In this document: piece after piece, positions 1-64,000 of the stretch
Position numbering within the stretch: position 1 is the stretch's first letter
How the letters are laid out: each line of letters opens with the position of its first letter
Assembly (NCBI GenBank): GCA_001643675.2
Contig: LSRY02000003.1
Span: 2,170,001-2,234,000, forward strand
DNA length: 64,000 nucleotides
Direction of reading: 5' to 3'
DNA from: Monocercomonoides exilis PA203
Lineage: Eukaryota > Protista > Preaxostyla
Notes under the pieces: model-generated
What the model was told of the DNA's origin: nothing
What the model saw: only the letters and a program-made list of their open reading frames with translations
The model's database searches: none
Position numbers and translations under genes: made by a program

Positions 1-3000
1 ACGCAGGAAAAACCAGAGAAAGAAGAAGAGAAAGAAGAAGAAGAGAAGAAGAAGAAGAATAAAACAGAAGAAAATTCTGTTATCATTTTTGATGCAGAAA
101 AAGCAGCGAAGCTCAAACGAATCGCCACGAAAATGCTTGTTTATCAAACAAAAATGCGACTCATGAAAGATGTTCTTGAGGCAGATGAGGTTGTCAAAGA
201 AGCTGAGCTGAAAGCGAAAAAGGGGAATAAATCGCGTTTGCCATTGAAAGAGAAGATATTTTTCTTTGAAGACGCAAAAGAACAGTTTCCTTTGAGTGTG
301 AAATCGGAAGGAAATTCTTTGATACAGCTGCATTTGAATGATATTTCTCAATCAACTTCTTCCTCTTCCTCTTCTTCTTCTTCTTCCATCGGTTCACCAG
401 ATATTTCAACCCACCAGCTCACATTATCCAAACTATCCAAAAGACACACGATTTGGCAGCATCTTTCGTCAGAAGTGTCAAAAGAAGCAGAAAATGTGAT
501 GTCTGAACGGCGCTATCGGCGCATTCAGTTGCAGAAGCTTCACAAATCACTCGGTCAGTTCTTTGAGCAGAAAGAGCATTCGTTTGAGGAGCAGAGGAAG
601 GAGATATGCGGTGCGATTGCGTCGATGGTGAGGGAGTTCTGGAGAGAAGCAGAAGAATACGTGGCTTTGAAACACGCTGTGCGCAAAGAGGAGGCGCTGT
701 CGCAGGTGAAGACGCAGTCGTTTGAGTCGTTTGTGAGGCAGATGGAGTCGTGGAGCAGCAACATCGCCGCTCATATGGAGGGGGAAGAGGAGGAAGGAGA
801 AGAAGGAGAAGGAGGAAGAGAAGGGCATTTGATGGGAGATGAAGAGGGAAAAAGAGGAAAAGACAGAAATGAGCTTGATGCACTGCAAAAGGATGCAGAA
901 TTGCCACTCGAAGAATTGTTAAAGAAAATGTATAATTCTGCATATTTGGATTATGACAGAGGAAATGAAGAAAATGAAATGGAAATTGGAGACAGATTTG
1001 TTGAAGAAACAGAAAAACAAAGCGAATTAACTTCAACTTTGGAAGAAAAAGAGGAAAGTTTGATGAAAAAGAATGAAACTTCTATGATGAGCATGGAAGA
1101 TGGAAATGAATCTCAAATGCAAAGAGAGGAAAAACAAATAGAAGAAGATGATTCTGATGAAAACAAAGCAGAGACTGAGAAAGTTGCAACTCAATTAACT
1201 GAAAATTCATTCACCACAAATCCTTCAGAAGCAAATGAATGTGTGAAAGAAAGTGGAACATCGCAAACATCCTCATCTCCATCCAAAACAACATCTGAAT
1301 CCAACTCCAGCAACCAATTCCAACTTTCCTCATCATCCTCATCCTCTTCCTCCTCCCCCTCCTCATCTTCCCCCACTCCCACCATCTCTATTTCTCCGAA
1401 CAATTTCTCCGAAGAAGATTCCGATCTCCCCCCAACCGCCCCTTCCTCCCCTCACTCAATGATCCTCCGTGTGAGTGCCACTGCAACAGATGCAGCGCCC
1501 ACCGGGTGCACACTCGCCTCTTCCAATGTGCACACACCCGTTCCCTTTCTGCTGAGAGGCCCAGGGCCACTGCGCGAGTACCAGCAGATTGGGCTCGACT
1601 GGCTGGCGACGATGTACGAGAAAGGGCTGAATGTCATCCTGGCTGACGAGATGGGGCTGGGGAAGACGGTGATGGCGATTGCGCTGCTGGCACATTTGGC
1701 GTGTGAGAAGGGGATTTGGGGGCCGCACTTGATTGTCGTCCCTTCGTCGGTCTTGCTGAACTGGGAGGTGGAGCTGAAGAGATGGTGCCCGGCGTTTAAG
1801 ATCCTGTCTTACTACGGCACAGCGGCAGAGCGGAAAGCAAAGAGAGAAGGCTGGTCGCGGCCTAACTCCTTCCACGTGTGTGTAACGTCGTACAAGCTGG
1901 TGACACAAGATTACCGTGTGTTTCGGTCAAAGCAGTGGTGCTACCTCATCCTGGATGAGGCGCACAACATCAAAAATTTCAAGACGCAGCGCTGGCAGAT
2001 GCTGCTGCGGTTCAATACGCAAAGGCGGCTGCTGCTGACAGGTACTCCCCTCCAGAATTCAGTCATGGAGCTGTGGTCCCTGATGCACTTCCTGATGCCA
2101 GACGTGTTCCGCTCACAGAGCGAGTTCAAAGAATGGTTTGCGAACCCTCTTTCTTCCGCTGGAGACGAAAACGGAGATGTCGACAGGGCGATTGTGGCAC
2201 GGCTGCACAATGTGCTCCGCCCGTTCATTCTGAGAAGACTGAAACAAGATGTGGAGAAGCAGCTGCCAGCCAAGCACGAGCATATCGTCATGTGCCCCCT
2301 CTCCTCCAGACAGCGCCTGCTGTACGAGGAGTTCATGGCAGCGTCAGAGACAAAGCGAATCTTGGCGTCCGGAAACTACATGGGCCTGTGCAATGTGCTG
2401 ATGCAGCTGCGCAAAGTGTGCAACCATCCGAATCTGTTTGAAGCGCCGCCTGTTTTGTCGCCTGTGGTGCTCCCCCCGCTCAACATCGATGCAACTGAAG
2501 ACAGACAAAAGTCAATAAGGCGATTAAACGATGAGAATGAAGAGGAGATTTCTCCATTTGACTCAGATAGCATTCAATCTCTGACGAAGCATGCCCCTTC
2601 TTTTCCGCTTTGTGCATTCACCATCCTCTCTGACTCGCCTGTCCGCTCGTTCTTCACTCATTTCCCTCTTCTCCATTTGGATTCTCTTCACTTTCATTTG
2701 ACTCCTTCTTCTCTTCCTCTTCTTTCTCCTTTGGCTTCTTCGCCTGCACAGCCTTATCTGATTGAAGAAGCAGATTTCGAAGCTCAAAAGGAAGAGCAAA
2801 TTTCTTCTTCATTTCAACAGAATCCCTTTTCTATTGAGAGAAATATCAAAACACCTGAATATTCTTATTCTCTTGTTCCTTTCGCTGAAGATCAATTTGC
2901 TTCTCCTGTTTCTCCTTCTCCTTTCTCTCCTTTCTCTTCATATTCTCCTTCTCCTTCTCCTTCTTCTCTTTCTTCTTCTTCCCATTCATTTCCCTCTGAT

Positions 3001-6000
3001 TCCATTTCCTCCCCCTCAAATCCACTAAATTCTCCTCTTCGCCACACCCAATTAAATCAAATAGAATATTCCTTTCCCTCTCAATATCTCTTTTTTGATG
3101 ACAACACACTTCTGAAGCAGATGCTGTCACAGCACATTCACCCTGTTTTGGCTGCCCAGTTTTCATCGGCGCTTCGTTTCGCTTCGTTTTCATTCAGTTC
3201 CGCTCTTCGCGCGATGGAGGCATTTGACATCAATCCATTTGCGATTTCTTCAATTTTTGATTCAAACAAATCAAAATTAACAGATTATTCACAATCACTT
3301 CATGTTTCTTCTTCTTCTGCTTCTGCTTCTTCTTCTTCTGCATCAACTTCATCTTATTTCCCTTCGCCTCCTCAATATTCGCCTTTATCTCCTCAATATT
3401 CATCTCCTTCTCCTCTTCCTTCTCCTTTTTCAATATTTAATTCTCCTTCTCCTTCTCCTTCTTCTTCAACTTATCCGCTTCAACAACCTCATCATCAGTA
3501 TTCCCTTCAATCAAATTCTTCCTTCCAAAACTATTCATTTCCTCCTCCTCCTCTTTCTTCTTCTTTTTCCTCTCCTTTTCCTCCTCCTCTTCCTCCTTTT
3601 ATTTCCACCTCTCTTTCTCTCCCCTCCGCAGCCTCTTTTCCTCGTCTCTTCGCTCTCCTCACCCTCACCTGCCGTGATGTTGCCCAGCAGAATGCATTTT
3701 CTCCTCTTTCTTCTCCTTTTTCTCTTCCCGGCGCTTCTTCGCTTCCGGGCTCAAAGGCAGTTGCAAATCGAATCATTGAACTGGGAAACGAAGCAAACAA
3801 GCAGCTGCAGAACGTGATTGATAGGGTAGACAATGAAATTGTGAACACGAGAAAGAAAGGGCTGAAGAAGTATTTGGAAAATAGAGAGAATTCAGCTGGT
3901 GGGAAAGAAACGGCTGTGAAAGGGAGAAGTTTGTCAAAAGAAAAGAAGAAGAAGAAATGGATTCCGAGTGTTAATCTGAAGAAAGGAGGGAGGAAGAATC
4001 AGAAAGAAGCATTTTCAGAAGGTGTATTTAGATTATCATCATCATCTTCTTCTTCTTCTTCTTCTTCTTCTTCTGCAGCTGGATTGCTTCAAATGAATGA
4101 AGAAAACACAGTTTTCTCGTTTGAACAGCAAGAAATTGAATTCCCCCTTCCTCTGAAACAAAGTTATTCTTCATTTGCCCAAGAGAAAACGAGCAAGATT
4201 CGCTCTTTGCAAGCCGAAAAAGCGAAATTAACAGAAATTCTGAATGAAAATCGGATGAGGTGTTCAGAAGAGAACGTGATGCCTGTTGTGAGTGATGCGT
4301 GTGTGATGCTGCTGAGAGGAGGGCTGCCTTTGGCGGTGAATTCAAAAGGAAGGGAAATCCATTGGGAAACAGAAAATGAAGAATTTGATGTGAAAAATGA
4401 GGTTTGTGAAAGGGGAAATGAAGATAAAGAGGAGAAAATGATAAGAGATAAAGAGAAAGAAAATGATGATGATTCACAAAAGGAAGAAGCGAAGAAGAAA
4501 TTACCAAAGCAGAAAAGAGCAAATTATAAAGCCAAAATATTGAAAGATGAAAATGAAGAAGAAGATGATGAAGATGAAGAGAAAGAGAAAAAGATTATTT
4601 CTATTAAAAAATCTAAAGCGAAAAAGGTTGGTAATAAAAAGAATGAAACAGCTGAAGTGAAAAGAAAATCCATCAAACAAAAAGAAGAAGAAGAAAATGA
4701 AGAAGAAAATGAACCTTCGAAAAAGAAAAAGATAAGAAAATTGATTAAAGACGAAACAGATGCTGAGAATGAAGAAATAAAAGAGAAAGAAATGAAAAAT
4801 TCTTCTCAGTTTTCAAATTCACTTTCAATTTCTTCTGAAAAATCAAAGAAAAAGAAATCTTCGTCAGCTTCTTCTCCAACTATATCTCCTTCGCCTTCTT
4901 CTTCTTCTTCTTCTGATAATCCTTCTTCATTCGATCAATTACCTTCCTCATTTTTCGGTTTACAAACACAAAATTCGCCTTCTCACGCTTCACCTGTTTA
5001 TTCAGCGACAAGCACGCCTGTTATGAATCGCATTGCAAAAAACACACAAAATCTTCTTCAGTCAAATATTGCTTCATCATCATCATCTTCTTCTTCTTCT
5101 TCTTCTTCTTCAAAAATATCATCTGTAATTCAATCAACTCCTCAACAAGAAGAAAATGAAGAATCTCTTTTTGCAGCTTCAGATTGGGCGAAGATTGTTG
5201 AAAGAGCGAAAAAGAATTCAAAAACAGCTGGTGCTGTTATTTATGGAGATATTGAGCCATCAAGTGATCTTATGGAGAATACCCTTTTAACTTCTGTGTC
5301 TTCTTCAGAGAAAATGAAAAATACAAAAAATAACTCGTTTTTCACAAATTCTTCAGAAATGCCAAAAGAAGAATTAGACAGCCTCAGCCATTCAGTTTAT
5401 GCAAGCCCGATTTATATGGATGATTCTGATAAATATTTTGAAACGAATTCTTCAATTGAAAATTCTTCACAAACAAATAAACTTTTCGGCGAAGATTATC
5501 AGGAAATGAAGGAAAAATCACAAACAAAAGATTTTTCTTCGACTTCTTCAACGTCAGAATTTTCTCAACGTTCTGGTTTGCCTTCATCTTCACCAATTCG
5601 TCGCTCTCAGGTTGAAAAATTAGTTAGATCAAATTCTGCTAATCTTTCTGCTTCAAAAACAATAACACGTTCAAATTCAATGAACACTAAAAAGCAATCA
5701 GAAGAAGACGAAGCAAAAGGCAAGCCGGATAAAATTCAATTAAGAAAGACATTATCTTCTCAAAGGCTCAAAATGGAAAAAGTTTATGAATTGCGCAGCT
5801 CAGAACACACTGAGCAGTCAAATCTTGTAGCATTAAGTGGACATTTGTGCTGTGGTTGCTTGCTTTCACGTGATGGAAGGACAATTCATCCACAATTTGC
5901 TCATCTTCACGAGAGAGTCTGCACGCGAATGAGATGGTCGAATGTGGAGTTTGATGAAGAGATGCAACAGTCAACAGAACAAATTAATGAACAAAATGAA

Positions 6001-8526
6001 ATTATCAATGAAAACAACACGAAAAAGAAAGATTTGTCAAAGAAAAAATCTTTTTCATCAAAAATTGTTCGATCAAATTCAAAAGCATCACCACAAAATC
6101 TTCATTCTTCCTTTTTATTCTACTCTTCTCAAACTTCTGCTTCAAATAAAAACAAGGAATATTCCAAAGAAATTATAGAAATCCAATCTCATCCAGCGTT
6201 TGATTGCACCAACATTCTTCTCAATCTTGTTTCTCTTCCTTATCAATCGTATTTGTCATACGCCCCATTTTTCCTCAGTGAATGCGTTGTTCATCAGCCA
6301 AAAGCTGTTGCTTCACCAATCATTTTAAATCCTTTTTCAAATTCTATATCATCATCATCATCATCATCATCATCTTCTTCTTCTTCTTCTTCTTCTTCTT
6401 CTTCTTCTTCTTCTTCTTCTTCTTCTTCTTCTTCTTCTTCTTCTTCTTCTTCTTCTTCTTCTTCTTCTTCTTCTTCTTCTTCAATTTCTGATTATTCTTG
6501 TTCATCGCTGTGTGTATCATCTGCCTCTCAAAAATCCATCAACACATTCTCTCGTTTATTCATTGAAGCAACTCCTGTGTCACTTGCGCCTCAATTGTGT
6601 GTTGAGCAGTCAGAAAAGGGAGGATGGACTGTTGGAACTCTTCCTGTCACTCGAGTAAGTGGAGGTGTGTCAAATAGTTTGATAGAGAAACATATTGATT
6701 CAGATGGACATAACGAAAATCAATCTGAAAATGCATTAGAATCAGAAATCAATGATAACATTAACGGTGCTTTTGGAGCTTGGAATTCAATTGTTGCACA
6801 AAATAACCACAAAGAATTGACGAATAATAAATCAAAAGTTTTATCTAACGTTCATTGTGCTTCATTGCCTCATTCTTCTCAATTTAAAGAGAATTTTTCA
6901 CTTTCTCAGATATCTTCTTCTTCCTCTCCGATTTTATCATCTTCAACATTAGAAGACTTAATACCGCATTGTTCTTTATCGTCTAAGGAAAATACTCCAA
7001 TGCACATGTATTCATCTTCATATCCTTCGATCCATTCAACTTCAATCAACAACTCTTCCTCATTTGTCAATCCCGACGACTCAATCAGTCAAGAATGGAC
7101 TATTCCTTTTGCCCAAGCTGTTCGCACAAGACAAGCTTTGCAGTTTCCTCCGTCTCATCTTCTCGAACACGACTGTGGCAAACTGCAGTGTCTGGCAGTG
7201 CTTTTGAGCGAGCTCCGCAAAGGCGGCCATCGCTGCCTGATCTTCACGCAGATGTCTCGAATGCTCGACATTCTGGAAGGATTTGTGTCTCATCACGGAT
7301 ATCGCTATCTTCGCCTGGATGGAAGCACACCAATTGACAAAAGGCAATCGCTGATGGAGCTGTTCAACAGCAACTCGAAGATATTCCAGTTTCTGCTGTC
7401 AACGCGCTCTGGAGGGATTGGAGTGAATCTGACTGGAGCAGATACTGTAATCTTTTATGATACTGATTGGAATCCCGCGATGGATGCGCAGGCAGAAGAC
7501 AGAGCACATCGCATTGGCCAGACAAGAGAAGTGCATGTGTATCGCTTGATTTCGACGGCAACGGTGGAAGAGAACATTCTGAAGCGCGCCATTTGGAAGA
7601 GGAAAGTGGAAGCAGCTGTCACAAGAGAAGGAGACTTTACTTGTTCAAACCTTGTTCGTGCTCGTGATGTTCGAAGCTATTTGGGTGTTGGTGAGAATGA
7701 AGAAAAAGACCGTTCAAAATTAGAAGATCAACTTTTTGATCATTTGAAAGGGGATAATGTGAATGCAACAAAAGCGAATGAAATGCAACGCATCGGAATT
7801 GACTCAAAGAAAAGAAAAGAAGGATTTGGCCCTTTGTCTGGAGGCGCAAGTGAGATGCAGATTCTTTCGCTGGATGAAATAAAAGGTGTTTTTGATAAAG
7901 AAATTGAAGAAGATAACCAAAAATTAGAAGAAGAAGAAGATAATGATGATGAAGAAGAAATAATAGATTTTTCAAAAGAAGAGCAAAGATTCAGCACACA
8001 AGATATGGATGGCCAAGGAGAAGTGGCAGATATCATTAACGAATCAAAAGAGATTCAGCAGATGATGAATGAAGTTGAGGACGATGAAGATAAACAGGCA
8101 GCTTTGAATGCCCAGCGTGAAATATTGAGGGACAAATCGCTGTTAACGAACGACTTTGACGAGCATTTGCTTGCCTCGCCTGGAAACATGCCTGCTTCTC
8201 CGTCTGCTTCTTTGACGCCTCGAATTCTGCGAACTCCGAATGCTTTTCAAACACCTGTGTCATCTGCTGATTTTGCAACAATTTCCACTCCTGAGCCAAT
8301 TCAGTCACAGGAAATTTTGACGCAAAACGAAGAATTTCAAGCAATGGAATCTGGATTTACTCTGTTACAGCGATACGCTATACGCTATTTAAGTAGAGAA
8401 GAAGATGAGTTATTTGAGATGGATTTGCTAAAAGAAACTCAAAAAATGAAAGCCGAGACAGAAAAACATCAGAAAAAGATACAAGAGCTAATTTTAAAAA
8501 ATGACAAGACAAAAAGGCAAAGATAA
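1..8526 (+). CDS. SWR1: SWR1/SRCAP/Domino-type SNF2 chromatin-remodelling ATPase (H2A.Z exchange), probably 5'-partial
   Basis: Motifs LREYQ..GLDWL, ILADEMGLGKT, LILDEAHNIKNFK, LLLTGTPLQN and LRKVCNHP, then a very long insertion, then DCGKLQ, LIFTQM, LSTRSGGIGVNLTGADTVIFYDTDWNPAMDAQAEDRAHRIGQTREVH. An HSA-like helical region lies at the N-terminus. Frame 1 has no stop from base 1 to the ATG at 133, so the gene probably starts upstream of the window. Confidence 0.93.
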   Translation, partial: TQEKPEKEEEKEEEEKKKKNKTEENSVIIFDAEKAAKLKRIATKMLVYQTKMRLMKDVLEADEVVKEAELKAKKGNKSRLPLKEKIFFFEDAKEQFPLSVKSEGNSLIQLHLNDISQSTSSSSSSSSSSIGSPDISTHQLTLSKLSKRHTIWQHLSSEVSKEAENVMSERRYRRIQLQKLHKSLGQFFEQKEHSFEEQRKEICGAIASMVREFWREAEEYVALKHAVRKEEALSQVKTQSFESFVRQMESWSSNIAAHMEGEEEEGEEGEGGREGHLMGDEEGKRGKDRNELDALQKDAELPLEELLKKMYNSAYLDYDRGNEENEMEIGDRFVEETEKQSELTSTLEEKEESLMKKNETSMMSMEDGNESQMQREEKQIEEDDSDENKAETEKVATQLTENSFTTNPSEANECVKESGTSQTSSSPSKTTSESNSSNQFQLSSSSSSSSSSPSSSSPTPTISISPNNFSEEDSDLPPTAPSSPHSMILRVSATATDAAPTGCTLASSNVHTPVPFLLRGPGPLREYQQIGLDWLATMYEKGLNVILADEMGLGKTVMAIALLAHLACEKGIWGPHLIVVPSSVLLNWEVELKRWCPAFKILSYYGTAAERKAKREGWSRPNSFHVCVTSYKLVTQDYRVFRSKQWCYLILDEAHNIKNFKTQRWQMLLRFNTQRRLLLTGTPLQNSVMELWSLMHFLMPDVFRSQSEFKEWFANPLSSAGDENGDVDRAIVARLHNVLRPFILRRLKQDVEKQLPAKHEHIVMCPLSSRQRLLYEEFMAASETKRILASGNYMGLCNVLMQLRKVCNHPNLFEAPPVLSPVVLPPLNIDATEDRQKSIRRLNDENEEEISPFDSDSIQSLTKHAPSFPLCAFTILSDSPVRSFFTHFPLLHLDSLHFHLTPSSLPLLSPLASSPAQPYLIEEADFEAQKEEQISSSFQQNPFSIERNIKTPEYSYSLVPFAEDQFASPVSPSPFSPFSSYSPSPSPSSLSSSSHSFPSDSISSPSNPLNSPLRHTQLNQIEYSFPSQYLFFDDNTLLKQMLSQHIHPVLAAQFSSALRFASFSFSSALRAMEAFDINPFAISSIFDSNKSKLTDYSQSLHVSSSSASASSSSASTSSYFPSPPQYSPLSPQYSSPSPLPSPFSIFNSPSPSPSSSTYPLQQPHHQYSLQSNSSFQNYSFPPPPLSSSFSSPFPPPLPPFISTSLSLPSAASFPRLFALLTLTCRDVAQQNAFSPLSSPFSLPGASSLPGSKAVANRIIELGNEANKQLQNVIDRVDNEIVNTRKKGLKKYLENRENSAGGKETAVKGRSLSKEKKKKKWIPSVNLKKGGRKNQKEAFSEGVFRLSSSSSSSSSSSSSAAGLLQMNEENTVFSFEQQEIEFPLPLKQSYSSFAQEKTSKIRSLQAEKAKLTEILNENRMRCSEENVMPVVSDACVMLLRGGLPLAVNSKGREIHWETENEEFDVKNEVCERGNEDKEEKMIRDKEKENDDDSQKEEAKKKLPKQKRANYKAKILKDENEEEDDEDEEKEKKIISIKKSKAKKVGNKKNETAEVKRKSIKQKEEEENEEENEPSKKKKIRKLIKDETDAENEEIKEKEMKNSSQFSNSLSISSEKSKKKKSSSASSPTISPSPSSSSSSDNPSSFDQLPSSFFGLQTQNSPSHASPVYSATSTPVMNRIAKNTQNLLQSNIASSSSSSSSSSSSSKISSVIQSTPQQEENEESLFAASDWAKIVERAKKNSKTAGAVIYGDIEPSSDLMENTLLTSVSSSEKMKNTKNNSFFTNSSEMPKEELDSLSHSVYASPIYMDDSDKYFETNSSIENSSQTNKLFGEDYQEMKEKSQTKDFSSTSSTSEFSQRSGLPSSSPIRRSQVEKLVRSNSANLSASKTITRSNSMNTKKQSEEDEAKGKPDKIQLRKTLSSQRLKMEKVYELRSSEHTEQSNLVALSGHLCCGCLLSRDGRTIHPQFAHLHERVCTRMRWSNVEFDEEMQQSTEQINEQNEIINENNTKKKDLSKKKSFSSKIVRSNSKASPQNLHSSFLFYSSQTSASNKNKEYSKEIIEIQSHPAFDCTNILLNLVSLPYQSYLSYAPFFLSECVVHQPKAVASPIILNPFSNSISSSSSSSSSSSSSSSSSSSSSSSSSSSSSSSSSSSSSSSSSSSSSISDYSCSSLCVSSASQKSINTFSRLFIEATPVSLAPQLCVEQSEKGGWTVGTLPVTRVSGGVSNSLIEKHIDSDGHNENQSENALESEINDNINGAFGAWNSIVAQNNHKELTNNKSKVLSNVHCASLPHSSQFKENFSLSQISSSSSPILSSSTLEDLIPHCSLSSKENTPMHMYSSSYPSIHSTSINNSSSFVNPDDSISQEWTIPFAQAVRTRQALQFPPSHLLEHDCGKLQCLAVLLSELRKGGHRCLIFTQMSRMLDILEGFVSHHGYRYLRLDGSTPIDKRQSLMELFNSNSKIFQFLLSTRSGGIGVNLTGADTVIFYDTDWNPAMDAQAEDRAHRIGQTREVHVYRLISTATVEENILKRAIWKRKVEAAVTREGDFTCSNLVRARDVRSYLGVGENEEKDRSKLEDQLFDHLKGDNVNATKANEMQRIGIDSKKRKEGFGPLSGGASEMQILSLDEIKGVFDKEIEEDNQKLEEEEDNDDEEEIIDFSKEEQRFSTQDMDGQGEVADIINESKEIQQMMNEVEDDEDKQAALNAQREILRDKSLLTNDFDEHLLASPGNMPASPSASLTPRILRTPNAFQTPVSSADFATISTPEPIQSQEILTQNEEFQAMESGFTLLQRYAIRYLSREEDELFEMDLLKETQKMKAETEKHQKKIQELILKNDKTKRQR
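6349..6483 (+). repeat. (TCA)n(TCT)n microsatellite encoding 45 consecutive Ser in the SWR1 insertion
   Basis: Read directly from the sequence; in frame with SWR1. Confidence 0.95.
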
Positions 8527-8710
8527 TATCAAACGTTAGTCATGCTTTATTTATTTGTAATCTTGTTTCAGTTATTTTGGCATTTGTGTAATTTAATCAT
8601 TTTCAAGTCCCATATCAAAATTGTTTTTTAAATTATTTTTTTATTTTATTTTCTAAAAGCTATTTTAAAGGAATTTCTAAACTTTCATATTTGATTCTTG
8701 ATAAAGTTTT

Positions 8711-11700
8711 ATGTTTGAATCTTCTGATGCGGAAGAGGACACGAGTTGGACCAAGGATTGGTGGTTTCGGGAAAATCATAGAGAATTCTTTGATTTTAAG
8801 CAATTTCAAAAATTCTACAAGAATAAAATGAATTTACAGCAAAACAAAGATATTTCTTGTTCTTCTACAAAAACTCAAAGACATGATAGAAAGTGCCTCG
8901 ATGTTGTGTTTCAAGATCTTCCTCAGGAATATAATCAACGATATCGATTGAATCATGCGGTTATCGCATCTTTAAAGGAAAAGAACGAAGATAAAATTGA
9001 GATATTTAGACAACTTAGCCTTTACGAAGACTTTTTACAAAAAGATCGTTTCCAGAAAATCAGAAAAATTATTGAAACAAAGCAGCAATTACCCATTAGA
9101 GAAGCTCGTGACGAAATACTTCGAAAGGTTGAAGAAAATGATGTTGTGATCATTGCTGGTGATACAGGATGTGGAAAAAGTACACAGGTTCCTCAATATT
9201 TGTTGGAAGATGGCTACAATCACATTGTTTGCACGCAACCTCGCAGAATATCTGCAGTTTCTTTGTGTAAGAGAGTTCAAATGGAAACATTTAACACTTT
9301 TGGGAACTCTGTTGGATTTTCAATTCGATTTGAAACATCAAAAACGAAAGATACTCGGATTGTTTTTGCGACAGAAGGTGTTTTACTAAGACAATTTGAA
9401 AGTGACACACTTCTGAACGATTACAATCTCATAATTATTGATGAAGTTCATGAACGTCATCTCACATGCGATTTTCTGTTGTCAATTTTGCGCTCGCTTC
9501 TTCAGAAAAGAAATGAAATCGATGAAGAAGATTTCGAGCAGCTTGGAATATCTTCTTCAATTGCTTCTCATGATAATAACTCTAAAAATTCGTTGATTTA
9601 TTCTTCTGCATCTGATCCAATTACATCGCATCATCAACATCAAAGCTGTAAAATACCATTTGTTCGCACTCGGCGTGATCTCCACGGAAGATTAAAAGTT
9701 ATTTTGATGAGTGCAACAATATCTCCAGAAAAGTTCTCTCGCTTCTTTGGTGGAGCACCTGTTGTGCTTGTCCCTGGGGGACTGTATCCAATCAAAGTGG
9801 ATTATATTGGTGAATCGCTTTCTATTCAATCTGAAAGGGAGATGGAAGGCACACAAGGAAAAAAAGTTATAAGTGTGATGTCATGGAGAATGTGAGATCA
9901 TTCCTTTTTTTTTTCAAATTATTTTTGTGGAAAATATCATTTTTGATTTGATGTTTGAATATTTTTATTTATTTATTTATTTTGTCTTTCGTTCCACTTT
10001 ATTCAGCATTCATTTGTTTTTTGTATATTATTCATTTTTATTCATTAATAAAGAGCCACCTTCATTCAATTCCTTGTCAGTTCTCCGACTGCTCAAAAAA
10101 ATCGAAAAAGAATATCCTCTTTCAGAGAGGGGTGATGTTCTTGTGTTTGTTTCAGGGCAGCAGCAAATTATGGAGCTTCTTCAAGCTGTTCGAGTTGCTG
10201 GTGGGGAATTTCGAAGAAATATGGTGAATGATGGAAAGAGGGGAAAAGATAAAACAAGTGAAAGGCAATCTTCAAGATCATCTGAATATTCAAGCAGAGA
10301 TCATTATGAAAGAAACGGTAGCGATGATGATAAATTTGATGATAGAGAAGAAGCAAAAATGAACGAAACAGGTGATGTTAGCCCGTTTGACTTGCCTTCA
10401 ACCCAAAAAGCTATCTTTCTTTCTCCAATTTGGATCATTCTTCCGCTGCACTCATCCTTAAGCATCGAAGAGCAGGATAAAATATTCATTCCTTCGCCTC
10501 TCTTCACACGAAAGTTGATTGTATCCACAAACATTGCTGAGACGTCAGTGACAATCGATGGTGTGCGCTTTGTGATTGACAGTGGTTTGGAAAAGCAGCT
10601 GCAATTTGATGCAACAACGCACATTTCTGCACTGAAAGAAGGATGGATTTCACGAGCATCTGCCGAGCAGCGGAAAGGGAGAGCTGGCAGAACTGGGCCT
10701 GGAAAGTGTTTTCGGTTGTACAACAAAGAACAGTTCGGGCGGATGAGAGCAGAAACAGTGCCAGAGATTCTGCGCATCCCTCTTACGTCTCTTGTGTTGA
10801 AGATTGTGTCTCTACAGCTGGGCGATCCTCGGAGCTTTGAGATGATGGAGAAGATGAGAGAGGATCTTGTGGAAGGAGCACTGGTGCAGCTGAAACGAAT
10901 GGGTGCAGTAAAGATTATGGATGTGTACTCAAAGGAAGAGAGAGAAGGAGAAGAGGATAAACAAAAAACGAATGAAGAAGATTCGAAGAGTAAAAAATTA
11001 CCTCCAACGGATGAAAAGAATATGATTGTCGAAGAAAATACGTGTCAGCAAGAAGTTGTTCCTTCTGTTTTGGGTTCAATTATCTCCAAACTGCCAATTG
11101 AACCACAGTTGGCTAAGCTTCTTGTGATTGGATGTGTTGTCGGAAAAGCAATGCAATCCGGAAAATCAATTGCAAAGAAGAATGATTACGGTTCAGATTG
11201 TGATGATGATGAAAAAGACGAATCCGTTCGTTCTTGGAAGCATATAAGTGATTCTGATTCATTCGATGAACCGCAAAACTCTTCAGATCATAAACGTCAC
11301 AGAAATAAGCACTCTTATTATTCACAACATGAACATGAACAAAATGAACTTAGCGAGGCAGATGATGAGTCAGATAAGCCTTCTCGCTTTGTAGACATTC
11401 TGCTAAATGCAGCTGCAATGATGAGTGGGCAATCACCATTTTTGAATCTTCAGCTGAAAGGAGATTCAGCCTCGCGTGCTACGTCGGTTATTCCTCCTTC
11501 TCTTTCATCTTCTTCTCATCAGGCTTCTTTTTCTGCCTCTTCAACGACTGCGCAAAATTCAGCAGCTTCTGCTTTTGCTGATGAACGAGGTGAGCCATTT
11601 GTGCTGCTTAAAGTTTTGGATGAATGGGCAGAGTTGAAAAAGAAAAAGCAGCGTAGGGCTCATAATCATAAACACAGTCAGCATTCTTCTCACGGGACAA

Positions 11701-14339
11701 AAGAGAAACGTTCTTCACGATGGGACAAACAACAACCAAATTCTACAAACGACAAAAATGAACTAAACGATAGTAACAATCCAAGTGATCTAAAACCAAT
11801 TCTCCACAATATTCCTCAGAATCCCACGGACTGGTGCAGATTTTATAGCATTGAGCAGCAGCGCCTTTTCGAGGCTCTTCGTTTGAAAGCGCAGTTCGTA
11901 CAAATTCTTGGAGAGTGTGGAATGATTGATGCTTCTCCTTATCTTTCTCATCAGCCACAAAGCACATCTGTAGAGGAAGCTGGATTAAGCATTTTTCAAG
12001 CAGAAATGCGTACTAAAGAGGAGAATCCTCTTCAGTCAATAAGACAAAAGCTGCAAGAGATGCGAAACAAAGAATTTTTGAAGTCTCATTGGAGCCAGTT
12101 CGATACAAAAGTGAAGCGAACGTTGTATGAAAAGGAAAAAGAAAATGAAGAATCAAATCAAAGCTCCGAGCTGTCTTCATCTGAAACCAATCACAAGCAT
12201 CATCTTAACAAAACAATTCATTCACGAAATCGAAAAAGAACACTGGAAAGCGAAGAAGAACTCACATCTTTTGATATCTCAATCGATGTGAATAAAGTAC
12301 ATCCATTTTCGCTTTCTTCTCTGTCATCTTCTGAGCAATCGTTGCTGTTATTTGTGCTTTCTCTTGCACTATATCCTCAACTTGCTTTCCCCGATCCTGC
12401 CAATCAAATACGACATCCACATGAGTGGATATTCCATGCTGTTTCTGGTGTAACAGTGATTGATAAGCAACTGATGCTAATTCGGAAATGTGTAACTGAC
12501 ATCGACTCCGAACTGGAAAGGATGAAAAACGAAGAAATGAAATCAGAAGAATGCAATGAAATGATTTCTCTATCTTCCTCAGATTCATCGGCTTCATCTG
12601 ATTCTTCTGCTTCTGAACAAGCAAGTACCTCATCTTCCGCAGCATCCGTTAGTCCATATGGAGCTGTTGCTGCTGGTTCGGTTGTCGCTTTTATTCATCC
12701 ATCTAGCTCTATCCTTTCTCAAGCAGCTCAATCAGGGATTGTTTCAAATGGAATCAAAAAAGTGCAGATATTTTCTTCTTCCTCCTCCTCTTCATCTTCA
12801 ATTTGTACAAGCAGAACATCGGAAATGAGTTCTTTTCCTCAAAATGCAACTGATTCTTCACCTTCGTATCCATCTGCTTTCACTATTTTTTCACAATCAA
12901 CATTTGCATTCAGCAAGCTTCTAAAGACAAGCAAGGCATTTTTGATTAATCCTTTCAAGGTTCTTGCTCCGCAAACACTGTTATGTGGAGCTCATTGTAT
13001 TGATACTGATGAAACAGGGGAGTGGCTTCTGGTGGATGACGCTATTCAGCTGCATTTTGATAACGCAGATGATTTGCTTTCGATGCTCCTTTCAACCATC
13101 TACATCAGATGGAGCATCGAAGCTGCGTTGGCAGACTCGTGTGGCAAAAAGGAGGATGAAAAAAAAAAGCAAGCTTCTCAATCGTCTTCATTTGATTCTT
13201 TCTCTTCACCTCTTTCTTTAATGTCAGAAGACGAATCTGTTGAGCTACCTGAATTTCTTCCTTTGCAGACGGATGAGCCTTCTTCTCAGCAAAAGCCTTT
13301 TGAATCATTAGATCGATCACGGTCAGTTGGAAGTCCGCTTCCATTGGAGCTTGCAGCAGATTCTACTCTTCCACAAATTCTCAGAACATTGGTGGAGCGA
13401 TATAACTCCACTTTCGATTCAGAACAAGCTCTTTCCAGTTATGACTTGAATGAAGGCTTGGAGTTTCCTTCAGATACTTCTTCAAGTCACTCTATCAATC
13501 TTTCTGAACAATATGCCCTCAATGCAAAAAGTTCAATTCAGCACAAGAACGCTTCAAAGCAATCAGAAAAATTTGTTACAGAAATGTTGCGCTTTGTCCA
13601 TAGGAACCCAAAATGTACCGTTAGAGTGCTTCCTGACTGGGAAGTGGCAGCACATTTTGGATGGACTCCGGATGTGTTTGGAGATGTGGCAGCAAACAGC
13701 TGCAGTTTGTCAGATTCAGATTCTGAAGAAAGTCAAACAGGCTATGAAGATGAAAGCATCAGAGGAGTGGGAAATAAAGATCCTAGGAGAAGTACAATAA
13801 AGCATGAAAGAGCATCGTCCAGAAAACGGATGCTTGCGAGGCAAAAAAGAAAATTGATCAACAGATCGAGCAACTTAAGGAAGAAAGGTATTCAAATTAC
13901 TTCATATCTAAGATGGGGATCGATACAGCAACTTCATTCATCCCTTGAAAGTGGAGCGCCGGCACGGAAAGTCCGAGTGTTTTCATCTCAGAACCACAAA
14001 GAGAGTATCAAAACGCAAAAGAAAAATGATGCAAAAAATATCACCTCAAAGACTGAAGATTTGATGAATACTTCATCTGCAATTCGAAAACTAATATTCT
14101 ACAAATGGAAGTGCCCGCAGTGCAGTGAAACTTTTCGTTTTAATCAAGAACAGATTGATGATCATCTTCTCAAACACGATCAAATCTCAAATTCTTCAAG
14201 TGAATCTGGAAATGATGAAAATCATAGTTGCAAGCCAATGTCAAAGGGAAAGTTTTGGAAGTGTTCCCAATGCGATTTTTCTGGAAATATTTCTTCTATT
14301 GAGATACTACGTCACAAAAAAATGCACAATTTGGATTGA
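8711..14339 (+). CDS. DHX34: DEAH-box RNA helicase DHX34-like, two exons (intron about 9866/9873-10053/10055)
   Basis: ORF 8711-9895 has GDTGCGKSTQVPQY, TQPRRI, DEVHER and MSAT. ORF 9927-14339 has LHSSL, STNIAETSVTIDG and QRKGRAGRTGPG. The C-terminal C2H2-like motifs (CPQC..H...H; CSQC..EILRHKKMH) are typical of DHX34. An AT-rich GT..AG intron with compatible phase joins the two ORFs. Confidence 0.85.
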
Positions 14340-14484
14340 TGAAATTTTCAAATCAAATAATAAATCAAATTCTTGATCAAATCCATTTTTTGATATAAAA
14401 TAATCAAAAGTTTATTATTTCACATCTTCCTTGTTTCAAAATGTTTATCATTCATTTTCTTTTATAGTCGTGATTTATTATTAG

Positions 14485-14770
14485 ATGGAACAACAAGTTC
14501 GAAGAGTTTCTGGTCCGTTAAGCAAATTTGCAAGAGATTCAGTTCGTTTTTGGAATCGTTGCACAAAACCAGATGCTAAAGGTTATATATATATAATATG
14601 TTTATAAATATATATATATCAATTTATATAATTGTTTTTGGTTTTCAATAGAATTCTCCAAAATTGCATTGGCAACAGGAGCCGGTTTCCTTGTTCTTGG
14701 ATTTGTTGGATTCTTCGTTCGTCTCATTTTCATTCCTATCAATCACGTTCTTGTTGGAAACAAATTATAA
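14485..14770 (+). CDS. SEC61G: Protein translocon subunit Sec61 gamma (SSS1/SecE), 71 aa; exons 14485-14581 and 14652-14770
   Basis: Manual splicing over a 70-nt GT..AG intron (14582-14651) gives [71 protein letters not shown], which has the CTKPD.KEF and GF.GFFV.LI.IPIN signatures. Not in the ORF track. Confidence 0.95.
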
Positions 14771-15101
14771 ATATTGAACTAATTTTGACATGTCATTCAA
14801 TTTGCGTTTCATATTAATTGGAATTAAAAACTATGAGCTTTTATAATGATTTGTTTATATCTTAACTTGAAAGGGCTTGAGGAATTTTCTCAAATTTCAC
14901 ATAAACAAGTTATTATTGATACACAATTATTGATTTAAGTTTGAAAAAATATATGATAAACAAAGCATTTTTCGAGGGAGCGGAGGAGTATGGCCAAAAG
15001 GCTCAAACACCTCAAAACACATCGACCTCACAAAAAATGCTTATTCACAAAAAGTGCACAAAAAATAAATTAACACATGAATAAGACAAAACTCAACAAA
15101 T

Positions 15102-16502
15102 TTAATATCTGTACTCTTCCTTCTTGTATGGCCCTTCAATTTTGACGCCAATGTATTCTGCTTGGGCAGGTGTAAGAACTGTTAATTTTGCGCCCAATTT
15201 TGGAAGATGAAGGCGTGCTACTTCTTCGTCAAGAATCTTTGGAAGTGTGTAGACATCAACAGCTTTGAATTCACCACGGGCAATTCCAATTTGAGCAAGT
15301 GTCTGATTTGTGAAGGAGTTGGACATCACAAACGATGGGTGGCCATTGGCGCATCCCAAATTCATCAAACGACCTTCTGCAAGGAGAATGATTGAATGTC
15401 CATCAGGGAATGTGAATTTGTCAACCTGAGGCTTGATGGTTTCTCTCTTGACACCTGGCCATGCAATAAGCTTTCCAACTTCAATTTCGTTATCAAAATG
15501 ACCAATGTTTCCAACGATGGCCATATGCTTCATTTTAGACATATGTTCAGCTGTGATGATATCTCTGTTTCCAGTGCAGGTCACATACACTTCTGCAATT
15601 GGCAAGGCATCTTCAACTGTCATCACTTGGTATCCACTCATGCATGCTTGCAATGCGCAAATTGGATCAATTTCTGTAACAATAACGCGTGCACCTTGTC
15701 CACGCAATGACTCTGCGCAACCCTTTCCGACATCACCATATCCACACACACATGCAACTTTTCCTGCGAGCATCACATCAGTAGCACGTAAGATTCCATC
15801 AACACATGAGTGACGGCATCCGTAAACGTTGTCGAATTTTGATTTTGTAACAGAATCATTCACATTGACGCATGGGATCAACAATGATTTTGAAGCTTTC
15901 ATGGCATATAATCTGTTAACACCTGTTGTTGTTTCTTCACTGATACCGCGAACTTCGGGAACAACTTTATGGAACCATCCTTTTCCGTTTTTGTCCCAAA
16001 CCATTCTGATAGCTTTGAACAGGCATTCTTCTTCTTCGTTTTCTGGTTTTGAAAGTGTTGATTCATCATCTTCGGCTCTGTATCCTTTGTGGAGGAAAAG
16101 GGTCATGTCACCACCATCATCGACAATTTGCTGTGGTCCAAGACCTCCTGGGAACATTGCAGCACTTGCGGTGTATTGCCAGTATTCTTCCAGAGATTCG
16201 CCTTTACGTGCAAATACATTCACACCTTTTGATGCAACATATGCTGCTGCTGCATCGGTTGTGGAGAAGATATTGCATGAGCACCAACGGACAGTTGCTC
16301 CAAGTGCTTTAAGTGTATCGATCAAAACAGCTGTTTGAACTGTCATGTGAAGACTTCCACTCAATCTAACGCCTTTCAATGGTTGATCCTTGGCATATTT
16401 CTCACGTGTTTGCATAAGTCCTGGCATTTCATGTTCTGCAATTGTAACAATGCGCTGTCCAAGATCTGCAAGTCCGATATCAGCAACAACAAAATCACTC
16501 AT
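15102..16502 (-). CDS. ahcY: S-adenosyl-L-homocysteine hydrolase (long form with catalytic-domain insert)
   Basis: [79 protein letters not shown] and the C-terminal GPYK..YRY. Confidence 0.98.
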
Positions 16503-16689
16503 TTTTATTTTTGATCTGATATATAATTAAACAAACAATTACCATTAATTAGAATATTGAAATAATCCAAATTTTTAATAATAATGTTGAAAGAGAAGTT
16601 TTCTTTTTCTTTTGAATTATTTTGAGTGGGCTTAGCACATACAGAAAATATTAGAATTCTTGAATTGTCCAAATGCAAAAATTTACTTA

Positions 16690-17072
16690 TACAGATATCG
16701 CATAAAATACCGGACAAGATCGATATCTCAATAACCGCTAGAAGAAAAATTCTGACAATTTTCCTCAAAATATATCTCATTGATACAAACTCAATTGATA
16801 TACTGGTCTTTCCAAACAGCTTCATTCATGCTCAGAAAAAAATGATTATTAAAAACTCGGAGAAACTTAAAATCCTATTTCTCCGGGATATAAATCATTA
16901 ATTTTTTCTGAGCACAAATGAAGTTGCTTTAAAAGTTTTGTATATCAAATTCGTTTGTATTGATGAGATATATTTTGAGGAAAATAGTCAGAATTATTCC
17001 ACTTGTGGTTATTGAGAAATCGATCTTGTCCGGTATTTTGTGCGATGTCCGGTATTTTATGCGATATCTGTA
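16690..17072. mobile_element. Foldback/MITE-like element 1 (Tc1/mariner-like TA-CAG termini)
   Basis: TA|CAGATATCGCATAAAATACCGGACA ... TGTCCGGTATTTTATGCGATATCTG|TA, with imperfect inverted symmetry along nearly the whole length. No transposase ORF. Confidence 0.8.
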
Positions 17073-17082
17073 TTCAAATATT

Positions 17083-17444
17083 TAGTGAGTCACAAATCCG
17101 GGACATATTACAAATCCGGGAAAGTGCATAAATTTCATGTTTGATAAAACTTTTCGCTCATCCATTTGTTTCAAATTACATAAATGAATCATTTGAAGTT
17201 AAAAGAATTGCTTTTTTTATATTACACTGTTCGAAAAAACCCTTTATCTTCAGATTTCGTGTTTCAAAAAAATCTGAAGATAAAGGGTTTTTTCGAACAG
17301 TGTAATATAAAAAAAGCAATTCTTTTAACTTCAAATGATTCATTTATGTAATTTGAAACAAATGGATGAGCGAAAAGTTTTATCAAACATGAAATTTATG
17401 CACTTTCCCGGATTTGTAATATGTCCCGGATTTGTGACTCCCTA
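17083..17444. mobile_element. Foldback/MITE-like element 2: perfect 171-bp inverted repeat with a 12-nt loop
   Basis: 17087-17257 is the exact reverse complement of 17270-17440. TA dinucleotides lie just outside both ends, and ACAAATCCGGGA is repeated twice subterminally. Confidence 0.85.
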
Positions 17445-17986
17445 TTCTGATATTGATAATCATCACTCTTTCAATTAACAAATGTTCATTTAGCTTTCAA
17501 AATAACGAACAATAAAATTGAATATTTGAAGGGCAATAAGTTGTTTTATAAAAAATTTTTTCATGTTCTTTAGTGACAAATCAGATATTTTTTACAGATT
17601 CTTGAATAAGACCGTATATTTTTTCTTTGTAATTGTTTGAATTGTTTTTAATTTCCTCGACTTACATGTTTTCTGATTTTTGCTCTCTGATGAATTCAGA
17701 AATTTAAAAGATATTAATTCTTTCGAAGCTAATTTCCATAACGATATGTGTGATTATTATCGAAATTAGATTTTGACTATCAAAAATTTCGAGAAGAATG
17801 ATTGTTATGAATAATCTAAAATTAATCCAAAAAAGTGATGGATTCATTTTATGACGCATCTTCAATTTGTTTCAGTCATTATAGGGCTTTTGAAATGATT
17901 GATAAACAATTCACATTTGAATAAAAATTATAAATCCAACGACAATGAATTTTCATTATTACAAACACTCCGATAAATGTTATGTT

Positions 17987-18242
17987 TTCAAAAATAATCA
18001 CCAATATCAAGCTGATTTAAAGTCAGAATATTTTGAACTCCAAATGTGTGAGAATGATTTTTGAAAAAATTTTTTTAACCATTCAATCGTGTTTGTTCAT
18101 GCTTTGTTTGCTGGATCCGCGAAATTCATTTTGCATCATGCAGCGATATGTTCGTATCCAAACGATTTTTTAACATTCGCACATCTTCCACTCATCGCTC
18201 ATGATTGTGGTTTCAGACTTCATATGGGTGATTATTTTTGAA
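17987..18242. repeat. Degenerate inverted-repeat element
   Basis: TTCAAAAATAATCACCAATAT ... ATATGGGTGATTATTTTTGAA. A related motif recurs near 34270, 44045, 53045 and 53662. Confidence 0.5.
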
Positions 18243-18432
18243 GTCATTTCCTTTTTCGAGGTGCTGATTTTAAAAAGATCTTTGGAAAGGGTGGACTCAA
18301 TCGAAACATTTATATGCATCCATTTTTGTGTCTTTTAATTTTTAACTAAAAAACAATTAAATTATTGATTAAAATGAGTATTTATTCGTTGTTATTCATT
18401 AAATGAAACAATGAAAAAAAATTCAATTTAAT

Positions 18433-18680
18433 ATATGTGTAATTCTTTTTGAAAAGCTGCAAATGTTTAATTCACTTTAATATCAAAATTTTCATATTTT
18501 GCTCAAATTTTTATTAACATTCACGAAACTTTCCTTGAATGCATGAAATAGCATTATCCAGAAATATATTCCATATTAGTGTAATTTGGTGTTCGCTGAC
18601 AAAATTTTCATAAAAATATGAAAATTTTGAATTAAAAGAAAATTAAACACTTGCAACTTTTCAAAAAGAATTACGCATAT
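18433..18680. mobile_element. Degenerate MITE-like element with ~68-bp terminal inverted repeats
   Basis: ATATGTGTAATTCTTTTTGAAAAGCTGCAA... mirrors ...TTGCAACTTTTCAAAAAGAATTACGCATAT. Confidence 0.65.
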
Positions 18681-18683
18681 GTC

Positions 18684-18922
18684 CAAATTTTTTTGTTAAG
18701 TTCCTTTTGGATAATTTTCAAAGAAAATTAAAAATTTCATATTTCAATCAAATTGATGTTCCCACTCACCAAATTTTGCTGTTATAAAAACAAAATCTTG
18801 ACAATGTAATTATTTCCATTTCAGAGAAATTTGGTAAGTGGGAACAGAAATTAGATCGAAATAAGATATTTTTATTCTTTAAAAAATTTAACAAAAGGAA
18901 GTTTTCAAAAAAAAAAAATTTG
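18684..18922. mobile_element. Degenerate MITE-like foldback element (second copy at ~44521-44753)
   Basis: TGTTCCCACTCACCAAATTT mirrors AAATTTGGTAAGTGGGAACA, and TTCCTTTTG mirrors CAAAAGGAA. Confidence 0.65.
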
Positions 18923-19084
18923 TTATCAAAAACATAAATGTTGAAAATTTTTCAATACCAAACATTTTTTGTTAGAATCAAAAAATTTATATTTCGCTGA
19001 AAATATGATAAATCAATCTCAGATTTCAAAATAAATTGGATTGTCAAATTTAAAAATATGTATTGTTGATTACACAACAAAACG

Positions 19085-19565
19085 GGCAAAGGGCTACTTT
19101 TAGGGTACCTAAAAAATTTAACATAACCTTTATGAAAAGGCTAAATGTTTTCGAGTGAACTTTCATCAACACTCTTTGGTGTTGACAATATGTTTTATTA
19201 ATCATTAAACTTTTTTAGGGTTTTCGTTCTCAAAAACAACTGACCCCTAATTGAAATTTTGAATAACTTTTTTGTGAAATTAATTAAATAACAATAAAAA
19301 GACATTTTTAGGTTTTAAATTGCGAATATTATAGCTATTTCCAATTGTTTGGGTTAAAAATAACTCAATTTACGTATTTAAATGAAGTTTGAAAAAAGTC
19401 TCGTAAAACTCAAGATTATAATAAAAAAACATTCAATCATTTTCAGTTTTGATCAATTGGTTATTACAAACTTAATATATTTGAAATATCTCCACATTGC
19501 ATTTTTTGGCTATTTATTCATGGATTTAACGAAAAAATCGGGTACCCTTAAAGAAGCATCTTGCC
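19085..19565. repeat. Possible old TIR element
   Basis: GGCAAAGGGCTACTTTTAGGGTACC ... GGTACCCTTAAAGAAGCATCTTGCC form imperfect inverted termini. Confidence 0.45.
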
Positions 19566-20251
19566 ACAAAACGTTTTGTGACCTCACTTGTTTCACATTT
19601 GAAATTATATTTTGTTTGGATTTTGTGATCAGAATACACAAATATAAAGTTCATTTATTTTCAATAAAAATGCTTGCAGTTTCATATTTTCTCCTCTAAT
19701 TATAATTTTTCGATTTCAACTATTCTGTCTTTGAAATGAGTTTTTTTTGTCAAAAATGAAAAAATTAATTTGAATAATTTTTGATAATTTTATTATTTTT
19801 ATTATTTTTTTATTTATATTTGCAATATTTATTTTTGTTTTATTTAAAGATGTTAATGCTCTTCTCATAATAATTTTCTTATTCATTTATTATTAACATA
19901 TGTTAAATTTATAGAAAATATTTTTTAGAATTGCTTGCAAATAATTTAATAAAAACTTTTATGGAAAATATATTTTTCAAATTTCCATTAAACAAAATAT
20001 ATGGATTGTAAATGGATTGATTCAAAAAGCAAATTCAATTTTTGTAAATCATATTGAGTACACGTGAGAGAAACGAATGCGAACAAGACATAAATTGATA
20101 TCCACATGCACAAAAGCAAACAATTTTACAATATTATCAACGATTCATAAGATTTCCTCTTCGATTTTCCCTTCACATTGCATTTCTCCCCTCTCCACCA
20201 ATTAAGCCTTCATTCATATTCATTCCAATCAAATTGCATCACAGTTTGAAA

Positions 20252-22420
20252 ATGATTAGGATCACAGTATTAGCTCAAATACTCGCTGCATTCCTCACCA
20301 TAAATCTCGTTCATGGAGAAGACATCGCAAACAGCATCATCAGAGGCGCTCGCCCAGACAAGGTGGAACATGCATCGGGAAATCACATCTGTGGTGCTCA
20401 GACAAGCCTCGCCCTCATCAACACCTCCTTGTGTGTGACCCATCTCAACCTCATCCCTCTCAGTGGCTGTCCACTCCTCACTGCCCAACACCACTCCGCT
20501 GCATCCATCTCCTCCTCCACTTGCACCATCCACCCGCCTTCACTCAACAACCACCACCACCACCACCACCAATGCCCCCTCTTCCTCTCTGCCCATGCCT
20601 CCCTCGCCCTCACAAACTTCTCCCTCACCACCCGCCAACCTGCCATCTTCTCCTTCCCCCTCTTCTCCACCCCAAACAATCTCCTCCCAGATGCCCACTC
20701 CCCAATCCCTGCCTCCTTCTCCATCTCCCACTCCTCTTTCTCCTCTTTCGTCTCCCTCACCCAGCCTTTCCTTTTTTCTCCTTCTTCCCTCTCTTCCCCT
20801 TCCCCTTCTCCATCCCCTTCTCCATCCCTTTCACCTTCATCTTTCTCATCCTCATCCTCATCCTCTTCTTTTTCCTCCCCTTCCCCTTCCCTTTCCCCTT
20901 CCATTTCCTCTTCCCCTTCCCCTTTCCATATCTATCACCAATCCCATCCCCACCTCCAAATCCATCTCAATCTCCATCTCTCAAACACCCTCTTCTCCAA
21001 CATCTCCTCTCCCCAATCCCCTCGATCTCTTCCATCCCTTCCCTCCCACTCACTCCATCCTTTCCTCTCAACCACTTCTTCCTCTTCTTCCACTTCTACC
21101 TCCACCAACATCAATTCAATCCCCTCCTTCTCTCTTCATTCATCCCTCTCCATCCACTCAACCATCTTCCTCCACACCCACAACCCCATCGATGGTGCCA
21201 TTCTCCCCAACCTCAACAGCCCTGCCACTTCTCTCTCTGCCTTCAACACTTCTTTCCTCCACCAAACTCGATCTTTACCAAATGATCCTGTTGTACATGT
21301 TGTAAATGAAACTCAAAGAGTGAAACCTGGAAGGTTGACTTCATTCGATGAGAACAGCCATAAATTTGAATGGTGCGAATGGAACGATTCAAATGGTGGT
21401 AGTGACCATGGAGGTGCACTTAAAATTATTTGCACAAATGCAAATCTCTCAATCGCTTCTTGTTCATTCAATAATTGTTCAACCACAGGCAATACTGCAG
21501 GTGGAGCCTTATTCTGTCAAAATTTGTTGAAAATTTCTCTCACAAAATCCAATTTCACAAGTTGTTCAGCTGCTCATGGAGGAGCAGTCACCTCATGGTA
21601 TCCGCAATCAAATTCTGCTTGGACATTCCAAGATAACAGAGTGGAAAGCTGTTCAATAACTGATTGGTGTGGAACTGGTTGGTATTTTGGAATCTATAGC
21701 ACGCCTTCAGATGCTCAATTCCTGTTCGCCAAATGCAAGTGCATATCAAATTCTGGTAACGATTCTGCTGGTTCTCTCACATTTAATCGTCCTCCACAAA
21801 ATAAACCAAGTCAGTTTTCAATTAATGAGTGTCAGTACATAAATAATAAGTTAACTTCTTCTTCCTCATTTGGAGGAGCTGCCATTTATTTTCATTTAAC
21901 TTTTAATTGGATGAATGGAATGAAATTCATCACTTTCTGTTTCTTCGATGGAAATATAGCTGCAAATGGAAGAGGAAATGATGTATTTTTCAGTGGCAAT
22001 TCCATAACACAATCTCCGTTTGAAAATTGTGGCTCAACAACCCAAGCAAAAAGAGTGTGGAATAACAATACAGCTGATAGCAATGTGAACGATGGCTGGC
22101 TCTGGCTTTTCTTTTCATATTCTTCAATGGAATTTCTTTCTTTCTTCTATCTCTTATTTTTTCTTTATCATCACCTCTCATCGCATTCCTTCTTTAATCA
22201 TTTATTCCAAACTTTTGATTTCAACTGCATTTTGTCATTTTTCCCTGTTTGTTATTTCGCTTCTCTAGCATTTTTGTCTGTTTATCCAAAAACATTTCTT
22301 TGTTTAGGCAGTTCTTTTTTCTTTTCTCAAGCTCAACTTCCAACTCAAATATCAAATCCAAATATATTCTTCCTTTCTTCCAAAGATATCTTCAATCCTC
22401 TCAATTTCATTTCCATTTAG
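20252..22420 (+). CDS. Beta-helix (Pmp-like GGA/FxxC) surface protein copy A: signal peptide, Ser/Pro/His leader and variable module
   Basis: Hydrophobic N-terminus MIRITVLAQILAAFLTINLVHG. Repeats of SFxxC..GGA[LVI], plus FCFFDGNxAxNGRGNDVFF. Family homology ends near 22100 and the ORF reads on into a T-rich trailer. Confidence 0.75.
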   Translation: MIRITVLAQILAAFLTINLVHGEDIANSIIRGARPDKVEHASGNHICGAQTSLALINTSLCVTHLNLIPLSGCPLLTAQHHSAASISSSTCTIHPPSLNNHHHHHHQCPLFLSAHASLALTNFSLTTRQPAIFSFPLFSTPNNLLPDAHSPIPASFSISHSSFSSFVSLTQPFLFSPSSLSSPSPSPSPSPSLSPSSFSSSSSSSSFSSPSPSLSPSISSSPSPFHIYHQSHPHLQIHLNLHLSNTLFSNISSPQSPRSLPSLPSHSLHPFLSTTSSSSSTSTSTNINSIPSFSLHSSLSIHSTIFLHTHNPIDGAILPNLNSPATSLSAFNTSFLHQTRSLPNDPVVHVVNETQRVKPGRLTSFDENSHKFEWCEWNDSNGGSDHGGALKIICTNANLSIASCSFNNCSTTGNTAGGALFCQNLLKISLTKSNFTSCSAAHGGAVTSWYPQSNSAWTFQDNRVESCSITDWCGTGWYFGIYSTPSDAQFLFAKCKCISNSGNDSAGSLTFNRPPQNKPSQFSINECQYINNKLTSSSSFGGAAIYFHLTFNWMNGMKFITFCFFDGNIAANGRGNDVFFSGNSITQSPFENCGSTTQAKRVWNNNTADSNVNDGWLWLFFSYSSMEFLSFFYLLFFLYHHLSSHSFFNHLFQTFDFNCILSFFPVCYFASLAFLSVYPKTFLCLGSSFFFSQAQLPTQISNPNIFFLSSKDIFNPLNFISI

Positions 22421-22794
22421 CATGCACCCTAAATCAAGTATTTCTTTTCCTATCCTCTTCCAATTTTCATTTGAAATTTTTTCCTTCATCAATGTATTTA
22501 TTTGTTTCCATTTCTTTTTTCTCTTTATTTCTAATGCTGACACAATTGATGGAGAATTCAAAATGGATGAAGTGGATTTTGAGGAAACTGTTGTGCGACA
22601 TGTTGCTGGAGTTTTGGAAGAAGACGAAGATGATGAAGAAGAAGATGATGAATAAATAGAACAAGTTGATTGATAGTTGAGATTTGCGGATACAAATGTT
22701 AACTATAAAAAAAACAGGGAGTTTCTCTGAAATCATTTTTTCTGGTTTTTCAACTTTGTTTCCGTGCTCTTCTGACAAGCAGAATCCTCCAATT

Positions 22795-24347
22795 CCTCCC
22801 TCTCCATCCACTCAACCATTTTCCTCCTCATTCACAACCCCATCGATGGAGCCATTCTCCCCAACCTCAACATCCCCTCCACTTCTCTCTCTGCCTTCAA
22901 TGTCTCTTTCCTCCATCAAACACGCTCTTCACCAAATGATCCTGTGAAATATAACGGATCTGAATCTCAAAAATTGAAACTAGAAAGAATGTCCTCATTC
23001 AGCCTGAATAGCTATCTCTTTGAGTGGTGCGAATGGAATAATTCAAATAGCGGAAGTGATTGGGGTGGAGCACTTTATGTTTATTGCACAAATGCAAATC
23101 TCACAATCACTTCTTGTTCATTCAATAATTGTTCAAATACAAATCACGGTGGAGCGTTATACAGTTACAGTTTACAGAATGTGAACATCGCTAAATCCAA
23201 TTTCACAAACTGTTCGGCACTACATGGAGGCGCAATTTGTATTGATGGTCAAAAATCATCTTCTGTTTATTCATTCTCAGATAATAGAGTTGAAGGGTGT
23301 AAAATAACGGGCATTTATGGAACTGGTTGGTATTTCTGGATCTATAACATGACCTCAGCAAGTCAATTCCTGCTCACCAAATGCAAGTGCATTTCAAATT
23401 CTGGTGGTGATTCTGCTGGTTCTCTCACATTTCATTACCCTCCACAAAACAAACCGAGTCAATTTTCAATCAATGATTGTCAGTTTAGAAACAACAAATT
23501 GACAAATGCATCTTCTACACGCGGAGGTGCAGCGATGTGTTTTTATCCTCCATATCCTTGGATGAGTGGAGTTAAATTCATCACATTCTGTTTCTTCGAT
23601 GGAAACACCGCTTCTAGTGGCAGGGGAAACGATGTGTTTTTTAATGGAAGTAATATCACTCAATCTCCATTCCAGCAATGCGGCTCAACAACTCCAACAA
23701 AAAGGGTGTATAATAATGGACAAGCAGATAATGCTGAATATAATGGCTGGCTTCCGATCATCAACCAGAACAAAATAGTATCAAATGGTGGAACTGATGC
23801 CGATGCCTGTGGCAAAACACAGCAAAGCTCCTGTGCCACAGTGGAGTATGCTCTCGGATGCGTTGCTCCCTTCAGCGATGCCTCCCTCTCTCTTCTCGTC
23901 TCCACTTTCACTCCCACAAACACTCTCACATTCAATGCAATTGACACAAAAATCACTGGAAATGATGAACTTTTTCTGATTTCTTTATTATTCTTTCCAT
24001 TTTCCATATCAGAGAAATATCCAATTCCTATCATCTTCTTTTCATCAGAAGTTTATTTTTTTCAATCAATTTTTAATCTCCGCTCGTATAAAAACATTTC
24101 TTCTTCTTTTCTTCATCAAATTTCACTTTTTCATCAAATGAAAATTCCGCTTGTTGCTTTAAGGAATCATCCGTTTTCCTCTCTTCTATCATATCAGAAA
24201 GCTCTTCAAAAGCATTTATTTCCTCAGCATTCATATTTCAACATGCTTATATCCGATTCACTCAACTGCCTTTTATTATTGCACTTCAAATATGCCTTTT
24301 CCTCAAAATCGCTTTCTCTCTTTGTTTCATCTTCAATGGCTCATTAA
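22795..24347 (+). pseudogene. Leaderless beta-helix cassette B (family homology 22795-23963)
   Basis: Begins at SIHSTIFL..HNPIDGAILPNLN just after an in-frame TGA, with no ATG or signal peptide. The frame is open to KITGN, then runs into trailer sequence. Confidence 0.75.
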
Positions 24348-25584
24348 AAGTGTATCGCATTGAGAAATCTCTCAAAGATCAACCATATAATAATTTGTTC
24401 CAATAAACATCTTCTGTCTTGCTCTTTCTGTTTTCGGTGAATTCTTTCAGCTTCCAAATTAATAATTCAGATTCAATTTCTATTTTTTATTGTGCACTTT
24501 GTGGTCGGCTTTTCTCGATTCAAAATAACATCACTTCCGTTGACATATAACTTCAGCTGATATTCATTAATTGAATAAGTATTTCTTTGTATCTTTCCAA
24601 ATCGCAACGATAGACGATGTCTGGCATTGAATTCGATGAAAGTTGAAGGAAATGAAAAAAAAAAGCATCGTTTTTGTTGCTCATTGAAGAAGTCGAAGAA
24701 GAAGTTGATTTGAATGAAAAGACGAATTTTTTTCTCATCAGAATAATGAATGAAACATAAAATGATAGCATATTTGGTGAACGGTCGTTGAGAGGAAGAA
24801 AAGTGAATGAAATAATTGTTAGTTCAATTTGTCTGCGCTTCCAATTGCACAGCTTAAATGCAACAGAAGGTCGATGTTCCGATTCAACTCCAAGTTAGTG
24901 AAAATTGCATTGAAGTAGTTGGAGAAGAAGAAAATGGTGAAGTTGAAGATGGCACAACTGGTGGGAAAGGACTAGATGAAGAAAAAGATGAAGAAGAAGA
25001 TAAGATGAATGAGAGATGAACAATCAGTCAAATAATATTTCTGAAGAAGATGATGAAAATGACTTGTTTGATGTTGTCAGTTGGTGAAGTATCGCATTTG
25101 ATAAGTTGATTTCAGAAGGAATATAAAACCCCATTCACAAATAATATTGGACAATTCGCATTTATTTGTCAATGAAAACTGATATTCTCAGTTCATTTGC
25201 AAACTTTGTGTAGTTGCCTCTTCTTTCTCTTCAAAAAAAAATAATGATGTTCATCCATTGACTATGAAAATGCAAACAATATAAATATCTGATGAAGATA
25301 TTGGCAAAGACGATGACGAAGACGAAGAAGAGGCAGAAGAAAAAAAAGAAGGTGATGAAGGAAATAATGAAGAAGGTGAAGAAGAAGACAAAGAAGAAGG
25401 AGAAGAAGTTTTATATGTTGAATATTTCTGTCGTAAAAACAGAAGCTTTCAGATTGCATTTCTCCGAATGAGAATGTTCTCATAAGCTTATTTTGGAATC
25501 CATGGGAAGAAGAAGATGACGATGGGATTATTAAATTAAACAGTATGAGAGAGAGAAAGAAAATGAAAAAGAATACGTAGTCAA

Positions 25585-28235
25585 AGAAGAAGAAGAAGAA
25601 GCAATATTTGACTGAAGAAGATTTTGCGTGTTTTTGGCCATGCGATTCATAACATGCGTGCTTGTCGCTGAATAAGCAAGTGAATTGTGAGAAGGCGAAT
25701 TTTGTGTTTGCAAACCGAGAAATGAGGAAAATGGTCGATTGAATGAAGGAGGATTATCAGAAGACGACGAAGAAGACGAAGAAGAAGATACAGTTGAGAA
25801 ATGCGAAATCAGTCGAACAACATTTATGAAGTTGGGAATAATTTGTGTGAAGTTGTTGATTGGCCAAAATGTCTCATTTGATATGTAAATTTCAGATTGG
25901 TTTGAAAAATTCAATCACAATATTTGTGAAGAATAGATTGTGGAAATCACTCTTGATGTATTTCTTCAAAGTCATTTTCCCTCTTTTTGCGATTTCCTCT
26001 CCATTCCTCTCAAAAATAGAAAATATTAATATTTCTTAATTTCTTTTTCTTTCCATTCCACTTTTCCATTCAGCTTACAAAATCATCAGAAAATATCAAT
26101 CCCTTCCTTTTCTTCATCTTTCCCATTTTCTTCCATAAAATCTTCTCCTCTCATAAAAACATACCCCTCTTTTGATCTAACATTTCGGAATATTCTTCTT
26201 TCAAGCTTTTGCCCTCTTTTCCTTTTTTTCAAAATCCATTTCTCCCATCAACAATAATCACCTTCCTCACCATCTCCAACCACTTCTCTATATTTTTACT
26301 ACATTTTCCTCTACAAATCTCCACCTGCTCTTCCCCACCCCTTTGTCTCAGAATTTCAATCAATCAAAAACCCCTCTCGAAAAATTAACATTACAAAATA
26401 TACTCAACTCCCGCCCTCTCCCACAAATAATCCTCTTCTATCTCTTCTCTGCCCCATATCCCTCATGTGCAAGGTGTTGATGAGATAAACATCAAATATT
26501 TCTTTTGGTGGTTGAGAATATTATTAAAGGAGATGATCATGCCAAAAACAGAAAAAACCCCTTTGGACATCCACCACGATGTGTACGGGCTGAAAAGACC
26601 CTCCAGTGAGATGTACAATGTATTTTGTAGAGATGCATTCTTTGTTGCAATTTGACCATTCTGGTGCTGAAATGGAGAGATTGATTTATTTTTTGAATGA
26701 TGATGGCTGTGGAAATGAGTGTGCTTCGCAAAAAACGAGTGAAGTGCAGTTTGTTCTTTATTTATTTTTCTATATATGAATATTAACCTGTTGAATGTTT
26801 TTGTGTTGTTTTCAGGGCAGGAGGTGGAAATAAATGAAAATGAATGAAATGTTTATAACTCATTGTGCAGGGTGACCACCGAGTTGGGAGAGCGAATTCA
26901 TATGGAAAGTGCCCAGGATGAAGGGATTGGGAAGGGAATTGGAGATGATATTTTCAGACGAGAAAAAGGATTATTTTCAATGATGAAAATGGAATTTGAG
27001 CAGAAAACGTAAATTTCACATTTTTCAGAAGAGCAAGAAATCGCTGCATTTGATGGAGAAACAACTGATGGAAAGGATTATTTGCGAATCAGATGATAAA
27101 ACACTTGAAAAAGGAAGGAATAATGAAATTGAATTGAAGAAAACAGGTGCCAATTGGATAAAATATAGATATTACCAATAAAAAAGTTTGGAAGGTTTGT
27201 TGTTATTATTTATTTTTTTGATGTGATTATTATTTTGTTTTAAGAATGCTAAAAGGATGAGGGATTAGAGGCTTTGAAAAAGAAGAAGAAAAGCAGGGAA
27301 GGAAAAATAAAGACGGACAGATGAATTTCAAGATATTATGAAGATGCCTGGCATTAACCTTTGGCGAAGAATTATTTTTGAGGAAAGATGATTTTTTGTG
27401 AAAGAAGGGGAAGTGAAAGAAGAAAAGATGGAATGAAAAGGGGATTGACGCGTGCTTTGTATTTATTGTTGGAGAGAGAGAGAAAGAGATTGAGCTGAAA
27501 GTGAAAAAGGATTCAGAGATTTCTCCTCTGCAGAAGAAAAAGGAACATAAGAAGAAAATTCGATTGAATTTCTCCGTTGGTATTAATTGACACTCATCTC
27601 TCATTTTTCAACAATTAATCATCTCATTCATTCCATTCGTCATCATGATCTTCTTCCTGTTCTTTAAACACATCAACAACATTTCACACAACTTCTTCTT
27701 CTTTATCGTCATCCACTTCATCTGATTGGATTTCTTCGAATTCTGCGTTGAAATCAGAGATCATGAATGAAATGAAGAAACGGAGAAATTTTGCGGCTGA
27801 AGGAAATAATCTCAAATTAAAATGAGAAGAAGAAGAATGAAAGAAGAGGAGAAAGAGAAAGAGAATGAGAATGAAGAGATTATTTTGAGAGGAGAACTGG
27901 AAAGGAAATGGAATCAAGAAGATTGAAAATATTTTTTGAATGAAAGGAAGAAGATGAACGAATTTCAAATATGAGTTGGAAATAAAATTTGAGAAGAGAA
28001 GGAAGGTTGAACAGCACAAAAGAGATTATTTGGATAAGAAAAGGAAGATGCTTTAGAAGCGAAAAAATTGAAAAGGGAAACAACAAAGAAGACAAATCGA
28101 TGAATTACGGGAGAAATCAAAAGTTATGAAAAGAGAGAGAAAAGAAGGAAAGAGATGAGAGGAGGTGATAGAGAAAGAAAAAATGAGAGATGGAAACAGG
28201 AAAAGCATTTCATCGGAGAATTTGGAAGGAAAAGC
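25585..28235 (-). repeat. Segment X (left): inverted paralogue of 46510-49110; includes a SWR1-derived fragment and degenerate coding-like sequence
   Basis: Collinear reverse-complement similarity, e.g. 26530-26720 vs 47950-48140 and 28000-28140 vs 46560-46710. Confidence 0.85.
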
Positions 28236-29205
28236 TAGAATCGGTCATTTTTATCAGTGTTATCAGCCGTATTGTTGTTCCACACTCTTTGTATTGGGGT
28301 TGTTGATCCACAATTTTCAAATGGAGATTGTGTGATGGAATTACCACTGAAGAACACATCATTCCCCCTGCCATTTTTGGCAGTATTACCATCGAAGAAA
28401 CAGAATGCGATGAATTTTACTCCACTCATCCAAGTGAAGGTGTTTGTGCAGCACAGCCCAGCTCCTCCATAATTTGCAGAAGCAGTCAATTTGTTATTTA
28501 TAAACTGACAATCATTGACTGAAAATTGATTTGGTTTTTCTTTCGGAGGCCAATGAAATGTGAGAGAGCCAGCAGCATCGCCACCGGAATTCGATATACA
28601 TTTGTTGTTTGAAAACAAAAATTTGCAAGTTGATGTCATATTTTCGAGCCAGAAATACCAACCAGTTCCACGCCAATCAGTTATTGAACAACTTTCAGCT
28701 TTGTTTTCCGTGAATGACCAATCAGAATTTGATTGAGGACCCCAAGAAGTGACTGCTCCACCATGAGCAGCTGAACAGCTGGTGAAGTTTGATTTTGCAG
28801 TGTTAATATTCAATAGTTGCCCACAGTATAACGCTCCTGCTTCCCCAGTAGTTGAACAATTGAAAAATGAACAAGAAGTGATTGTGAGATTTGCATTTGT
28901 GCAAGAAACAGAAAGTGCGCCACCATAACTTTCTCCACCAGTTGAATCATTCCATTCGCACAATTCAAATTTATGGCTGTTCTCATCGAATGAAGTCAAT
29001 CTACCTGGTCTCTTTCTATCAGTTTCATATCCAATGTGTTCAACAGGGGCATTTGATGAAGAACGTGTTTGATGAAGAAAAGAAACATTGAAGGCAAAGA
29101 GAGAAGTGGATGGGCTGTTTAGGTTGGGGAGGATGGCACCATCGATGGGGTTGTGGGTGTGGAGGAAGAGGGATGAGTGGATGGAGAGAGAGAAGTTGGA
29201 GGATT
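28235..29205 (-). pseudogene. Leaderless beta-helix cassette C
   Basis: Runs from SIHSSLFLHTHNPIDGAILPNLNSP to RVWNNNTADNTDKNDRF* with an open frame and no leader. Confidence 0.75.
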
Positions 29206-29362
29206 TTGTTTGCAAAAAGATCAACGAAAATGGAAGAAGAAAAAATGATATCAACGAAACACTCCGATTTTTTATTTGTAATTATTCATTTTCGCAAATA
29301 TCAGCCTTCAATCAACTCATCAATTCATTTATCATCATCACCTTCTTCTTCTTCCAATTTTT

Positions 29363-29452
29363 CTCCTTCTCCTTCTCCTTCTCCTTCTCCTTCTCCTTCT
29401 CCTTCTCCTTCTCCTTCTCCTTCTCCTTCTCCTTCTCCTTCTCCTTCTCCTT
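29363..29452 (+). repeat. (CTCCTT)n hexamer microsatellite
   Basis: Read directly from the sequence. Confidence 0.9.
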
Positions 29453-30527
29453 CTTCTTCTTCTTCAATTTTATCATCATTATCATCATTTCAATCTTCTT
29501 TTTCTTTTTCTTTTCTTTTTTTTTCCTTCTTCTTCTCCATCATTATCCTCATCATTATTTTCTTTATCTTCGTCTTCTTCTTCGTTTTCTTTGTTGCATC
29601 ATCATTAGGCATTTGATTCATTTGAATTTTTAACGGTGACAGAACAGCATCATTTTCAGTTTGCGAAGGGAAAGGCAGGGATCTCACAAAAAGGCAATCA
29701 ATTGACTTTGAGTGAATATTAAAAAGTTTATAGGCTTGAAAGTGTCAGTCATAAATATTGCAATTTGGATTATTATCTCCTTGTGAAGTCAACTTGTTAA
29801 ATAAGATGTCATATTCAGTCGACAACGTCATATGGAGCCTTATCATGTTCTTCTTCAAAAAAATCATCTGATTATTCAAAGATTTCTCTGTTTCCATTTT
29901 TATTTTCCTTTTTTTACTATCTTCTTCGCCTTATTCTTCTTATTCGTCAAATTCGTCTTATTCATCGATCTTTGACTGTTTTGCCGCTCCCTCTCGCTTG
30001 ACATTGGGAATGAGCATCCTCATTCGGAAACATTTATGCATTTTCAGTCAGCAGAAATACCGTATGAACCAAAAATTGTTTCATTTGCATTTCCTCCTCT
30101 CGACATATCAATTACTGAATGGTTTATATTTCCATTCATATTATTTGTGGTAAAAAGTCTATTTGGGCCAAAATCAGTCTTTTCATTCTCGTTATGTTCT
30201 TCTTCAACGCCTTCTTCAAGGAACAACAAAAATGTTACAATTTTCTTCTGATGCATCTCCCGTGGAATTCGAAGTCAAACATTGTCATCAATTTTCTATT
30301 CATAATCGCAAAATGAAAATTCATTCTTGTATTGAATTTCAGCCAGGCCTAACACAGCAACGAAATGATTCTATATTTAGCCAAGAAAAGTCTGTCAGAT
30401 GGCGTTAAATAAAAAAGGTGGACTATTTTGCCATATTGGATGTTCTTCTTCAGATTTTAACAATGTTACAAGCCTTCAACATGCGATCAAAGATGAGACG
30501 ATGACGGAAAGCGATTTGGAGGAAAAT

Positions 30528-33140
30528 TCATTTTTGAAAGGAATTTCTATGAAAGAAGAGAATAAATGTCCGACAAGCAATGCAGATTTCATCAAATGCA
30601 CATATGAGATGTTTTCTTCTGTTTTGTGTGCCATCTCCCCAACTTTCTTCGACCTTGTGGTCACTTGCACCAATCCACCGACAAGTCAGCTGATGAAATG
30701 ATTTATGCCTTATGATCTGCACCTTCTTCAGAAGCCCCGTCGCATTGTGCGCACTCTTGTAGGGAGTCTTTGATGTCCAACAATACATTGCTTTGATGCC
30801 AAGATGACCATCCACGCATTCATTGTCAGCTGTATGCCCGTTGAGAAATATAAACAAATCGACATTCCAATCACCGAATGCTTCTGTTCTGTCATGTCCA
30901 ACAACCGAGTTGTCTTTCTGAGTGATGTTTCCCATGAAGATGAACAAGGGTTCCTTCACAGAAGCGACAAATGATTCGCACACAAAATACATATCTCTTC
31001 CGACGCTGGCCTTGTTGGCTGAAAACACGATATTGGTTATGGAAAAGGAGGATTCTGACACTTGTGAGTTTTCATTGAACTCGATCATGAGAGCACCGCC
31101 TCTTCCTCCAGAACTTGTATCCTCGCTCACAGAGCAGCTGGAGAAGGTGGTGTCACTCACTGAAAAGGAGTTGGCAGGGGCAGATGAGGCGAATGAGATG
31201 CACCCGCCATTGGTGGCAGTCTGTTGGCTTTGTGGAGCTGAGTCTATGTTGGTGATGGTGCAGTTGGCGAGGGAGAGGGAGAGGGCAGGGGAGGTGGCAG
31301 AGGAGAGGACACAGCTGGTGGGGGCGGCAGTGGAGATGATGTGGGTGATGTTGGAGGAGTTGAGGGTGAGGGGAGCGGTGAGGGAGGTGAGGTGGAAGAT
31401 GCTCTGGCTGTTGAGGGGGAGACTGGTGATTGCTGTGTGGTTGAGGGCGAGGGAGCCAGCAGTGAGGAAGAAGAGGGGAGTTTTTATTGTTATGGAGGTT
31501 GTTCCGGTGATGGTGGTTGTGTTGAGGTTGAGGGAAGGGGAGTTTTGGGAGAGGTGGAAGAGGATGGGGGTGATTTGGTTTGAGGAGTTGTGGGCAATGG
31601 CGAGGGCAGAGACTGTGAGGGAGCCCTGGGTCTGTTGGAAGAGGGCAGACGAGGCAGATGGATCTGGTGAAGAAGATGCAGATGAAAATGATGAATATGA
31701 TGAATTTGATGATGTTGATTGTGATGACTGTGAATATGAGATTGGTGGTTGGGGAATGCCACTGGAGGCGATGGTGGTGGCAGTTGTGCCATTTCCAGTG
31801 ATTTTTGTATTTGGAGCACGAAATGTGAGAGTCTTTGTGGGAGTGAAAGTGGAGACGAGAAGAGAGAGGGAGGCATCGCTGAAGGGAGCAACGCATCCGA
31901 GAGCATACTCCACTGTGGCACAGGAGCTTTGCTGTGTTTTGCCACAGGCATCGGCATCAGTTCCACCATTTGATACTATTTTGTTCTGGTTGATGATTGG
32001 AAGCCAACTGTTGTATTCAGCGTTTTCAGCTGTTCCATTATTATACACCCTTTTTGTTGGAGTTGTTGAGCCGCATTGCTGGAATGGAGATTGGGTGATA
32101 TCACTTCCGTAAAAGAACACATCGTTTCCCCTTCCATTTATTGCTGTATTGCCATCGAAGAAGCAGAATGTGATGAATTTTACTCCACTCATCCAAGTGA
32201 AGGTGTTTGTGCAGCAAAGCCCAGCTCCTCCCCATAAAGATGATGAATTTGTCAATTTATTATTGATGAATTGGCACTCATTGATTGAAAACTGAGTTGG
32301 TTTATTTTGTGGAGGCCAGTTGAATGTGAGAGAGCCAGCTGCATCACCACCAGAATTTGCGATGCACTTGCATTTGGTGAACAAAAATTGGCAAGTTGAG
32401 GTCATATTTTCGAGCCAGAAATACCAGCCAGTTCCACACCAATCTGTTATTGAACAACTTTCCACTCTGTTTTCCAAAATGTGATATTTAGAATTTGATT
32501 GCGGAGCGTACACTTCAACTGCTCCTCCATGCCTCGCTTGACAGTTCGAAAAATTGGATTTTGCGATACTGATTATCAACAAATGTGCACATAACAAAGC
32601 TCCTCCGTCCCAGCTTTCTGTGGCCGTGCATTTGCTGAATGAGCAAGATGTGATTGTGAGATTTGCATTTGCACGGTCAACATTAAGTGCCCCACCATGA
32701 CCACCTCCGCTATTTGAATTTTCCCATTCGCACCATTCAAATTTATGGCTGTTCTCATCGAATGAAGTCAACCTTCCAGGTTTCACTCTTTGAGTTTCAT
32801 TTCCAACATGTACAACAGGATCATTTGGTAAAGATCGAGTTTGGTGGAGGAAAGAGGCGTTGAAGGCAGAGAGGGAAGTAGAAGGGCTGTTGAGGTTTGG
32901 GAGGATGGAACCATCGATGGGATTGTGAGTGTGGTGGAAGAGGGATGAGTGGATGAAGAGAGATGAATGAAAGGAGAATGAGGGGATAGTATTGGTATTG
33001 GAGTTTGTGGAAGAAGAAGTGGTTGAGGTTGTTGAGGAGGCAGAAACGGATGAGTTGAGTGAGTGAGAGGGAAGAGATGGTTGAAATGGATGGGATTCGG
33101 ATGAGGAGATGATTGAAAAGAGAGTATAGGAAGAGTGAAA
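30528..33140 (-). pseudogene. Leaderless beta-helix copy D, with the only long downstream extension (further GGCI/GGAL coils)
   Basis: Leader homology starts near 33140 after an in-frame TAA, with no ATG. After KITGN the frame continues GTTATTIASSG...NGGCISF...GRGGALMIEF...FSANKASVGRDMYF. It degenerates below ~30750. Confidence 0.75.
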
Positions 33141-35330
33141 AGAGAAATTTTAAAAATTCTTTTGTGTATGTTTATGTAAAAAAAAAAATGAAATTGCTCA
33201 AACTATTTCATTTTTCCTTTGAATTATTCTTTTTGATGAAAAAAAATTGCCTTGTGTTTTCTGCAATGAAAATGAAAATAAAAAAATTATAGAAATGAAT
33301 TTTTGAATCAATAATTAAATTTTCATTTTGTTTCATTTTCACGTTTTCATCAAAAAAACGAAAAGATCGCGTTTTCAAAAGTTATTTATTTCTGAGAAAA
33401 CTGAAAACACAAAATTCAACAAGAAATCGAAATAAACCAATGATATTAAATATTCGTTTTCTGGCTTGAACTCTGGATAACTCGAAATTATTAAACCTTT
33501 TTATTTTTTTTCATTTCTTTTTTTGTGAAAAAAAAACTTCATTTGAATTCAACTGGTGAAAGTGAGTTGGAAAATGACTTAATTATTTCATCCTGAAAAA
33601 TCATTTCATTTTTGATATTTGGTGTGAATATTTCCACTGTTTATCATTTTGCAAAATTATCTTTGATATTCAAGAAAAACACTTCATCTGTGATATTGAT
33701 TGATATTTGAAACTTTGTTTCCTTCATCCTGTCAAATAATACGTTTTCATTTTGATTCGAATTGCAAGCACATGCTTGTGAACAAAACAAAATATATTAA
33801 TGAAGTGTGTGATTTTTTTTTCTTTTCTTTCTTTCTTTTTCTTTTTTCTTTTCTTTTCTTTCTTTCTTTTTTTTTTTTTTTAAAAAAAAAAGGAAATAGA
33901 AAAAACTTAATGAATGGTTCAACAATGAGGAAAACTTTTATTGTTTGAAATTCACATAAAAAAAATATATTTTAATTGGATATTTAATTAATACAGAAGA
34001 TAATAACTTTTTCCAGTGGGAATGTTAACTTCATTCTATTAGATATCTCAAACATTTTTTTTCAATTTTTCAAAAGAAATTTCAATAGAGAATTTCAACT
34101 TTTTTCTTTCAAAATAAAAAAAAGGACAATATTGCAGTGGGATGTCATTATTTGTTTATTTTTCAACCTTTGTTTGAAATATTTGTCACTTCAAACATTC
34201 GCATTTCCAGAATCAATGTCTGAAAAACAATTAAATGATAACACTGAAAGACTGATTATTGTTATGATTTCAAAAATAATCACCCAATATTGAACTGTTG
34301 TTGTCAACAACAGACTACTGTGATAATGGAGATTATCACTCTTCTCATTCAAAATGTGGAAAAGATTTTGGCCTTCACAACGAATCATTTGAAGAAGAAC
34401 AGACAAAAAATTTTTTCAAAAAGCTTCTCACAAGAACAAACATTGTAATAATGATTATTTGTTCCTGTGATCATTTTCGACAAAAAGATGATTCAAAAAA
34501 TGTGATGATAAATTATAATTGAATATTCATGAAATGATAAATGGAATGCAAATAACTATTTTTCTTTTTTTTATTCAGTTGAAAAGAATGATTTGGTGGA
34601 AATATCTTTTTTGATACTCACATATCAATCAAAACATCACTGGATTGTTTCGTCAGAAAATCGAGAATCCATTATTTTTGAGAATGTTTTGTTCTTGGTT
34701 TTTTTTTCAAATGATTCCAATGATACAGAATTGAAAAGTGAATAACCAAAGATTCTATCAGAATCAAAGAAGTTCTTCAATCCCGAAATTAACATTCAGA
34801 ATTTCATTATTTTCAGTCAACAATGACTTTTAAATAAAAATCCTTTTGAATATCAAGTTATTGTCGAACTTGACTTTTGATTCCTTCCAAAATGAAAAAT
34901 TAATAATTGTTTTTAAAAATCAATTTTTCATTTCCTGGTTGCAAAATAATAAATACAAAAACAGTGTCTGAAGTGATATAAATAAAGAAGTACATTCTCA
35001 ATAAAATAGGTATTTTCGATTGAACAAAAGATAATTCAGATAACAATACAAAAGGTATTTTGACTATTGGGTTAAAAATAAATGATTTTCCAATTATTTG
35101 CAGAAATCAAAAGGATATTAATTCTAAAAAGATTTGACAAAAAGTGAAATTTTAAAAAAATGAATATTTTCCATCAATGATATTTCTTTGAAAATAGTTT
35201 GTGAAAAAATAATTGAAAATCTCAACATAAAAATACAAATTAACATTGGTGAAAATATTCATATGAAACAAATTCAAAAATTTTAAATAGATTTTTGAAA
35301 ATTTTCAGTTGTTGTATTCTTTCTCTTTTT
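33140..35330. repeat. D/E divergent spacer: inverted paralogue of the F/G spacer (42990-45400)
   Basis: 33180-33700 mirrors 44840-45345, and 33900-35300 mirrors 43050-44450. Paralogous spurious ORFs occur at 34191-34406(-) and 43927-44142(+). Confidence 0.88.
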
Positions 35331-35340
35331 ATATCTCTAT

Positions 35341-36859
35341 TTCCATCCACTCAACCATCTTCCTCCACACCCACAACCCCATCGATGGTGCCATCCTCCC
35401 CAACCTAAACAGTCCATTCACTTCTCTCTCTGCCTTCAATGCCTCTTTCCTTCATCAAACACGCTCTTCATCCAATGGCCCTATTGTACATGTTGGATCT
35501 GAATCTCAAAGAAAAACACTTGGAAGACTGACTTCTTTTGATCTGAACAGTCATCGCTTTGAATGGTGTGAATGGATTGATTCAACTGGAGGAAATAATA
35601 ATGGTGGTGCTCTTGATGTTTATTGCACAAATGCAAATCTCACAATCACTTCTTGTTCGTTCAACAAATGTACAACCACAGGGAATGGCCAAGGCGGAGC
35701 GTTATTGTGCGCATATTTGCTAAACATAGATATCACAAAATCCAATTTCACAAGTTGTTCTGCTTTACATGGAGGAGCAGCTGCAATATGGTATCCACAA
35801 TCAAATTCTGTTTATTCATTCTCAGAAAACAAAGTTGAAAGTTGCTCAATAACTGATTGGTGTGGAACTGGTTGGTATTTTGGTCTCGATAACATGCCAT
35901 CAGACGCAAAATTCTTGTTCAAAAATTGTACCTGCATTGCAACTACTGGTGGTGATGCAGCTGGTGCAGTCACATTTCATTGGCTTCCACCAGAAAAACC
36001 AAAACAATGCTTGCTCCAAGAGTGCCAGTTCATCAACAACAAAGTCGAAAATCCAACCACCTACGGCGGTGCTGCGCTGTGCTGCACAAGAACATATGAT
36101 TGGATGAGCGGGTTCAAATTCATCTCATTTTGCTTCTTCGATGGCAACACTGCCAAAAATGGCAGAGGAAACGATGTGTTTTTCAATGGCAGTAGCATCA
36201 TCCAATCCCCATTCAATCAATGTGGATCAACAACAGAATCAAAAAGAGTGTGGAATCAAGGAACTGCTGATGATGTTGAGTTCAACAGATGGCTTCCTCT
36301 CATAACAACATTCAAAATCGTGTCAAATAATGGAGCAAACACCGATCTCTGCGGAATCACACAACTCAGTCCATGCAAAACAATAGAATTCGCTCTTGTT
36401 CGCATGACAGATACCCTAGACGCCTCTCTCACACTCCTCACCTCAACATTTGTTCCTCTTCATACACTAACCTTCAGCGTGGTTGATTCAAAAATCACTG
36501 GAAATGATGGACTTTTTGTAATTTCTTTATTATTTATTCCATTTTCCAATTTTCTCCATTTTCTATATCATAGAAAAATACATGAGACTTCATCTTCTTT
36601 TCATTTGAAGTCTATATCATCACTTATTTTTTCATATATCATAAACTCATATCACATAAAAACATTTCTTCGATATTTCCTTTTCGAATTTCTCCTTTTC
36701 ATCAAATGTAAATTCTGCTTGTTTCCTAAAGGAATCATCTCTTTCATCTCTTCAAAATACATTTCTTTAAGCATATCAGCAAGCTCTTCAAAAATTTCAA
36801 TTTCTTTTAATATTCCCATTTCTCCTTTTTTGAGCGCTGCAGACGCACTTATTTCATAG
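35341..36859 (+). pseudogene. Leaderless beta-helix cassette E (family homology 35341-36505)
   Basis: Runs from SIHSTIFLHTHNPIDG to KITGN with an open frame and no ATG or leader. The core is identical to cassette F. Confidence 0.75.
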
Positions 36860-39800
36860 AATTATCCTTCGATTATTTGTTTTCCTAAAACAACTGCTTT
36901 CTCTCTTTGTTTCATCTTCGATGGCTTGATGAAGGCGCATGACATTAAACGATCTCTCGAAGATCATCCATATAATAATTTGTTCCAAGTAATTTCTTCT
37001 GCTCTGCTCCTGTTTTCTGTAATCTTTCAACTTCCAAATGAAAAGCAGAGGTAATCTCTATTTTTCATTGTGCACTTTGTGGTCGGCTTTTCTCGATTCA
37101 AAATAACATCGCTTCCGTTGTAATATAATTTCAGCTGATATTCCGTGATTGAATGAATATTTCTTTCGTCTTTCTGTGTAAGAATGAAAGACAAGGACTG
37201 GAGCTGAATTCGAGGAGAATTTAAATGTAATGGAAATCACAAAATATATTTTTCAATTATTGAAGAAGGCATTGAAGAAGTTGATTTGAATGAAATGAAT
37301 GAATTTGTTCAAATTGCCTTTTTTTCATCACGAGAATCGCGAATGAAAAATGAAATGAGGTCACAATCAAAAATTGACCATTGAGAAGGAAAGGAAATGA
37401 AGAAATTTTTGATTCTGTTTTGTGGTGCGTTTCATCGAGATGTATAAATAAACTTGATATGAGATCGTCTGATACAAATGAGAGAAAGCATCAGAGAAGA
37501 AGAAGAAGAAGAAGAAGAGAAAAAGATGACATAAATTTTGAAGAAGGTGAATATATGTGGTAAAAGAGAAATGTACAATCAGTTTAATGATATTTCTGAA
37601 GAAGATGATGAAAAGGGTTCATGTGATGTTGTTATTGAGATAAAATATTGTATTTGATAAGTGAACTTCATATTGGAAAAAAAACATAATCACAAAATAT
37701 GTGGCAAACAGATTGATGCATACCAATTGAATTGGATGCCCATCGTTCATTGACTGCTCTTGAGTGGTCGCCTCCTCTTTCCCCTCAGAAACTGAAAATG
37801 TTGATTTCTTCAAATTCCTCTTCTTCATCTTCTTACAATCACACCCATCAGAGTTCAATCATTCTCTCCCTTCTCTCATCCTCTCATCATATTTTCTCTT
37901 CCAATCCACATCCTTTCCCATCTCTCCCACTTCTTTTGAATCTTCTCTCCCAAAACCCAGCTCATTCACACTCACTTCCCCCATCTCTCTGCACTTCATC
38001 AATCTCTTCATCAATTTCACCAAAACTCATCCATTCGCAAGTCCCCTCAAATCGTGCTGCTTCTGATCGCACTTGATAATTCCTGCTTCTTCCTTCAAAC
38101 ATCACTCGTTGTCTGTCTCCTATTCAAAATTAACACATTTCAAAAAAAAATTGAAAAAAATAAAAAATAAGACACACTTGAATGTTGTGTGAAAATGACT
38201 CAAACCAAGCAAACTCTTTTCAACTTCTTTTTGAGTCTCCTCCCTTTCCTTCTTTCTCCAACACACCTTTCAGCAGGCAAGCCACACAAATCAACACCAA
38301 TTCCACTGAAAGGCCTCCATTCAGAATTACGTTCCATTGCAAACATTCCCCCAGAAGTCTTTCATCCTTTTCTTATTCGTTCTTCTTCTTTTCATCAAAA
38401 TTCTTTTTCTTGTATCTTTTCCTCAGTGAAGAACGAAAATACAAGTCATTGTCCCTCAAGTCCTTTGTCTCTTCAAAGCATCCCACCAAATGCTTCAATG
38501 CCAAAATCACATCCCCCAACCCCAATCCCTTTCCATCCGCCATTTTCTCCATTTTCTTTTCAACAACCCACTTCACAAATCGCGCCCGTCTCTTCAAATC
38601 TCACGTCTTCCATTATTCCATCCATCCCTTTACTTTTCCCTTTTTGCTCCAGGTCCCTCAAATCGTTCAATCGCCCAAGCCCCTTTCAAAAGTCAATAAA
38701 TAATTTCTTTTTTCAAAATAATTAAAAAAGAACAGATAAAATCGCCTGAATAGTGATTCAGTCATGCCCTGTGCACACCATAAAACATTTGTTGCTGGCC
38801 CTGTGCATTCGGAAAAATAAAGGTGAAGCAACAAATTGATTCCTTTTCGGAATGTTGGAGGAACATATGCTTCAAAAGAGTCAAAAATATCGATTAAAAT
38901 ACCTGAACGTGCACAATCATTAACTTATTCCTCTGCATCATTTTCATTCTTTTGCCTCAAGACAGGCAAGACGAAGGGCAGCAAAACATTCATTTATTGT
39001 TTGGTTTATTAATAAGGGTGTCCAACCTATAATAATATAAGTGAAGATTTTTGATAAATTATTTGCTGCAGCCAGAGCATGTTTGAGATACTTAGATGCA
39101 CGTTTTCAGATGCACCCATGCGAGTTATAGCACTGCAGAAGGGCAATAATTTTGTTAACAGATGGAGGAGCGAGTGGCTGTTTTCCAATATTGTTTGCGA
39201 AAAGTGAATTGGTGGGTAAAATTGTATGAATATGAACTTAACTGTATATTGCAAATCATATGGCGCAATATCTGCTGTTATATTTTGTGAAAAATAACTC
39301 AAGCAAGATGCAGAAAAAGCTACGACAATTTCAGAAAGATCGAATTGAACAGCTTGTTCATTTCGAGGGAAATGTTGTGTGTACTTGACATATCTTTTGC
39401 GCAGGAATTGTTTTGCATGATTTTTTGGGGAAGGTTGGTTTCGTGGAAAAGGAAAGGGAATTGAGGGGTTGGATAATGGAGGAAACGAGCGGAGCGAGAC
39501 ACTCAGCAGGCCTCAACAACAAACGCATTGCCATTTACGCGAAACACGTTGGAAAACTATCAACAAAGATATGGCGTTGAATAAGTCTTTGAAAAAGAGT
39601 TGATTTCTTGTTTATTTGGATAATATAATCTTTCACTTGCATCATTATCGGTTTCATAAAGGATTTTCTGCTTTTGATGATGTTCTTCATCAGCCATTTG
39701 TTGTCCAGTTGTCTGTTTTTTATGTAGTAAGAGGCAATTTTGGAGAGCAAGAAAGACTGCTTGGCTGATAATAACCAATCCATTGGAGATGGGAAAATAA

Positions 39801-40702
39801 TTCAAGGCCAAAAAGATGGTTTGATTTTTTTATTTCATTCATTTTTATTTAAAGGTGTTCTTTGAATAAATACAGATTGATCATGAACAGGAATTCCATG
39901 GAGAGAAACCTTTTAATCCTTTTTCAAAAGAACCAGAAGTTTTGAGATTATTCTGGTTTGGATTGCATTCGATGATGATATTCGTGACTTCAGCCATCTG
40001 TCATATATGATGCATAGCCTATCAATGCTTAACATGAGTTTGCAAGAGAGAGAAAAGCAATTTGTTTGGCTTATTTGTGAGAGTGTTCGGCAGAAGCGAC
40101 TCTTTTATCTGGGCTGATGAGCTGACTGGGCATTCACATTCAGAACACATTCAGTTTTTTCTATCGCCCAACGTGACCTGGAAAAGCTGACATCTTCTAT
40201 TTTTCTTCACCTTCGCTATCATTCTCAACAGTCTCACTTCAATAAATGATGTTCATTGCCAGAATCGACACATCAATCACATAATCATAAAATTCGTTAT
40301 TTTCTTCTCCTTGCCTTTGAAATTTTTGCAATTGAAATCAGATTCTTCAATCGTCAATGCTTTCTTCGATTTCGAATTCTTCTATGCCAATATCCTCATT
40401 ATGCATGAAGTTCATTTGAATTGTTGACATCATTGGACAAACATAATTTTCTTTTTCTGAGGGAAAAGCAGTTCAACCACGCAAAGTCAGTCAACGATTT
40501 GTGGACTTCCTTCTTTATCTCTTTGCATCTCTCTGACTTTCACATGTTTTGTGATGAAGATTGTTAATTTCATCTGAAATCAACTCATCGAATGATATAT
40601 TTTTCTCAATCGACATTCCTCAAGTAATCATCAACATCTTTATTAAAAGGATTGAATTTTTTCACAATTCTCAATTGCTCCATTTTCATTGGTTTCATCA
40701 TC

Positions 40703-40900
40703 TTCTCCTCCTTCTCCTTCTCCTTCTCTTTCTCCCTCTCCTTCTCCTTCTCCTTCTCCCTCTCCCTCTCCTTCTCCTTCTCCTTCTCCTTCTCCTTCTT
40801 CTCCTTCTTCTCCTTCTTCTCCTTCTTCTCCTTCTTCTCCTTCATCATCATCATCATCTTCTTCTTCTTCTTCACCTTCTTCATCATCTTCTTCTTCTTC
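40703..40900 (+). repeat. Compound (CTCCTT)n/(CTTCTTCTC)n/(TCA)n/(TCT)n pyrimidine microsatellite
   Basis: Read directly from the sequence. Confidence 0.9.
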
Positions 40901-41873
40901 AAATTTTTTTTTACACTTTTTTCTGGATCAGAGAACAGAACTTCAAACGCATTTATTCCATTCAATTCAACAGCTCCGCAAAATTGAACGGAAAATTGCT
41001 TCATTTCCTTTTCTTCGTCTCTTCAATCAATCAATAAAGGAGCTTTCTTTTCATTTTTCAATCACGATTCCTACGAAGAAAAAAAAGATGTCTTCACAAA
41101 TTCATTCATTTCATTCAAATCAACTTCTTCTTCGATTTCTTCAACGATCAATAAAAATAATGTTGAATTTTACGTTTCATTCAACTCCCGTTAAATCCAG
41201 GGCCAAGCATCATCTTTCATTTCGTTCAGAAGCACAAATGATTATTCATTCTTTCACAAAATATCAACTGAAGTTATATTTCCACGGAAGTGATTCTGCA
41301 CAAAGCAAAGAAAAGTTTGCACGTTATCAACAACTGAATCAATTCTGACTTATATTATTTTTAAACTCAAGCATATGAAGTGAAAAGGAAATGGTATAAA
41401 AGCAATTTTTGTTTGGAATGAATGAGTTTGAAAATAGCCTTCGACTGATTACACAGCTACGAAGCAACAGCGAATTATTGCAAATGAAACGATGAGGAAG
41501 AAAAGGAATCGAGAGGAAAAGGCATATTTGAAGAGAAATTATAGAGATTCTTGCTCTTATTTGATACGAAAATTTTGAAATCGGAAAGTTGAGAAAATAA
41601 ATGTTTTTGAAGAACTTTCTGATATGATCGAAGAGAGGAAAACGGAAAATTGCTTTCAACAATGAGCTTTATTTGCATTGGATGAAAAGGAGAAAATAGA
41701 GGAAGAAATGACGAAGAAATGGTTTTATACGAGCGGAGATTAAAGATTGATTGAAAAAAATAAACTTCTGATGAAAAGAAGATGATAGCTGATGGATATT
41801 TCTATGATATGGAAAATGGTCAAAATTAATAAATGGAAGAAATTATAAAGAAATAAGATAAAGGTTATTGTTT

Positions 41874-42980
41874 TCAGTGATTTTTTGTATCAACCGCGCT
41901 GAAAGAAAGTGTTTGAGTGGGAACAAATGCTGAGGTGAGGAGGGTGAGAGAGGCGTCTTGGGGATCTGTCATGCGAACAAGAGCGAATTCTATTGTTTTG
42001 CATGGACTGAGTTGTGTGATTCCGCAGAGATCGGTGTTTGCTCCATTATTTGACACGATTTTGAATGTTGTTATGAGAGGAAGCCATCTGTTGAACTCAA
42101 CATCATCAGCAGTTCCTTGATTCCACACTCTTTTTGATTCTGTTGTTGATCCACATTGATTGAATGGGGATTGGATGATGCTACTGCCATTGAAAAACAC
42201 ATCGTTTCCTCTGCCATTTTTGGCAGTGTTGCCATCGAAGAAGCAAAATGAGATGAATTTGAACCCGCTCATCCAATCATATGTTCTTGTGCAGCACAGC
42301 GCAGCACCGCCGTAGGTGGTTGGATTTTCGACTTTGTTGTTGATGAACTGGCACTCTTGGAGCAAGCATTGTTTTGGTTTTTCTGGTGGAAGCCAATGAA
42401 ATGTGACTGCACCAGCTGCATCACCACCAGTAGTTGCAATGCAGGTACAATTTTTGAACAAGAATTTTGCGTCTGATGGCATGTTATCGAGACCAAAATA
42501 CCAACCAGTTCCACACCAATCAGTTATTGAGCAACTTTCAACTTTGTTTTCTGAGAATGAATAAACAGAATTTGATTGTGGATACCATATTGCAGCTGCT
42601 CCTCCATGTAAAGCAGAACAACTTGTGAAATTGGATTTTGTGATATCTATGTTTAGCAAATATGCGCACAATAACGCTCCGCCTTGGCCATTCCCTGTGG
42701 TTGTACATTTGTTGAACGAACAAGAAGTGATTGTGAGATTTGCATTTGTGCAATAAACATCAAGAGCACCACCATTATTATTTCCTCCATTTGAATCATT
42801 CCATTCGCACCACTCAAAGAGATAGCTATTCAAAGCAGTGAAGGACAATCTGCTTAATTTCTCTTGTTGAGATTCAGATCCGTTATATTTCACAGGATCA
42901 TTTGGTAAAGATCGAGTTTGATGGAGGAAAGAGACATTGAAGGCAGAGAGAGAAGTGGATGGGCTATTGAGGGAAGGGAA
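41874..42980 (-). pseudogene. Leaderless beta-helix cassette F
   Basis: Starts at PSLNSPSTSLSAFN and ends DTKNH*, because of an extra A in the KITG junction. Confidence 0.75.
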
Positions 42981-44520
42981 GAAAGAGAGAGGAGTGAATG
43001 GAAAGAAAGAGAATGAATTTTGCCATTGAATTAAATCGAGAATTTGCTTCAAAATATGAAAATTTCTCAAAATAAATAATTTTAGCATTTATTTGCATAT
43101 GATGTTGAGATAATTAATTATTTTATCACAAACAATTTTCGATGAAATTTCTATGATGGCAAATATGAATTTCTTTTTGTTTCTCTTTTTGTTGAATCTT
43201 TTTAGAATTAATATCCTTTTGATTTCTGCAAATAATTGGAAAATCATTTATTTTTAACCCAATAGTCAAAATACCTTTTGTATTGTTATCTGAATTATCT
43301 TTTGTTCAATCGAAAATACCTATTTTATTGAGAATGTACTTCTTTTGTTTTGTCACTTCATATACTGTTTTTATATTTATTATTTTGCAACCAGGAAATG
43401 AAAAATTGATTTTTAAAAACAATTATTAATTTTTCATTTTGGAAGGAATCAAAAGTCAAGTTCAACAATGACTTGATATTCAAAAATATTTCCTTAAAAA
43501 AAGTCATTGTTGTTGACCGAAAATAATGAAATTCTGAATGTTAATTTTGGTATTCATATTTTTCTTTGAATTTGATAATTTCTTCGTTTGTTCACTTTTC
43601 AATTCTGTATTATTGGATCTATTTTTTAGAAAAACCAAGAACAAAACATTCTCATAAGTTTTTTGGTTTCATTCTTTTGTTGAAACAATCAAGTGATGTT
43701 TTGATTGATATGTGAGTTTATTCAATGATATTTCCACCAAATCATTCTTTTCAACTGAATAAAAAAATGAAAAATAGTTATTTGCATCCCAGTTATCATT
43801 TCATGAATATTCAATTAATATTTATCATCACCTTTTTTGAATTCTTTTTCAATCGAATGTTATCACAGGTTCAAATATTCATTATCACAATTTTTGTTCT
43901 TGTGAGAAGCTTTTTGAAAAAATTTTTTGTCTGTTCTTCTTCAAATGATTCGTTGTGAAGGCCAAGATTTTTTTCATATTCTGAACGAGAAAAGTAATAT
44001 TCTCCGTTCTCAAGTTTGTCTGTTGTTGACAACAATAGTTCAATATTGGGTGATTATCTTTGAAATCATAACAATAATCTATATTTCAGTGTTATCCTTC
44101 AGTTGTTTTTCACATGTAGATTCTGGAAATGTGAATGTTTGAAGTGACAAATTTTAAACAAAAAGTTGAAAAAATAAACAAAGAATAGAAATACACTTCA
44201 AAACAATTATTCTTCTTTTTTGAGAAATGAAAATTGAAATTATTAATTTTTATAATTTTGGAATGATGAATGACAGGACGTTTGAGACATCAATAAGAAT
44301 GAAGTTTATCCTCTCAATGGAAAGGACTCATTTTATATGAAACAATGAATAATAGAATACAAATTCTTTTTCCAAATATGAATTGCAAACAATGATAGCC
44401 TGACATATTGTTGAAATAATTGGAAAGTTATTCTATTTCCTTTCTTTTTATGCAATACCAAAAAAACAAAATGAATAATTTCAAATGAATAATTTGTTTT
44501 GTTTGCTAGTACTTTATGGA

Positions 44521-44753
44521 TAATTTTTTTTTTGAAAACTTCCTTTTGTTTAATCTACAAATTAAATAGAAATTTCATATTATTATCAATTTTCTGTTCT
44601 AACTGATAAAACTTCACCAAAATGGAAACAGAACCTGAGCAATGTAATTATTTCCAAATGAGAAAAGTTACGTGAGTGGGAACAGAAATTTGTTGAAAAA
44701 TTGATTTTTGTTTTTTTGAAATTTAAACAAAAAAAAGTTTTAATGAAAAATTG
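44521..44753. mobile_element. MITE-like copy of the 18684-18922 family inserted in the F/G spacer
   Basis: Shares TTCCTTTTG, CAATGTAATTATTTCCA and GTGGGAACAGAAATT with that element. No counterpart is visible in the paralogous D/E spacer near 33750. Confidence 0.6.
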
Positions 44754-45434
44754 ACAATATCATCTTTTTTTCATTGAAAAATACATTATCCTTGATTGGT
44801 CAATGCAAATACAGTATCAAATAACGATTAATATTACAAATGAAGTGTTTTGTTTTAGAATTTCAAAGATAATTTAGCAAAATGATAAACAGTGGAAATA
44901 TTCACGCCAAATGTCAATAATGTAATGATTTTTTAAGATGAAATAATAAAGTCATCCTTTAATTCACTTTCACCATTTTATTCTTAAAAACTTGTTCTTT
45001 CACAAATAAATGAAATGAAAAAATGAAATGATTTATTAATTCCGAATTATCCAGTGTTCAAGCCAGAAAACGAATATTTAATAACAGTGGTATATTTCGA
45101 TTTCTTGTTGAATTATGTGTTTTCAGTTTTCTCAGAAATAAATATCTTTATAAATTGCGATCTGTTTGTTTTTTTGAAGATAACGTGACAACGAAACAAA
45201 ATAAAAATTTAATTATTGATTCAAAAATTCATTTCTATAATTTTTTAATTTTCATTTTCATTGCAGAAAACACAAGGCAATTTTTTTTCATCAAAAGGAA
45301 TAATTCAAAGGAAAAGTGAAACAATTTGATCAATTTCATTTTTTTAAATATAGCAAACTGCAAAAGCTCTTTCAACAAAATCAATCCATTTTAAAACATC
45401 CAATTCATCATTCGATTTCCTTCTCGTCCCATCT

Positions 45435-46509
45435 CTCACTTCCATCCCTTCCCTCACACTCACTTTATCCATTCACCTCAACCACTTCCTCTTCTCTCTC
45501 TTCCACTTCCACAAACACCAACACCAATACAATCCCCTCCTTCTCTCTTCATTCATCTCTCTCCATCCACTCAACCATCTTCCTCCTCACCCACAACCCT
45601 ATCGATGGCGCCATCCTCCCCAACCTCAACAGCCCATCAACTTCTCTCTCTGCCTTCAACTCCTCTTTTCTCCACCAAACACGCTCTTCATCAAATGCTC
45701 CTGTTGTATATGAAGGAACTGAAATCGACAGAAAGAGACCAGGTAGATTGACTTCATTCGATCAAAACAGTCATCGCTTTGAATGGTGCATATGGGAAAA
45801 TTCAAGTAGTGGATCTTCAGCAGGCGGTGCACTTCATGTTGAACGTGCATATGCAAGTCTCGCAATCACTTCATGTTCGTTTTTCAATTGTTCAACAAGC
45901 GATCATGGAGGAGCATTGTATTGTCACAGTTTGTCAAAAATTAATTTTGAAAAATCTAATTTTTCAAATTGTTCTGCATTACATGGAGGAGCGAATTGTG
46001 TAGTTAATCCTCTATCCAATTCTGTTTGGACATTCTCGCAAATTAAAGTGGAAACTTGTGAAATAACTGATTGGTGTGGAACTGGCTGGTATTTCAGACT
46101 CAATAACATGCCAAATAATGCAAAATTCTTGTTTTCAAGCTGCATGTGTATCGCCAATACTGGTGGTAATTCAGCCGGATCGTTAACATTTTATGACCCT
46201 CCAAATAACAAACCAAATCAATTTTCAATCAATGATTGCCAGTTTAAAAACAACAAATTGACAAGTGCATCTTCCACACGCGGAGGAGCTGGACTGTGTT
46301 GCACAAACACCTTCACTTGGATGAGCGGATTCAAATTCATCACATTTTGTTTCTTCGATGGAAATACTGCAACAAATGGCAGAGGAAATGATGTGTTTTT
46401 CAATGGCAGCAGTATCACCCAATCTCCTTTCCAGCAATGTGGTTCAACAACCCAAGCAAAAAGAATGCAAATTAATAAAACTGCAGATTATCAGACTTTC
46501 AATAGCTGA
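45435..46509 (+). pseudogene. Leaderless beta-helix cassette G
   Basis: Runs from SLPSLPSHSL through THNPIDGAILPNLNSP to CGSTTQAKRMQINKTADYQTFNS*, with no signal peptide. Confidence 0.75.
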
Positions 46510-49110
46510 CTTACTCTCATTTTTGCTTTCTTTATAATCGCCTCTCCTCTCATTCCTTCTTTTCTCTCTTTTTTCATAACTTTTGATTTCTCCCGTAATT
46601 CATCGATTTGTCTTCTTTGTTGTTCTGCTTTTCAATTTTTTTCGCTTCTCAAGCATCTTCCTTTTCTTATCCAAATAATCTCTTTTGTGCTGTTCAACCT
46701 TCCTTCTCTTCTCAAATTTTATTTCCAACTCATATTTAAAATCCATTCATCTTCTTCCTTTCTTCCAAAAATATCTTCAATCTTCTCAATCTCATTTCCA
46801 TCTTGCATGAGCCCTTGATCAAGATTTTCTTTTCTTTCTTTTTCTTATATTTTTTTTGTTATGTTTTCCTTCAGCTGTATAATTTCTCTGTTTCCTTTTC
46901 ATTTCTCTCTTAATCTCTGATGCAAACGCAGAACGTGAAGAAATTCGATCAGATGAAGTGAATGAAGAAGAAGAAGAAGAAGTTGTGTGAAATGTTGTTG
47001 ATATATTTGAAGAAGAAGATGATGATGAATGGATTGAATGAGATTATTAATTGTTGAAAATTGAGATGATGAGTATCAATTTTCATCAACGTAGAATTTC
47101 ATTGAAATTCTCTTCTTCAGGATTTTGTCTTCTTCTGGCAAATAATATCCTTTGAAATTCATAGCAATTTCAATTTGATTCTTTCTCTCTTTCCAACAAA
47201 AAATATGAAATATAGGTCAATCTCTTTTTCATTCCATTTCATTCAATTTTTCGCTTCCCCTTCTTTCACAAAAAATCATCTTTCCTCAAACATAATTCTT
47301 CGCCAAAGGTTAATGCCAGGCATCTTCATAATATCTCGCATTTCATCTGTCTGTCTGTATTTTTCCTTTCCTGCTTTTCTTCTTCTTCTTCAAAGCCACC
47401 TAATCCTTCGCTCTTTCAGCATTCTTAAAAAAAAATAATAATCACTTCAAAAAAATAACAATATCAAACCTTCAGAACCTATTTTTAAGCCAATGCCTAT
47501 ATTTTATCCCGTTGGCACCTGTTTTCCTCCAATTCAATTTCATTATTCCTTTCGTTTTCAAGTGTTTCATCATCTGATTCCCCAACCATCCTTTCCATAA
47601 GTCATTTATCCATCAAGTGCATCGATTTCCCTTCCTTCTGAAAAATGTGAAATTCATGCATTCTGCTCAATTCCACCCTCATCATTGAAAAATATCATTG
47701 TTTTTCGTCTGAAAATATCATCTCCAATTCCCTTCCCAATCCCTTCACCCTGGGCACTTTCCATATGAATTCGCTCTCCCAACTCCATAGCCACCCTGCA
47801 CAACGAGATATCCCGCTTTCATTCATTTTCATTCTTTTCCACCTCCTGCCCTGAAAACAACACAAAAAACATCAAAAGGCAAATGTTCATATAAAGAAAA
47901 TAAATAAAGACCAAACTGAACTTCGACTGCTTTTTGCCAAACACACTCATTTCCACAACAATCATCATTCAAAAAATAAATCAATCTCTTCATTTCAGTC
48001 TCAGAATGGTCAAATTGCAGCATGGAATGCATCTCCACAAAATACATCGTGTATCTCACTGGAGGGTCTTCTCAGCCCGTACACATCGTGGTGGATGTGC
48101 AGAGGTGTTTTTTCTGTTTTTGGCATGATCATCTCCTTTAATAGTATTCTCAACCATTAAAAGAAGTATTTGATGTTTATTTCATCAACACTATGCATAG
48201 GAGGGATATGGAGCAGAGAAGAGAAGGAAGTTTAATTTTTGTGGCAGGGGGTGGATGTTGAGAATTTTATGGAATGTTAATGTTTCAATAGGGGTTTTTG
48301 AATGAAAGAAATTTGGAGACAAAGGGATGGAGAAGAGCAGATGGAGATTTATAGAAGAAAATGTAGAAAATATGTAGAGAAGTGGTTGGAGATGATGAAA
48401 GAGGGCTTATGGTTGAAAGGAGATATGGAATTTGAAAAAAAGGAAAAGAGGGCAAAAGCGGGAAAGAAGATGAATATTCTGAAGTGTTCAAATGAAAGAG
48501 GGGTATTTTTTATGAAAGGAAATGATTTTATGGAAGAGACAGGGAAAGATGAAGAAAAGGAGGGGATTGATATTTTCTGATGATTTCGTGAGCTGAATGG
48601 AAGAAGGGAATGGAAAGGAAAGGAAATTGAGAAAAATCAACATTCTCTATTTTTGAGGGGAAAGGAGGGGAAATCGCAAAAAGAAAGTGAATTGACTTTG
48701 GAAATATGCAACTTGAGTGATTTCCACAGTCTGTTCGTCACAAATATTGTGATTGAGTTTTTCTAACCAATCTGAAATTTATACATCAAATGAGACATTT
48801 TGGCCAATCAACAACTTCATACAAATTATTCTCAACATCATAAATATCGTTCGACTGATTCCGCATTTCTCAACTGCATCTTCTTCTTCCACATCATTTC
48901 CTTCTTTTTCATCATCTTCTTCTTCTGATAATCCCCCTTCATTCAATTAACCATCTTCCTCATTTTTCAATTTGCAAACACAAAATTCGCCTTCTCACAA
49001 TTCACTTGCTTATTCAGCGACAAGCATGCCTGTTATGAACCGCATGGCCAAAAACACACAAAATCTACTTCAGTCACATATTGCTTCTTCTTCTTTAACT
49101 TCAATTTCTT
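46510..49110 (+). repeat. Segment X' (right): inverted paralogue of 25585-28235
   Basis: See segment X. It contains the second SWR1-derived fragment at ~48915-49095. Confidence 0.85.
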
Positions 49111-49981
49111 CTTCTTCTTCTTTGACCTCGTTCTTCCTCATACGTTCGCACATTCACACAGCATCTATCTTCATTTCAAAATTTGTGATCCTTCTTTTCT
49201 TCTTCAACGCCTTCTTCAGTGAACAACAAAAAATTGTCATTTCCATTTCATTCAGCTCCTGTCAAATTCAGGGCCAAGTGTCATCTTTCATTCTTACTCA
49301 GAAATACGAAAGAAATATTTATTCAAATAATGAATGTCAGCAGAAATTATGATACAACGAAATGGAAGTAACTTTTAGAGGAGAATAGGCTATTAGCAGC
49401 GCAAAATAAAAAAAAAAGTGAGGTTGATTTTTCCCTTTTTCATTTGGAAGTTGAAAGAATTCACAGAAATTATAAAGAACATGGCAAAAGTGATATTTGG
49501 AATGAACGAGTTCCGAAATTAACCTTCGATTGATTTTGCAAACTCAACCACAGCGAATTGTTGGAAATGAAACAATGAGGAAGAAAAACAATATTGAAGA
49601 AAAAGCATATTTGAAGACAAATTGCATGAGATTCTTGCTCCAATTGGATACAATTTAGATGGAATGAGAAAGTTAAGGAAAGTTTAATCTGAAGAAAATT
49701 GCCAGATGTGATTGAAGAAATGCTATTTAAAGAAAGGAAAACGGAAGATTCCTAAAAGCAACAGCAGAATTTGCATTTGATGAAAAGGAGAAATTAGATG
49801 AGGAAATTTCAAAGAAATGTGTTTTATGCGATCCGATGTTAGACTTCTCGAAAGAAAAGTGACGATATGTTCTCGTGTTGAAAAGAAGATGAAAGCTGAT
49901 GGATATTTCTATGATATGGAAAATGGTCAAAAATGAGAAAATGGAATAAAGAATAAAGAAATAAGATAAAGGTTATTGTTT

Positions 49982-52036
49982 TCAGTGATTTTTTGTATCA
50001 ACCGCGCTGAAAGAAAGTGTTTGAGTGGGAACAAATGCTGAGGTGAGGAGGGTGAGAGAGGCGTCTTGGGGATCTGTCATGCGAACAAGAGCGAATTCTA
50101 TTGTTTTGCATGGACTGAGTTGTGTGATTCCGCAGAGATCGGTGTTTGCTCCATTATTTGACACGATTTTGAATGTTGTTATGAGAGGAAGCCATCTGTT
50201 GAACTCAACATCATCAGCAGTTCCTTGATTCCACACTCTTTTTGATTCTGTTGTTGATCCACATTGATTGAATGGGGATTGGATGATGCTACTGCCATTG
50301 AAAAACACATCGTTTCCTCTGCCATTTTTGGCAGTGTTGCCATCGAAGAAGCAAAATGTGATGAATTTTATTCCATTCATCCAGGAATAAGTTGAATAGA
50401 AGAAAATGGCAGCGCCTCCATAATTAGTTGAAGTTGATATCAATTTGTTGTTTATGAACTGACATTCATCAATCAAAAATTGACTAGGTTTGTTACTTGG
50501 AGGATAACGAAATGTTAAGGAGCCAGCAGAATCGTTACCAGAATTTGAGATGCACTTGCATTTGATGAACAAGAATTGAGCACTTGTTGGTGTACTTCCC
50601 ATGTTAAAATACCAACCAGTTCCACACCAGTTTGTGATTGAGCAATTTTCCACTTTGTTTTCTGAGAATGAATAAACGGAATTTGACTGTGGAGTATATA
50701 TTACAACAGCACCTCCATGAACTGCTGAACAACTTGTGAAATTCGATTTTGTGATGCTGATTTGTAATAAATATTGACAGAATATTGCTCCTCCTTCACC
50801 ATTGCTTGATGTACATTTGTTGAATGAACAAGAAACTATTGTGAGATTTGCATTTGTGCAGTTAACATAAAGTGCACCACCCCAGGCACTTCCACCTTTT
50901 GAATCATTCCATTCGCACCATTCAAATTGATAGCTGTTCAAATCAGTAAATGGCAAACGACTTAATTCCTTTTTTTGAGTTTCGGATCCGTTATATCTTA
51001 CAACATCATTAGAGGAAGAACGTGTTTGGTGGAGAAAAGAAGCATTGAATGCAGAGAGAGAAGTGAATGGGTTGTTGAGGTTGGGGAGGATGGCGCCATC
51101 GATGGGGTTGTGAGTGTGGAGGAAGATGGTTGAGTGGATGGAGAGAGATGAGTGAAGGGAGAAAGAGGGGATTGTATTGAAGTTGATGTTGGTGGCTGTG
51201 GAAGAAGAGGAAGAAGTGGTTGAGAGGAAAGGATGGAGTGAGTGGGAGGGAAGGGATGGAAGAGATCGAGGGGATTGGGGAGAGGAGATGTTGGAGAAGA
51301 GGGTGTTTGAGAGATGGAGATTGAGATGGATTTGGAGGTGGGGATGGGATTGGTGATAGATATGGAAAGGGGAAGGGGAAGAGGAAATGGAAGGGGAAAG
51401 GGAAGGGGAAGAGAAAGAAAAAGAAGAGGATGGAGATGAGGATGAGAAAGATGAAGGAGAAGGGGAAAGAGATGGAGAAGGAGATGGAGAAGGGGAAGAG
51501 AGGGAAGAAGGAGAAAAAAGGAAGGGCTGGATGAGGGAGATGAAGGAGGAGAAAGAGGAGTGAGAGATGGAGAAGGAGGCAGGGATTGGGGAGTGGGCAT
51601 TATGGAGGAGATTGTTTGGGGTGGAGAAGAGGGGGAAGGAGAAGATGGCAGGTTGGTGGGTGGCGAGGGAGAAGTTTGTGAGGGCGATGGAGGCATGGGC
51701 AGAGAGGAAGAGGGGGCATTGTTGGTGGTGGTGGTTGTTGTTGAGTGAAGGCGGGTGGATGGTGCAAGTGGAGGAGCAGATGGATGCAGCAGAGTGGTGT
51801 TGGGCAGTGAGGAGTGGGCAACCAGCGAGGGGGATGATGTTGAGATGGGTCACACACAAGGAGGTGTTGATGAGGGCGAGGCTTGTCTGAGCACCACAGA
51901 TGTGATTTCCCGATGCATGTTCCACCTTGTGTGGGCGAGCGCCTCTGATGATGCTGTTTGCGATGTTCTCTTCATGAATGAGATTTATGGTGAGGAATGC
52001 GACGAGTATCTGAGCTAATAATGTGATCCTAATCAT
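49982..52036 (-). CDS. Beta-helix surface protein copy H: signal peptide, leader and variable module, ending at a frameshift
   Basis: MIRITLLAQILVAFLTINLIH. The leader is nearly the same as in copy A, the variable module differs, and the 3' end is identical to cassette F. Confidence 0.75.
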   Translation of the reverse strand: MIRITLLAQILVAFLTINLIHEENIANSIIRGARPHKVEHASGNHICGAQTSLALINTSLCVTHLNIIPLAGCPLLTAQHHSAASICSSTCTIHPPSLNNNHHHQQCPLFLSAHASIALTNFSLATHQPAIFSFPLFSTPNNLLHNAHSPIPASFSISHSSFSSFISLIQPFLFSPSSLSSPSPSPSPSLSPSPSSFSSSSPSSSFSFSSPSLSPSISSSPSPFHIYHQSHPHLQIHLNLHLSNTLFSNISSPQSPRSLPSLPSHSLHPFLSTTSSSSSTATNINFNTIPSFSLHSSLSIHSTIFLHTHNPIDGAILPNLNNPFTSLSAFNASFLHQTRSSSNDVVRYNGSETQKKELSRLPFTDLNSYQFEWCEWNDSKGGSAWGGALYVNCTNANLTIVSCSFNKCTSSNGEGGAIFCQYLLQISITKSNFTSCSAVHGGAVVIYTPQSNSVYSFSENKVENCSITNWCGTGWYFNMGSTPTSAQFLFIKCKCISNSGNDSAGSLTFRYPPSNKPSQFLIDECQFINNKLISTSTNYGGAAIFFYSTYSWMNGIKFITFCFFDGNTAKNGRGNDVFFNGSSIIQSPFNQCGSTTESKRVWNQGTADDVEFNRWLPLITTFKIVSNNGANTDLCGITQLSPCKTIEFALVRMTDPQDASLTLLTSAFVPTQTLSFSAVDTKNH

Positions 52037-53387
52037 TTTCAAACTGTGATGCAATTTGATTGGAATGAATATGAATGAAACCTTAATTGGTGGAGAGGGG
52101 AGAAATGCAATGTGAAGGGAAAATCGAAGAGGAAATCTTATGAATCGTTGATTATAATCTGAAATATCTGCTTTTGTGCATGTGGATATCAATATATGTC
52201 TTGTTTGCATTCGTTTCTCTCGTGTGCGCTCAATTTTTTATTCGGAAATTAAATAGATTTTTTTTTTTTGAAACAATTATTTTTCAGCTGAAGAATTGAC
52301 ATTGATGAATAACTTGATGATTTATTTTCATGAAAGATTTAATTTCGATTTTGCAGATAATGCCCCAACAATCTCCTCTATTAACTTGAGAAATGGTTGA
52401 AATGTATGTTATTGGAAATGGGGAAATCTGAAAAAAATATTAGCATCTCAAATAAATACACAATGTTTCGAATTACAACCAATGACTGACAAACAACAGT
52501 TGGTGATTTTAAAAAATATATATATTTTAATCAAAAAAACAATAATCCACCGAAACATTTTTTTTTCTTTTTCTAAAATACACAAATTTGATAATTAATC
52601 TGTGAAATACAAAATTCAACTTTGTTATTAATGAATACCAAAAAAAAGGAAAACAAGTGTGTGAGAAAAAAATAACATTTATAATGAATTATGAATAAAC
52701 GAACAACGAAATGCATTTGTGGTGCTTCAAATATCTGAGGAGCTTTCGAAACAGTTGAGTCTATTATCACACATATTATTATTCAAAAGTGATTTTCTCA
52801 AAAAATCTTATTAGAATTTCTTTTATGAATAAATTTTCTGAGAAAATCAGTTTTGTTTTGGTTGAATGTCAGAAACGGAGTTTGATTTCATGCATTGATA
52901 ATACTCGTGAAATTGATGAAAATTTTAAGTTTCTTCTTCAATTTTTTAAAAAACAAACCTGAGAACAATATTTCTTTCAATAAACATTCACTTTTTCATC
53001 CCAAATGAAATTCTGAAATAAATGAGATAATTGGAGATTATTGGAGATTATTTTTGAAATCATAACTTTTTTCGATGTGAGTATTTTCACTTCAATAATT
53101 GTTCTTCATATTAATAATTCGATAACTGTTTTTTTACCTTTTAATAAATAAATTTGTTGAACTTATCTTTCAAAATTATTCAAACCCAGTATTTTTTTCA
53201 GAAAAATCACTTTGAAATGAATTGGTTTTTGGCTGAGTGTCAGAAAGTGATGAAAATTTTCATTCAGTCAATATTTGAAAAAAGGATGAGAAATTGAACC
53301 TCTGTTAATACTATTTGTCATTGAACAAGAAAATTTTTTATTTTTTAAAAAAAAATCATCATAAAGGAAATCGGATTATTTTCATAT

Positions 53388-54062
53388 GGGACAAAATATT
53401 TGACTTCATGCATTTTCATTGAAAAATTACGCATCTCAGATGATTTTTTTGTGATCAAAATTTTTTGAAATAAATAGGTTTATTCTTTGAAATACGTTTA
53501 AGGCAGCTAAACATAATGTTATTATATCAATGATGTTTATTTTCAAATGTGAAAATGAAATTTATTTTGAAATCTGAGAAATGGAAATAAAGTTATGAGT
53601 GAAGCAATTTTTCAATGTCTTGTGCAAAAAAAGCAAGAAAGTTCGTTTATTCCAGCATATGAGAGATTATTTTTGAAATCATAACTTTTTTCCGGGATGT
53701 TGATTTTTCAAAGTTTGTTTGTCTTTGGGAAGTGATTTTGAATTCAAATGATAAATTCATTTCAACTGTTTAAAAAACAAATGTTTTAACCAAATGAGAG
53801 AAAATACTATCTTTCAAGCTTTTTTTTGCAAAAAGCACAAATTAATTGTTTCGCTCATAACTTTATTTCCTTTTCTTTGATTTCAAAATAAATTTGATTT
53901 TCATATCCGAAAGCAGGCATTGTTGGAATCATAACATTAAGTTTTTCAAGATTCACGAATGTCAAAAAATGGAATCATTTTTATTGTGTTTTTTGTTCTC
54001 AAAAAGTCAATGAAAAGTGTATAACCCTTCAATAAAAAAGCCTGTAGCACAATATTTTGCCC
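53388..54062. mobile_element. Degenerate long foldback element
   Basis: GGGACAAAATATT..AATATTTTGCCC termini. Internal mirrors: AAATTTATTTTGAAATC / GATTTCAAAATAAATTT and GGAAATAAAGTTATGAG / CTCATAACTTTATTTCC. Confidence 0.65.
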
Positions 54063-54715
54063 TAAATCAATATACAAACAAAAAATATTTTGTTAATGAA
54101 AATTTGAATTTTTATTTCATTTTCTCAAATAACAAATATCAAGAAAAATTAGTTGAACACGATTATAACATCTTAAGAAAAGCTAAATTATAACAACTTT
54201 CACAAAATTATAGAAAAATTAGGGTTGCAATGTTCTCTCTTTCAAAAAGATAATTCAAAATGAAAAGAATTATTTTTGGAATATGTATTTTCAACATACA
54301 GAATTATTTGTATTCTGTCACCAATTATAAATAATGAACTTTTATATTGATTTATTTATATATTCATTTTTTTTAAAAGTGTTTTTCACATAATTTCTCA
54401 AACATTTTAATTCTTTTGAACATTTGTTTATTGGAAAGTCTTTTATTATTTTGTTTGATTTTTGAAAATAAGGGATTCAATTTAAAAAAAAACTTCAACA
54501 AAAAAATAGATTAATGAATTTCTTTGACTGCGCTCATGACGTACGTCTATTTTTTTGTATTTATAAAATGCATCCATATTTCAACATGCGCTAGCCATCC
54601 AAAAAGAAATGAGGAAAGTTTGAATTTTCATTTTTAAAATTTTTTTAAACAAAATATTTGATTGTAAAATTTAAAGAACAATTTGAACAATTCGAACACA
54701 AAAATTAAAGAAAAC

Positions 54716-57700
54716 TCAAGATATAGCAGCATTTTCAACAGCATCTGCAAACGAGGCATATATCCTCTTTCGCCTGCTCTGCTCAGAAAGCGCCTTCGCA
54801 TTTAGCGCTGTCCATTTCGGGATAACTGCACAAGGCGTATAGAAATCGGCTGGCGACATCGCAAGAATCGTGTGAGGTTGAGCTGTGCCAGATTCCTCAG
54901 AAGCAGCAGAAGTCGAAGATGTACGAAAGCTGCTCTGTTCTTGCTCCGCCATGGTGCGCGACTTGGCAATGCTTGCAGGACTTCGCGGGTCAAACACGAC
55001 TGTTCTCGGCGGCTCTCCAGTGCAGAGAAGTGAAGACCACGAAGACGACAGACAAGTCTGCTGGCTGCTGTGCTGTGTGGAGTGTTCGGGAAAGGCGTCC
55101 AGAAGGAACGATGCAGCCGCTGACTCACAAGGAGTGCGGGAAGACGACACCTGAGAAGCTTTTCGAGTTGAAGGGTTGGAGCGGAAGAAGTGCAGCCGAC
55201 GGGCAATGAGATGCTCGTTGGACAGACACTGTGTGAAATGGACATCTGGAACAGCCAAATGATACACACCCAACAACAGTGAATGAATTGAATAAATAAA
55301 TAATTTATATCAAACAAAAATCAATTATTGCCAAATTGAAATATTCATTTGATATATTTAACAAACAATTTTTCGAATAAACCATTTATTCACAAAAAGA
55401 AAAAATAAAATTGCAAACCTCTTTTCAATTCTTCGTCACTCTCAGGCACAATCGTCCATTTTCTGTGAACAGCCGCCAAGTCAGGCACATCCGGTGTCAC
55501 GTCATCCACTCCCGCGTCTGCTGCTGCCAGCACAATGTTCGCATCTTTCACTTCCTCAACATTCCCCATGTCTGCTCCATCAATCCCGCTCAGAGGTGCT
55601 GCCAGAAGCCCCACACCCATCTCTCCCTGCTTCTTGTCCCATCCATCTCTACCTCTACCTCCACTGCCTCCACCTCTTCCTTCTTGCACACCAACCTTCC
55701 CACTAAAATAGCTTCCGCTCGTTTGTGTCAGTGCTGATGATCCCATCGCAGAGAACACCGAACACATCGATGGCATCAGTCGCATACACTGCATCACCCT
55801 TGTCCAGCACTTATCATGCACAGCGGATGTGTGCAGCTCAACAATAGATGCAGATGGAAGCTGTTCCAACTCTTTCATCCTTTCTTTCCCTTCACCCACA
55901 AGAAACCCTCTTATCCCATCTTTCCTTGTCTTTCCTTTCCCCTCTGTCCTTCCTCCTCCTCCTGCCCAAGTTCCATTCTTCATTGATGCTCCTCCTTGCC
56001 CAGATAATGATCCAGACATTTGTGGTCCAAATTCCCATGAGCCATTCAATCCTCCGCCCATCCTATCTCCTCTTCTTCTTCCCTTCCCTCTCCTTCCCCA
56101 AACACTTCCGTCTGCTTCATTCTTCCCCATCATACCGGCCTTCAACAACTCCCTTCGTCTCTCTTCTCTCCCTCTCCCCAAAACCACCTCCACAATCTTC
56201 TCTCTTTCTCTCTCTCTTGCCTCCCTTCTTCCTTCTCCCCTTTCCTCCATCCAACCAATTCCCGCTAGCTGCCCACTCATCATCATCACTCCTCCCCACA
56301 TTCTTGTCGAAAGCATTCCCATTCCGAAACCCGACTGACCAAACCGACTCAAATTCTGAATCGATCCTCCAAGTGGAGCAGCATAGTTGCCAATCGCATC
56401 CCAAATGCTCCTATTCTCTCTTGCATTCCCATGCGACATCAAATGATCTGCTCCCCGCACTAAAAGCGCTGTCGATGATGGCCCACAGCCAGCCCCATCC
56501 CTTGCACCACATGGAGTCCCTGCCCACAGAACTGATGATTTCGTGAAAAGAGACCCTGGACGCGCAACATGAGGAATATCCGATGGAAGCACTTGTCCCT
56601 TTCTGCATTCCTCAAGACAATTCGCTGGAAGAAGCGTCAGCGCAAATGGAATTTCATTCCCCATCTTTGAAACAGCTGCTCCAATACTGCAAATCTGCTC
56701 CTTGTCATTTTCCTTTTCCTTTCCAATTTTTTCCTTCTTTGCTTTTTCTTTTTCCTCCTTCTCCTTCTCCCGTGTCTCCTCTTTCTTCGTACGCACCACT
56801 TGTCGAGTAATCTGCTCTGCTGGCGTGAAGATAGCTGACAGCCCCTGCGAGTTTGGCAGATCCACGGAAATTGCGCTGTTCACAAACGCCCCAGGTGATG
56901 GAGCTATCCGCGGCAGCATCTGCTGCTTCGACACCTGCCCTGCCTCCACCCCGAGAAACTTCGCACCAAACACAGAGAATGTGGATGCTGAGGCTGTGGA
57001 TGCTGTCGAGCCCGACACAACAGAAAGCGTAGATGTGGTCACCGGAAGAGCAAGCCCGCCAATCGACTGCCCCTTTTTCGACGAGACAGACGAGCCCACT
57101 TTCGGGAATGAAAACGGCACAATGTTCTCCAGCGAAAGCCCCCACCCAAAGTTCTCGATGCCTCCTGACAGCTGTTCCACATTCCCCCTGCCTTCTCCTC
57201 TCTCCCCTTCTTTTCCCTCCTCCCCGCTCTTCTTCCCGTTCATCCACCTCTGATGATCCTTCTCAATGAACCCCCGCACACTCTGCTTGTCTCCCCCTGC
57301 AGCGCTGATCATCCTGTACATCTTCTCTAGCCTCTTTGCACATCGCATTTGAACAATCACAGTGTTTGCTGCTCCTCTGAACCGCCGCAAAGCACTCTGC
57401 CGCAGCTGCCACGCACTCGACTGTGTCAGCTCAAACTCAGGTATTTCTGAAGGGTTGATAAAATCTGCAAACTTTGATTTTTGTTGTGTTGCTGATGAAG
57501 TGTTATTGTCTGCCTCTTCTGCATTAACTCTATTTCCATCCATTCCTTGTGATTCATAATCTGGCTGATTATTGTGCTTTGCTTGTGCTGGCACTTTCAC
57601 TTTTGTTTGCATCAGCTCTGACCTTAACAGCGCCTCCCAGTTCCTCCTCAGCATCTCCACAGGCACAGTTGGTATTTCACTGATATCTCCTGCATCTTTT

Positions 57701-58258
57701 CTGTTCAGCACTTCTCTTCTCTTCTCCGTCATCAGATTTATTGGATTCCCTTCTTCATCCACTCCATCTGCATTCTTCTTGCCTTTAAATGCTTCAATAC
57801 TTGCTCCATTCGCAATGAGCTTCCTCTTCTCCTCTTCCTCCTGCAGCCTCGCCTTCTCCTTCTCTTCCTCCTCTTTCTCTATCCCTTTCCACTCTCTCTC
57901 CACTTCTGTGGCTCTGCAGTTCCGCATCCTGTTCACAACGCCATTACGCTTCTCCTTCCTCAGTCTGTCGTGCAGTGCATAAAGAATCTCACTCGATGTG
58001 ATCATTTCTCTTCCAATCTCTGGCTCGTCCGTGAATGTCACATCCATCTGCTTTTGCCGCTGTTTTTCCTCATTCACAATTGATATGAACGCCATCTCGC
58101 TGATCTGCCTTTTCTCAGGCTGCGTAAACACAAGCGTCTCAAAGCGATCTTCAATGAAAAGAAATGGGAATAAATATGAACCAAAGAAAAATATATGAAT
58201 AAAAGGGAATTAAATATAAATTTCAAAAAATAAAGAACAAAAAAGACAATAAAAATTG

Positions 58259-58299
<41 letters not shown>

Positions 58300-59276
58300 G
58301 GTTTCCAACTCCAAACCTCTTAGGTCTTTCGAAGAAGCAGAATTTCCATTTCTCGAAGGAGAAAGCGACCTGCTTCTTCCTTTCCCTTTGGCTCTTCGTG
58401 TGTCCATTCCACACGCAATTCCCTGCAGCTTCCACTTCAACTCCATGTCTTCTTCATCTTCGCTATCCAACTCCTCTTCCCCTTCCTCATTCTCTTTCTC
58501 TTCGTTTCCCTTCTTGAAGCTCTCAAAATAGTCTGTGTTGCTGTCGTCAAAGCTTCGTGTCCTCTCTTTCGTGCTCAAGCCAAACTTCCTCAGTGTCCTT
58601 CCTCTTCTCCTCCCTCCATTCCTCTGTGTGCTGGCAAGCCCATACTCTCCCTCTGCTTTCGACTCAGCGATTCTTCTGTTCCTTTCTGATGCTCTTTTGT
58701 TCTTCTCTTCGATTGCACTGTGAAGATCTCTCACTCGCAGCTTCCCTTTCTCCTGCAGCAGCACATCTACTACACCGTGTGAAGTGTCTGATAATGAGAA
58801 AGAGAAGAGGAAGAAGAGGAGGAAGAAGAAGGTGAAGAAGAAGAAGATGATGATGAAGATGAAGATGAAGAAAAAGAAAAGGAAATGAGGAAGAAGATGA
58901 AGAAGAGGAAGCAAAGGGGAAAAGAAAAAATTATTGTTATTTTTTTTTTTAAAGAAAAAATAGAAACGTATATTTAAAAAAAGAGCGATGAACAAATAAC
59001 CAAAAAACATCTAACAAACTCAACTTCCCCAGATCGACCTGATAACCGTCCGTAGTTCTGTCGTGGAACTTCTGCAGCTTCTCCTTCCTTCTCATCCTCT
59101 CCTTCTCGTTCTTTTCTTGCTGCATTCGAATCTCATCTTCCGAGAGAACTGCGCCAGGCACGCCAGAAAGGGCAGCAGAGACGACAGAGGCAGCAGTCGG
59201 AGGGAAAGCAGAGAAGGAGCGTGTGGTGGAGGTGTGGTCGAAGTCAGAGGGGAGAGTGGAGGTGTAGCCCTGGTGA

Positions 59277-59323
<47 letters not shown>

Positions 59324-62300
59324 TAAAGAATGAGGAAAAGAAGAACAATTTGAAGAAGAAGAAGAAGAAGAAGAAGATAGTGATGTAGAGATATGAAAAG
59401 AAAATGGTATTAAAGTCAAGATAGATGCATGAAATGAAAGAGAAGATAATCATTGAACGAAATTCACCATTTAATGCAAATTGTTTCAAAATAAATGCAA
59501 AAATATAAAAACACTTTAAAAAAGAACTCAAAAAGTGTAATGAAACAACGATCACATTACAAAATTCTTTTCTTTCTCTTTCTCTTTCTCTCTCTCAATA
59601 AAACAAACAAACAAATAAATAAATAAAATACTTAATTCATCCTTTCTATCAAACCTGTCTTTCTCTCTTAACCCCATCGATTGTATACTCCCATCTTCCT
59701 TTTGTCCTTTCTTTCTCTTCCACCCTCTCGTTGTACTTCAAATCTCTCAAAAGCATCTCGGCATCTGCAATTGGATCCTTCGAATGAAGCTGCTTGCTCA
59801 GTGTGGCGATCGCTTCGGGTGAAAAATCCTGAGAGGGAAGAATGAGAGAAGGGAAGGGAAGGGAAGGGAAGTGAAAGGAAGGGAATGGAAGAGAAAGAAT
59901 GAAATGGATGATGTTTCATTTATAAACACACAAAGAAAGAAAGAAAGATGATCATAAGAATATGAAATAATAATTAAAAAATGATATAATTAAAAGAAAT
60001 AATCGAAAATACAAAAGCATAATAACGAATAAACATCAACTCCATGACTTCACTAAACAGAAATAGCACAACCTTCAGCTTGTCCACGTTCCGAGCAGCC
60101 AATGCTCTCTGCATCTTCGAATTCATCAGCATCGTTGCCGTCTGCACAATTGGATCATTCTCATCCACACTCACACTCACACTCACATCTCCATTTCTGT
60201 TGATTTCACTTCCTTCTTCTCTTTCTCTTCTTTCTCCTTCTCTTTCTCCTTCTCCTCTTCCTTCTCTTCCAGATACACTTCCCATTGTCATCCCTCTCTC
60301 TTTCGCCTGTCTCACAGCAGAAAGAGGTGGAAGCACCATTCTTCTGCTTCTTCCGCCTCCGCCAGCAGATGAAGCTCTTATTTGAGAAGAAGAAGAAGAA
60401 GAAGAAATATCAGAAAATGTATTGAAATTGGTATTATTGTTCTTCAGTCTGTCAGTTGCCTCCCACACAATCTCATCTGAATCATCAGAAGCAAACGGGT
60501 TGGTGAAGCGAGGAGTGAATTGGGTTTGATTTTGACTCAAATTTTGTGTTTGTGTTTGTGTTTGGCCTTGGAAGAGAGGGAAGTCTCGGCCAACAGGACG
60601 GCCTGGAGTGAATGTGGAAGAAGAAGAAGAAGAAGAAGAGGAGGAGGAGGAGGAAGGAGAAGAAGGACGACGAAGAGCTGGGAGTTGTTGTCTTGAGGCT
60701 GATGATGGACGTTGTGATTCTTCTTCAATGAAATGTCAATGTTATGTTGAAATGGATAAATAAACAAAGAAGAAGAAGAAAGAAGGAAATAAATAAATCA
60801 ATAAAAAATAAATAAATATCAAAACATTGTCAAAAAAAAAAAAACCAAATCTATTCAAAAGCATACGACGTAATGTTCCATCGACACTTTGAGCAAGCGG
60901 GCGCAGGCGAGCGGTGTGTGTGGGTGAAATGCCGTAGAAGAGAGAAGTGGGAGGGGTGGAGAGGAGCCTGGCAGTGGAGGAAGGAGACATCGGGGTGAGC
61001 TGGGAAGAGCGGGAGGTGATTGGCTGAAGAGAGGAGGAGGATGGAGTTGGGTTGGATAAAGTGACTGAGAAGAGGTGAAGGAAGGATATGAGAGGAGGAG
61101 GAGGAATAGATAAATGAAAGTAATAGAAGAGAGGAAGAAATAAATGAAATAATGCATTATGTTTCAAAATATAAATAAAAAAAAAGAAAGAAAAAGAAAA
61201 ATACAGTTCAATTCCATCTCTCAAAGCATTTAACACATTATTCACATTTTACATCAATCACAAAAATTCAAATCATCTCCAAACCTCCGCTCAAGTTCGG
61301 CCTCCTGACCTTCATAGCAGTCGCAGGTGTCTTTGACGATCTGCTCATCGTCATCTGCATCTGTGTTGTCGCCATCGACGTGAATGTGTCACCTCCCTTC
61401 CCTTCACCTGCCCCTCTCATTTTTCCTCCCCGCATCGTCCCAAACACAAACGGGATATGCCGCTGCTCTCTCATATCGGCTGCCGCCTCGCTCATGCTGT
61501 CCTTCGCTAGCAGAGCTTCTCTTAAAAGCCCAACTTCTGCTGAGCCGTGCACTTCAAACGAATGCGGCTCAAAGCCAAACTGGCTCATGTCCAGGCTGAA
61601 CTGCGCGGACGCGGTCGACGAGCTGGTCGGCAAGTACTTCACTTTGATCTCCACATACCCTTCGCCTGGGATTGTTCCTTCGGTCGGAGAAATATCGATG
61701 TCTGCATGCGGTCTGACTGAAGTGATGGAATAATCAAAAGAAACTGGCAGCTCATTTACAAGGCGGTATGATTTGAAAAGCCTAAATTTTTTTTATAAAT
61801 ATCGCAAATACCGTCGAACCAAAAAAGAATATGGTGAAAAACATACTTTTCCCCCAGTGGACAGATGCCAAAATCGATTATGCGTGGAAGTAACTGTCCA
61901 GTAAATACTGGATATGCATGTATTGGTACGTGAAATGCCTATTGACAATTAAAAACATAAATAAAATAGTTACAGAAAACTTGCAATGCAAACATCCACA
62001 GGTGTTCTTATCTTAATTTGATCCATAAAATATCGAAATTCTGTTGGTAAAAATGAAACAGTCACAGTTACCCCAAGCTCAGGAGGCAAATACTCCTTTT
62101 TTCCAAATGTAAATTGAAGGGTTCATCAAATATCGCGAAACAAAGAGTTAGATTCGAAAATAAAGAAAAATGCAAATATTTGATAAAATAGTTAAAACCT
62201 TTTTTGTATATTTTATTGAAAAAAATCTCGTTTCTGGTTGCAAAATATCAAAGCGAATATTGCTTTGACTTTTGTTTGATACAACAAATTTTAAGGTCAT

Positions 62301-62447
62301 AGCCTCATTCAAGCGATCAATTTTGAAATGAAGAGTTTTCGGCTGAACGAGAAGTGCATCGCTTTCAGATTGCCGTGAGTAATCATAAAGATCTAATGGA
62401 TTGAGAACGTTTGAGTGAATTGCAGAGTAAGAATTTATTTGGGCCAT
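54716..62447 (-). CDS. CFAP221: Cilia- and flagella-associated protein 221 (PCDP1) homologue, multi-exon
   Basis: The spliced N-terminus reads VQPKTLHF..ILQPETRFFSIKYTKK|EYLPPELGVTVTVSFLPTEFRYFMDQIKI..|AFHVPIHAYPV..LPRIIDFG.CPLGE|..PVSFDYSIT..ISPTEGTIPGEG..SQFGFEP, matching the tandem ASH/Ig-like domains of CFAP221. RRFRGAANTVIVQMR occurs later. The last intron is in phase 1 and joins to the 54716 frame. Middle exon borders are not fully resolved. Confidence 0.82.
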
Positions 62448-62939
62448 GAAATACTCTTTAAAAATCACCAAACGGAATAAAACCATTATATCATTTTAAA
62501 TAAATTTTTTATTTATTTAAAAAAAAAGAAAAATTTAACCCATCTTTAAACTATCTGTTATAATAACACATAAATGTGATAAAATAATTCTCGAAACATT
62601 TACAAAAAAACTTATTATTCATAGAAAAAGTTTCCTCAAAAAATTTGTAACATCAATAAAAATATCTCGCACTCAATCTCAAACAATAACCAGACATAAA
62701 AAATTACATAATTTCAAGTTCGAAGAAAAGAAACTTGAAATTTTCACAAAACACTTTTATTCACGAAAAAGGGTTAACATTGTCTGGTCATTCTGAGAGA
62801 ATGTTTTCATTCTGTAAAAGTATTCCAATAAAAGTTGAAAAAAATAAATGATAATAAATTCATCTAAAAAACATCAATAACACAATAAAACTAAAACAAA
62901 TTTGCTAAACATAATCAAAATGTCAAAAAAAACTCGAAT

Positions 62940-63530
62940 TTATTGCTCCTTTGCTTCGCAGATTTTTTGGAAATTATCAAATTCTTTGCTAACATCAAAA
63001 TAACATGAAAACTTAATGCTTTCTAGGAAAAGAAGTTCTGAACTATTGATGTCTGAAAGTGGAACACCAACAACAGTGCTCCACCATTTATTTGTAAGAG
63101 GTTGATCTCTCTCAAGTTTTAGTGAAACCAAGAGAGACATTGCAACAAGAGTACCAACGGTTTTGAATGTCACAATTCCCGGCGCTAAATTATCAGAATC
63201 AAGCAAATTATGTAGAAGAGATACTGCGCAACACAATTCCAATGAATCAAAGTTTGCATATTCTCTGACAAACATTAAAAAGTGACAAATTTGAAGAGAC
63301 AAGCTTTGAGATGTATCTGAAATAGAATCATTGGAATATAAACGAAGTGTTGCAACAGAATAATCCACTTCACCATCAGGCAATAATCTTTTGTATAATG
63401 CTGCTGCAAATATCTTTCCGAGATGTTGTGAGACTTTTTTGACAAATTCATCTTGAACTAGATGTTTTCTCCGAATCTTTTTTGAAAAAGGAGGAACAAC
63501 AACAGCATGCGCCAAGGAGTTGGACTCCAT
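62940..63530 (-). CDS. Cyclin, PHO80/cyclin-U-like single cyclin box
   Basis: LVAMSLLVSLKLERDQPLTNKWWSTVVGVPLSDINSSELLFLESIKF resembles the K..DD....N..WA.V.G....E.N..E..FL..L.F cyclin-box pattern. First ATG at 63530. Confidence 0.72.
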   Translation of the reverse strand: MESNSLAHAVVVPPFSKKIRRKHLVQDEFVKKVSQHLGKIFAAALYKRLLPDGEVDYSVATLRLYSNDSISDTSQSLSLQICHFLMFVREYANFDSLELCCAVSLLHNLLDSDNLAPGIVTFKTVGTLVAMSLLVSLKLERDQPLTNKWWSTVVGVPLSDINSSELLFLESIKFSCYFDVSKEFDNFQKICEAKEQ

Positions 63531-63795
63531 AATCTCGCAACAAAATAATTGAAATTCGAGACAGCTTTTTTTTTTATTGATTTCTTCCCATAATATTCCT
63601 TTCAATTATAAATAAATAAAAACAGTCAATTGTTTTGTTCGTGTTCTCATAACAAAAAATAATTAATTGTTGCAATGACTAGAAATAGGAAATAAGTGTG
63701 GAAGAAAAGTCAAATAAAGAAGCCAAATTGGTGCTGATGAAGTGAATTATACAAAAACAATTAAAATGAAAAATTATTAATTTAGAACAGTTTCA

Positions 63796-63978
63796 TTATT
63801 TGTTTTGAAATGACTTACTCATTGTCTCCTCCTTTTTCAGCTGCTGATCAAATTTATGTAGCCTTTCACGCAGCTCTGTGATGATTTTTATTTTGGTTCC
63901 AAGGATTGTATCCAATCGAGAAACATAGTCATCAATAGAAGAACCAGGCGATTCAACGTCATTCAGCAGAGCCATTTC
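63796..63978 (-). CDS. Terminal exon of a kinesin-13 family motor (gene continues beyond the window)
   Basis: After a TAG acceptor: EMALLNDVESPGSSIDDYVSRLDTILGTKIKIITELRERLHKFDQQLKKEETMSKSFQNK*. This resembles the conserved kinesin-13 C-terminal coiled coil (EM.LL..V..PG....Y...L...L..K......L...L..F...L.E.E..S). Confidence 0.72.
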   Translation of the reverse strand, partial: EMALLNDVESPGSSIDDYVSRLDTILGTKIKIITELRERLHKFDQQLKKEETMSKSFQNK

Positions 63979-64000
63979 CTATAAAAAATGTATTTCAAAG

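Follow-up and report, generated by a model that had tools for sequence, protein, structure and literature searches.

A megabase array of truncated ectodomain modules in Monocercomonoides exilis, shaped by mosaic gene conversion and possibly serving as a recombination reservoir

A handful of pathogens are known to generate antigenic variation from archives of gene fragments, which supply mosaic gene conversion. In the 'functional pseudogenes' of Anaplasma marginale msp2 and the vlhA clusters of Mycoplasma synoviae, the donors are truncated at both ends, lack a promoter or start and carry an open frame over a variable core that lies between conserved sequence; through gene conversion the genes become segmental mosaics. 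These systems use one or very few expression sites, and the variation has been seen experimentally. In Trypanosoma brucei, chromosome-arm arrays of silent VSG copies feed mosaics, the cassettes having conserved borders. Most archived VSGs are disrupted pseudogenes, and VSG expression is monoallelic from telomeric sites. The transmembrane kinases of Entamoeba histolytica constitute a large receptor-like family with variable repeat ectodomains, which were once discussed as possible variant surface molecules; to our knowledge, no store of ectodomain fragments bearing conversion tracts has been reported for them. Here we describe the architecture of such archives in Monocercomonoides exilis, a non-pathogenic, amitochondriate gut flagellate, in which it occupies ~1 Mb of one chromosome arm and concerns the outer domain of a gene family that is apparently the largest of the organism.

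Truncated modules of a receptor-like family on one chromosome arm

The window, i.e. the whole stretch of DNA analyzed here, comprises 64 kb of the largest chromosome of M. exilis PA203 (C25:2,170,001-2,234,000) in an ONT-based, Pilon-polished genome assembly. A preceding sequence-only reading had listed eight related modules in the order A+ B+ C- D- E+ F- G+ H-, and they are present exactly so, forming a 32-kb imperfect palindrome with its center between E and F (A B C D E / F G H). Foldback palindromes are seen at the edge of this locus. The locus is larger than originally stated: the eight modules are part of a ~1-Mb array on the right arm of C25 (~1.48-2.51 Mb), one edge of which is ~40 kb short of the chromosome end. 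This interval holds 59 fragments (counted among the best genome matches), and the 264 kb surrounding the window contain 37 truncated module copies, 32 of which lack the leader. In these 264 kb a TM helix or kinase part was found in none of the 37 copies, and nothing matches past aa 1099. Most copies, E and F included, are missing from the published M. exilis proteome; for a few fragments there are hypothetical-protein entries (MONOS_18537, MONOS_9953).

Elsewhere in the genome, matches to the module sit inside ORFs of 2,500-3,100 aa. The modules are fragments of this family, which combines a signal peptide, a right-handed β-helix ectodomain, a TM helix and a kinase-like tail. The reference gene L001 encodes a signal peptide, the module, a TM helix and a PK_Tyr_Ser-Thr C-lobe, and the window copies share 60-78% protein identity with it over aa ~204-657 (to aa 1019 in the case of D). 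Dozens of full-length genes with signal peptides of their own were found, and annotated full-length members bear Pfam kinase domains. By description rather than by matched gene lists, the parent family appears to be the "tyrosine kinase" family, which the genome papers name as the largest in the genome. For the protein tyrosine kinase/TKL group 332 kinases are predicted, which overlap 'unclassified repeats' (PMC6759080; PMC8767320); the searched passages of these papers make no mention of fragments, pseudogenes, a one-arm array, gene conversion or a β-helix ectodomain. The window copies correspond to the N-terminal ectodomain of this TKL family, but without its defining kinase part.

In the predicted structure, the module core (pLDDT 80-94) folds into a right-handed parallel β-helix, and structure comparison yielded Z values of 15-18 to tailspikes, lyases and the adhesin PfbA. 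Profile searches matched metagenomic proteins with Chlam_PMP (PF02415) and Beta_helix (PF13229) repeats at E values of 1e-35 to 1e-47. The initial description as a Pmp-like β-helix is borne out as regards the fold and these profile matches, but the module itself stays under the Pfam threshold: Chlam_PMP gave no match even at E values up to 10, neither with the module nor with the 2,679-aa protein. The whole module as a unit was found in M. exilis alone.

As initially proposed, only A and H among the eight copies possess the common upstream region, the ATG and the signal peptide. Their leader consists of ~170 nt of common upstream region, the ATG and the signal peptide MIRIT(V/L)LAQIL... Copy A (20234-22420, from 20082 with the upstream region; plus strand, ATG at 20252) joins the A-type upstream region and signal peptide to a Ser/Pro-rich N-region and the β-helix module, covering aa ~1-587 of the family protein, and then continues in a non-homologous tail up to the stop. 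Copy H (49982-52210, minus strand, ATG at 52036) consists of the A-type leader and a module and covers aa 1-653. Neither is a complete gene of the family: relative to the ~2,700-aa protein they are truncated after aa ~587 and 653, respectively. The TM helix and the kinase-like tail are among the ~2,000 aa that they lack, and they terminate in junk or at a frameshift stop with no recognizable anchor. Since at least 16 A-type leader copies with open frames of 617-836 aa exist alongside the many full-length genes with signal peptides, there is no single expression site.

The six inner copies had been described as start-less and as beginning in the conserved NLNSP region or slightly upstream of it. 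They are leaderless and mostly devoid of an ATG, but F has one, and D and G extend further upstream. Copies B (22794-24347, plus strand, aa 266-657) and C (28235-29254, minus strand, aa 267-584) share the 5' class U1 and end in the 3' classes '657' and '583', respectively. Copy E (35300-36859, plus strand, aa 256-657) has a 5' flank of class U2 and the 3' class '657'. Copy F (41874-43088, minus strand, aa 286-653) carries a 1-nt insertion close to its 3' junction, which leads to a ...TKNH stop; its in-frame ATG at 43088 is present in only three of the six copies of its flank class. Copy D (30528-33176, minus strand, aa 210-1019) comprises the module and, following it, a further ~360 aa of ectodomain sequence; upstream it reaches into the Ser/Thr-rich region at aa 210, and its homology edge there has a stop at aa ~215. 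Copy G (45316-46542, plus strand, aa 237-597) retains a partial remnant of the Ser/Thr-rich upstream region and likewise has a stop at the upstream homology edge (aa 237). The closest relatives of C and G genome-wide reach only 82% and 74% protein identity, respectively, and the frame of G is intact. Leaderless copies mostly have no in-frame ATG until residue ~180 of the open frame, and within none of their flank classes is a start codon conserved.

Constant flanks, mosaic conversion and open frames

The flanks had been regarded as decayed. Rather than the decayed remainder of a gene, they are non-coding families common to array members, which are joined to the module at few fixed breakpoints. 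At the 3' side, a single '657' breakpoint is common to 20 copies and a single '583' breakpoint to 12; several 5' junction classes exist, which combine with both 3' classes. The 3' flank of C ('583' family; 25562-28246, minus strand) is ~86% identical to the flank of G at 46543-49123, and at least 40 copies of this family were scored, mostly at 1.5-2.44 Mb of C25. The 5' flank of E (class U2; 33863-35299, plus strand) is 82-84% identical to the upstream flank of F at 42987-44470 and has 14 genome matches, eight of them near full length and all of them at 1.94-2.49 Mb of C25. Flanks accumulate 11-18 indels per kb, 80-85% of which are not multiples of three. The inspected flanks contain no evident ORF, and upstream flanks of different classes are mutually unrelated.

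Under these constant flanks the modules have been replaced. Common flanks or leaders that differ by K or dS values of 0.03-0.15 carry modules with a dS of ~0.75. This is illustrated by C and G, whose flanks are ~86% identical at a module dS of 0.76, and by A and H, in which a leader dS of 0.07 meets a module dS of 0.78; among leader-bearing copies, leader dS ranges from 0.03 to 0.12 and module dS from 0.47 to 0.88. Near-identical tracts of 846, 437, 400 and 333 nt, plus shorter ones, connect copies that are 78-88% identical overall. The longest lies in E (35587-36432, plus strand), matches F (~41944-42789, minus strand) with at most two mismatches over ~846 nt and has abrupt edges, neighboring DNA being 55-90% identical. 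A second tract of 400 nt in F (41850-42249, minus strand) is 100% identical to positions 49958-50357 of H, identity stepping from 62% to 100% at its 5' edge. The 3' 400 nt of H match F exactly, including the frameshift and stop of F. This is the one case in which the direction of conversion could be inferred, namely from an F-type donor into H as judged by the flank subclass. Tracts of 100 nt or more that also occur in other sampled copies, often in several partners, make up on average 40% of a fragment, at a sample estimated to represent ~12% of modules. Judged from the assembly alone, it is unlikely that the long identical tracts are polishing artefacts.

Exchange also seems to include full-length genes. 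Fragments have tracts of 116-138 nt in common with full-length genes located on C2 and on C25 (left arm); for the clearest of these tracts, no more than 5 of 741 pairs are as similar over the same columns. Two full-length genes were compared as DNA; otherwise, exchange with full-length members is deduced from a protein tree of 129 columns. In this tree the fragment and full-length labels need 23 changes, compared with a mean of 23.2 upon shuffling, i.e. they are fully intermixed. Tracts of at least 100 nt are shared by 9 of 74 full-length/fragment pairs versus roughly 90 of 666 fragment/fragment pairs. Taken together, the replacement of modules under constant flanks, the tracts and the intermixed tree establish, at the level of sequence comparison, mosaic gene conversion among these cassette-like copies.

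Two regions bordering the core, a 5' block (aa ~275-314) and a 3' framework (aa ~525-574), are better conserved than the core itself, third codon positions included, although the contrast is moderate. The 5' block includes a nearly invariant 21-nt polypyrimidine block (21226-21246, plus strand; also 22880-22900 and 35419-35439), which occurs 316 times in the genome versus zero times in the reversed control. With this and the 37 copies in 264 kb, the pattern greatly exceeds what chance would give.

None of the eight A-H cores (286 codons each, aa 290-575 in the reference protein) contains a stop or a frameshift, as had been stated. In the 264 kb around the window 36 of 37 cores are stop-free and none is frameshifted, while 3-5 stops per core would be expected had the cores drifted as far as the flanks. 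The median pairwise dN/dS of the modules is 0.26, a value confounded by the high conversion flux. Recent mismatches inside tracts comprise 10 non-synonymous versus 20 synonymous changes; for private recent changes the numbers are only 3 versus 5. Disrupted modules are rarer in the array (2/59) than among dispersed copies (10/53; p = 0.012). The suspicion that the inner copies are unlike ordinary pseudogenes is upheld by this check: with open cores and dN/dS well under 1, the fragments do not look like neutrally decaying sequence. The A-type leaders have dN/dS values of 0.41-0.84, and in one copy the ATG is lost, which suggests that they are under at most weak constraint. C and G are intact without a close relative, a situation that passive refreshing by conversion explains poorly and that points to direct selection or expression.

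A proposed recombination reservoir and competing explanations

We give an even chance to the explanation that the ~1-Mb array of truncated TKL ectodomain modules is a recombination reservoir for gene conversion and that the fragments are not independent genes. The sequence comparisons show that a small number of ancestral truncation junctions were multiplied through tandem and inverted segmental duplication and that homologous gene conversion has since repeatedly overwritten the ~1-kb modules, either whole or in tracts of 100-850 nt. Exchange takes place with array members, with short leader-bearing copies and, more rarely, with full-length genes of other chromosomes, the 5' block and the 3' framework probably providing the homology. 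Frames may stay open because the sequence cycles through expressed family members or is selected for use in them. Such a reservoir may be either an adaptation for diversifying the expressed ectodomains or a side effect of concerted evolution. The stronger version is possible but doubtful in our view: a selected megabase-scale archive of more than 100 leaderless intact cassettes, from which segmental conversion would continually rebuild the ligand- or host-facing N-terminal domain of short leader proteins and of numerous receptor-like pseudokinases.

It is rather unlikely that expression sites are provided by A, H and the remaining A-type leader copies, with leaderless silent donors being copied into them by programmed or frequent conversion so that a secreted or surface β-helix protein would change with time, akin to antigenic variation. 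Such a scheme would account for near-identical leaders joined to very different modules, for the 3' end of H copied from an F-type leaderless donor, for the open frames of the at least 16 A-type leader copies, for ORF-intact cassettes flanked by moderately better conserved blocks and for an array extending to ~40 kb from a chromosome end. However, leader copies are many and full-length genes have leaders of their own, the leaders are little constrained with one ATG lost, A and H end anchor-less in junk or a frameshift stop, and the very tract received by H brought a frameshift. Moreover, the genome papers present M. exilis as an endobiont, which makes immune pressure uncertain. The sequence provides no evidence for a single expression site or programmed antigen switching.

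The modules could also be exons or ORFs of expressed, unannotated short secreted β-helix genes under purifying selection, with spliced or alternative starts, which we hold to be improbable. Intact frames at a dN/dS of ~0.26, extending even to the unique modules G and C, the synonymous bias of recent changes and the few fragments annotated as hypothetical proteins agree with this idea, as does the frequent presence of introns in M. exilis genes (PMC6759080). It is at odds with the scarcity of early in-frame ATGs in leaderless copies, the absence of a class-conserved start, upstream flanks that are unrelated between classes and show no evident ORF where inspected, and the absence of most copies, including E and F, from the published proteome. 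Since copies occur on both strands, a single gene cannot be using them as alternative exons.

To the same low degree we credit the view that the array is inert segmental-duplication debris of dead gene fragments in a repeat-rich chromosome arm, whose frames are open only through overwriting by functional paralogues and which contributes nothing to expressed genes. The high conversion flux (40% tract coverage at ~12% of modules sampled) fits, and so do the similar rates at which full-length/fragment and fragment/fragment pairs share tracts of at least 100 nt, the unannotated majority of copies, and a genome that consists of 46% repeats, with kinases overlapping unclassified repeats (PMC8767320). 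But one-way conversion, for which there is no known basis, would be needed; G and C are intact without a near-identical donor, array modules are less often disrupted than dispersed copies, and long tracts run mainly from fragment to fragment, an exchange that spreads lesions as readily as it clears them.

Finally, capture and spread of the gene fragment by a Pack-MULE- or Helitron-type transposable element is very improbable: identical junctions and flanks in many copies of both orientations and the foldback palindromes at the locus edge could be so explained, but the flank families are concentrated on one chromosome arm instead of being dispersed, common flanks exceed 2 kb and run on into neighboring modules as segmental duplicates would, and neither terminal repeats nor target-site duplications were seen at the module junctions.

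Use of such a reservoir would mean that the diversification of surface receptors by recombination extends beyond immune evasion, and it would explain part of the 28.9 Mb of "unclassified repeats" in this genome. Even the cautious reading yields the true architecture of the family, i.e. a signal peptide and a β-helix ectodomain that are missing from many annotated models, and an unusually clean example of module swapping under constant flanks.

Comparison with described systems

The M. exilis family has GGA-type repeats and a right-handed β-helix in common with Chlamydia Pmps and other PMP-repeat proteins. Pmps possess an autotransporter barrel, whereas the full-length M. exilis protein lacks this C-terminal domain and instead has a TM helix and a kinase-like C-lobe at its end. 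With the transmembrane kinases of E. histolytica it shares the character of a protist receptor-like kinase family; the ectodomain differs, consisting of Cys-rich CXXC repeats in E. histolytica.

Like the VSG archive, the array is a large collection of putatively silent surface-protein gene copies that occupies a chromosome arm and takes part in mosaic formation. Unlike archived VSGs, 36 of the 37 sampled modules are intact, and the copies represent one domain of a far larger protein. As in msp2 and vlhA, copies are doubly truncated, mostly start-less and mosaic with an open core, and presumably promoter-less. M. exilis differs from these systems in being a eukaryote, in the megabase size of its array, and in having at least 16 short leader copies and many full-length genes as candidate recipients. 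The one or few dedicated expression sites of vls, pilE/pilS, msp2 and VSG have no counterpart here; common to all are start-less open copies, in M. exilis putative donors, and segmental conversion that includes leader-bearing copies. Were the array indeed a selected archive, it would represent VSG- or msp2-like diversification serving the receptor repertoire of an oxymonad gut symbiont.

The eight copies and their junctions

ORF listing, repeat finding and tblastn agreed on eight paralogous beta-helix modules, arranged A+ B+ C- D- E+ F- G+ H-, which the sequence-only reading had proposed as a candidate cassette locus of antigenic-variation type. Numbered by residues of L001, a full-length family protein encoded on contig C2 that serves as reference, A covers about aa 1–587, B aa 266–657, C aa 267–584, D aa 210–1019, E aa 256–657, F aa 286–653, G aa 237–597 and H aa 1–653; the remaining ~2,000 aa of the reference are absent from all eight. 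As that reading had stated, only A and H carry a leader, i.e. a common upstream region of ~170 nt, an ATG (positions 20252 and 52036 of the window, respectively) and a plausible signal peptide, and all eight cores (286 codons, aa 290–575) are open and in frame. Its claim that the six inner copies start at or just upstream of the conserved ...HTHNPIDGAILPNLNSP... block held, except that D and G extend further upstream. The claim that they have no start needs a small correction for F, which contains an in-frame ATG, though one that is not conserved within F's flank class.

The window is C25:2,170,001–2,234,000, on a contig of 2,548,433 bp in an 82.3 Mb genome of 101 contigs. The accessible text of PMC8767320 describes the PA203 assembly as ONT-based, with a largest complete chromosome of 2.54 Mb. 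Up to 17 kb, the window contains ordinary genes, which encode a SNF2/SWR1-type ATPase, a DEAH-type helicase and AdoHcy hydrolase. The locus itself is an imperfect palindrome, in which A corresponds to H, C plus D to G, and E to F, and whose arms are 78–85% identical. Two neighbouring foldback palindromes (16694–17049 and 17083–17444; arms of 172 and 175 nt, 82% and 99% complementary, loops of 12 nt each) separate the AdoHcy hydrolase gene from the array, and a weaker one lies past copy H at 53509–53944. The foldbacks may be MITE-like elements or marks of the array boundary. Pieces of ~240 bp from the SNF2/SWR1-type gene (ORF 133–8526; source 4865–5110) recur at 25565–25800 and 48877–49122 in the paired flanks of C and G with 84–85% identity. 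The spacers also contain Ser/Pro-coding microsatellites (29275–29566 and 40632–40944; periods of 9, 12 and 18 nt), which are similar to the Ser-rich linker of the full-length ectodomain.

The 3' ends of the copies fall into two classes, each with one common breakpoint and a common non-coding flank of at least 2 kb: 20 copies end at aa 657 and 12 at about aa 583. The 5' ends fall into several classes (four junction/flank classes, U1–U4, and full or partial leaders), each with its own upstream flank. The 5' classes were found in combination with both 3' classes, a pattern that can arise only by recombination within the module. Most or all occurrences of the flank families are in the array arm of C25; no ORFs were evident in the flanks inspected, and the spacer ORFs are of low complexity and non-coding in appearance. 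The proposal that the flanks are decayed gene remains was rejected, since nhmmer comparison of the flanks of the aa 657 class with two full-length genes gave only low-complexity or weak non-colinear matches; these flanks show no colinearity with the remainder of the gene.

The parent family and the fold of the module

Comparison of F's module with the genome gave 1,982 candidates at first look, and all 117 matches that were scored had E values below 1e-138, many of them inside uninterrupted ORFs of 2,500–3,100 aa. The reference protein L001 (2,679 aa) comprises a signal peptide, a Ser/Thr/Pro/His-rich N-region, the module (aa ~286–657) and a long further ectodomain, followed by one TM helix and a cytoplasmic tail, of which the C-lobe alone matches PK_Tyr_Ser-Thr. 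Pfam kinase domains are present in annotated full-length family members. According to the accessible parts of the genome papers (PMC6759080; PMC8767320), the largest family of M. exilis comprises 332 predicted tyrosine kinases, 320 of them TKL, and the kinases overlap "unclassified repeats". To judge from its description, the module family fits this largest family.

The kinase-like part of L001 (ORF aa ~2380–2630) is a C-lobe only (Pfam profile positions 163–257 of 258), and no HRD or DFG motifs were seen by eye upstream of it; as judged from sequence, L001 may be a pseudokinase. Of note, the published model of this gene, MONOS_5057 (L001:1634–9673, minus strand), has 2,226 aa and its first Met is internal to the module (...NMPSDAKF...), whereas the uninterrupted ORF has 2,679 aa with the signal peptide at its start. 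Many annotated family members span just 30–45% of the region aa 200–660. In much of the family, the annotated models probably lack the signal peptide as well as half of the beta-helix module.

AlphaFold models the module as a right-handed parallel beta-helix with pLDDT values of 80–94 in the core, and its structural alignment yielded Z scores of 15–18 to phage tailspikes, polysaccharide lyases and the adhesin PfbA. Pfam gave no match on the module, Chlam_PMP included, and nothing significant was obtained with it in a PDB sequence search or in Foldseek, so that only the structural aligner and a profile search were informative on its relationships. The profile, built from 29 modules, detected metagenomic proteins with Chlam_PMP and Beta_helix repeats (E values of 1e-35 to 1e-47); matches over the whole module were confined to M. 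exilis. The description of the protein as Pmp-like is thus borne out by profile and model as a remote relation of repeats and fold, but not as family membership.

Module exchange and the integrity of the reading frames

Modules have been replaced under constant flanks. C and G share a 2.5-kb flank that is about 86% identical, and their modules are about 74% identical (dS 0.76). The leaders of A and H are 92–100% identical (dS 0.07), with a dS of 0.78 in the module. The flanks of E and F are 55–90% identical and their modules share 846 nt with at most 2 mismatches. F and H have a module tract of 400 nt in common at 100% identity, which has an abrupt 5' edge and carries F's 1-nt insertion and stop. 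H's farther-downstream flank belongs to a subclass different from F's, making H most likely the recipient, and conversion thus includes a tract into a leader-bearing copy.

Mosaic conversion tracts are abundant. The array was surveyed in the window plus 100 kb on each side (264 kb), where 37 fragments were found, five of them with leader and none extending past aa 1099. In these 37 copies, sequences with an overall identity of 75–88% share many tracts of 130–440 nt that differ at no more than 2 positions; the tracts cover on average 40% of a fragment, often with several different partners, in a sample estimated at ~12% of the genome's modules. A few tracts are common to full-length genes. Two of these genes, compared as DNA (L001 and the partial L002), share tracts of 116–138 nt with array fragments; one of the two genes lies on another contig and the other 1.7 Mb off. 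In the columns of the clearest such tracts, similarity this high is seen in at most 5 of 741 pairs. A tree of aa 455–583 from 36 fragments, 22 full-length proteins and 11 short annotated proteins, for which annotated proteins were used, showed fragment and full-length labels randomly intermixed (23 changes versus a shuffled mean of 23.2).

The fragments do not decay as ordinary pseudogenes do: 36 of the 37 cores lack a stop, all are in frame, and the median pairwise dN/dS is 0.26. Had they drifted like the flanks (pairwise K 0.14–0.18), 3–4 stops would be expected in each core. The flanks have accumulated 11–18 indels per kb, of which 80–85% are not multiples of three. These indel figures are from flanks only; blastn alignments inside modules (77% identity) hold compensating gaps, and module indel counts were therefore dropped. 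Module frames were judged by single-frame tblastn matches, with X at stops in the alignments. Stops occur solely within a few codons of the junctions. An argument from stop density in upstream remnants versus cores was abandoned, as the stops lie at junction edges and are common by descent. G and C are intact though their closest relatives in the genome have just 74% and 82% protein identity, and disrupted modules are rarer in the array (2 of 59) than among dispersed copies (10 of 53; p = 0.012).

Pairs of fragments exhibit no relaxation of dN/dS. Recent mismatches within long near-identical tracts comprise 10 non-synonymous and 20 synonymous changes, versus 77% non-synonymous expected (p = 3.5e-7), but for alleles private to one copy the numbers are only 3 non-synonymous and 5 synonymous. 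At this level of conversion, mosaic ancestry accounts for most of the pairwise differences, so that selection could act in expressed paralogues and not in the fragments. We infer that the array would represent a recombination reservoir for the ectodomain of the family, in which exchange would maintain the open frames.

The array arm of C25 and its leaders

The copies are cassette-like, truncated and ORF-intact, have junctions of single origin, and have been amplified in one chromosome arm. Among the best genome matches, 59 fragments map to C25 1.48–2.51 Mb. Full-length genes predominate on the other contigs and in the left 1.3 Mb of C25. Extrapolated by density, the array arm would contain ~140 fragments. 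With at most 2 mismatches allowed, the genome contains 316 instances of a 21-nt polypyrimidine block from the conserved 5' region, and the reversed control none. Many further inverted pairs lie along the arm. One of them, at C25:2,119,951–2,130,016 (40–50 kb ahead of the window), is a near-perfect inverted duplicate of a D-type fragment (aa 265–1021) with 99.8% identity, 100% in the flanks, whose five differences are all C/T transitions. The explanation is either a palindrome of very recent origin or an effect of assembly or polishing. The small contig C98 has scores equal to those of C25:1,581,641–1,591,574 for three modules and probably duplicates array sequence as a redundant or haplotype contig.

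The leader type of A and H, with its own signal peptide, was found in at least 16 copies, all on C25 1.49–2.44 Mb and with open frames of 617–836 aa. Full-length genes align to it only from residue ~36, having other signal peptides and other upstream DNA. The values for these leaders (dS 0.03–0.12, dN/dS 0.41–0.84; one copy lacks the ATG) suggest that they are young or homogenised and at most weakly constrained. In A's N-region (20431–21305), which is C/T-rich with a GC skew of -0.47, all three plus-strand frames are open; what indicates that it is coding is not the absence of stops but an unbroken frame from the signal peptide onward in A, H and those other leader copies whose ATG is preserved. 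A ends in ~105 codons of unrelated sequence and H at F's frameshift stop. Such copies could encode short secreted proteins, and could equally be truncated relics. The published proteome lacks most fragments, E and F included.

In the accessible text of the genome papers (PMC6759080; PMC8767320) there is neither a description of the array or of conversion in the kinase-like family, nor any mention of fragments, pseudogenes or surface variation. Antigenic variation in the strict sense is a less probable, minority view beside the recombination reservoir. The design of the array resembles that of msp2, vlhA and VSG archives. Differences from them are that it would serve a large receptor-like family, that many copies bear leaders, and that its integrity is high.

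Follow-up and report, generated by a model that had tools for sequence, protein, structure and literature searches.

The window, a 64,000-nt stretch of DNA at ~2.170–2.234 Mb of contig LSRY02000003.1 of the oxymonad gut flagellate Monocercomonoides exilis PA203, contains an array of truncated gene copies that have exchanged patches of sequence. Our preferred reading, to which we assign a probability of about 85%, is that these copies are 5' fragments of receptor-kinase genes made mosaic by repeated non-allelic homologous recombination, mostly short-tract conversion, with variable loops moving as cassettes. A preliminary description of this DNA had proposed patchwork gene conversion among variable modules; the observation itself is confirmed, and the interpretation is supported overall.

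A palindromic array of receptor-kinase fragments

Eight paralogous modules, A–H, of ~300 codons each, lie at positions 20–52 kb of the window, all in open reading frames. They form an imperfect palindrome of 32 kb with A–E in the left arm and F–H in the right, separated by a non-coding centre (36900–41800). The array itself is longer than the palindrome and continues elsewhere on this chromosome. The central interval 37745–41011 recurs 58–70 kb away (L003, 5–3287) as short ungapped matches of 95–100% identity, mostly 97–99%, and further truncated fragments, located 58–70 kb and ~200 kb from the window, carry patches 97–100% identical to window copies. An AdoHcyase gene (15102–16502), which is matched exactly on LSRY02000003.1, is a neighbour within the window. 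Over A and B, the public annotation has only short ORFs, partly antisense, with no family gene called.

Judged by sequence similarity, the modules are the hypervariable N-terminal domain, a predicted β-helix, of TKL receptor kinases that are type-I transmembrane proteins and form a large family specific to M. exilis. This Pmp-like domain has ~seven coils of three strands, and a G-G-A-type turn opens each coil. Intact members (e.g. MONOS_16610) are intronless and ~2650 aa long. They begin with a signal peptide and an S/P-rich stretch, after which come the module and a long ectodomain, and one TM helix leads to a C-terminal kinase-like domain. P0162, used for mapping the fragments, is an intronless ORF of 7938 nt with a TM segment at ~2210–2232 and a PF07714 match that spans only the C-lobe of that Pfam model. 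Family members occur on many chromosomes; the closest homologues and every named homologue are M. exilis proteins, while the only matches outside the species are distant β-helix repeat proteins. A Pfam comparison at a threshold as lax as E ≤ 5 placed neither PF02415 nor PF13229 on the window modules; the module's distant profile matches include proteins annotated as PF02415, PF13229 or 'outer membrane repeat', and Foldseek returned no significant solved relative. The expansion of TKL 'protein tyrosine kinase' genes has been described in two M. exilis genome papers (PMC6759080, PMC8767320), in which the words 'gene conversion' and 'pseudogene' are absent, as is any description of the kinase ectodomain, of fragment arrays or of fragment mosaicism.

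Mapped on P0162, each of the eight copies in the window proves to be a truncated 5' fragment that lacks the TM segment and kinase. The mosaic noted earlier holds, but the copies are not complete genes, and some of the exchange has been with copies beyond the window. A signal-peptide leader is kept only in A and H, the outer ends of the palindrome, both reading inward; the other six copies are leaderless, with no start codon. Copy A (20252–22420, + strand, start codon at 20252) opens with a signal-peptide-like leader, followed by an N-domain that contains Cys, by an S/P-rich stretch and then by the variable module (+21209–22105); family homology stops at P0162 residue ~593. Copy H (49982–52036, − strand, start codon at 52036) has a leader, an S/P-rich stretch, the module (−50186–51082) and the next domain. 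Copy B (22776–24347, +; module 22863–23756) has no in-frame ATG upstream of its module and continues as far as P0162 residue 661, taking in the next domain, and E (35291–36859, +; module 35402–36298) and F (41874–43088, −; module 42078–42974) also include that domain. The longest fragment, D (30528–33149, −; module 31998–32897), covers P0162 residues 266–1000, its module and the next domain being joined by an S-rich linker to a second β-helix stretch, with neither TM segment nor kinase. Copies C (28235–29281, −; module 28238–29125) and G (45304–46509, +; module 45622–46506) are of a short 3' type, C ending at P0162 residue 587. The 2.7-kb downstream flank of C pairs with the flank of G, and G pairs upstream with D and downstream with C.

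Exchanged tracts and incongruent trees

The copies share exact tracts of 826, 406, 287, 214 and 164 bp, which polishing (Nanopolish, ten Pilon rounds; PMC8767320) could have sharpened from near-identity to 100%. Copies E (35587–36412) and F (41964–42789) share 826 bp in inverted orientation between flanks that are 72–85% identical, and F (41845–42250) shares 406 bp with H (49953–50358) in direct orientation, 287 bp of which are also present in E (36126–36412). These two tracts, the strongest, had been missed in the preliminary description. The 164-bp tract, inverted between B (23757–23920) and D (31834–31997), encodes the WLPIINQNK... block. For A (21251–21382) and D (32855–32724) the earlier estimate of ~130 bp with one mismatch was accurate, the tract measuring 132 bp in exact runs of 52 and 79 bp; it contains 0 synonymous differences at 23 synonymous sites, compared with 0.54 outside (p = 8e-8). 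Synonymous divergence is also lowered in a C/D tract (p = 0.003). Every shared block quoted earlier was recovered in the translations: RSLPNDPVVHV..EWCEW (A/D), NDPVKYNGSESQ..EWCEWN (B/F), SSNAPV..GRLTSFD (C/G), GWYFWLENMTSTC (C/D), GGAGLCCTNTFTWMSG (C/D/G), ASSTRGGA (B/G), CISNSGNDSAGSLTF (A/H) and WLPIINQNK...ALGC (B/D). At synonymous sites, none of the shortest blocks (B/G ASSTRGGA, A/H CISNSG.., C/D GWYFWLENMTSTC) was individually significant (p = 0.18–0.34). The conserved scaffold blocks FEWCEW and WM.G.KFITFCFFDGNTA contain or adjoin the breakpoints, whose exact placement there is impossible, and the majority of events have the appearance of gene conversion over short tracts of ~40–830 bp.

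Repeated non-allelic homologous recombination has made mosaics of the window fragments, and the nearest neighbour shifts along each copy. Whether run on the full set of eight, on the seven left after dropping F, or on A, B, C, D and G alone, the PHI test gave a statistic that 0/1000 permutations reached; restricted to third codon positions, the count was 0/1000 for the full set and 5/1000 for A, B, C, D and G. Some inflation of PHI is possible because multiple hits at dS ~0.8 raise homoplasy statistics; for the same reason the Hudson–Kaplan Rm of 81 is not trustworthy as a count. Ten pairs reached the permutation floor in GENECONV-style run tests (p = 0.0005; 0.014 after Bonferroni correction). 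A GARD-like partition into six segments lowered AICc from 10279 to 9700, a drop of 579, and AU tests mutually rejected the segment trees (ΔL 36–110 for segments 1–180 and 481–720), breakpoints and trees both having been picked on the same data. The earlier statements that no single tree explains the groupings and that conversion was segmental both hold, the tracts being visible at synonymous sites.

The modules (~73% identity, dS ~0.8) have diverged beyond their own flanks, which are 85–95% identical, and have therefore been overwritten piecemeal. The leader and S/P-rich part of A (20085–21208) is 90–100% identical to H 52210–51083, and identity falls off a cliff where the module starts; overall, the 5' 1.2 kb of the two copies is ~95% identical and the module 73%, with pS at 0.115 in the leader versus 0.50 in the module. 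Similarly, the non-coding flank of C and G is ~85% identical compared with 73% for the module, and third-position identity among intact genes is 36–70% in the module versus 80–91% on either side.

Exchange has involved members of the cluster and copies at distances of 58–200 kb; an older exchange was with an intact gene of a different chromosome. Copy F is a three-part mosaic, its 5' end corresponding to L003 copy 3b, its middle to E and its 3' end to H. L003b matches F at 100% and B at 97–100%, and L003a matches H at 98–100%. Copies E and F share a tract of ~95% identity with the intact L008 gene (LSRY02000010.1; pS 0.21 versus 0.42, p = 0.012), a match detected after a screen of the fragments against the two or three full-length loci then sampled had yielded no shared stretch of 120 nt or more at 93% identity or above. 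Every recent tract (97–100%) joins fragment to fragment. The module sample comprises 22 members of a family of dozens to hundreds of copies. Mechanistically, conserved blocks and homogenised flanks may supply the homology for strand invasion, the loops beside G-G-A turns would be carried along as cassettes and recombined combinatorially, and the inverted orientation would allow the arms to convert each other with the interval retained.

Variable loops, constraint and alternative explanations

The variation clusters beside the G-G-A turns as first described, with an entropy of 1.3 bits versus 0.6 elsewhere (reached by at most 1 of 221 circular shifts), and the seven quoted GGAL contexts are all present. 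On a confident AlphaFold model, the variable positions occupy the pre-turn loop, strand 1 and loop T1; the Cys/Phe/Asn ladder, previously noted as fixed, is borne by strand 3 and turn T2, which are invariant. Per-site variability in fragments and intact genes is correlated (rho = 0.73). The suggestion that one face of the solenoid is diversifying stands as far as the grouping on the predicted fold is concerned, but positive selection is not supported, since dN/dS at the hot sites is 0.49–0.65 (scaffold 0.21; whole modules 0.21–0.37) and exceeds 1 in no site class.

There is a somewhat less than even chance that the mosaic, real as it is, is functionless, the copies being dead pseudogene debris of the kinase family whose open frames and low dN/dS result from passive overwriting by full-length genes. 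The loss of TM segment and kinase from all eight copies, and of leader and start codon from six, would suit such debris, as would the missing family annotation over A and B, the lack of any site class with dN/dS above 1, and the 35% of the genome assigned to 'unclassified repeats' that overlap the kinases (PMC8767320). In-frame stops in L003b and L004c (2 of the 12 copies elsewhere) mean that some copies are decaying. Nevertheless, all eight window frames and 8 of the 10 truncated copies sampled elsewhere are open despite dS ~0.8, the chance of the former under neutral substitution being 5e-10 to 1e-16, and the A/H leader has a pN/pS of 0.37 since these copies were duplicated. Overwriting by full-length genes also fits poorly with the negative screen of such loci, the mere ~95% identity of the L008 tract and the fragment-to-fragment nature of all tracts at 97–100%.

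Unequal crossing-over and segmental duplication, with birth and death of recombinant chimeras in place of non-crossover conversion, could account for the reassorted truncation types (A resembles H at its 5' end, C and G at its 3' end) and for the large rearranged duplicates of window segments at L003, non-coding spacers included (95–100%, mostly 97–99%). We regard this as unlikely, as many patches are internal, with far lower identity on both sides (the 826 bp of E and F inside 72–85%, B/D, A/D), and several partners are inverted, an arrangement in which a single crossover would invert the interval and not leave a patch. A chimeric consensus of paralogues is very improbable. The assembly was made with Canu from ONT reads (N50 8.9 kb) and polished with Nanopolish and ten Pilon rounds using 2x300 Illumina reads (PMC8767320), and over-polishing of near-identical repeats could create perfect tracts; the mosaic signal, however, is present at all identity levels between 80 and 99%, at which cross-mapping of reads is not expected, on a background of ~73%, every frame is still open, and tracts end at or beside the most conserved blocks, as homologous exchange predicts, though breakpoints are not precisely placeable there. 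Convergent or constrained amino acids at a few sites, shared with no DNA exchange, might be invoked for the shortest blocks (8–15 aa), whose synonymous divergence is not significantly reduced, but we give this hardly any credence, as it is already contradicted for the long blocks and PHI retains significance when only third codon positions are used, tracts of 130–830 bp are identical at synonymous sites and non-coding flanks have been exchanged too.

Comparison with known systems

Like Pmp repeats (Chlamydia Pmps, PF02415; trichomonad Pmp-like surface proteins, PMC6701047), the modules have GGA[ILVA] turns every 26–32 residues, FxxN-like motifs (FSEN, FINN, FDGN) and a predicted three-stranded β-solenoid fold in what is probably an extracellular domain. 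They differ from Pmps in their regular cysteine ladder and in lacking a PF02415 or PF13229 match, and the context is not an autotransporter but a putative eukaryotic type-I membrane protein whose kinase is cytosolic. Among the large families of receptor-like kinases in protists and plants whose ectodomains vary are the Entamoeba transmembrane kinases and the LRR receptor kinases of plants. The intact M. exilis relatives resemble these in having a signal peptide, a long variable ectodomain, a single TM segment and a PF07714 kinase-like domain, but their ectodomain is a Pmp-like β-helix, neither LRR nor CXXC, and the window copies have no TM segment or kinase.

The inverted copies E and F, with 5.4 kb between the arms and a long, perfectly identical tract, are reminiscent of the human Y ampliconic palindromes, in which arm-to-arm gene conversion occurs. 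Here, however, the arms are only 80–90% identical overall, are mosaic with third parties and have been homogenised patchily, not arm-wide.

Conversion among the receptor-kinase fragments may also be compared with systems that use partial or silent cassettes, such as Trypanosoma brucei VSG, Borrelia vlsE, Anaplasma msp2, Mycoplasma synoviae vlhA, chicken Ig V pseudogenes and lamprey VLR assembly. Unlike these, the M. exilis array yielded no unique expression site and no evidence of programmed or somatic switching or of fragment-to-expressed-gene transfer; its variable sites have dN/dS below 1, and we know of no need for immune evasion in this gut commensal. In common with them, the copies are clustered, mostly lack a start codon and keep open frames, the patches span tens to hundreds of bp and end at or beside conserved blocks, a conserved 5' part is joined to a far more divergent module (A versus H), and variation is focused in what are predicted to be surface loops of a repeat scaffold. 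The patch swapping among M. exilis fragments is real, yet it follows a familiar evolutionary route for surface-protein families.

Truncated copies of a transmembrane kinase family

Monocercomonoides exilis is a gut commensal of chinchillas and the model eukaryote without mitochondria. The array lies at 20-52 kb of the window, and its eight paralogous module copies are A (21209-22105, +), B (22863-23756, +), C (28238-29125, -), D (31998-32897, -), E (35402-36298, +), F (42078-42974, -), G (45622-46506, +) and H (50186-51082, -). When the frame of each copy was extended to the flanking stops, all eight were open and uninterrupted over the module of ~300 codons. The genes around the array in the window are ordinary eukaryotic ones, namely an SNF2 helicase, a DHX34-like helicase, SecE and AdoHcyase, the last (15102-16502, -) identified by an exact protein match. 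A 913-aa ORF in a GC-rich stretch (55390-58131, -; GC 0.50) matched no Pfam family, and the protein collection has no entry identical to it; a 221-aa ORF (62940-63605, -) gave a weak cyclin N-terminal match (E = 3e-4).

A word-based protein search with the copies returned only uncharacterised M. exilis proteins (61-85% identity), none of them encoded in the window. The intact family member used as reference, MONOS_16610 (P0162), is one intronless ORF of 7938 nt (2645 aa) with an N-terminal signal-like leader, a single strong hydrophobic segment at residues ~2210-2232 with basic residues after it, and a PF07714 match at the C-terminus. Identity between the window copies and this protein is 61-67% across residues 62-1000, where A corresponds to residues 71-593, H to 62-657, D to 266-1000, B to 279-661, E to 268-661, F to 291-657, C to 273-587 and G to 279-600. 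No part matching residues 1000-2645 was found across the window, while the transmembrane segment and PF07714 are present in intact relatives, and the copies are thus fragments of family genes that lack the full architecture. Since the intact family genes are intronless, the copies are truly truncated and not exons of split genes. The leader is kept only in A (ATG at 20252) and H (ATG at 52036); no leader remnants were found upstream of B-G, and an upstream ATG is missing from B, C, D, E and G.

Four of the copies matched no Pfam family at E <= 0.01 and the modules of D and H none at E <= 5, PF02415 and PF13229 included. A module profile searched against 1.8 billion representatives gave 1678 matches. 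The close ones looked up all came from M. exilis and measured 1400-2900 aa, apart from giants of about 7900 aa, and the distant ones include Streblomastix proteins and prokaryotic 'outer membrane repeat' / PGF-pre-PGF proteins, some with Chlam_PMP, Beta_helix or Pectate_lyase_5 domains. The profile also matched the protein P0033 (E = 3e-30), which carries PF02415 (E = 2e-35). At least 39 long family members contain the module, and PF07714 is present in most of them. We place the module family within the TKL kinase expansion, reported by Karnkowska et al. to be the largest M. exilis gene family (PMC6759080), and within the 'unclassified repeats' overlapping kinases, which Treitli et al. (PMC8767320) describe as dense on scaffold3. 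The Pfam kinase match in MONOS_16610 (2506-2603) and in the intact members P0014 (2080-2175) and P0018 (2434-2534) spans only model positions ~160-258, the C-lobe; with an N-lobe that is very divergent or missing, the intact members could be pseudokinases.

The family poses a systematic annotation problem, in that its genes are overlooked, modelled without their 5' part or divided. Over A and B the public annotation shows short ORFs only in place of the family frames: a 169-aa ORF in the tail of copy A (21911-22420, +) and two antisense ORFs, one of 168 aa opposite copy A (20398-20904, -) and one of 124 aa opposite copy B (23660-24034, -). Both antisense ORFs are E/G-rich, as read from an S/P-rich strand, and look spurious. 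The model of MONOS_5057 (P0014, 2226 aa), at the outside locus L008, is cut short at its 5' end, where a stop-free frame extends upstream (L008 4642-12681); extended from position 4642 to the annotated stop, the protein has 2679 aa and a signal-peptide-like start, MMRSFPSIQTAHNIIALLILAVSCC. Many long family gene models cover only 32-67% of the module. MONOS_9448 (P0011, 698 aa, with an out-of-frame tail) adjoins a 1929-aa kinase-bearing model at another outside locus (L005 10001-18802), and together they resemble a single full-length family gene divided by a frame break, owing either to pseudogene decay or to a sequence error. A further MONOS model (P0008, 764 aa) is a family fragment annotated as a HARBI1-type DDE nuclease fusion (PF01609, PF13359), which may reflect the merging of gene models or a neighbouring transposon.

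A palindromic array with a hypervariable module

Self-comparison revealed the array to be an imperfect palindrome with a left arm A B C D E and a right arm F G H. A pairs with H, E with F and the head-to-head D-E with G-F, the downstream flanks of G and C pair as well, and B plus either C or D are extra copies of the left arm. The 5' and 3' truncation types are reassorted, A sharing its 5' end with H and its 3' end with C and G. TTCTCC/CTCCTT hexamer arrays are located at 29361-29465, 40701-40900, 20793-20924 and 51444-51515 and encode an S/P-rich stretch in A and H; the lone arrays upstream of C and in the E-F spacer are possibly remnants of lost 5' parts. A ~245-bp coding piece of the 2797-aa SNF2-family ORF (4865-5110) is repeated with ~84% identity at 25565-25800 (-) and 48877-49122 (+), at the distal ends of the C and G flanks, as small ORFs with the same peptide (QTQNSPSHNSLAYSATS...). 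No transposon genes, tRNAs or known RNAs were found as a cause of the duplications, and the window spacers contain no transposase.

Other loci, fetched via annotated paralogues, comprise two further fragment arrays, L003 (six copies, 58-70 kb away) and L004 (four copies, ~200 kb away), the single fragments L006 and L007, and full-length genes at L002, L005, L008 and L009. Truncation end-points recur at residues ~587-602, 657-669 and 943-1000. The non-coding palindrome centre (37745-41011) aligns with L003 5-3287 in short ungapped matches of 95-100%, mostly 97-99%, identity, and its repetition 58-70 kb away beside other fragment copies indicates a recent large segmental duplication of the array.

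The modules differ from their surroundings in divergence. In the first 1.2 kb, A and H agree at 90-100% (pS 0.115, pN/pS 0.37), and identity falls abruptly to 68-82% at the module (pS 0.50). C and G have ~85% identity in their non-coding flanks and 73% in their modules, and D and G are 80-92% identical upstream versus 66-80% in the module. With a dN/dS of 0.21-0.37, the module is under purifying selection, for which one expects less divergence than in neutral flanks, and yet it is more diverged than they are; it must therefore have been replaced from more distant paralogues after duplication of the arms, and judged from sequence divergence, the module is older than what surrounds it. When intact genes from different chromosomes are compared, 36-70% of third positions agree in the module versus 80-91% in residues 150-300 and 680-950. 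The pattern common to window and intact genes thus defines the module as a hypervariable region between homogenised flanks.

Mosaic exchange among the copies

The preliminary description had proposed a patchwork of segmental gene conversion, as different copies shared different short blocks. The blocks it quoted, and seven GGAL contexts, were all found as written in the translations, and its account of the A/D block (~130 bp, one mismatch) was exact. The strongest tracts were absent from it: E 35587-36412 is identical to F 42789-41964 (826 bp), F 41845-42250 to H 49953-50358 (406 bp), A 20880-21093 to H 51411-51198 (214 bp) and B 23757-23920 to D 31997-31834 (164 bp). These were detected by an exact-run scan and confirmed with an independent repeat finder; the scan replaced a megablast self-search filtered at 93% identity, which overlooked them because its HSPs extended into diverged sequence. 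DNA identity between modules is 70-79%, with E/F as the exception (94.5%).

The nearest neighbour of each copy shifts along its length. A is 94-99% identical to D at alignment positions 1-180 and closest to other copies afterwards, and H is identical to E/F from position ~730. Once outside loci were added, F resolved into three near-perfect pieces, each 100% identical to L003b (a single copy in L003), E or H; B is 97-100% identical to L003b at 226-540, and H 98-100% identical to L003a, another L003 copy, at 1-135. The PHI statistic was below that of 1000/1000 permutations for all eight copies, for the seven without F and for A, B, C, D and G, and at third codon positions the counts were 0/1000 (all eight) and 5/1000 (A, B, C, D, G). 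In a GENECONV-style longest-run test, ten pairs reached the permutation floor. A GARD-like search (HKY+G, a separate tree per segment, all parameters counted for each segment) lowered the AICc from 10279 for one tree to 9700 for six segments, a drop of 579, and in AU tests on four segments all other trees were rejected by segments 1-180 (deltaL 36-69, p <= 1e-5) and 481-720 (deltaL 45-110, p <= 0.0016). The trees are incongruent along the alignment, in keeping with the earlier claim that no single tree explains the groupings. A Hudson-Kaplan Rm of 81 was set aside as evidence because multiple hits inflate this value.

The long A/D block contains 0 synonymous differences in 23 sites versus 0.54 outside (p = 8e-8). 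The same test gave p = 0.003 for the C/D block GGAGLCC, p = 0.02 for C/G and p = 0.08 for B/F, and among the very short blocks ASSTRGGA, CISNSGNDSAGSLTF and GWYFWLENMTSTC none was individually significant. Synonymous sites show the long blocks to be products of DNA exchange, and significant conversion tracts, identical at synonymous sites too, emerged as proposed. The dN/dS within recent tracts is uninformative because the differences lie mostly at tract edges. E/F is 100% identical between flanks of 72-85%, and B/D 92-95% between flanks of 64-76%; both patches are bounded on either side by divergent sequence, as in a non-crossover outcome, and the identity of A/H drops steeply where the module starts. 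The ends of tracts and the breakpoints of the GARD-like search (~90, 180, 480, 570, 720-750) lie in or beside the most conserved blocks, FEWCEW and WM.G.KFITFCFFDGNTA, where precise placement is impossible, a location expected for homologous exchange.

Tract sharing also extends to an intact gene. E/F and the intact gene at L008 (LSRY02000010.1) have a ~95% tract in common at alignment positions 481-660 (pS 0.21 vs 0.42 outside, p = 0.012); in an earlier sample, before this tract was found, no patches of at least 93% over at least 120 nt were detected between the fragments and two or three full-length loci. The results show repeated short-tract DNA exchange among paralogues, direct and inverted, with partners in the same cluster, elsewhere on the chromosome and, in less recent events, on other chromosomes. 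Conversion may nucleate in the conserved scaffold or flank and carry the variable loops as cassettes, and the inverted arms would permit conversion without losing the interval. The reassorted ends and the duplicate in L003 are evidence that unequal crossing-over and segmental duplication certainly played a part too. The assembly was made with Canu on ONT reads, Nanopolish and ten Pilon rounds according to PMC8767320, and over-polishing could have made tracts of 98-99% identity into 100%, but it is unable to create mosaics between ~73% identical sequences or patches of 80-97%. Segmental gene conversion, with variation placed beside the GGA turns of a fixed scaffold, is therefore supported.

Variable solenoid tips and known cassette systems

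An AlphaFold2 model based on a 26-sequence alignment (mean pLDDT 88.9, pTM 0.86) predicts about seven coils of three short strands each, every coil opening with a G-G-A-type turn; it superseded a poor first run on a shallow 15-sequence alignment (pLDDT 59), the Foldseek search of which was meaningless. No significant relative was found by Foldseek against the PDB (E >= 0.07) or by a PDB profile search (E = 0.17), and the top non-significant structural matches were all beta-solenoids (the TibA passenger domain, pentapeptide-repeat proteins, tailspikes and PL6 lyases). Each module has four GGA[LVA] motifs and three degenerate turns (GTG, AGS, GRG) in register, with FSEN, FINN and FDGN in three coils and C-x-F-x-x-C in the remaining ones in the module alignment. 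Entropy is 1.32 bits within +-6 residues of the four GGA motifs versus 0.61 elsewhere in the solenoid (0/221 circular shifts as high), which bears out the clustering of variation described earlier. By element, mean entropy is 1.26 bits in the pre-turn loop, 0.06 in the G-G-A turn, 0.95 in strand 1 (0.60, 1.07, 0.53 and 2.11 by position), 0.96 in loop T1, 0.92 in strand 2, 0.41 in turn T2, 0.37 in strand 3 and 0.66 in loop T3; with the G-G-A turn excluded, the pre-turn loop, strand 1 and T1 differ from strand 2, T2, strand 3 and T3 (Mann-Whitney p = 0.001). These values indicate that the Cys/Phe/Asn ladder on the side of strand 3 and T2 is fixed, as had been stated, and that turn-proximal elements and outward-facing strand positions vary. 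The variation is assigned to one face of the predicted solenoid by the repeat register, not by a measured surface map.

The idea that this face is diversifying stood only in part: variable sites do cluster, and positive selection was not borne out. In a crude pooled test with dS near saturation, dN/dS was 0.65 at sites chosen for variability, 0.49 for the six residues on either side of GGA and 0.21 for the scaffold, and did not exceed 1 at variable sites, which shows relaxed constraint or undetected diversifying selection. Under neutral substitution of 7.5% per site, the chance of an open module is 0.05-0.09, and at 13.5% it is 0.004-0.018; the joint chance of eight open modules is 5e-10 to 1e-16. 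Site variability in fragments and intact genes is correlated (Spearman 0.73). The open frames and the matching variability fit two accounts equally: selection acts on the fragments, or functional genes keep overwriting them. In-frame stops occur in two of the twelve modules outside the window, two in L003b (L003 5953-6873, -) and one in L004c (L004 18072-19253, -), so the array includes decaying members; the stops were treated as X in computations and the sequences left unrepaired.

It is improbable, in our estimation, that the truncated, frame-kept cassettes are a selected germline archive from which mitotic conversion copies short patches into the beta-helix tips of expressed TKL kinases. 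If true, the receptors or surface of a free-living-like gut flagellate would draw on a combinatorial repertoire, by analogy with Ig-pseudogene or VLR diversification, and the archive would also explain part of the genome's 35% 'unclassified repeats'; if the cassettes act as donors, they would add one of the few examples outside pathogens and vertebrates of receptors diversified from cassettes. The TKL kinases, which form the largest gene family of M. exilis, and about a third of the genome (the 'unclassified repeats' overlapping kinases) have so far only been counted. The locus reveals part of this repeat fraction as arrays of truncated ectodomain cassettes that recombine mutually and at least occasionally share tracts with intact genes, and a hypervariable Pmp-like beta-helix tip between homogenised flanks offers a concrete, testable picture of receptor or surface diversification in a metamonad. 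The terms 'gene conversion' and 'pseudogene' had no match in PMC6759080, PMC8767320 and the 2023 Preaxostyla paper, and the passages retrieved by term searches of these papers do not describe the ectodomain, the fragment arrays or the mosaicism.

Compared with known systems, the modules resemble Pmp-like beta-helix proteins in their repeated GGA[ILV]-type motifs and predicted beta-solenoid fold, with homology detectable by the module profile via P0033 (PF02415), but differ in that no PF02415 or PF13229 match rises above threshold. The window copies share the ectodomain of the M. exilis transmembrane TKL kinases and differ from them in having neither the TM helix nor the C-terminal kinase. As in VSG/vls/VLR-like cassette systems, the array contains partial cassettes without leader (B-G), mostly without a start codon and with open frames; it differs from those systems in that variable sites do not reach a dN/dS above 1. 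In our sample, fragments and an intact gene have a single older ~95% tract in common (E/F-L008). The locus is a fresh instance of a well-known mode of evolution, that of a multigene surface or receptor family with fragment arrays and patchwork conversion.
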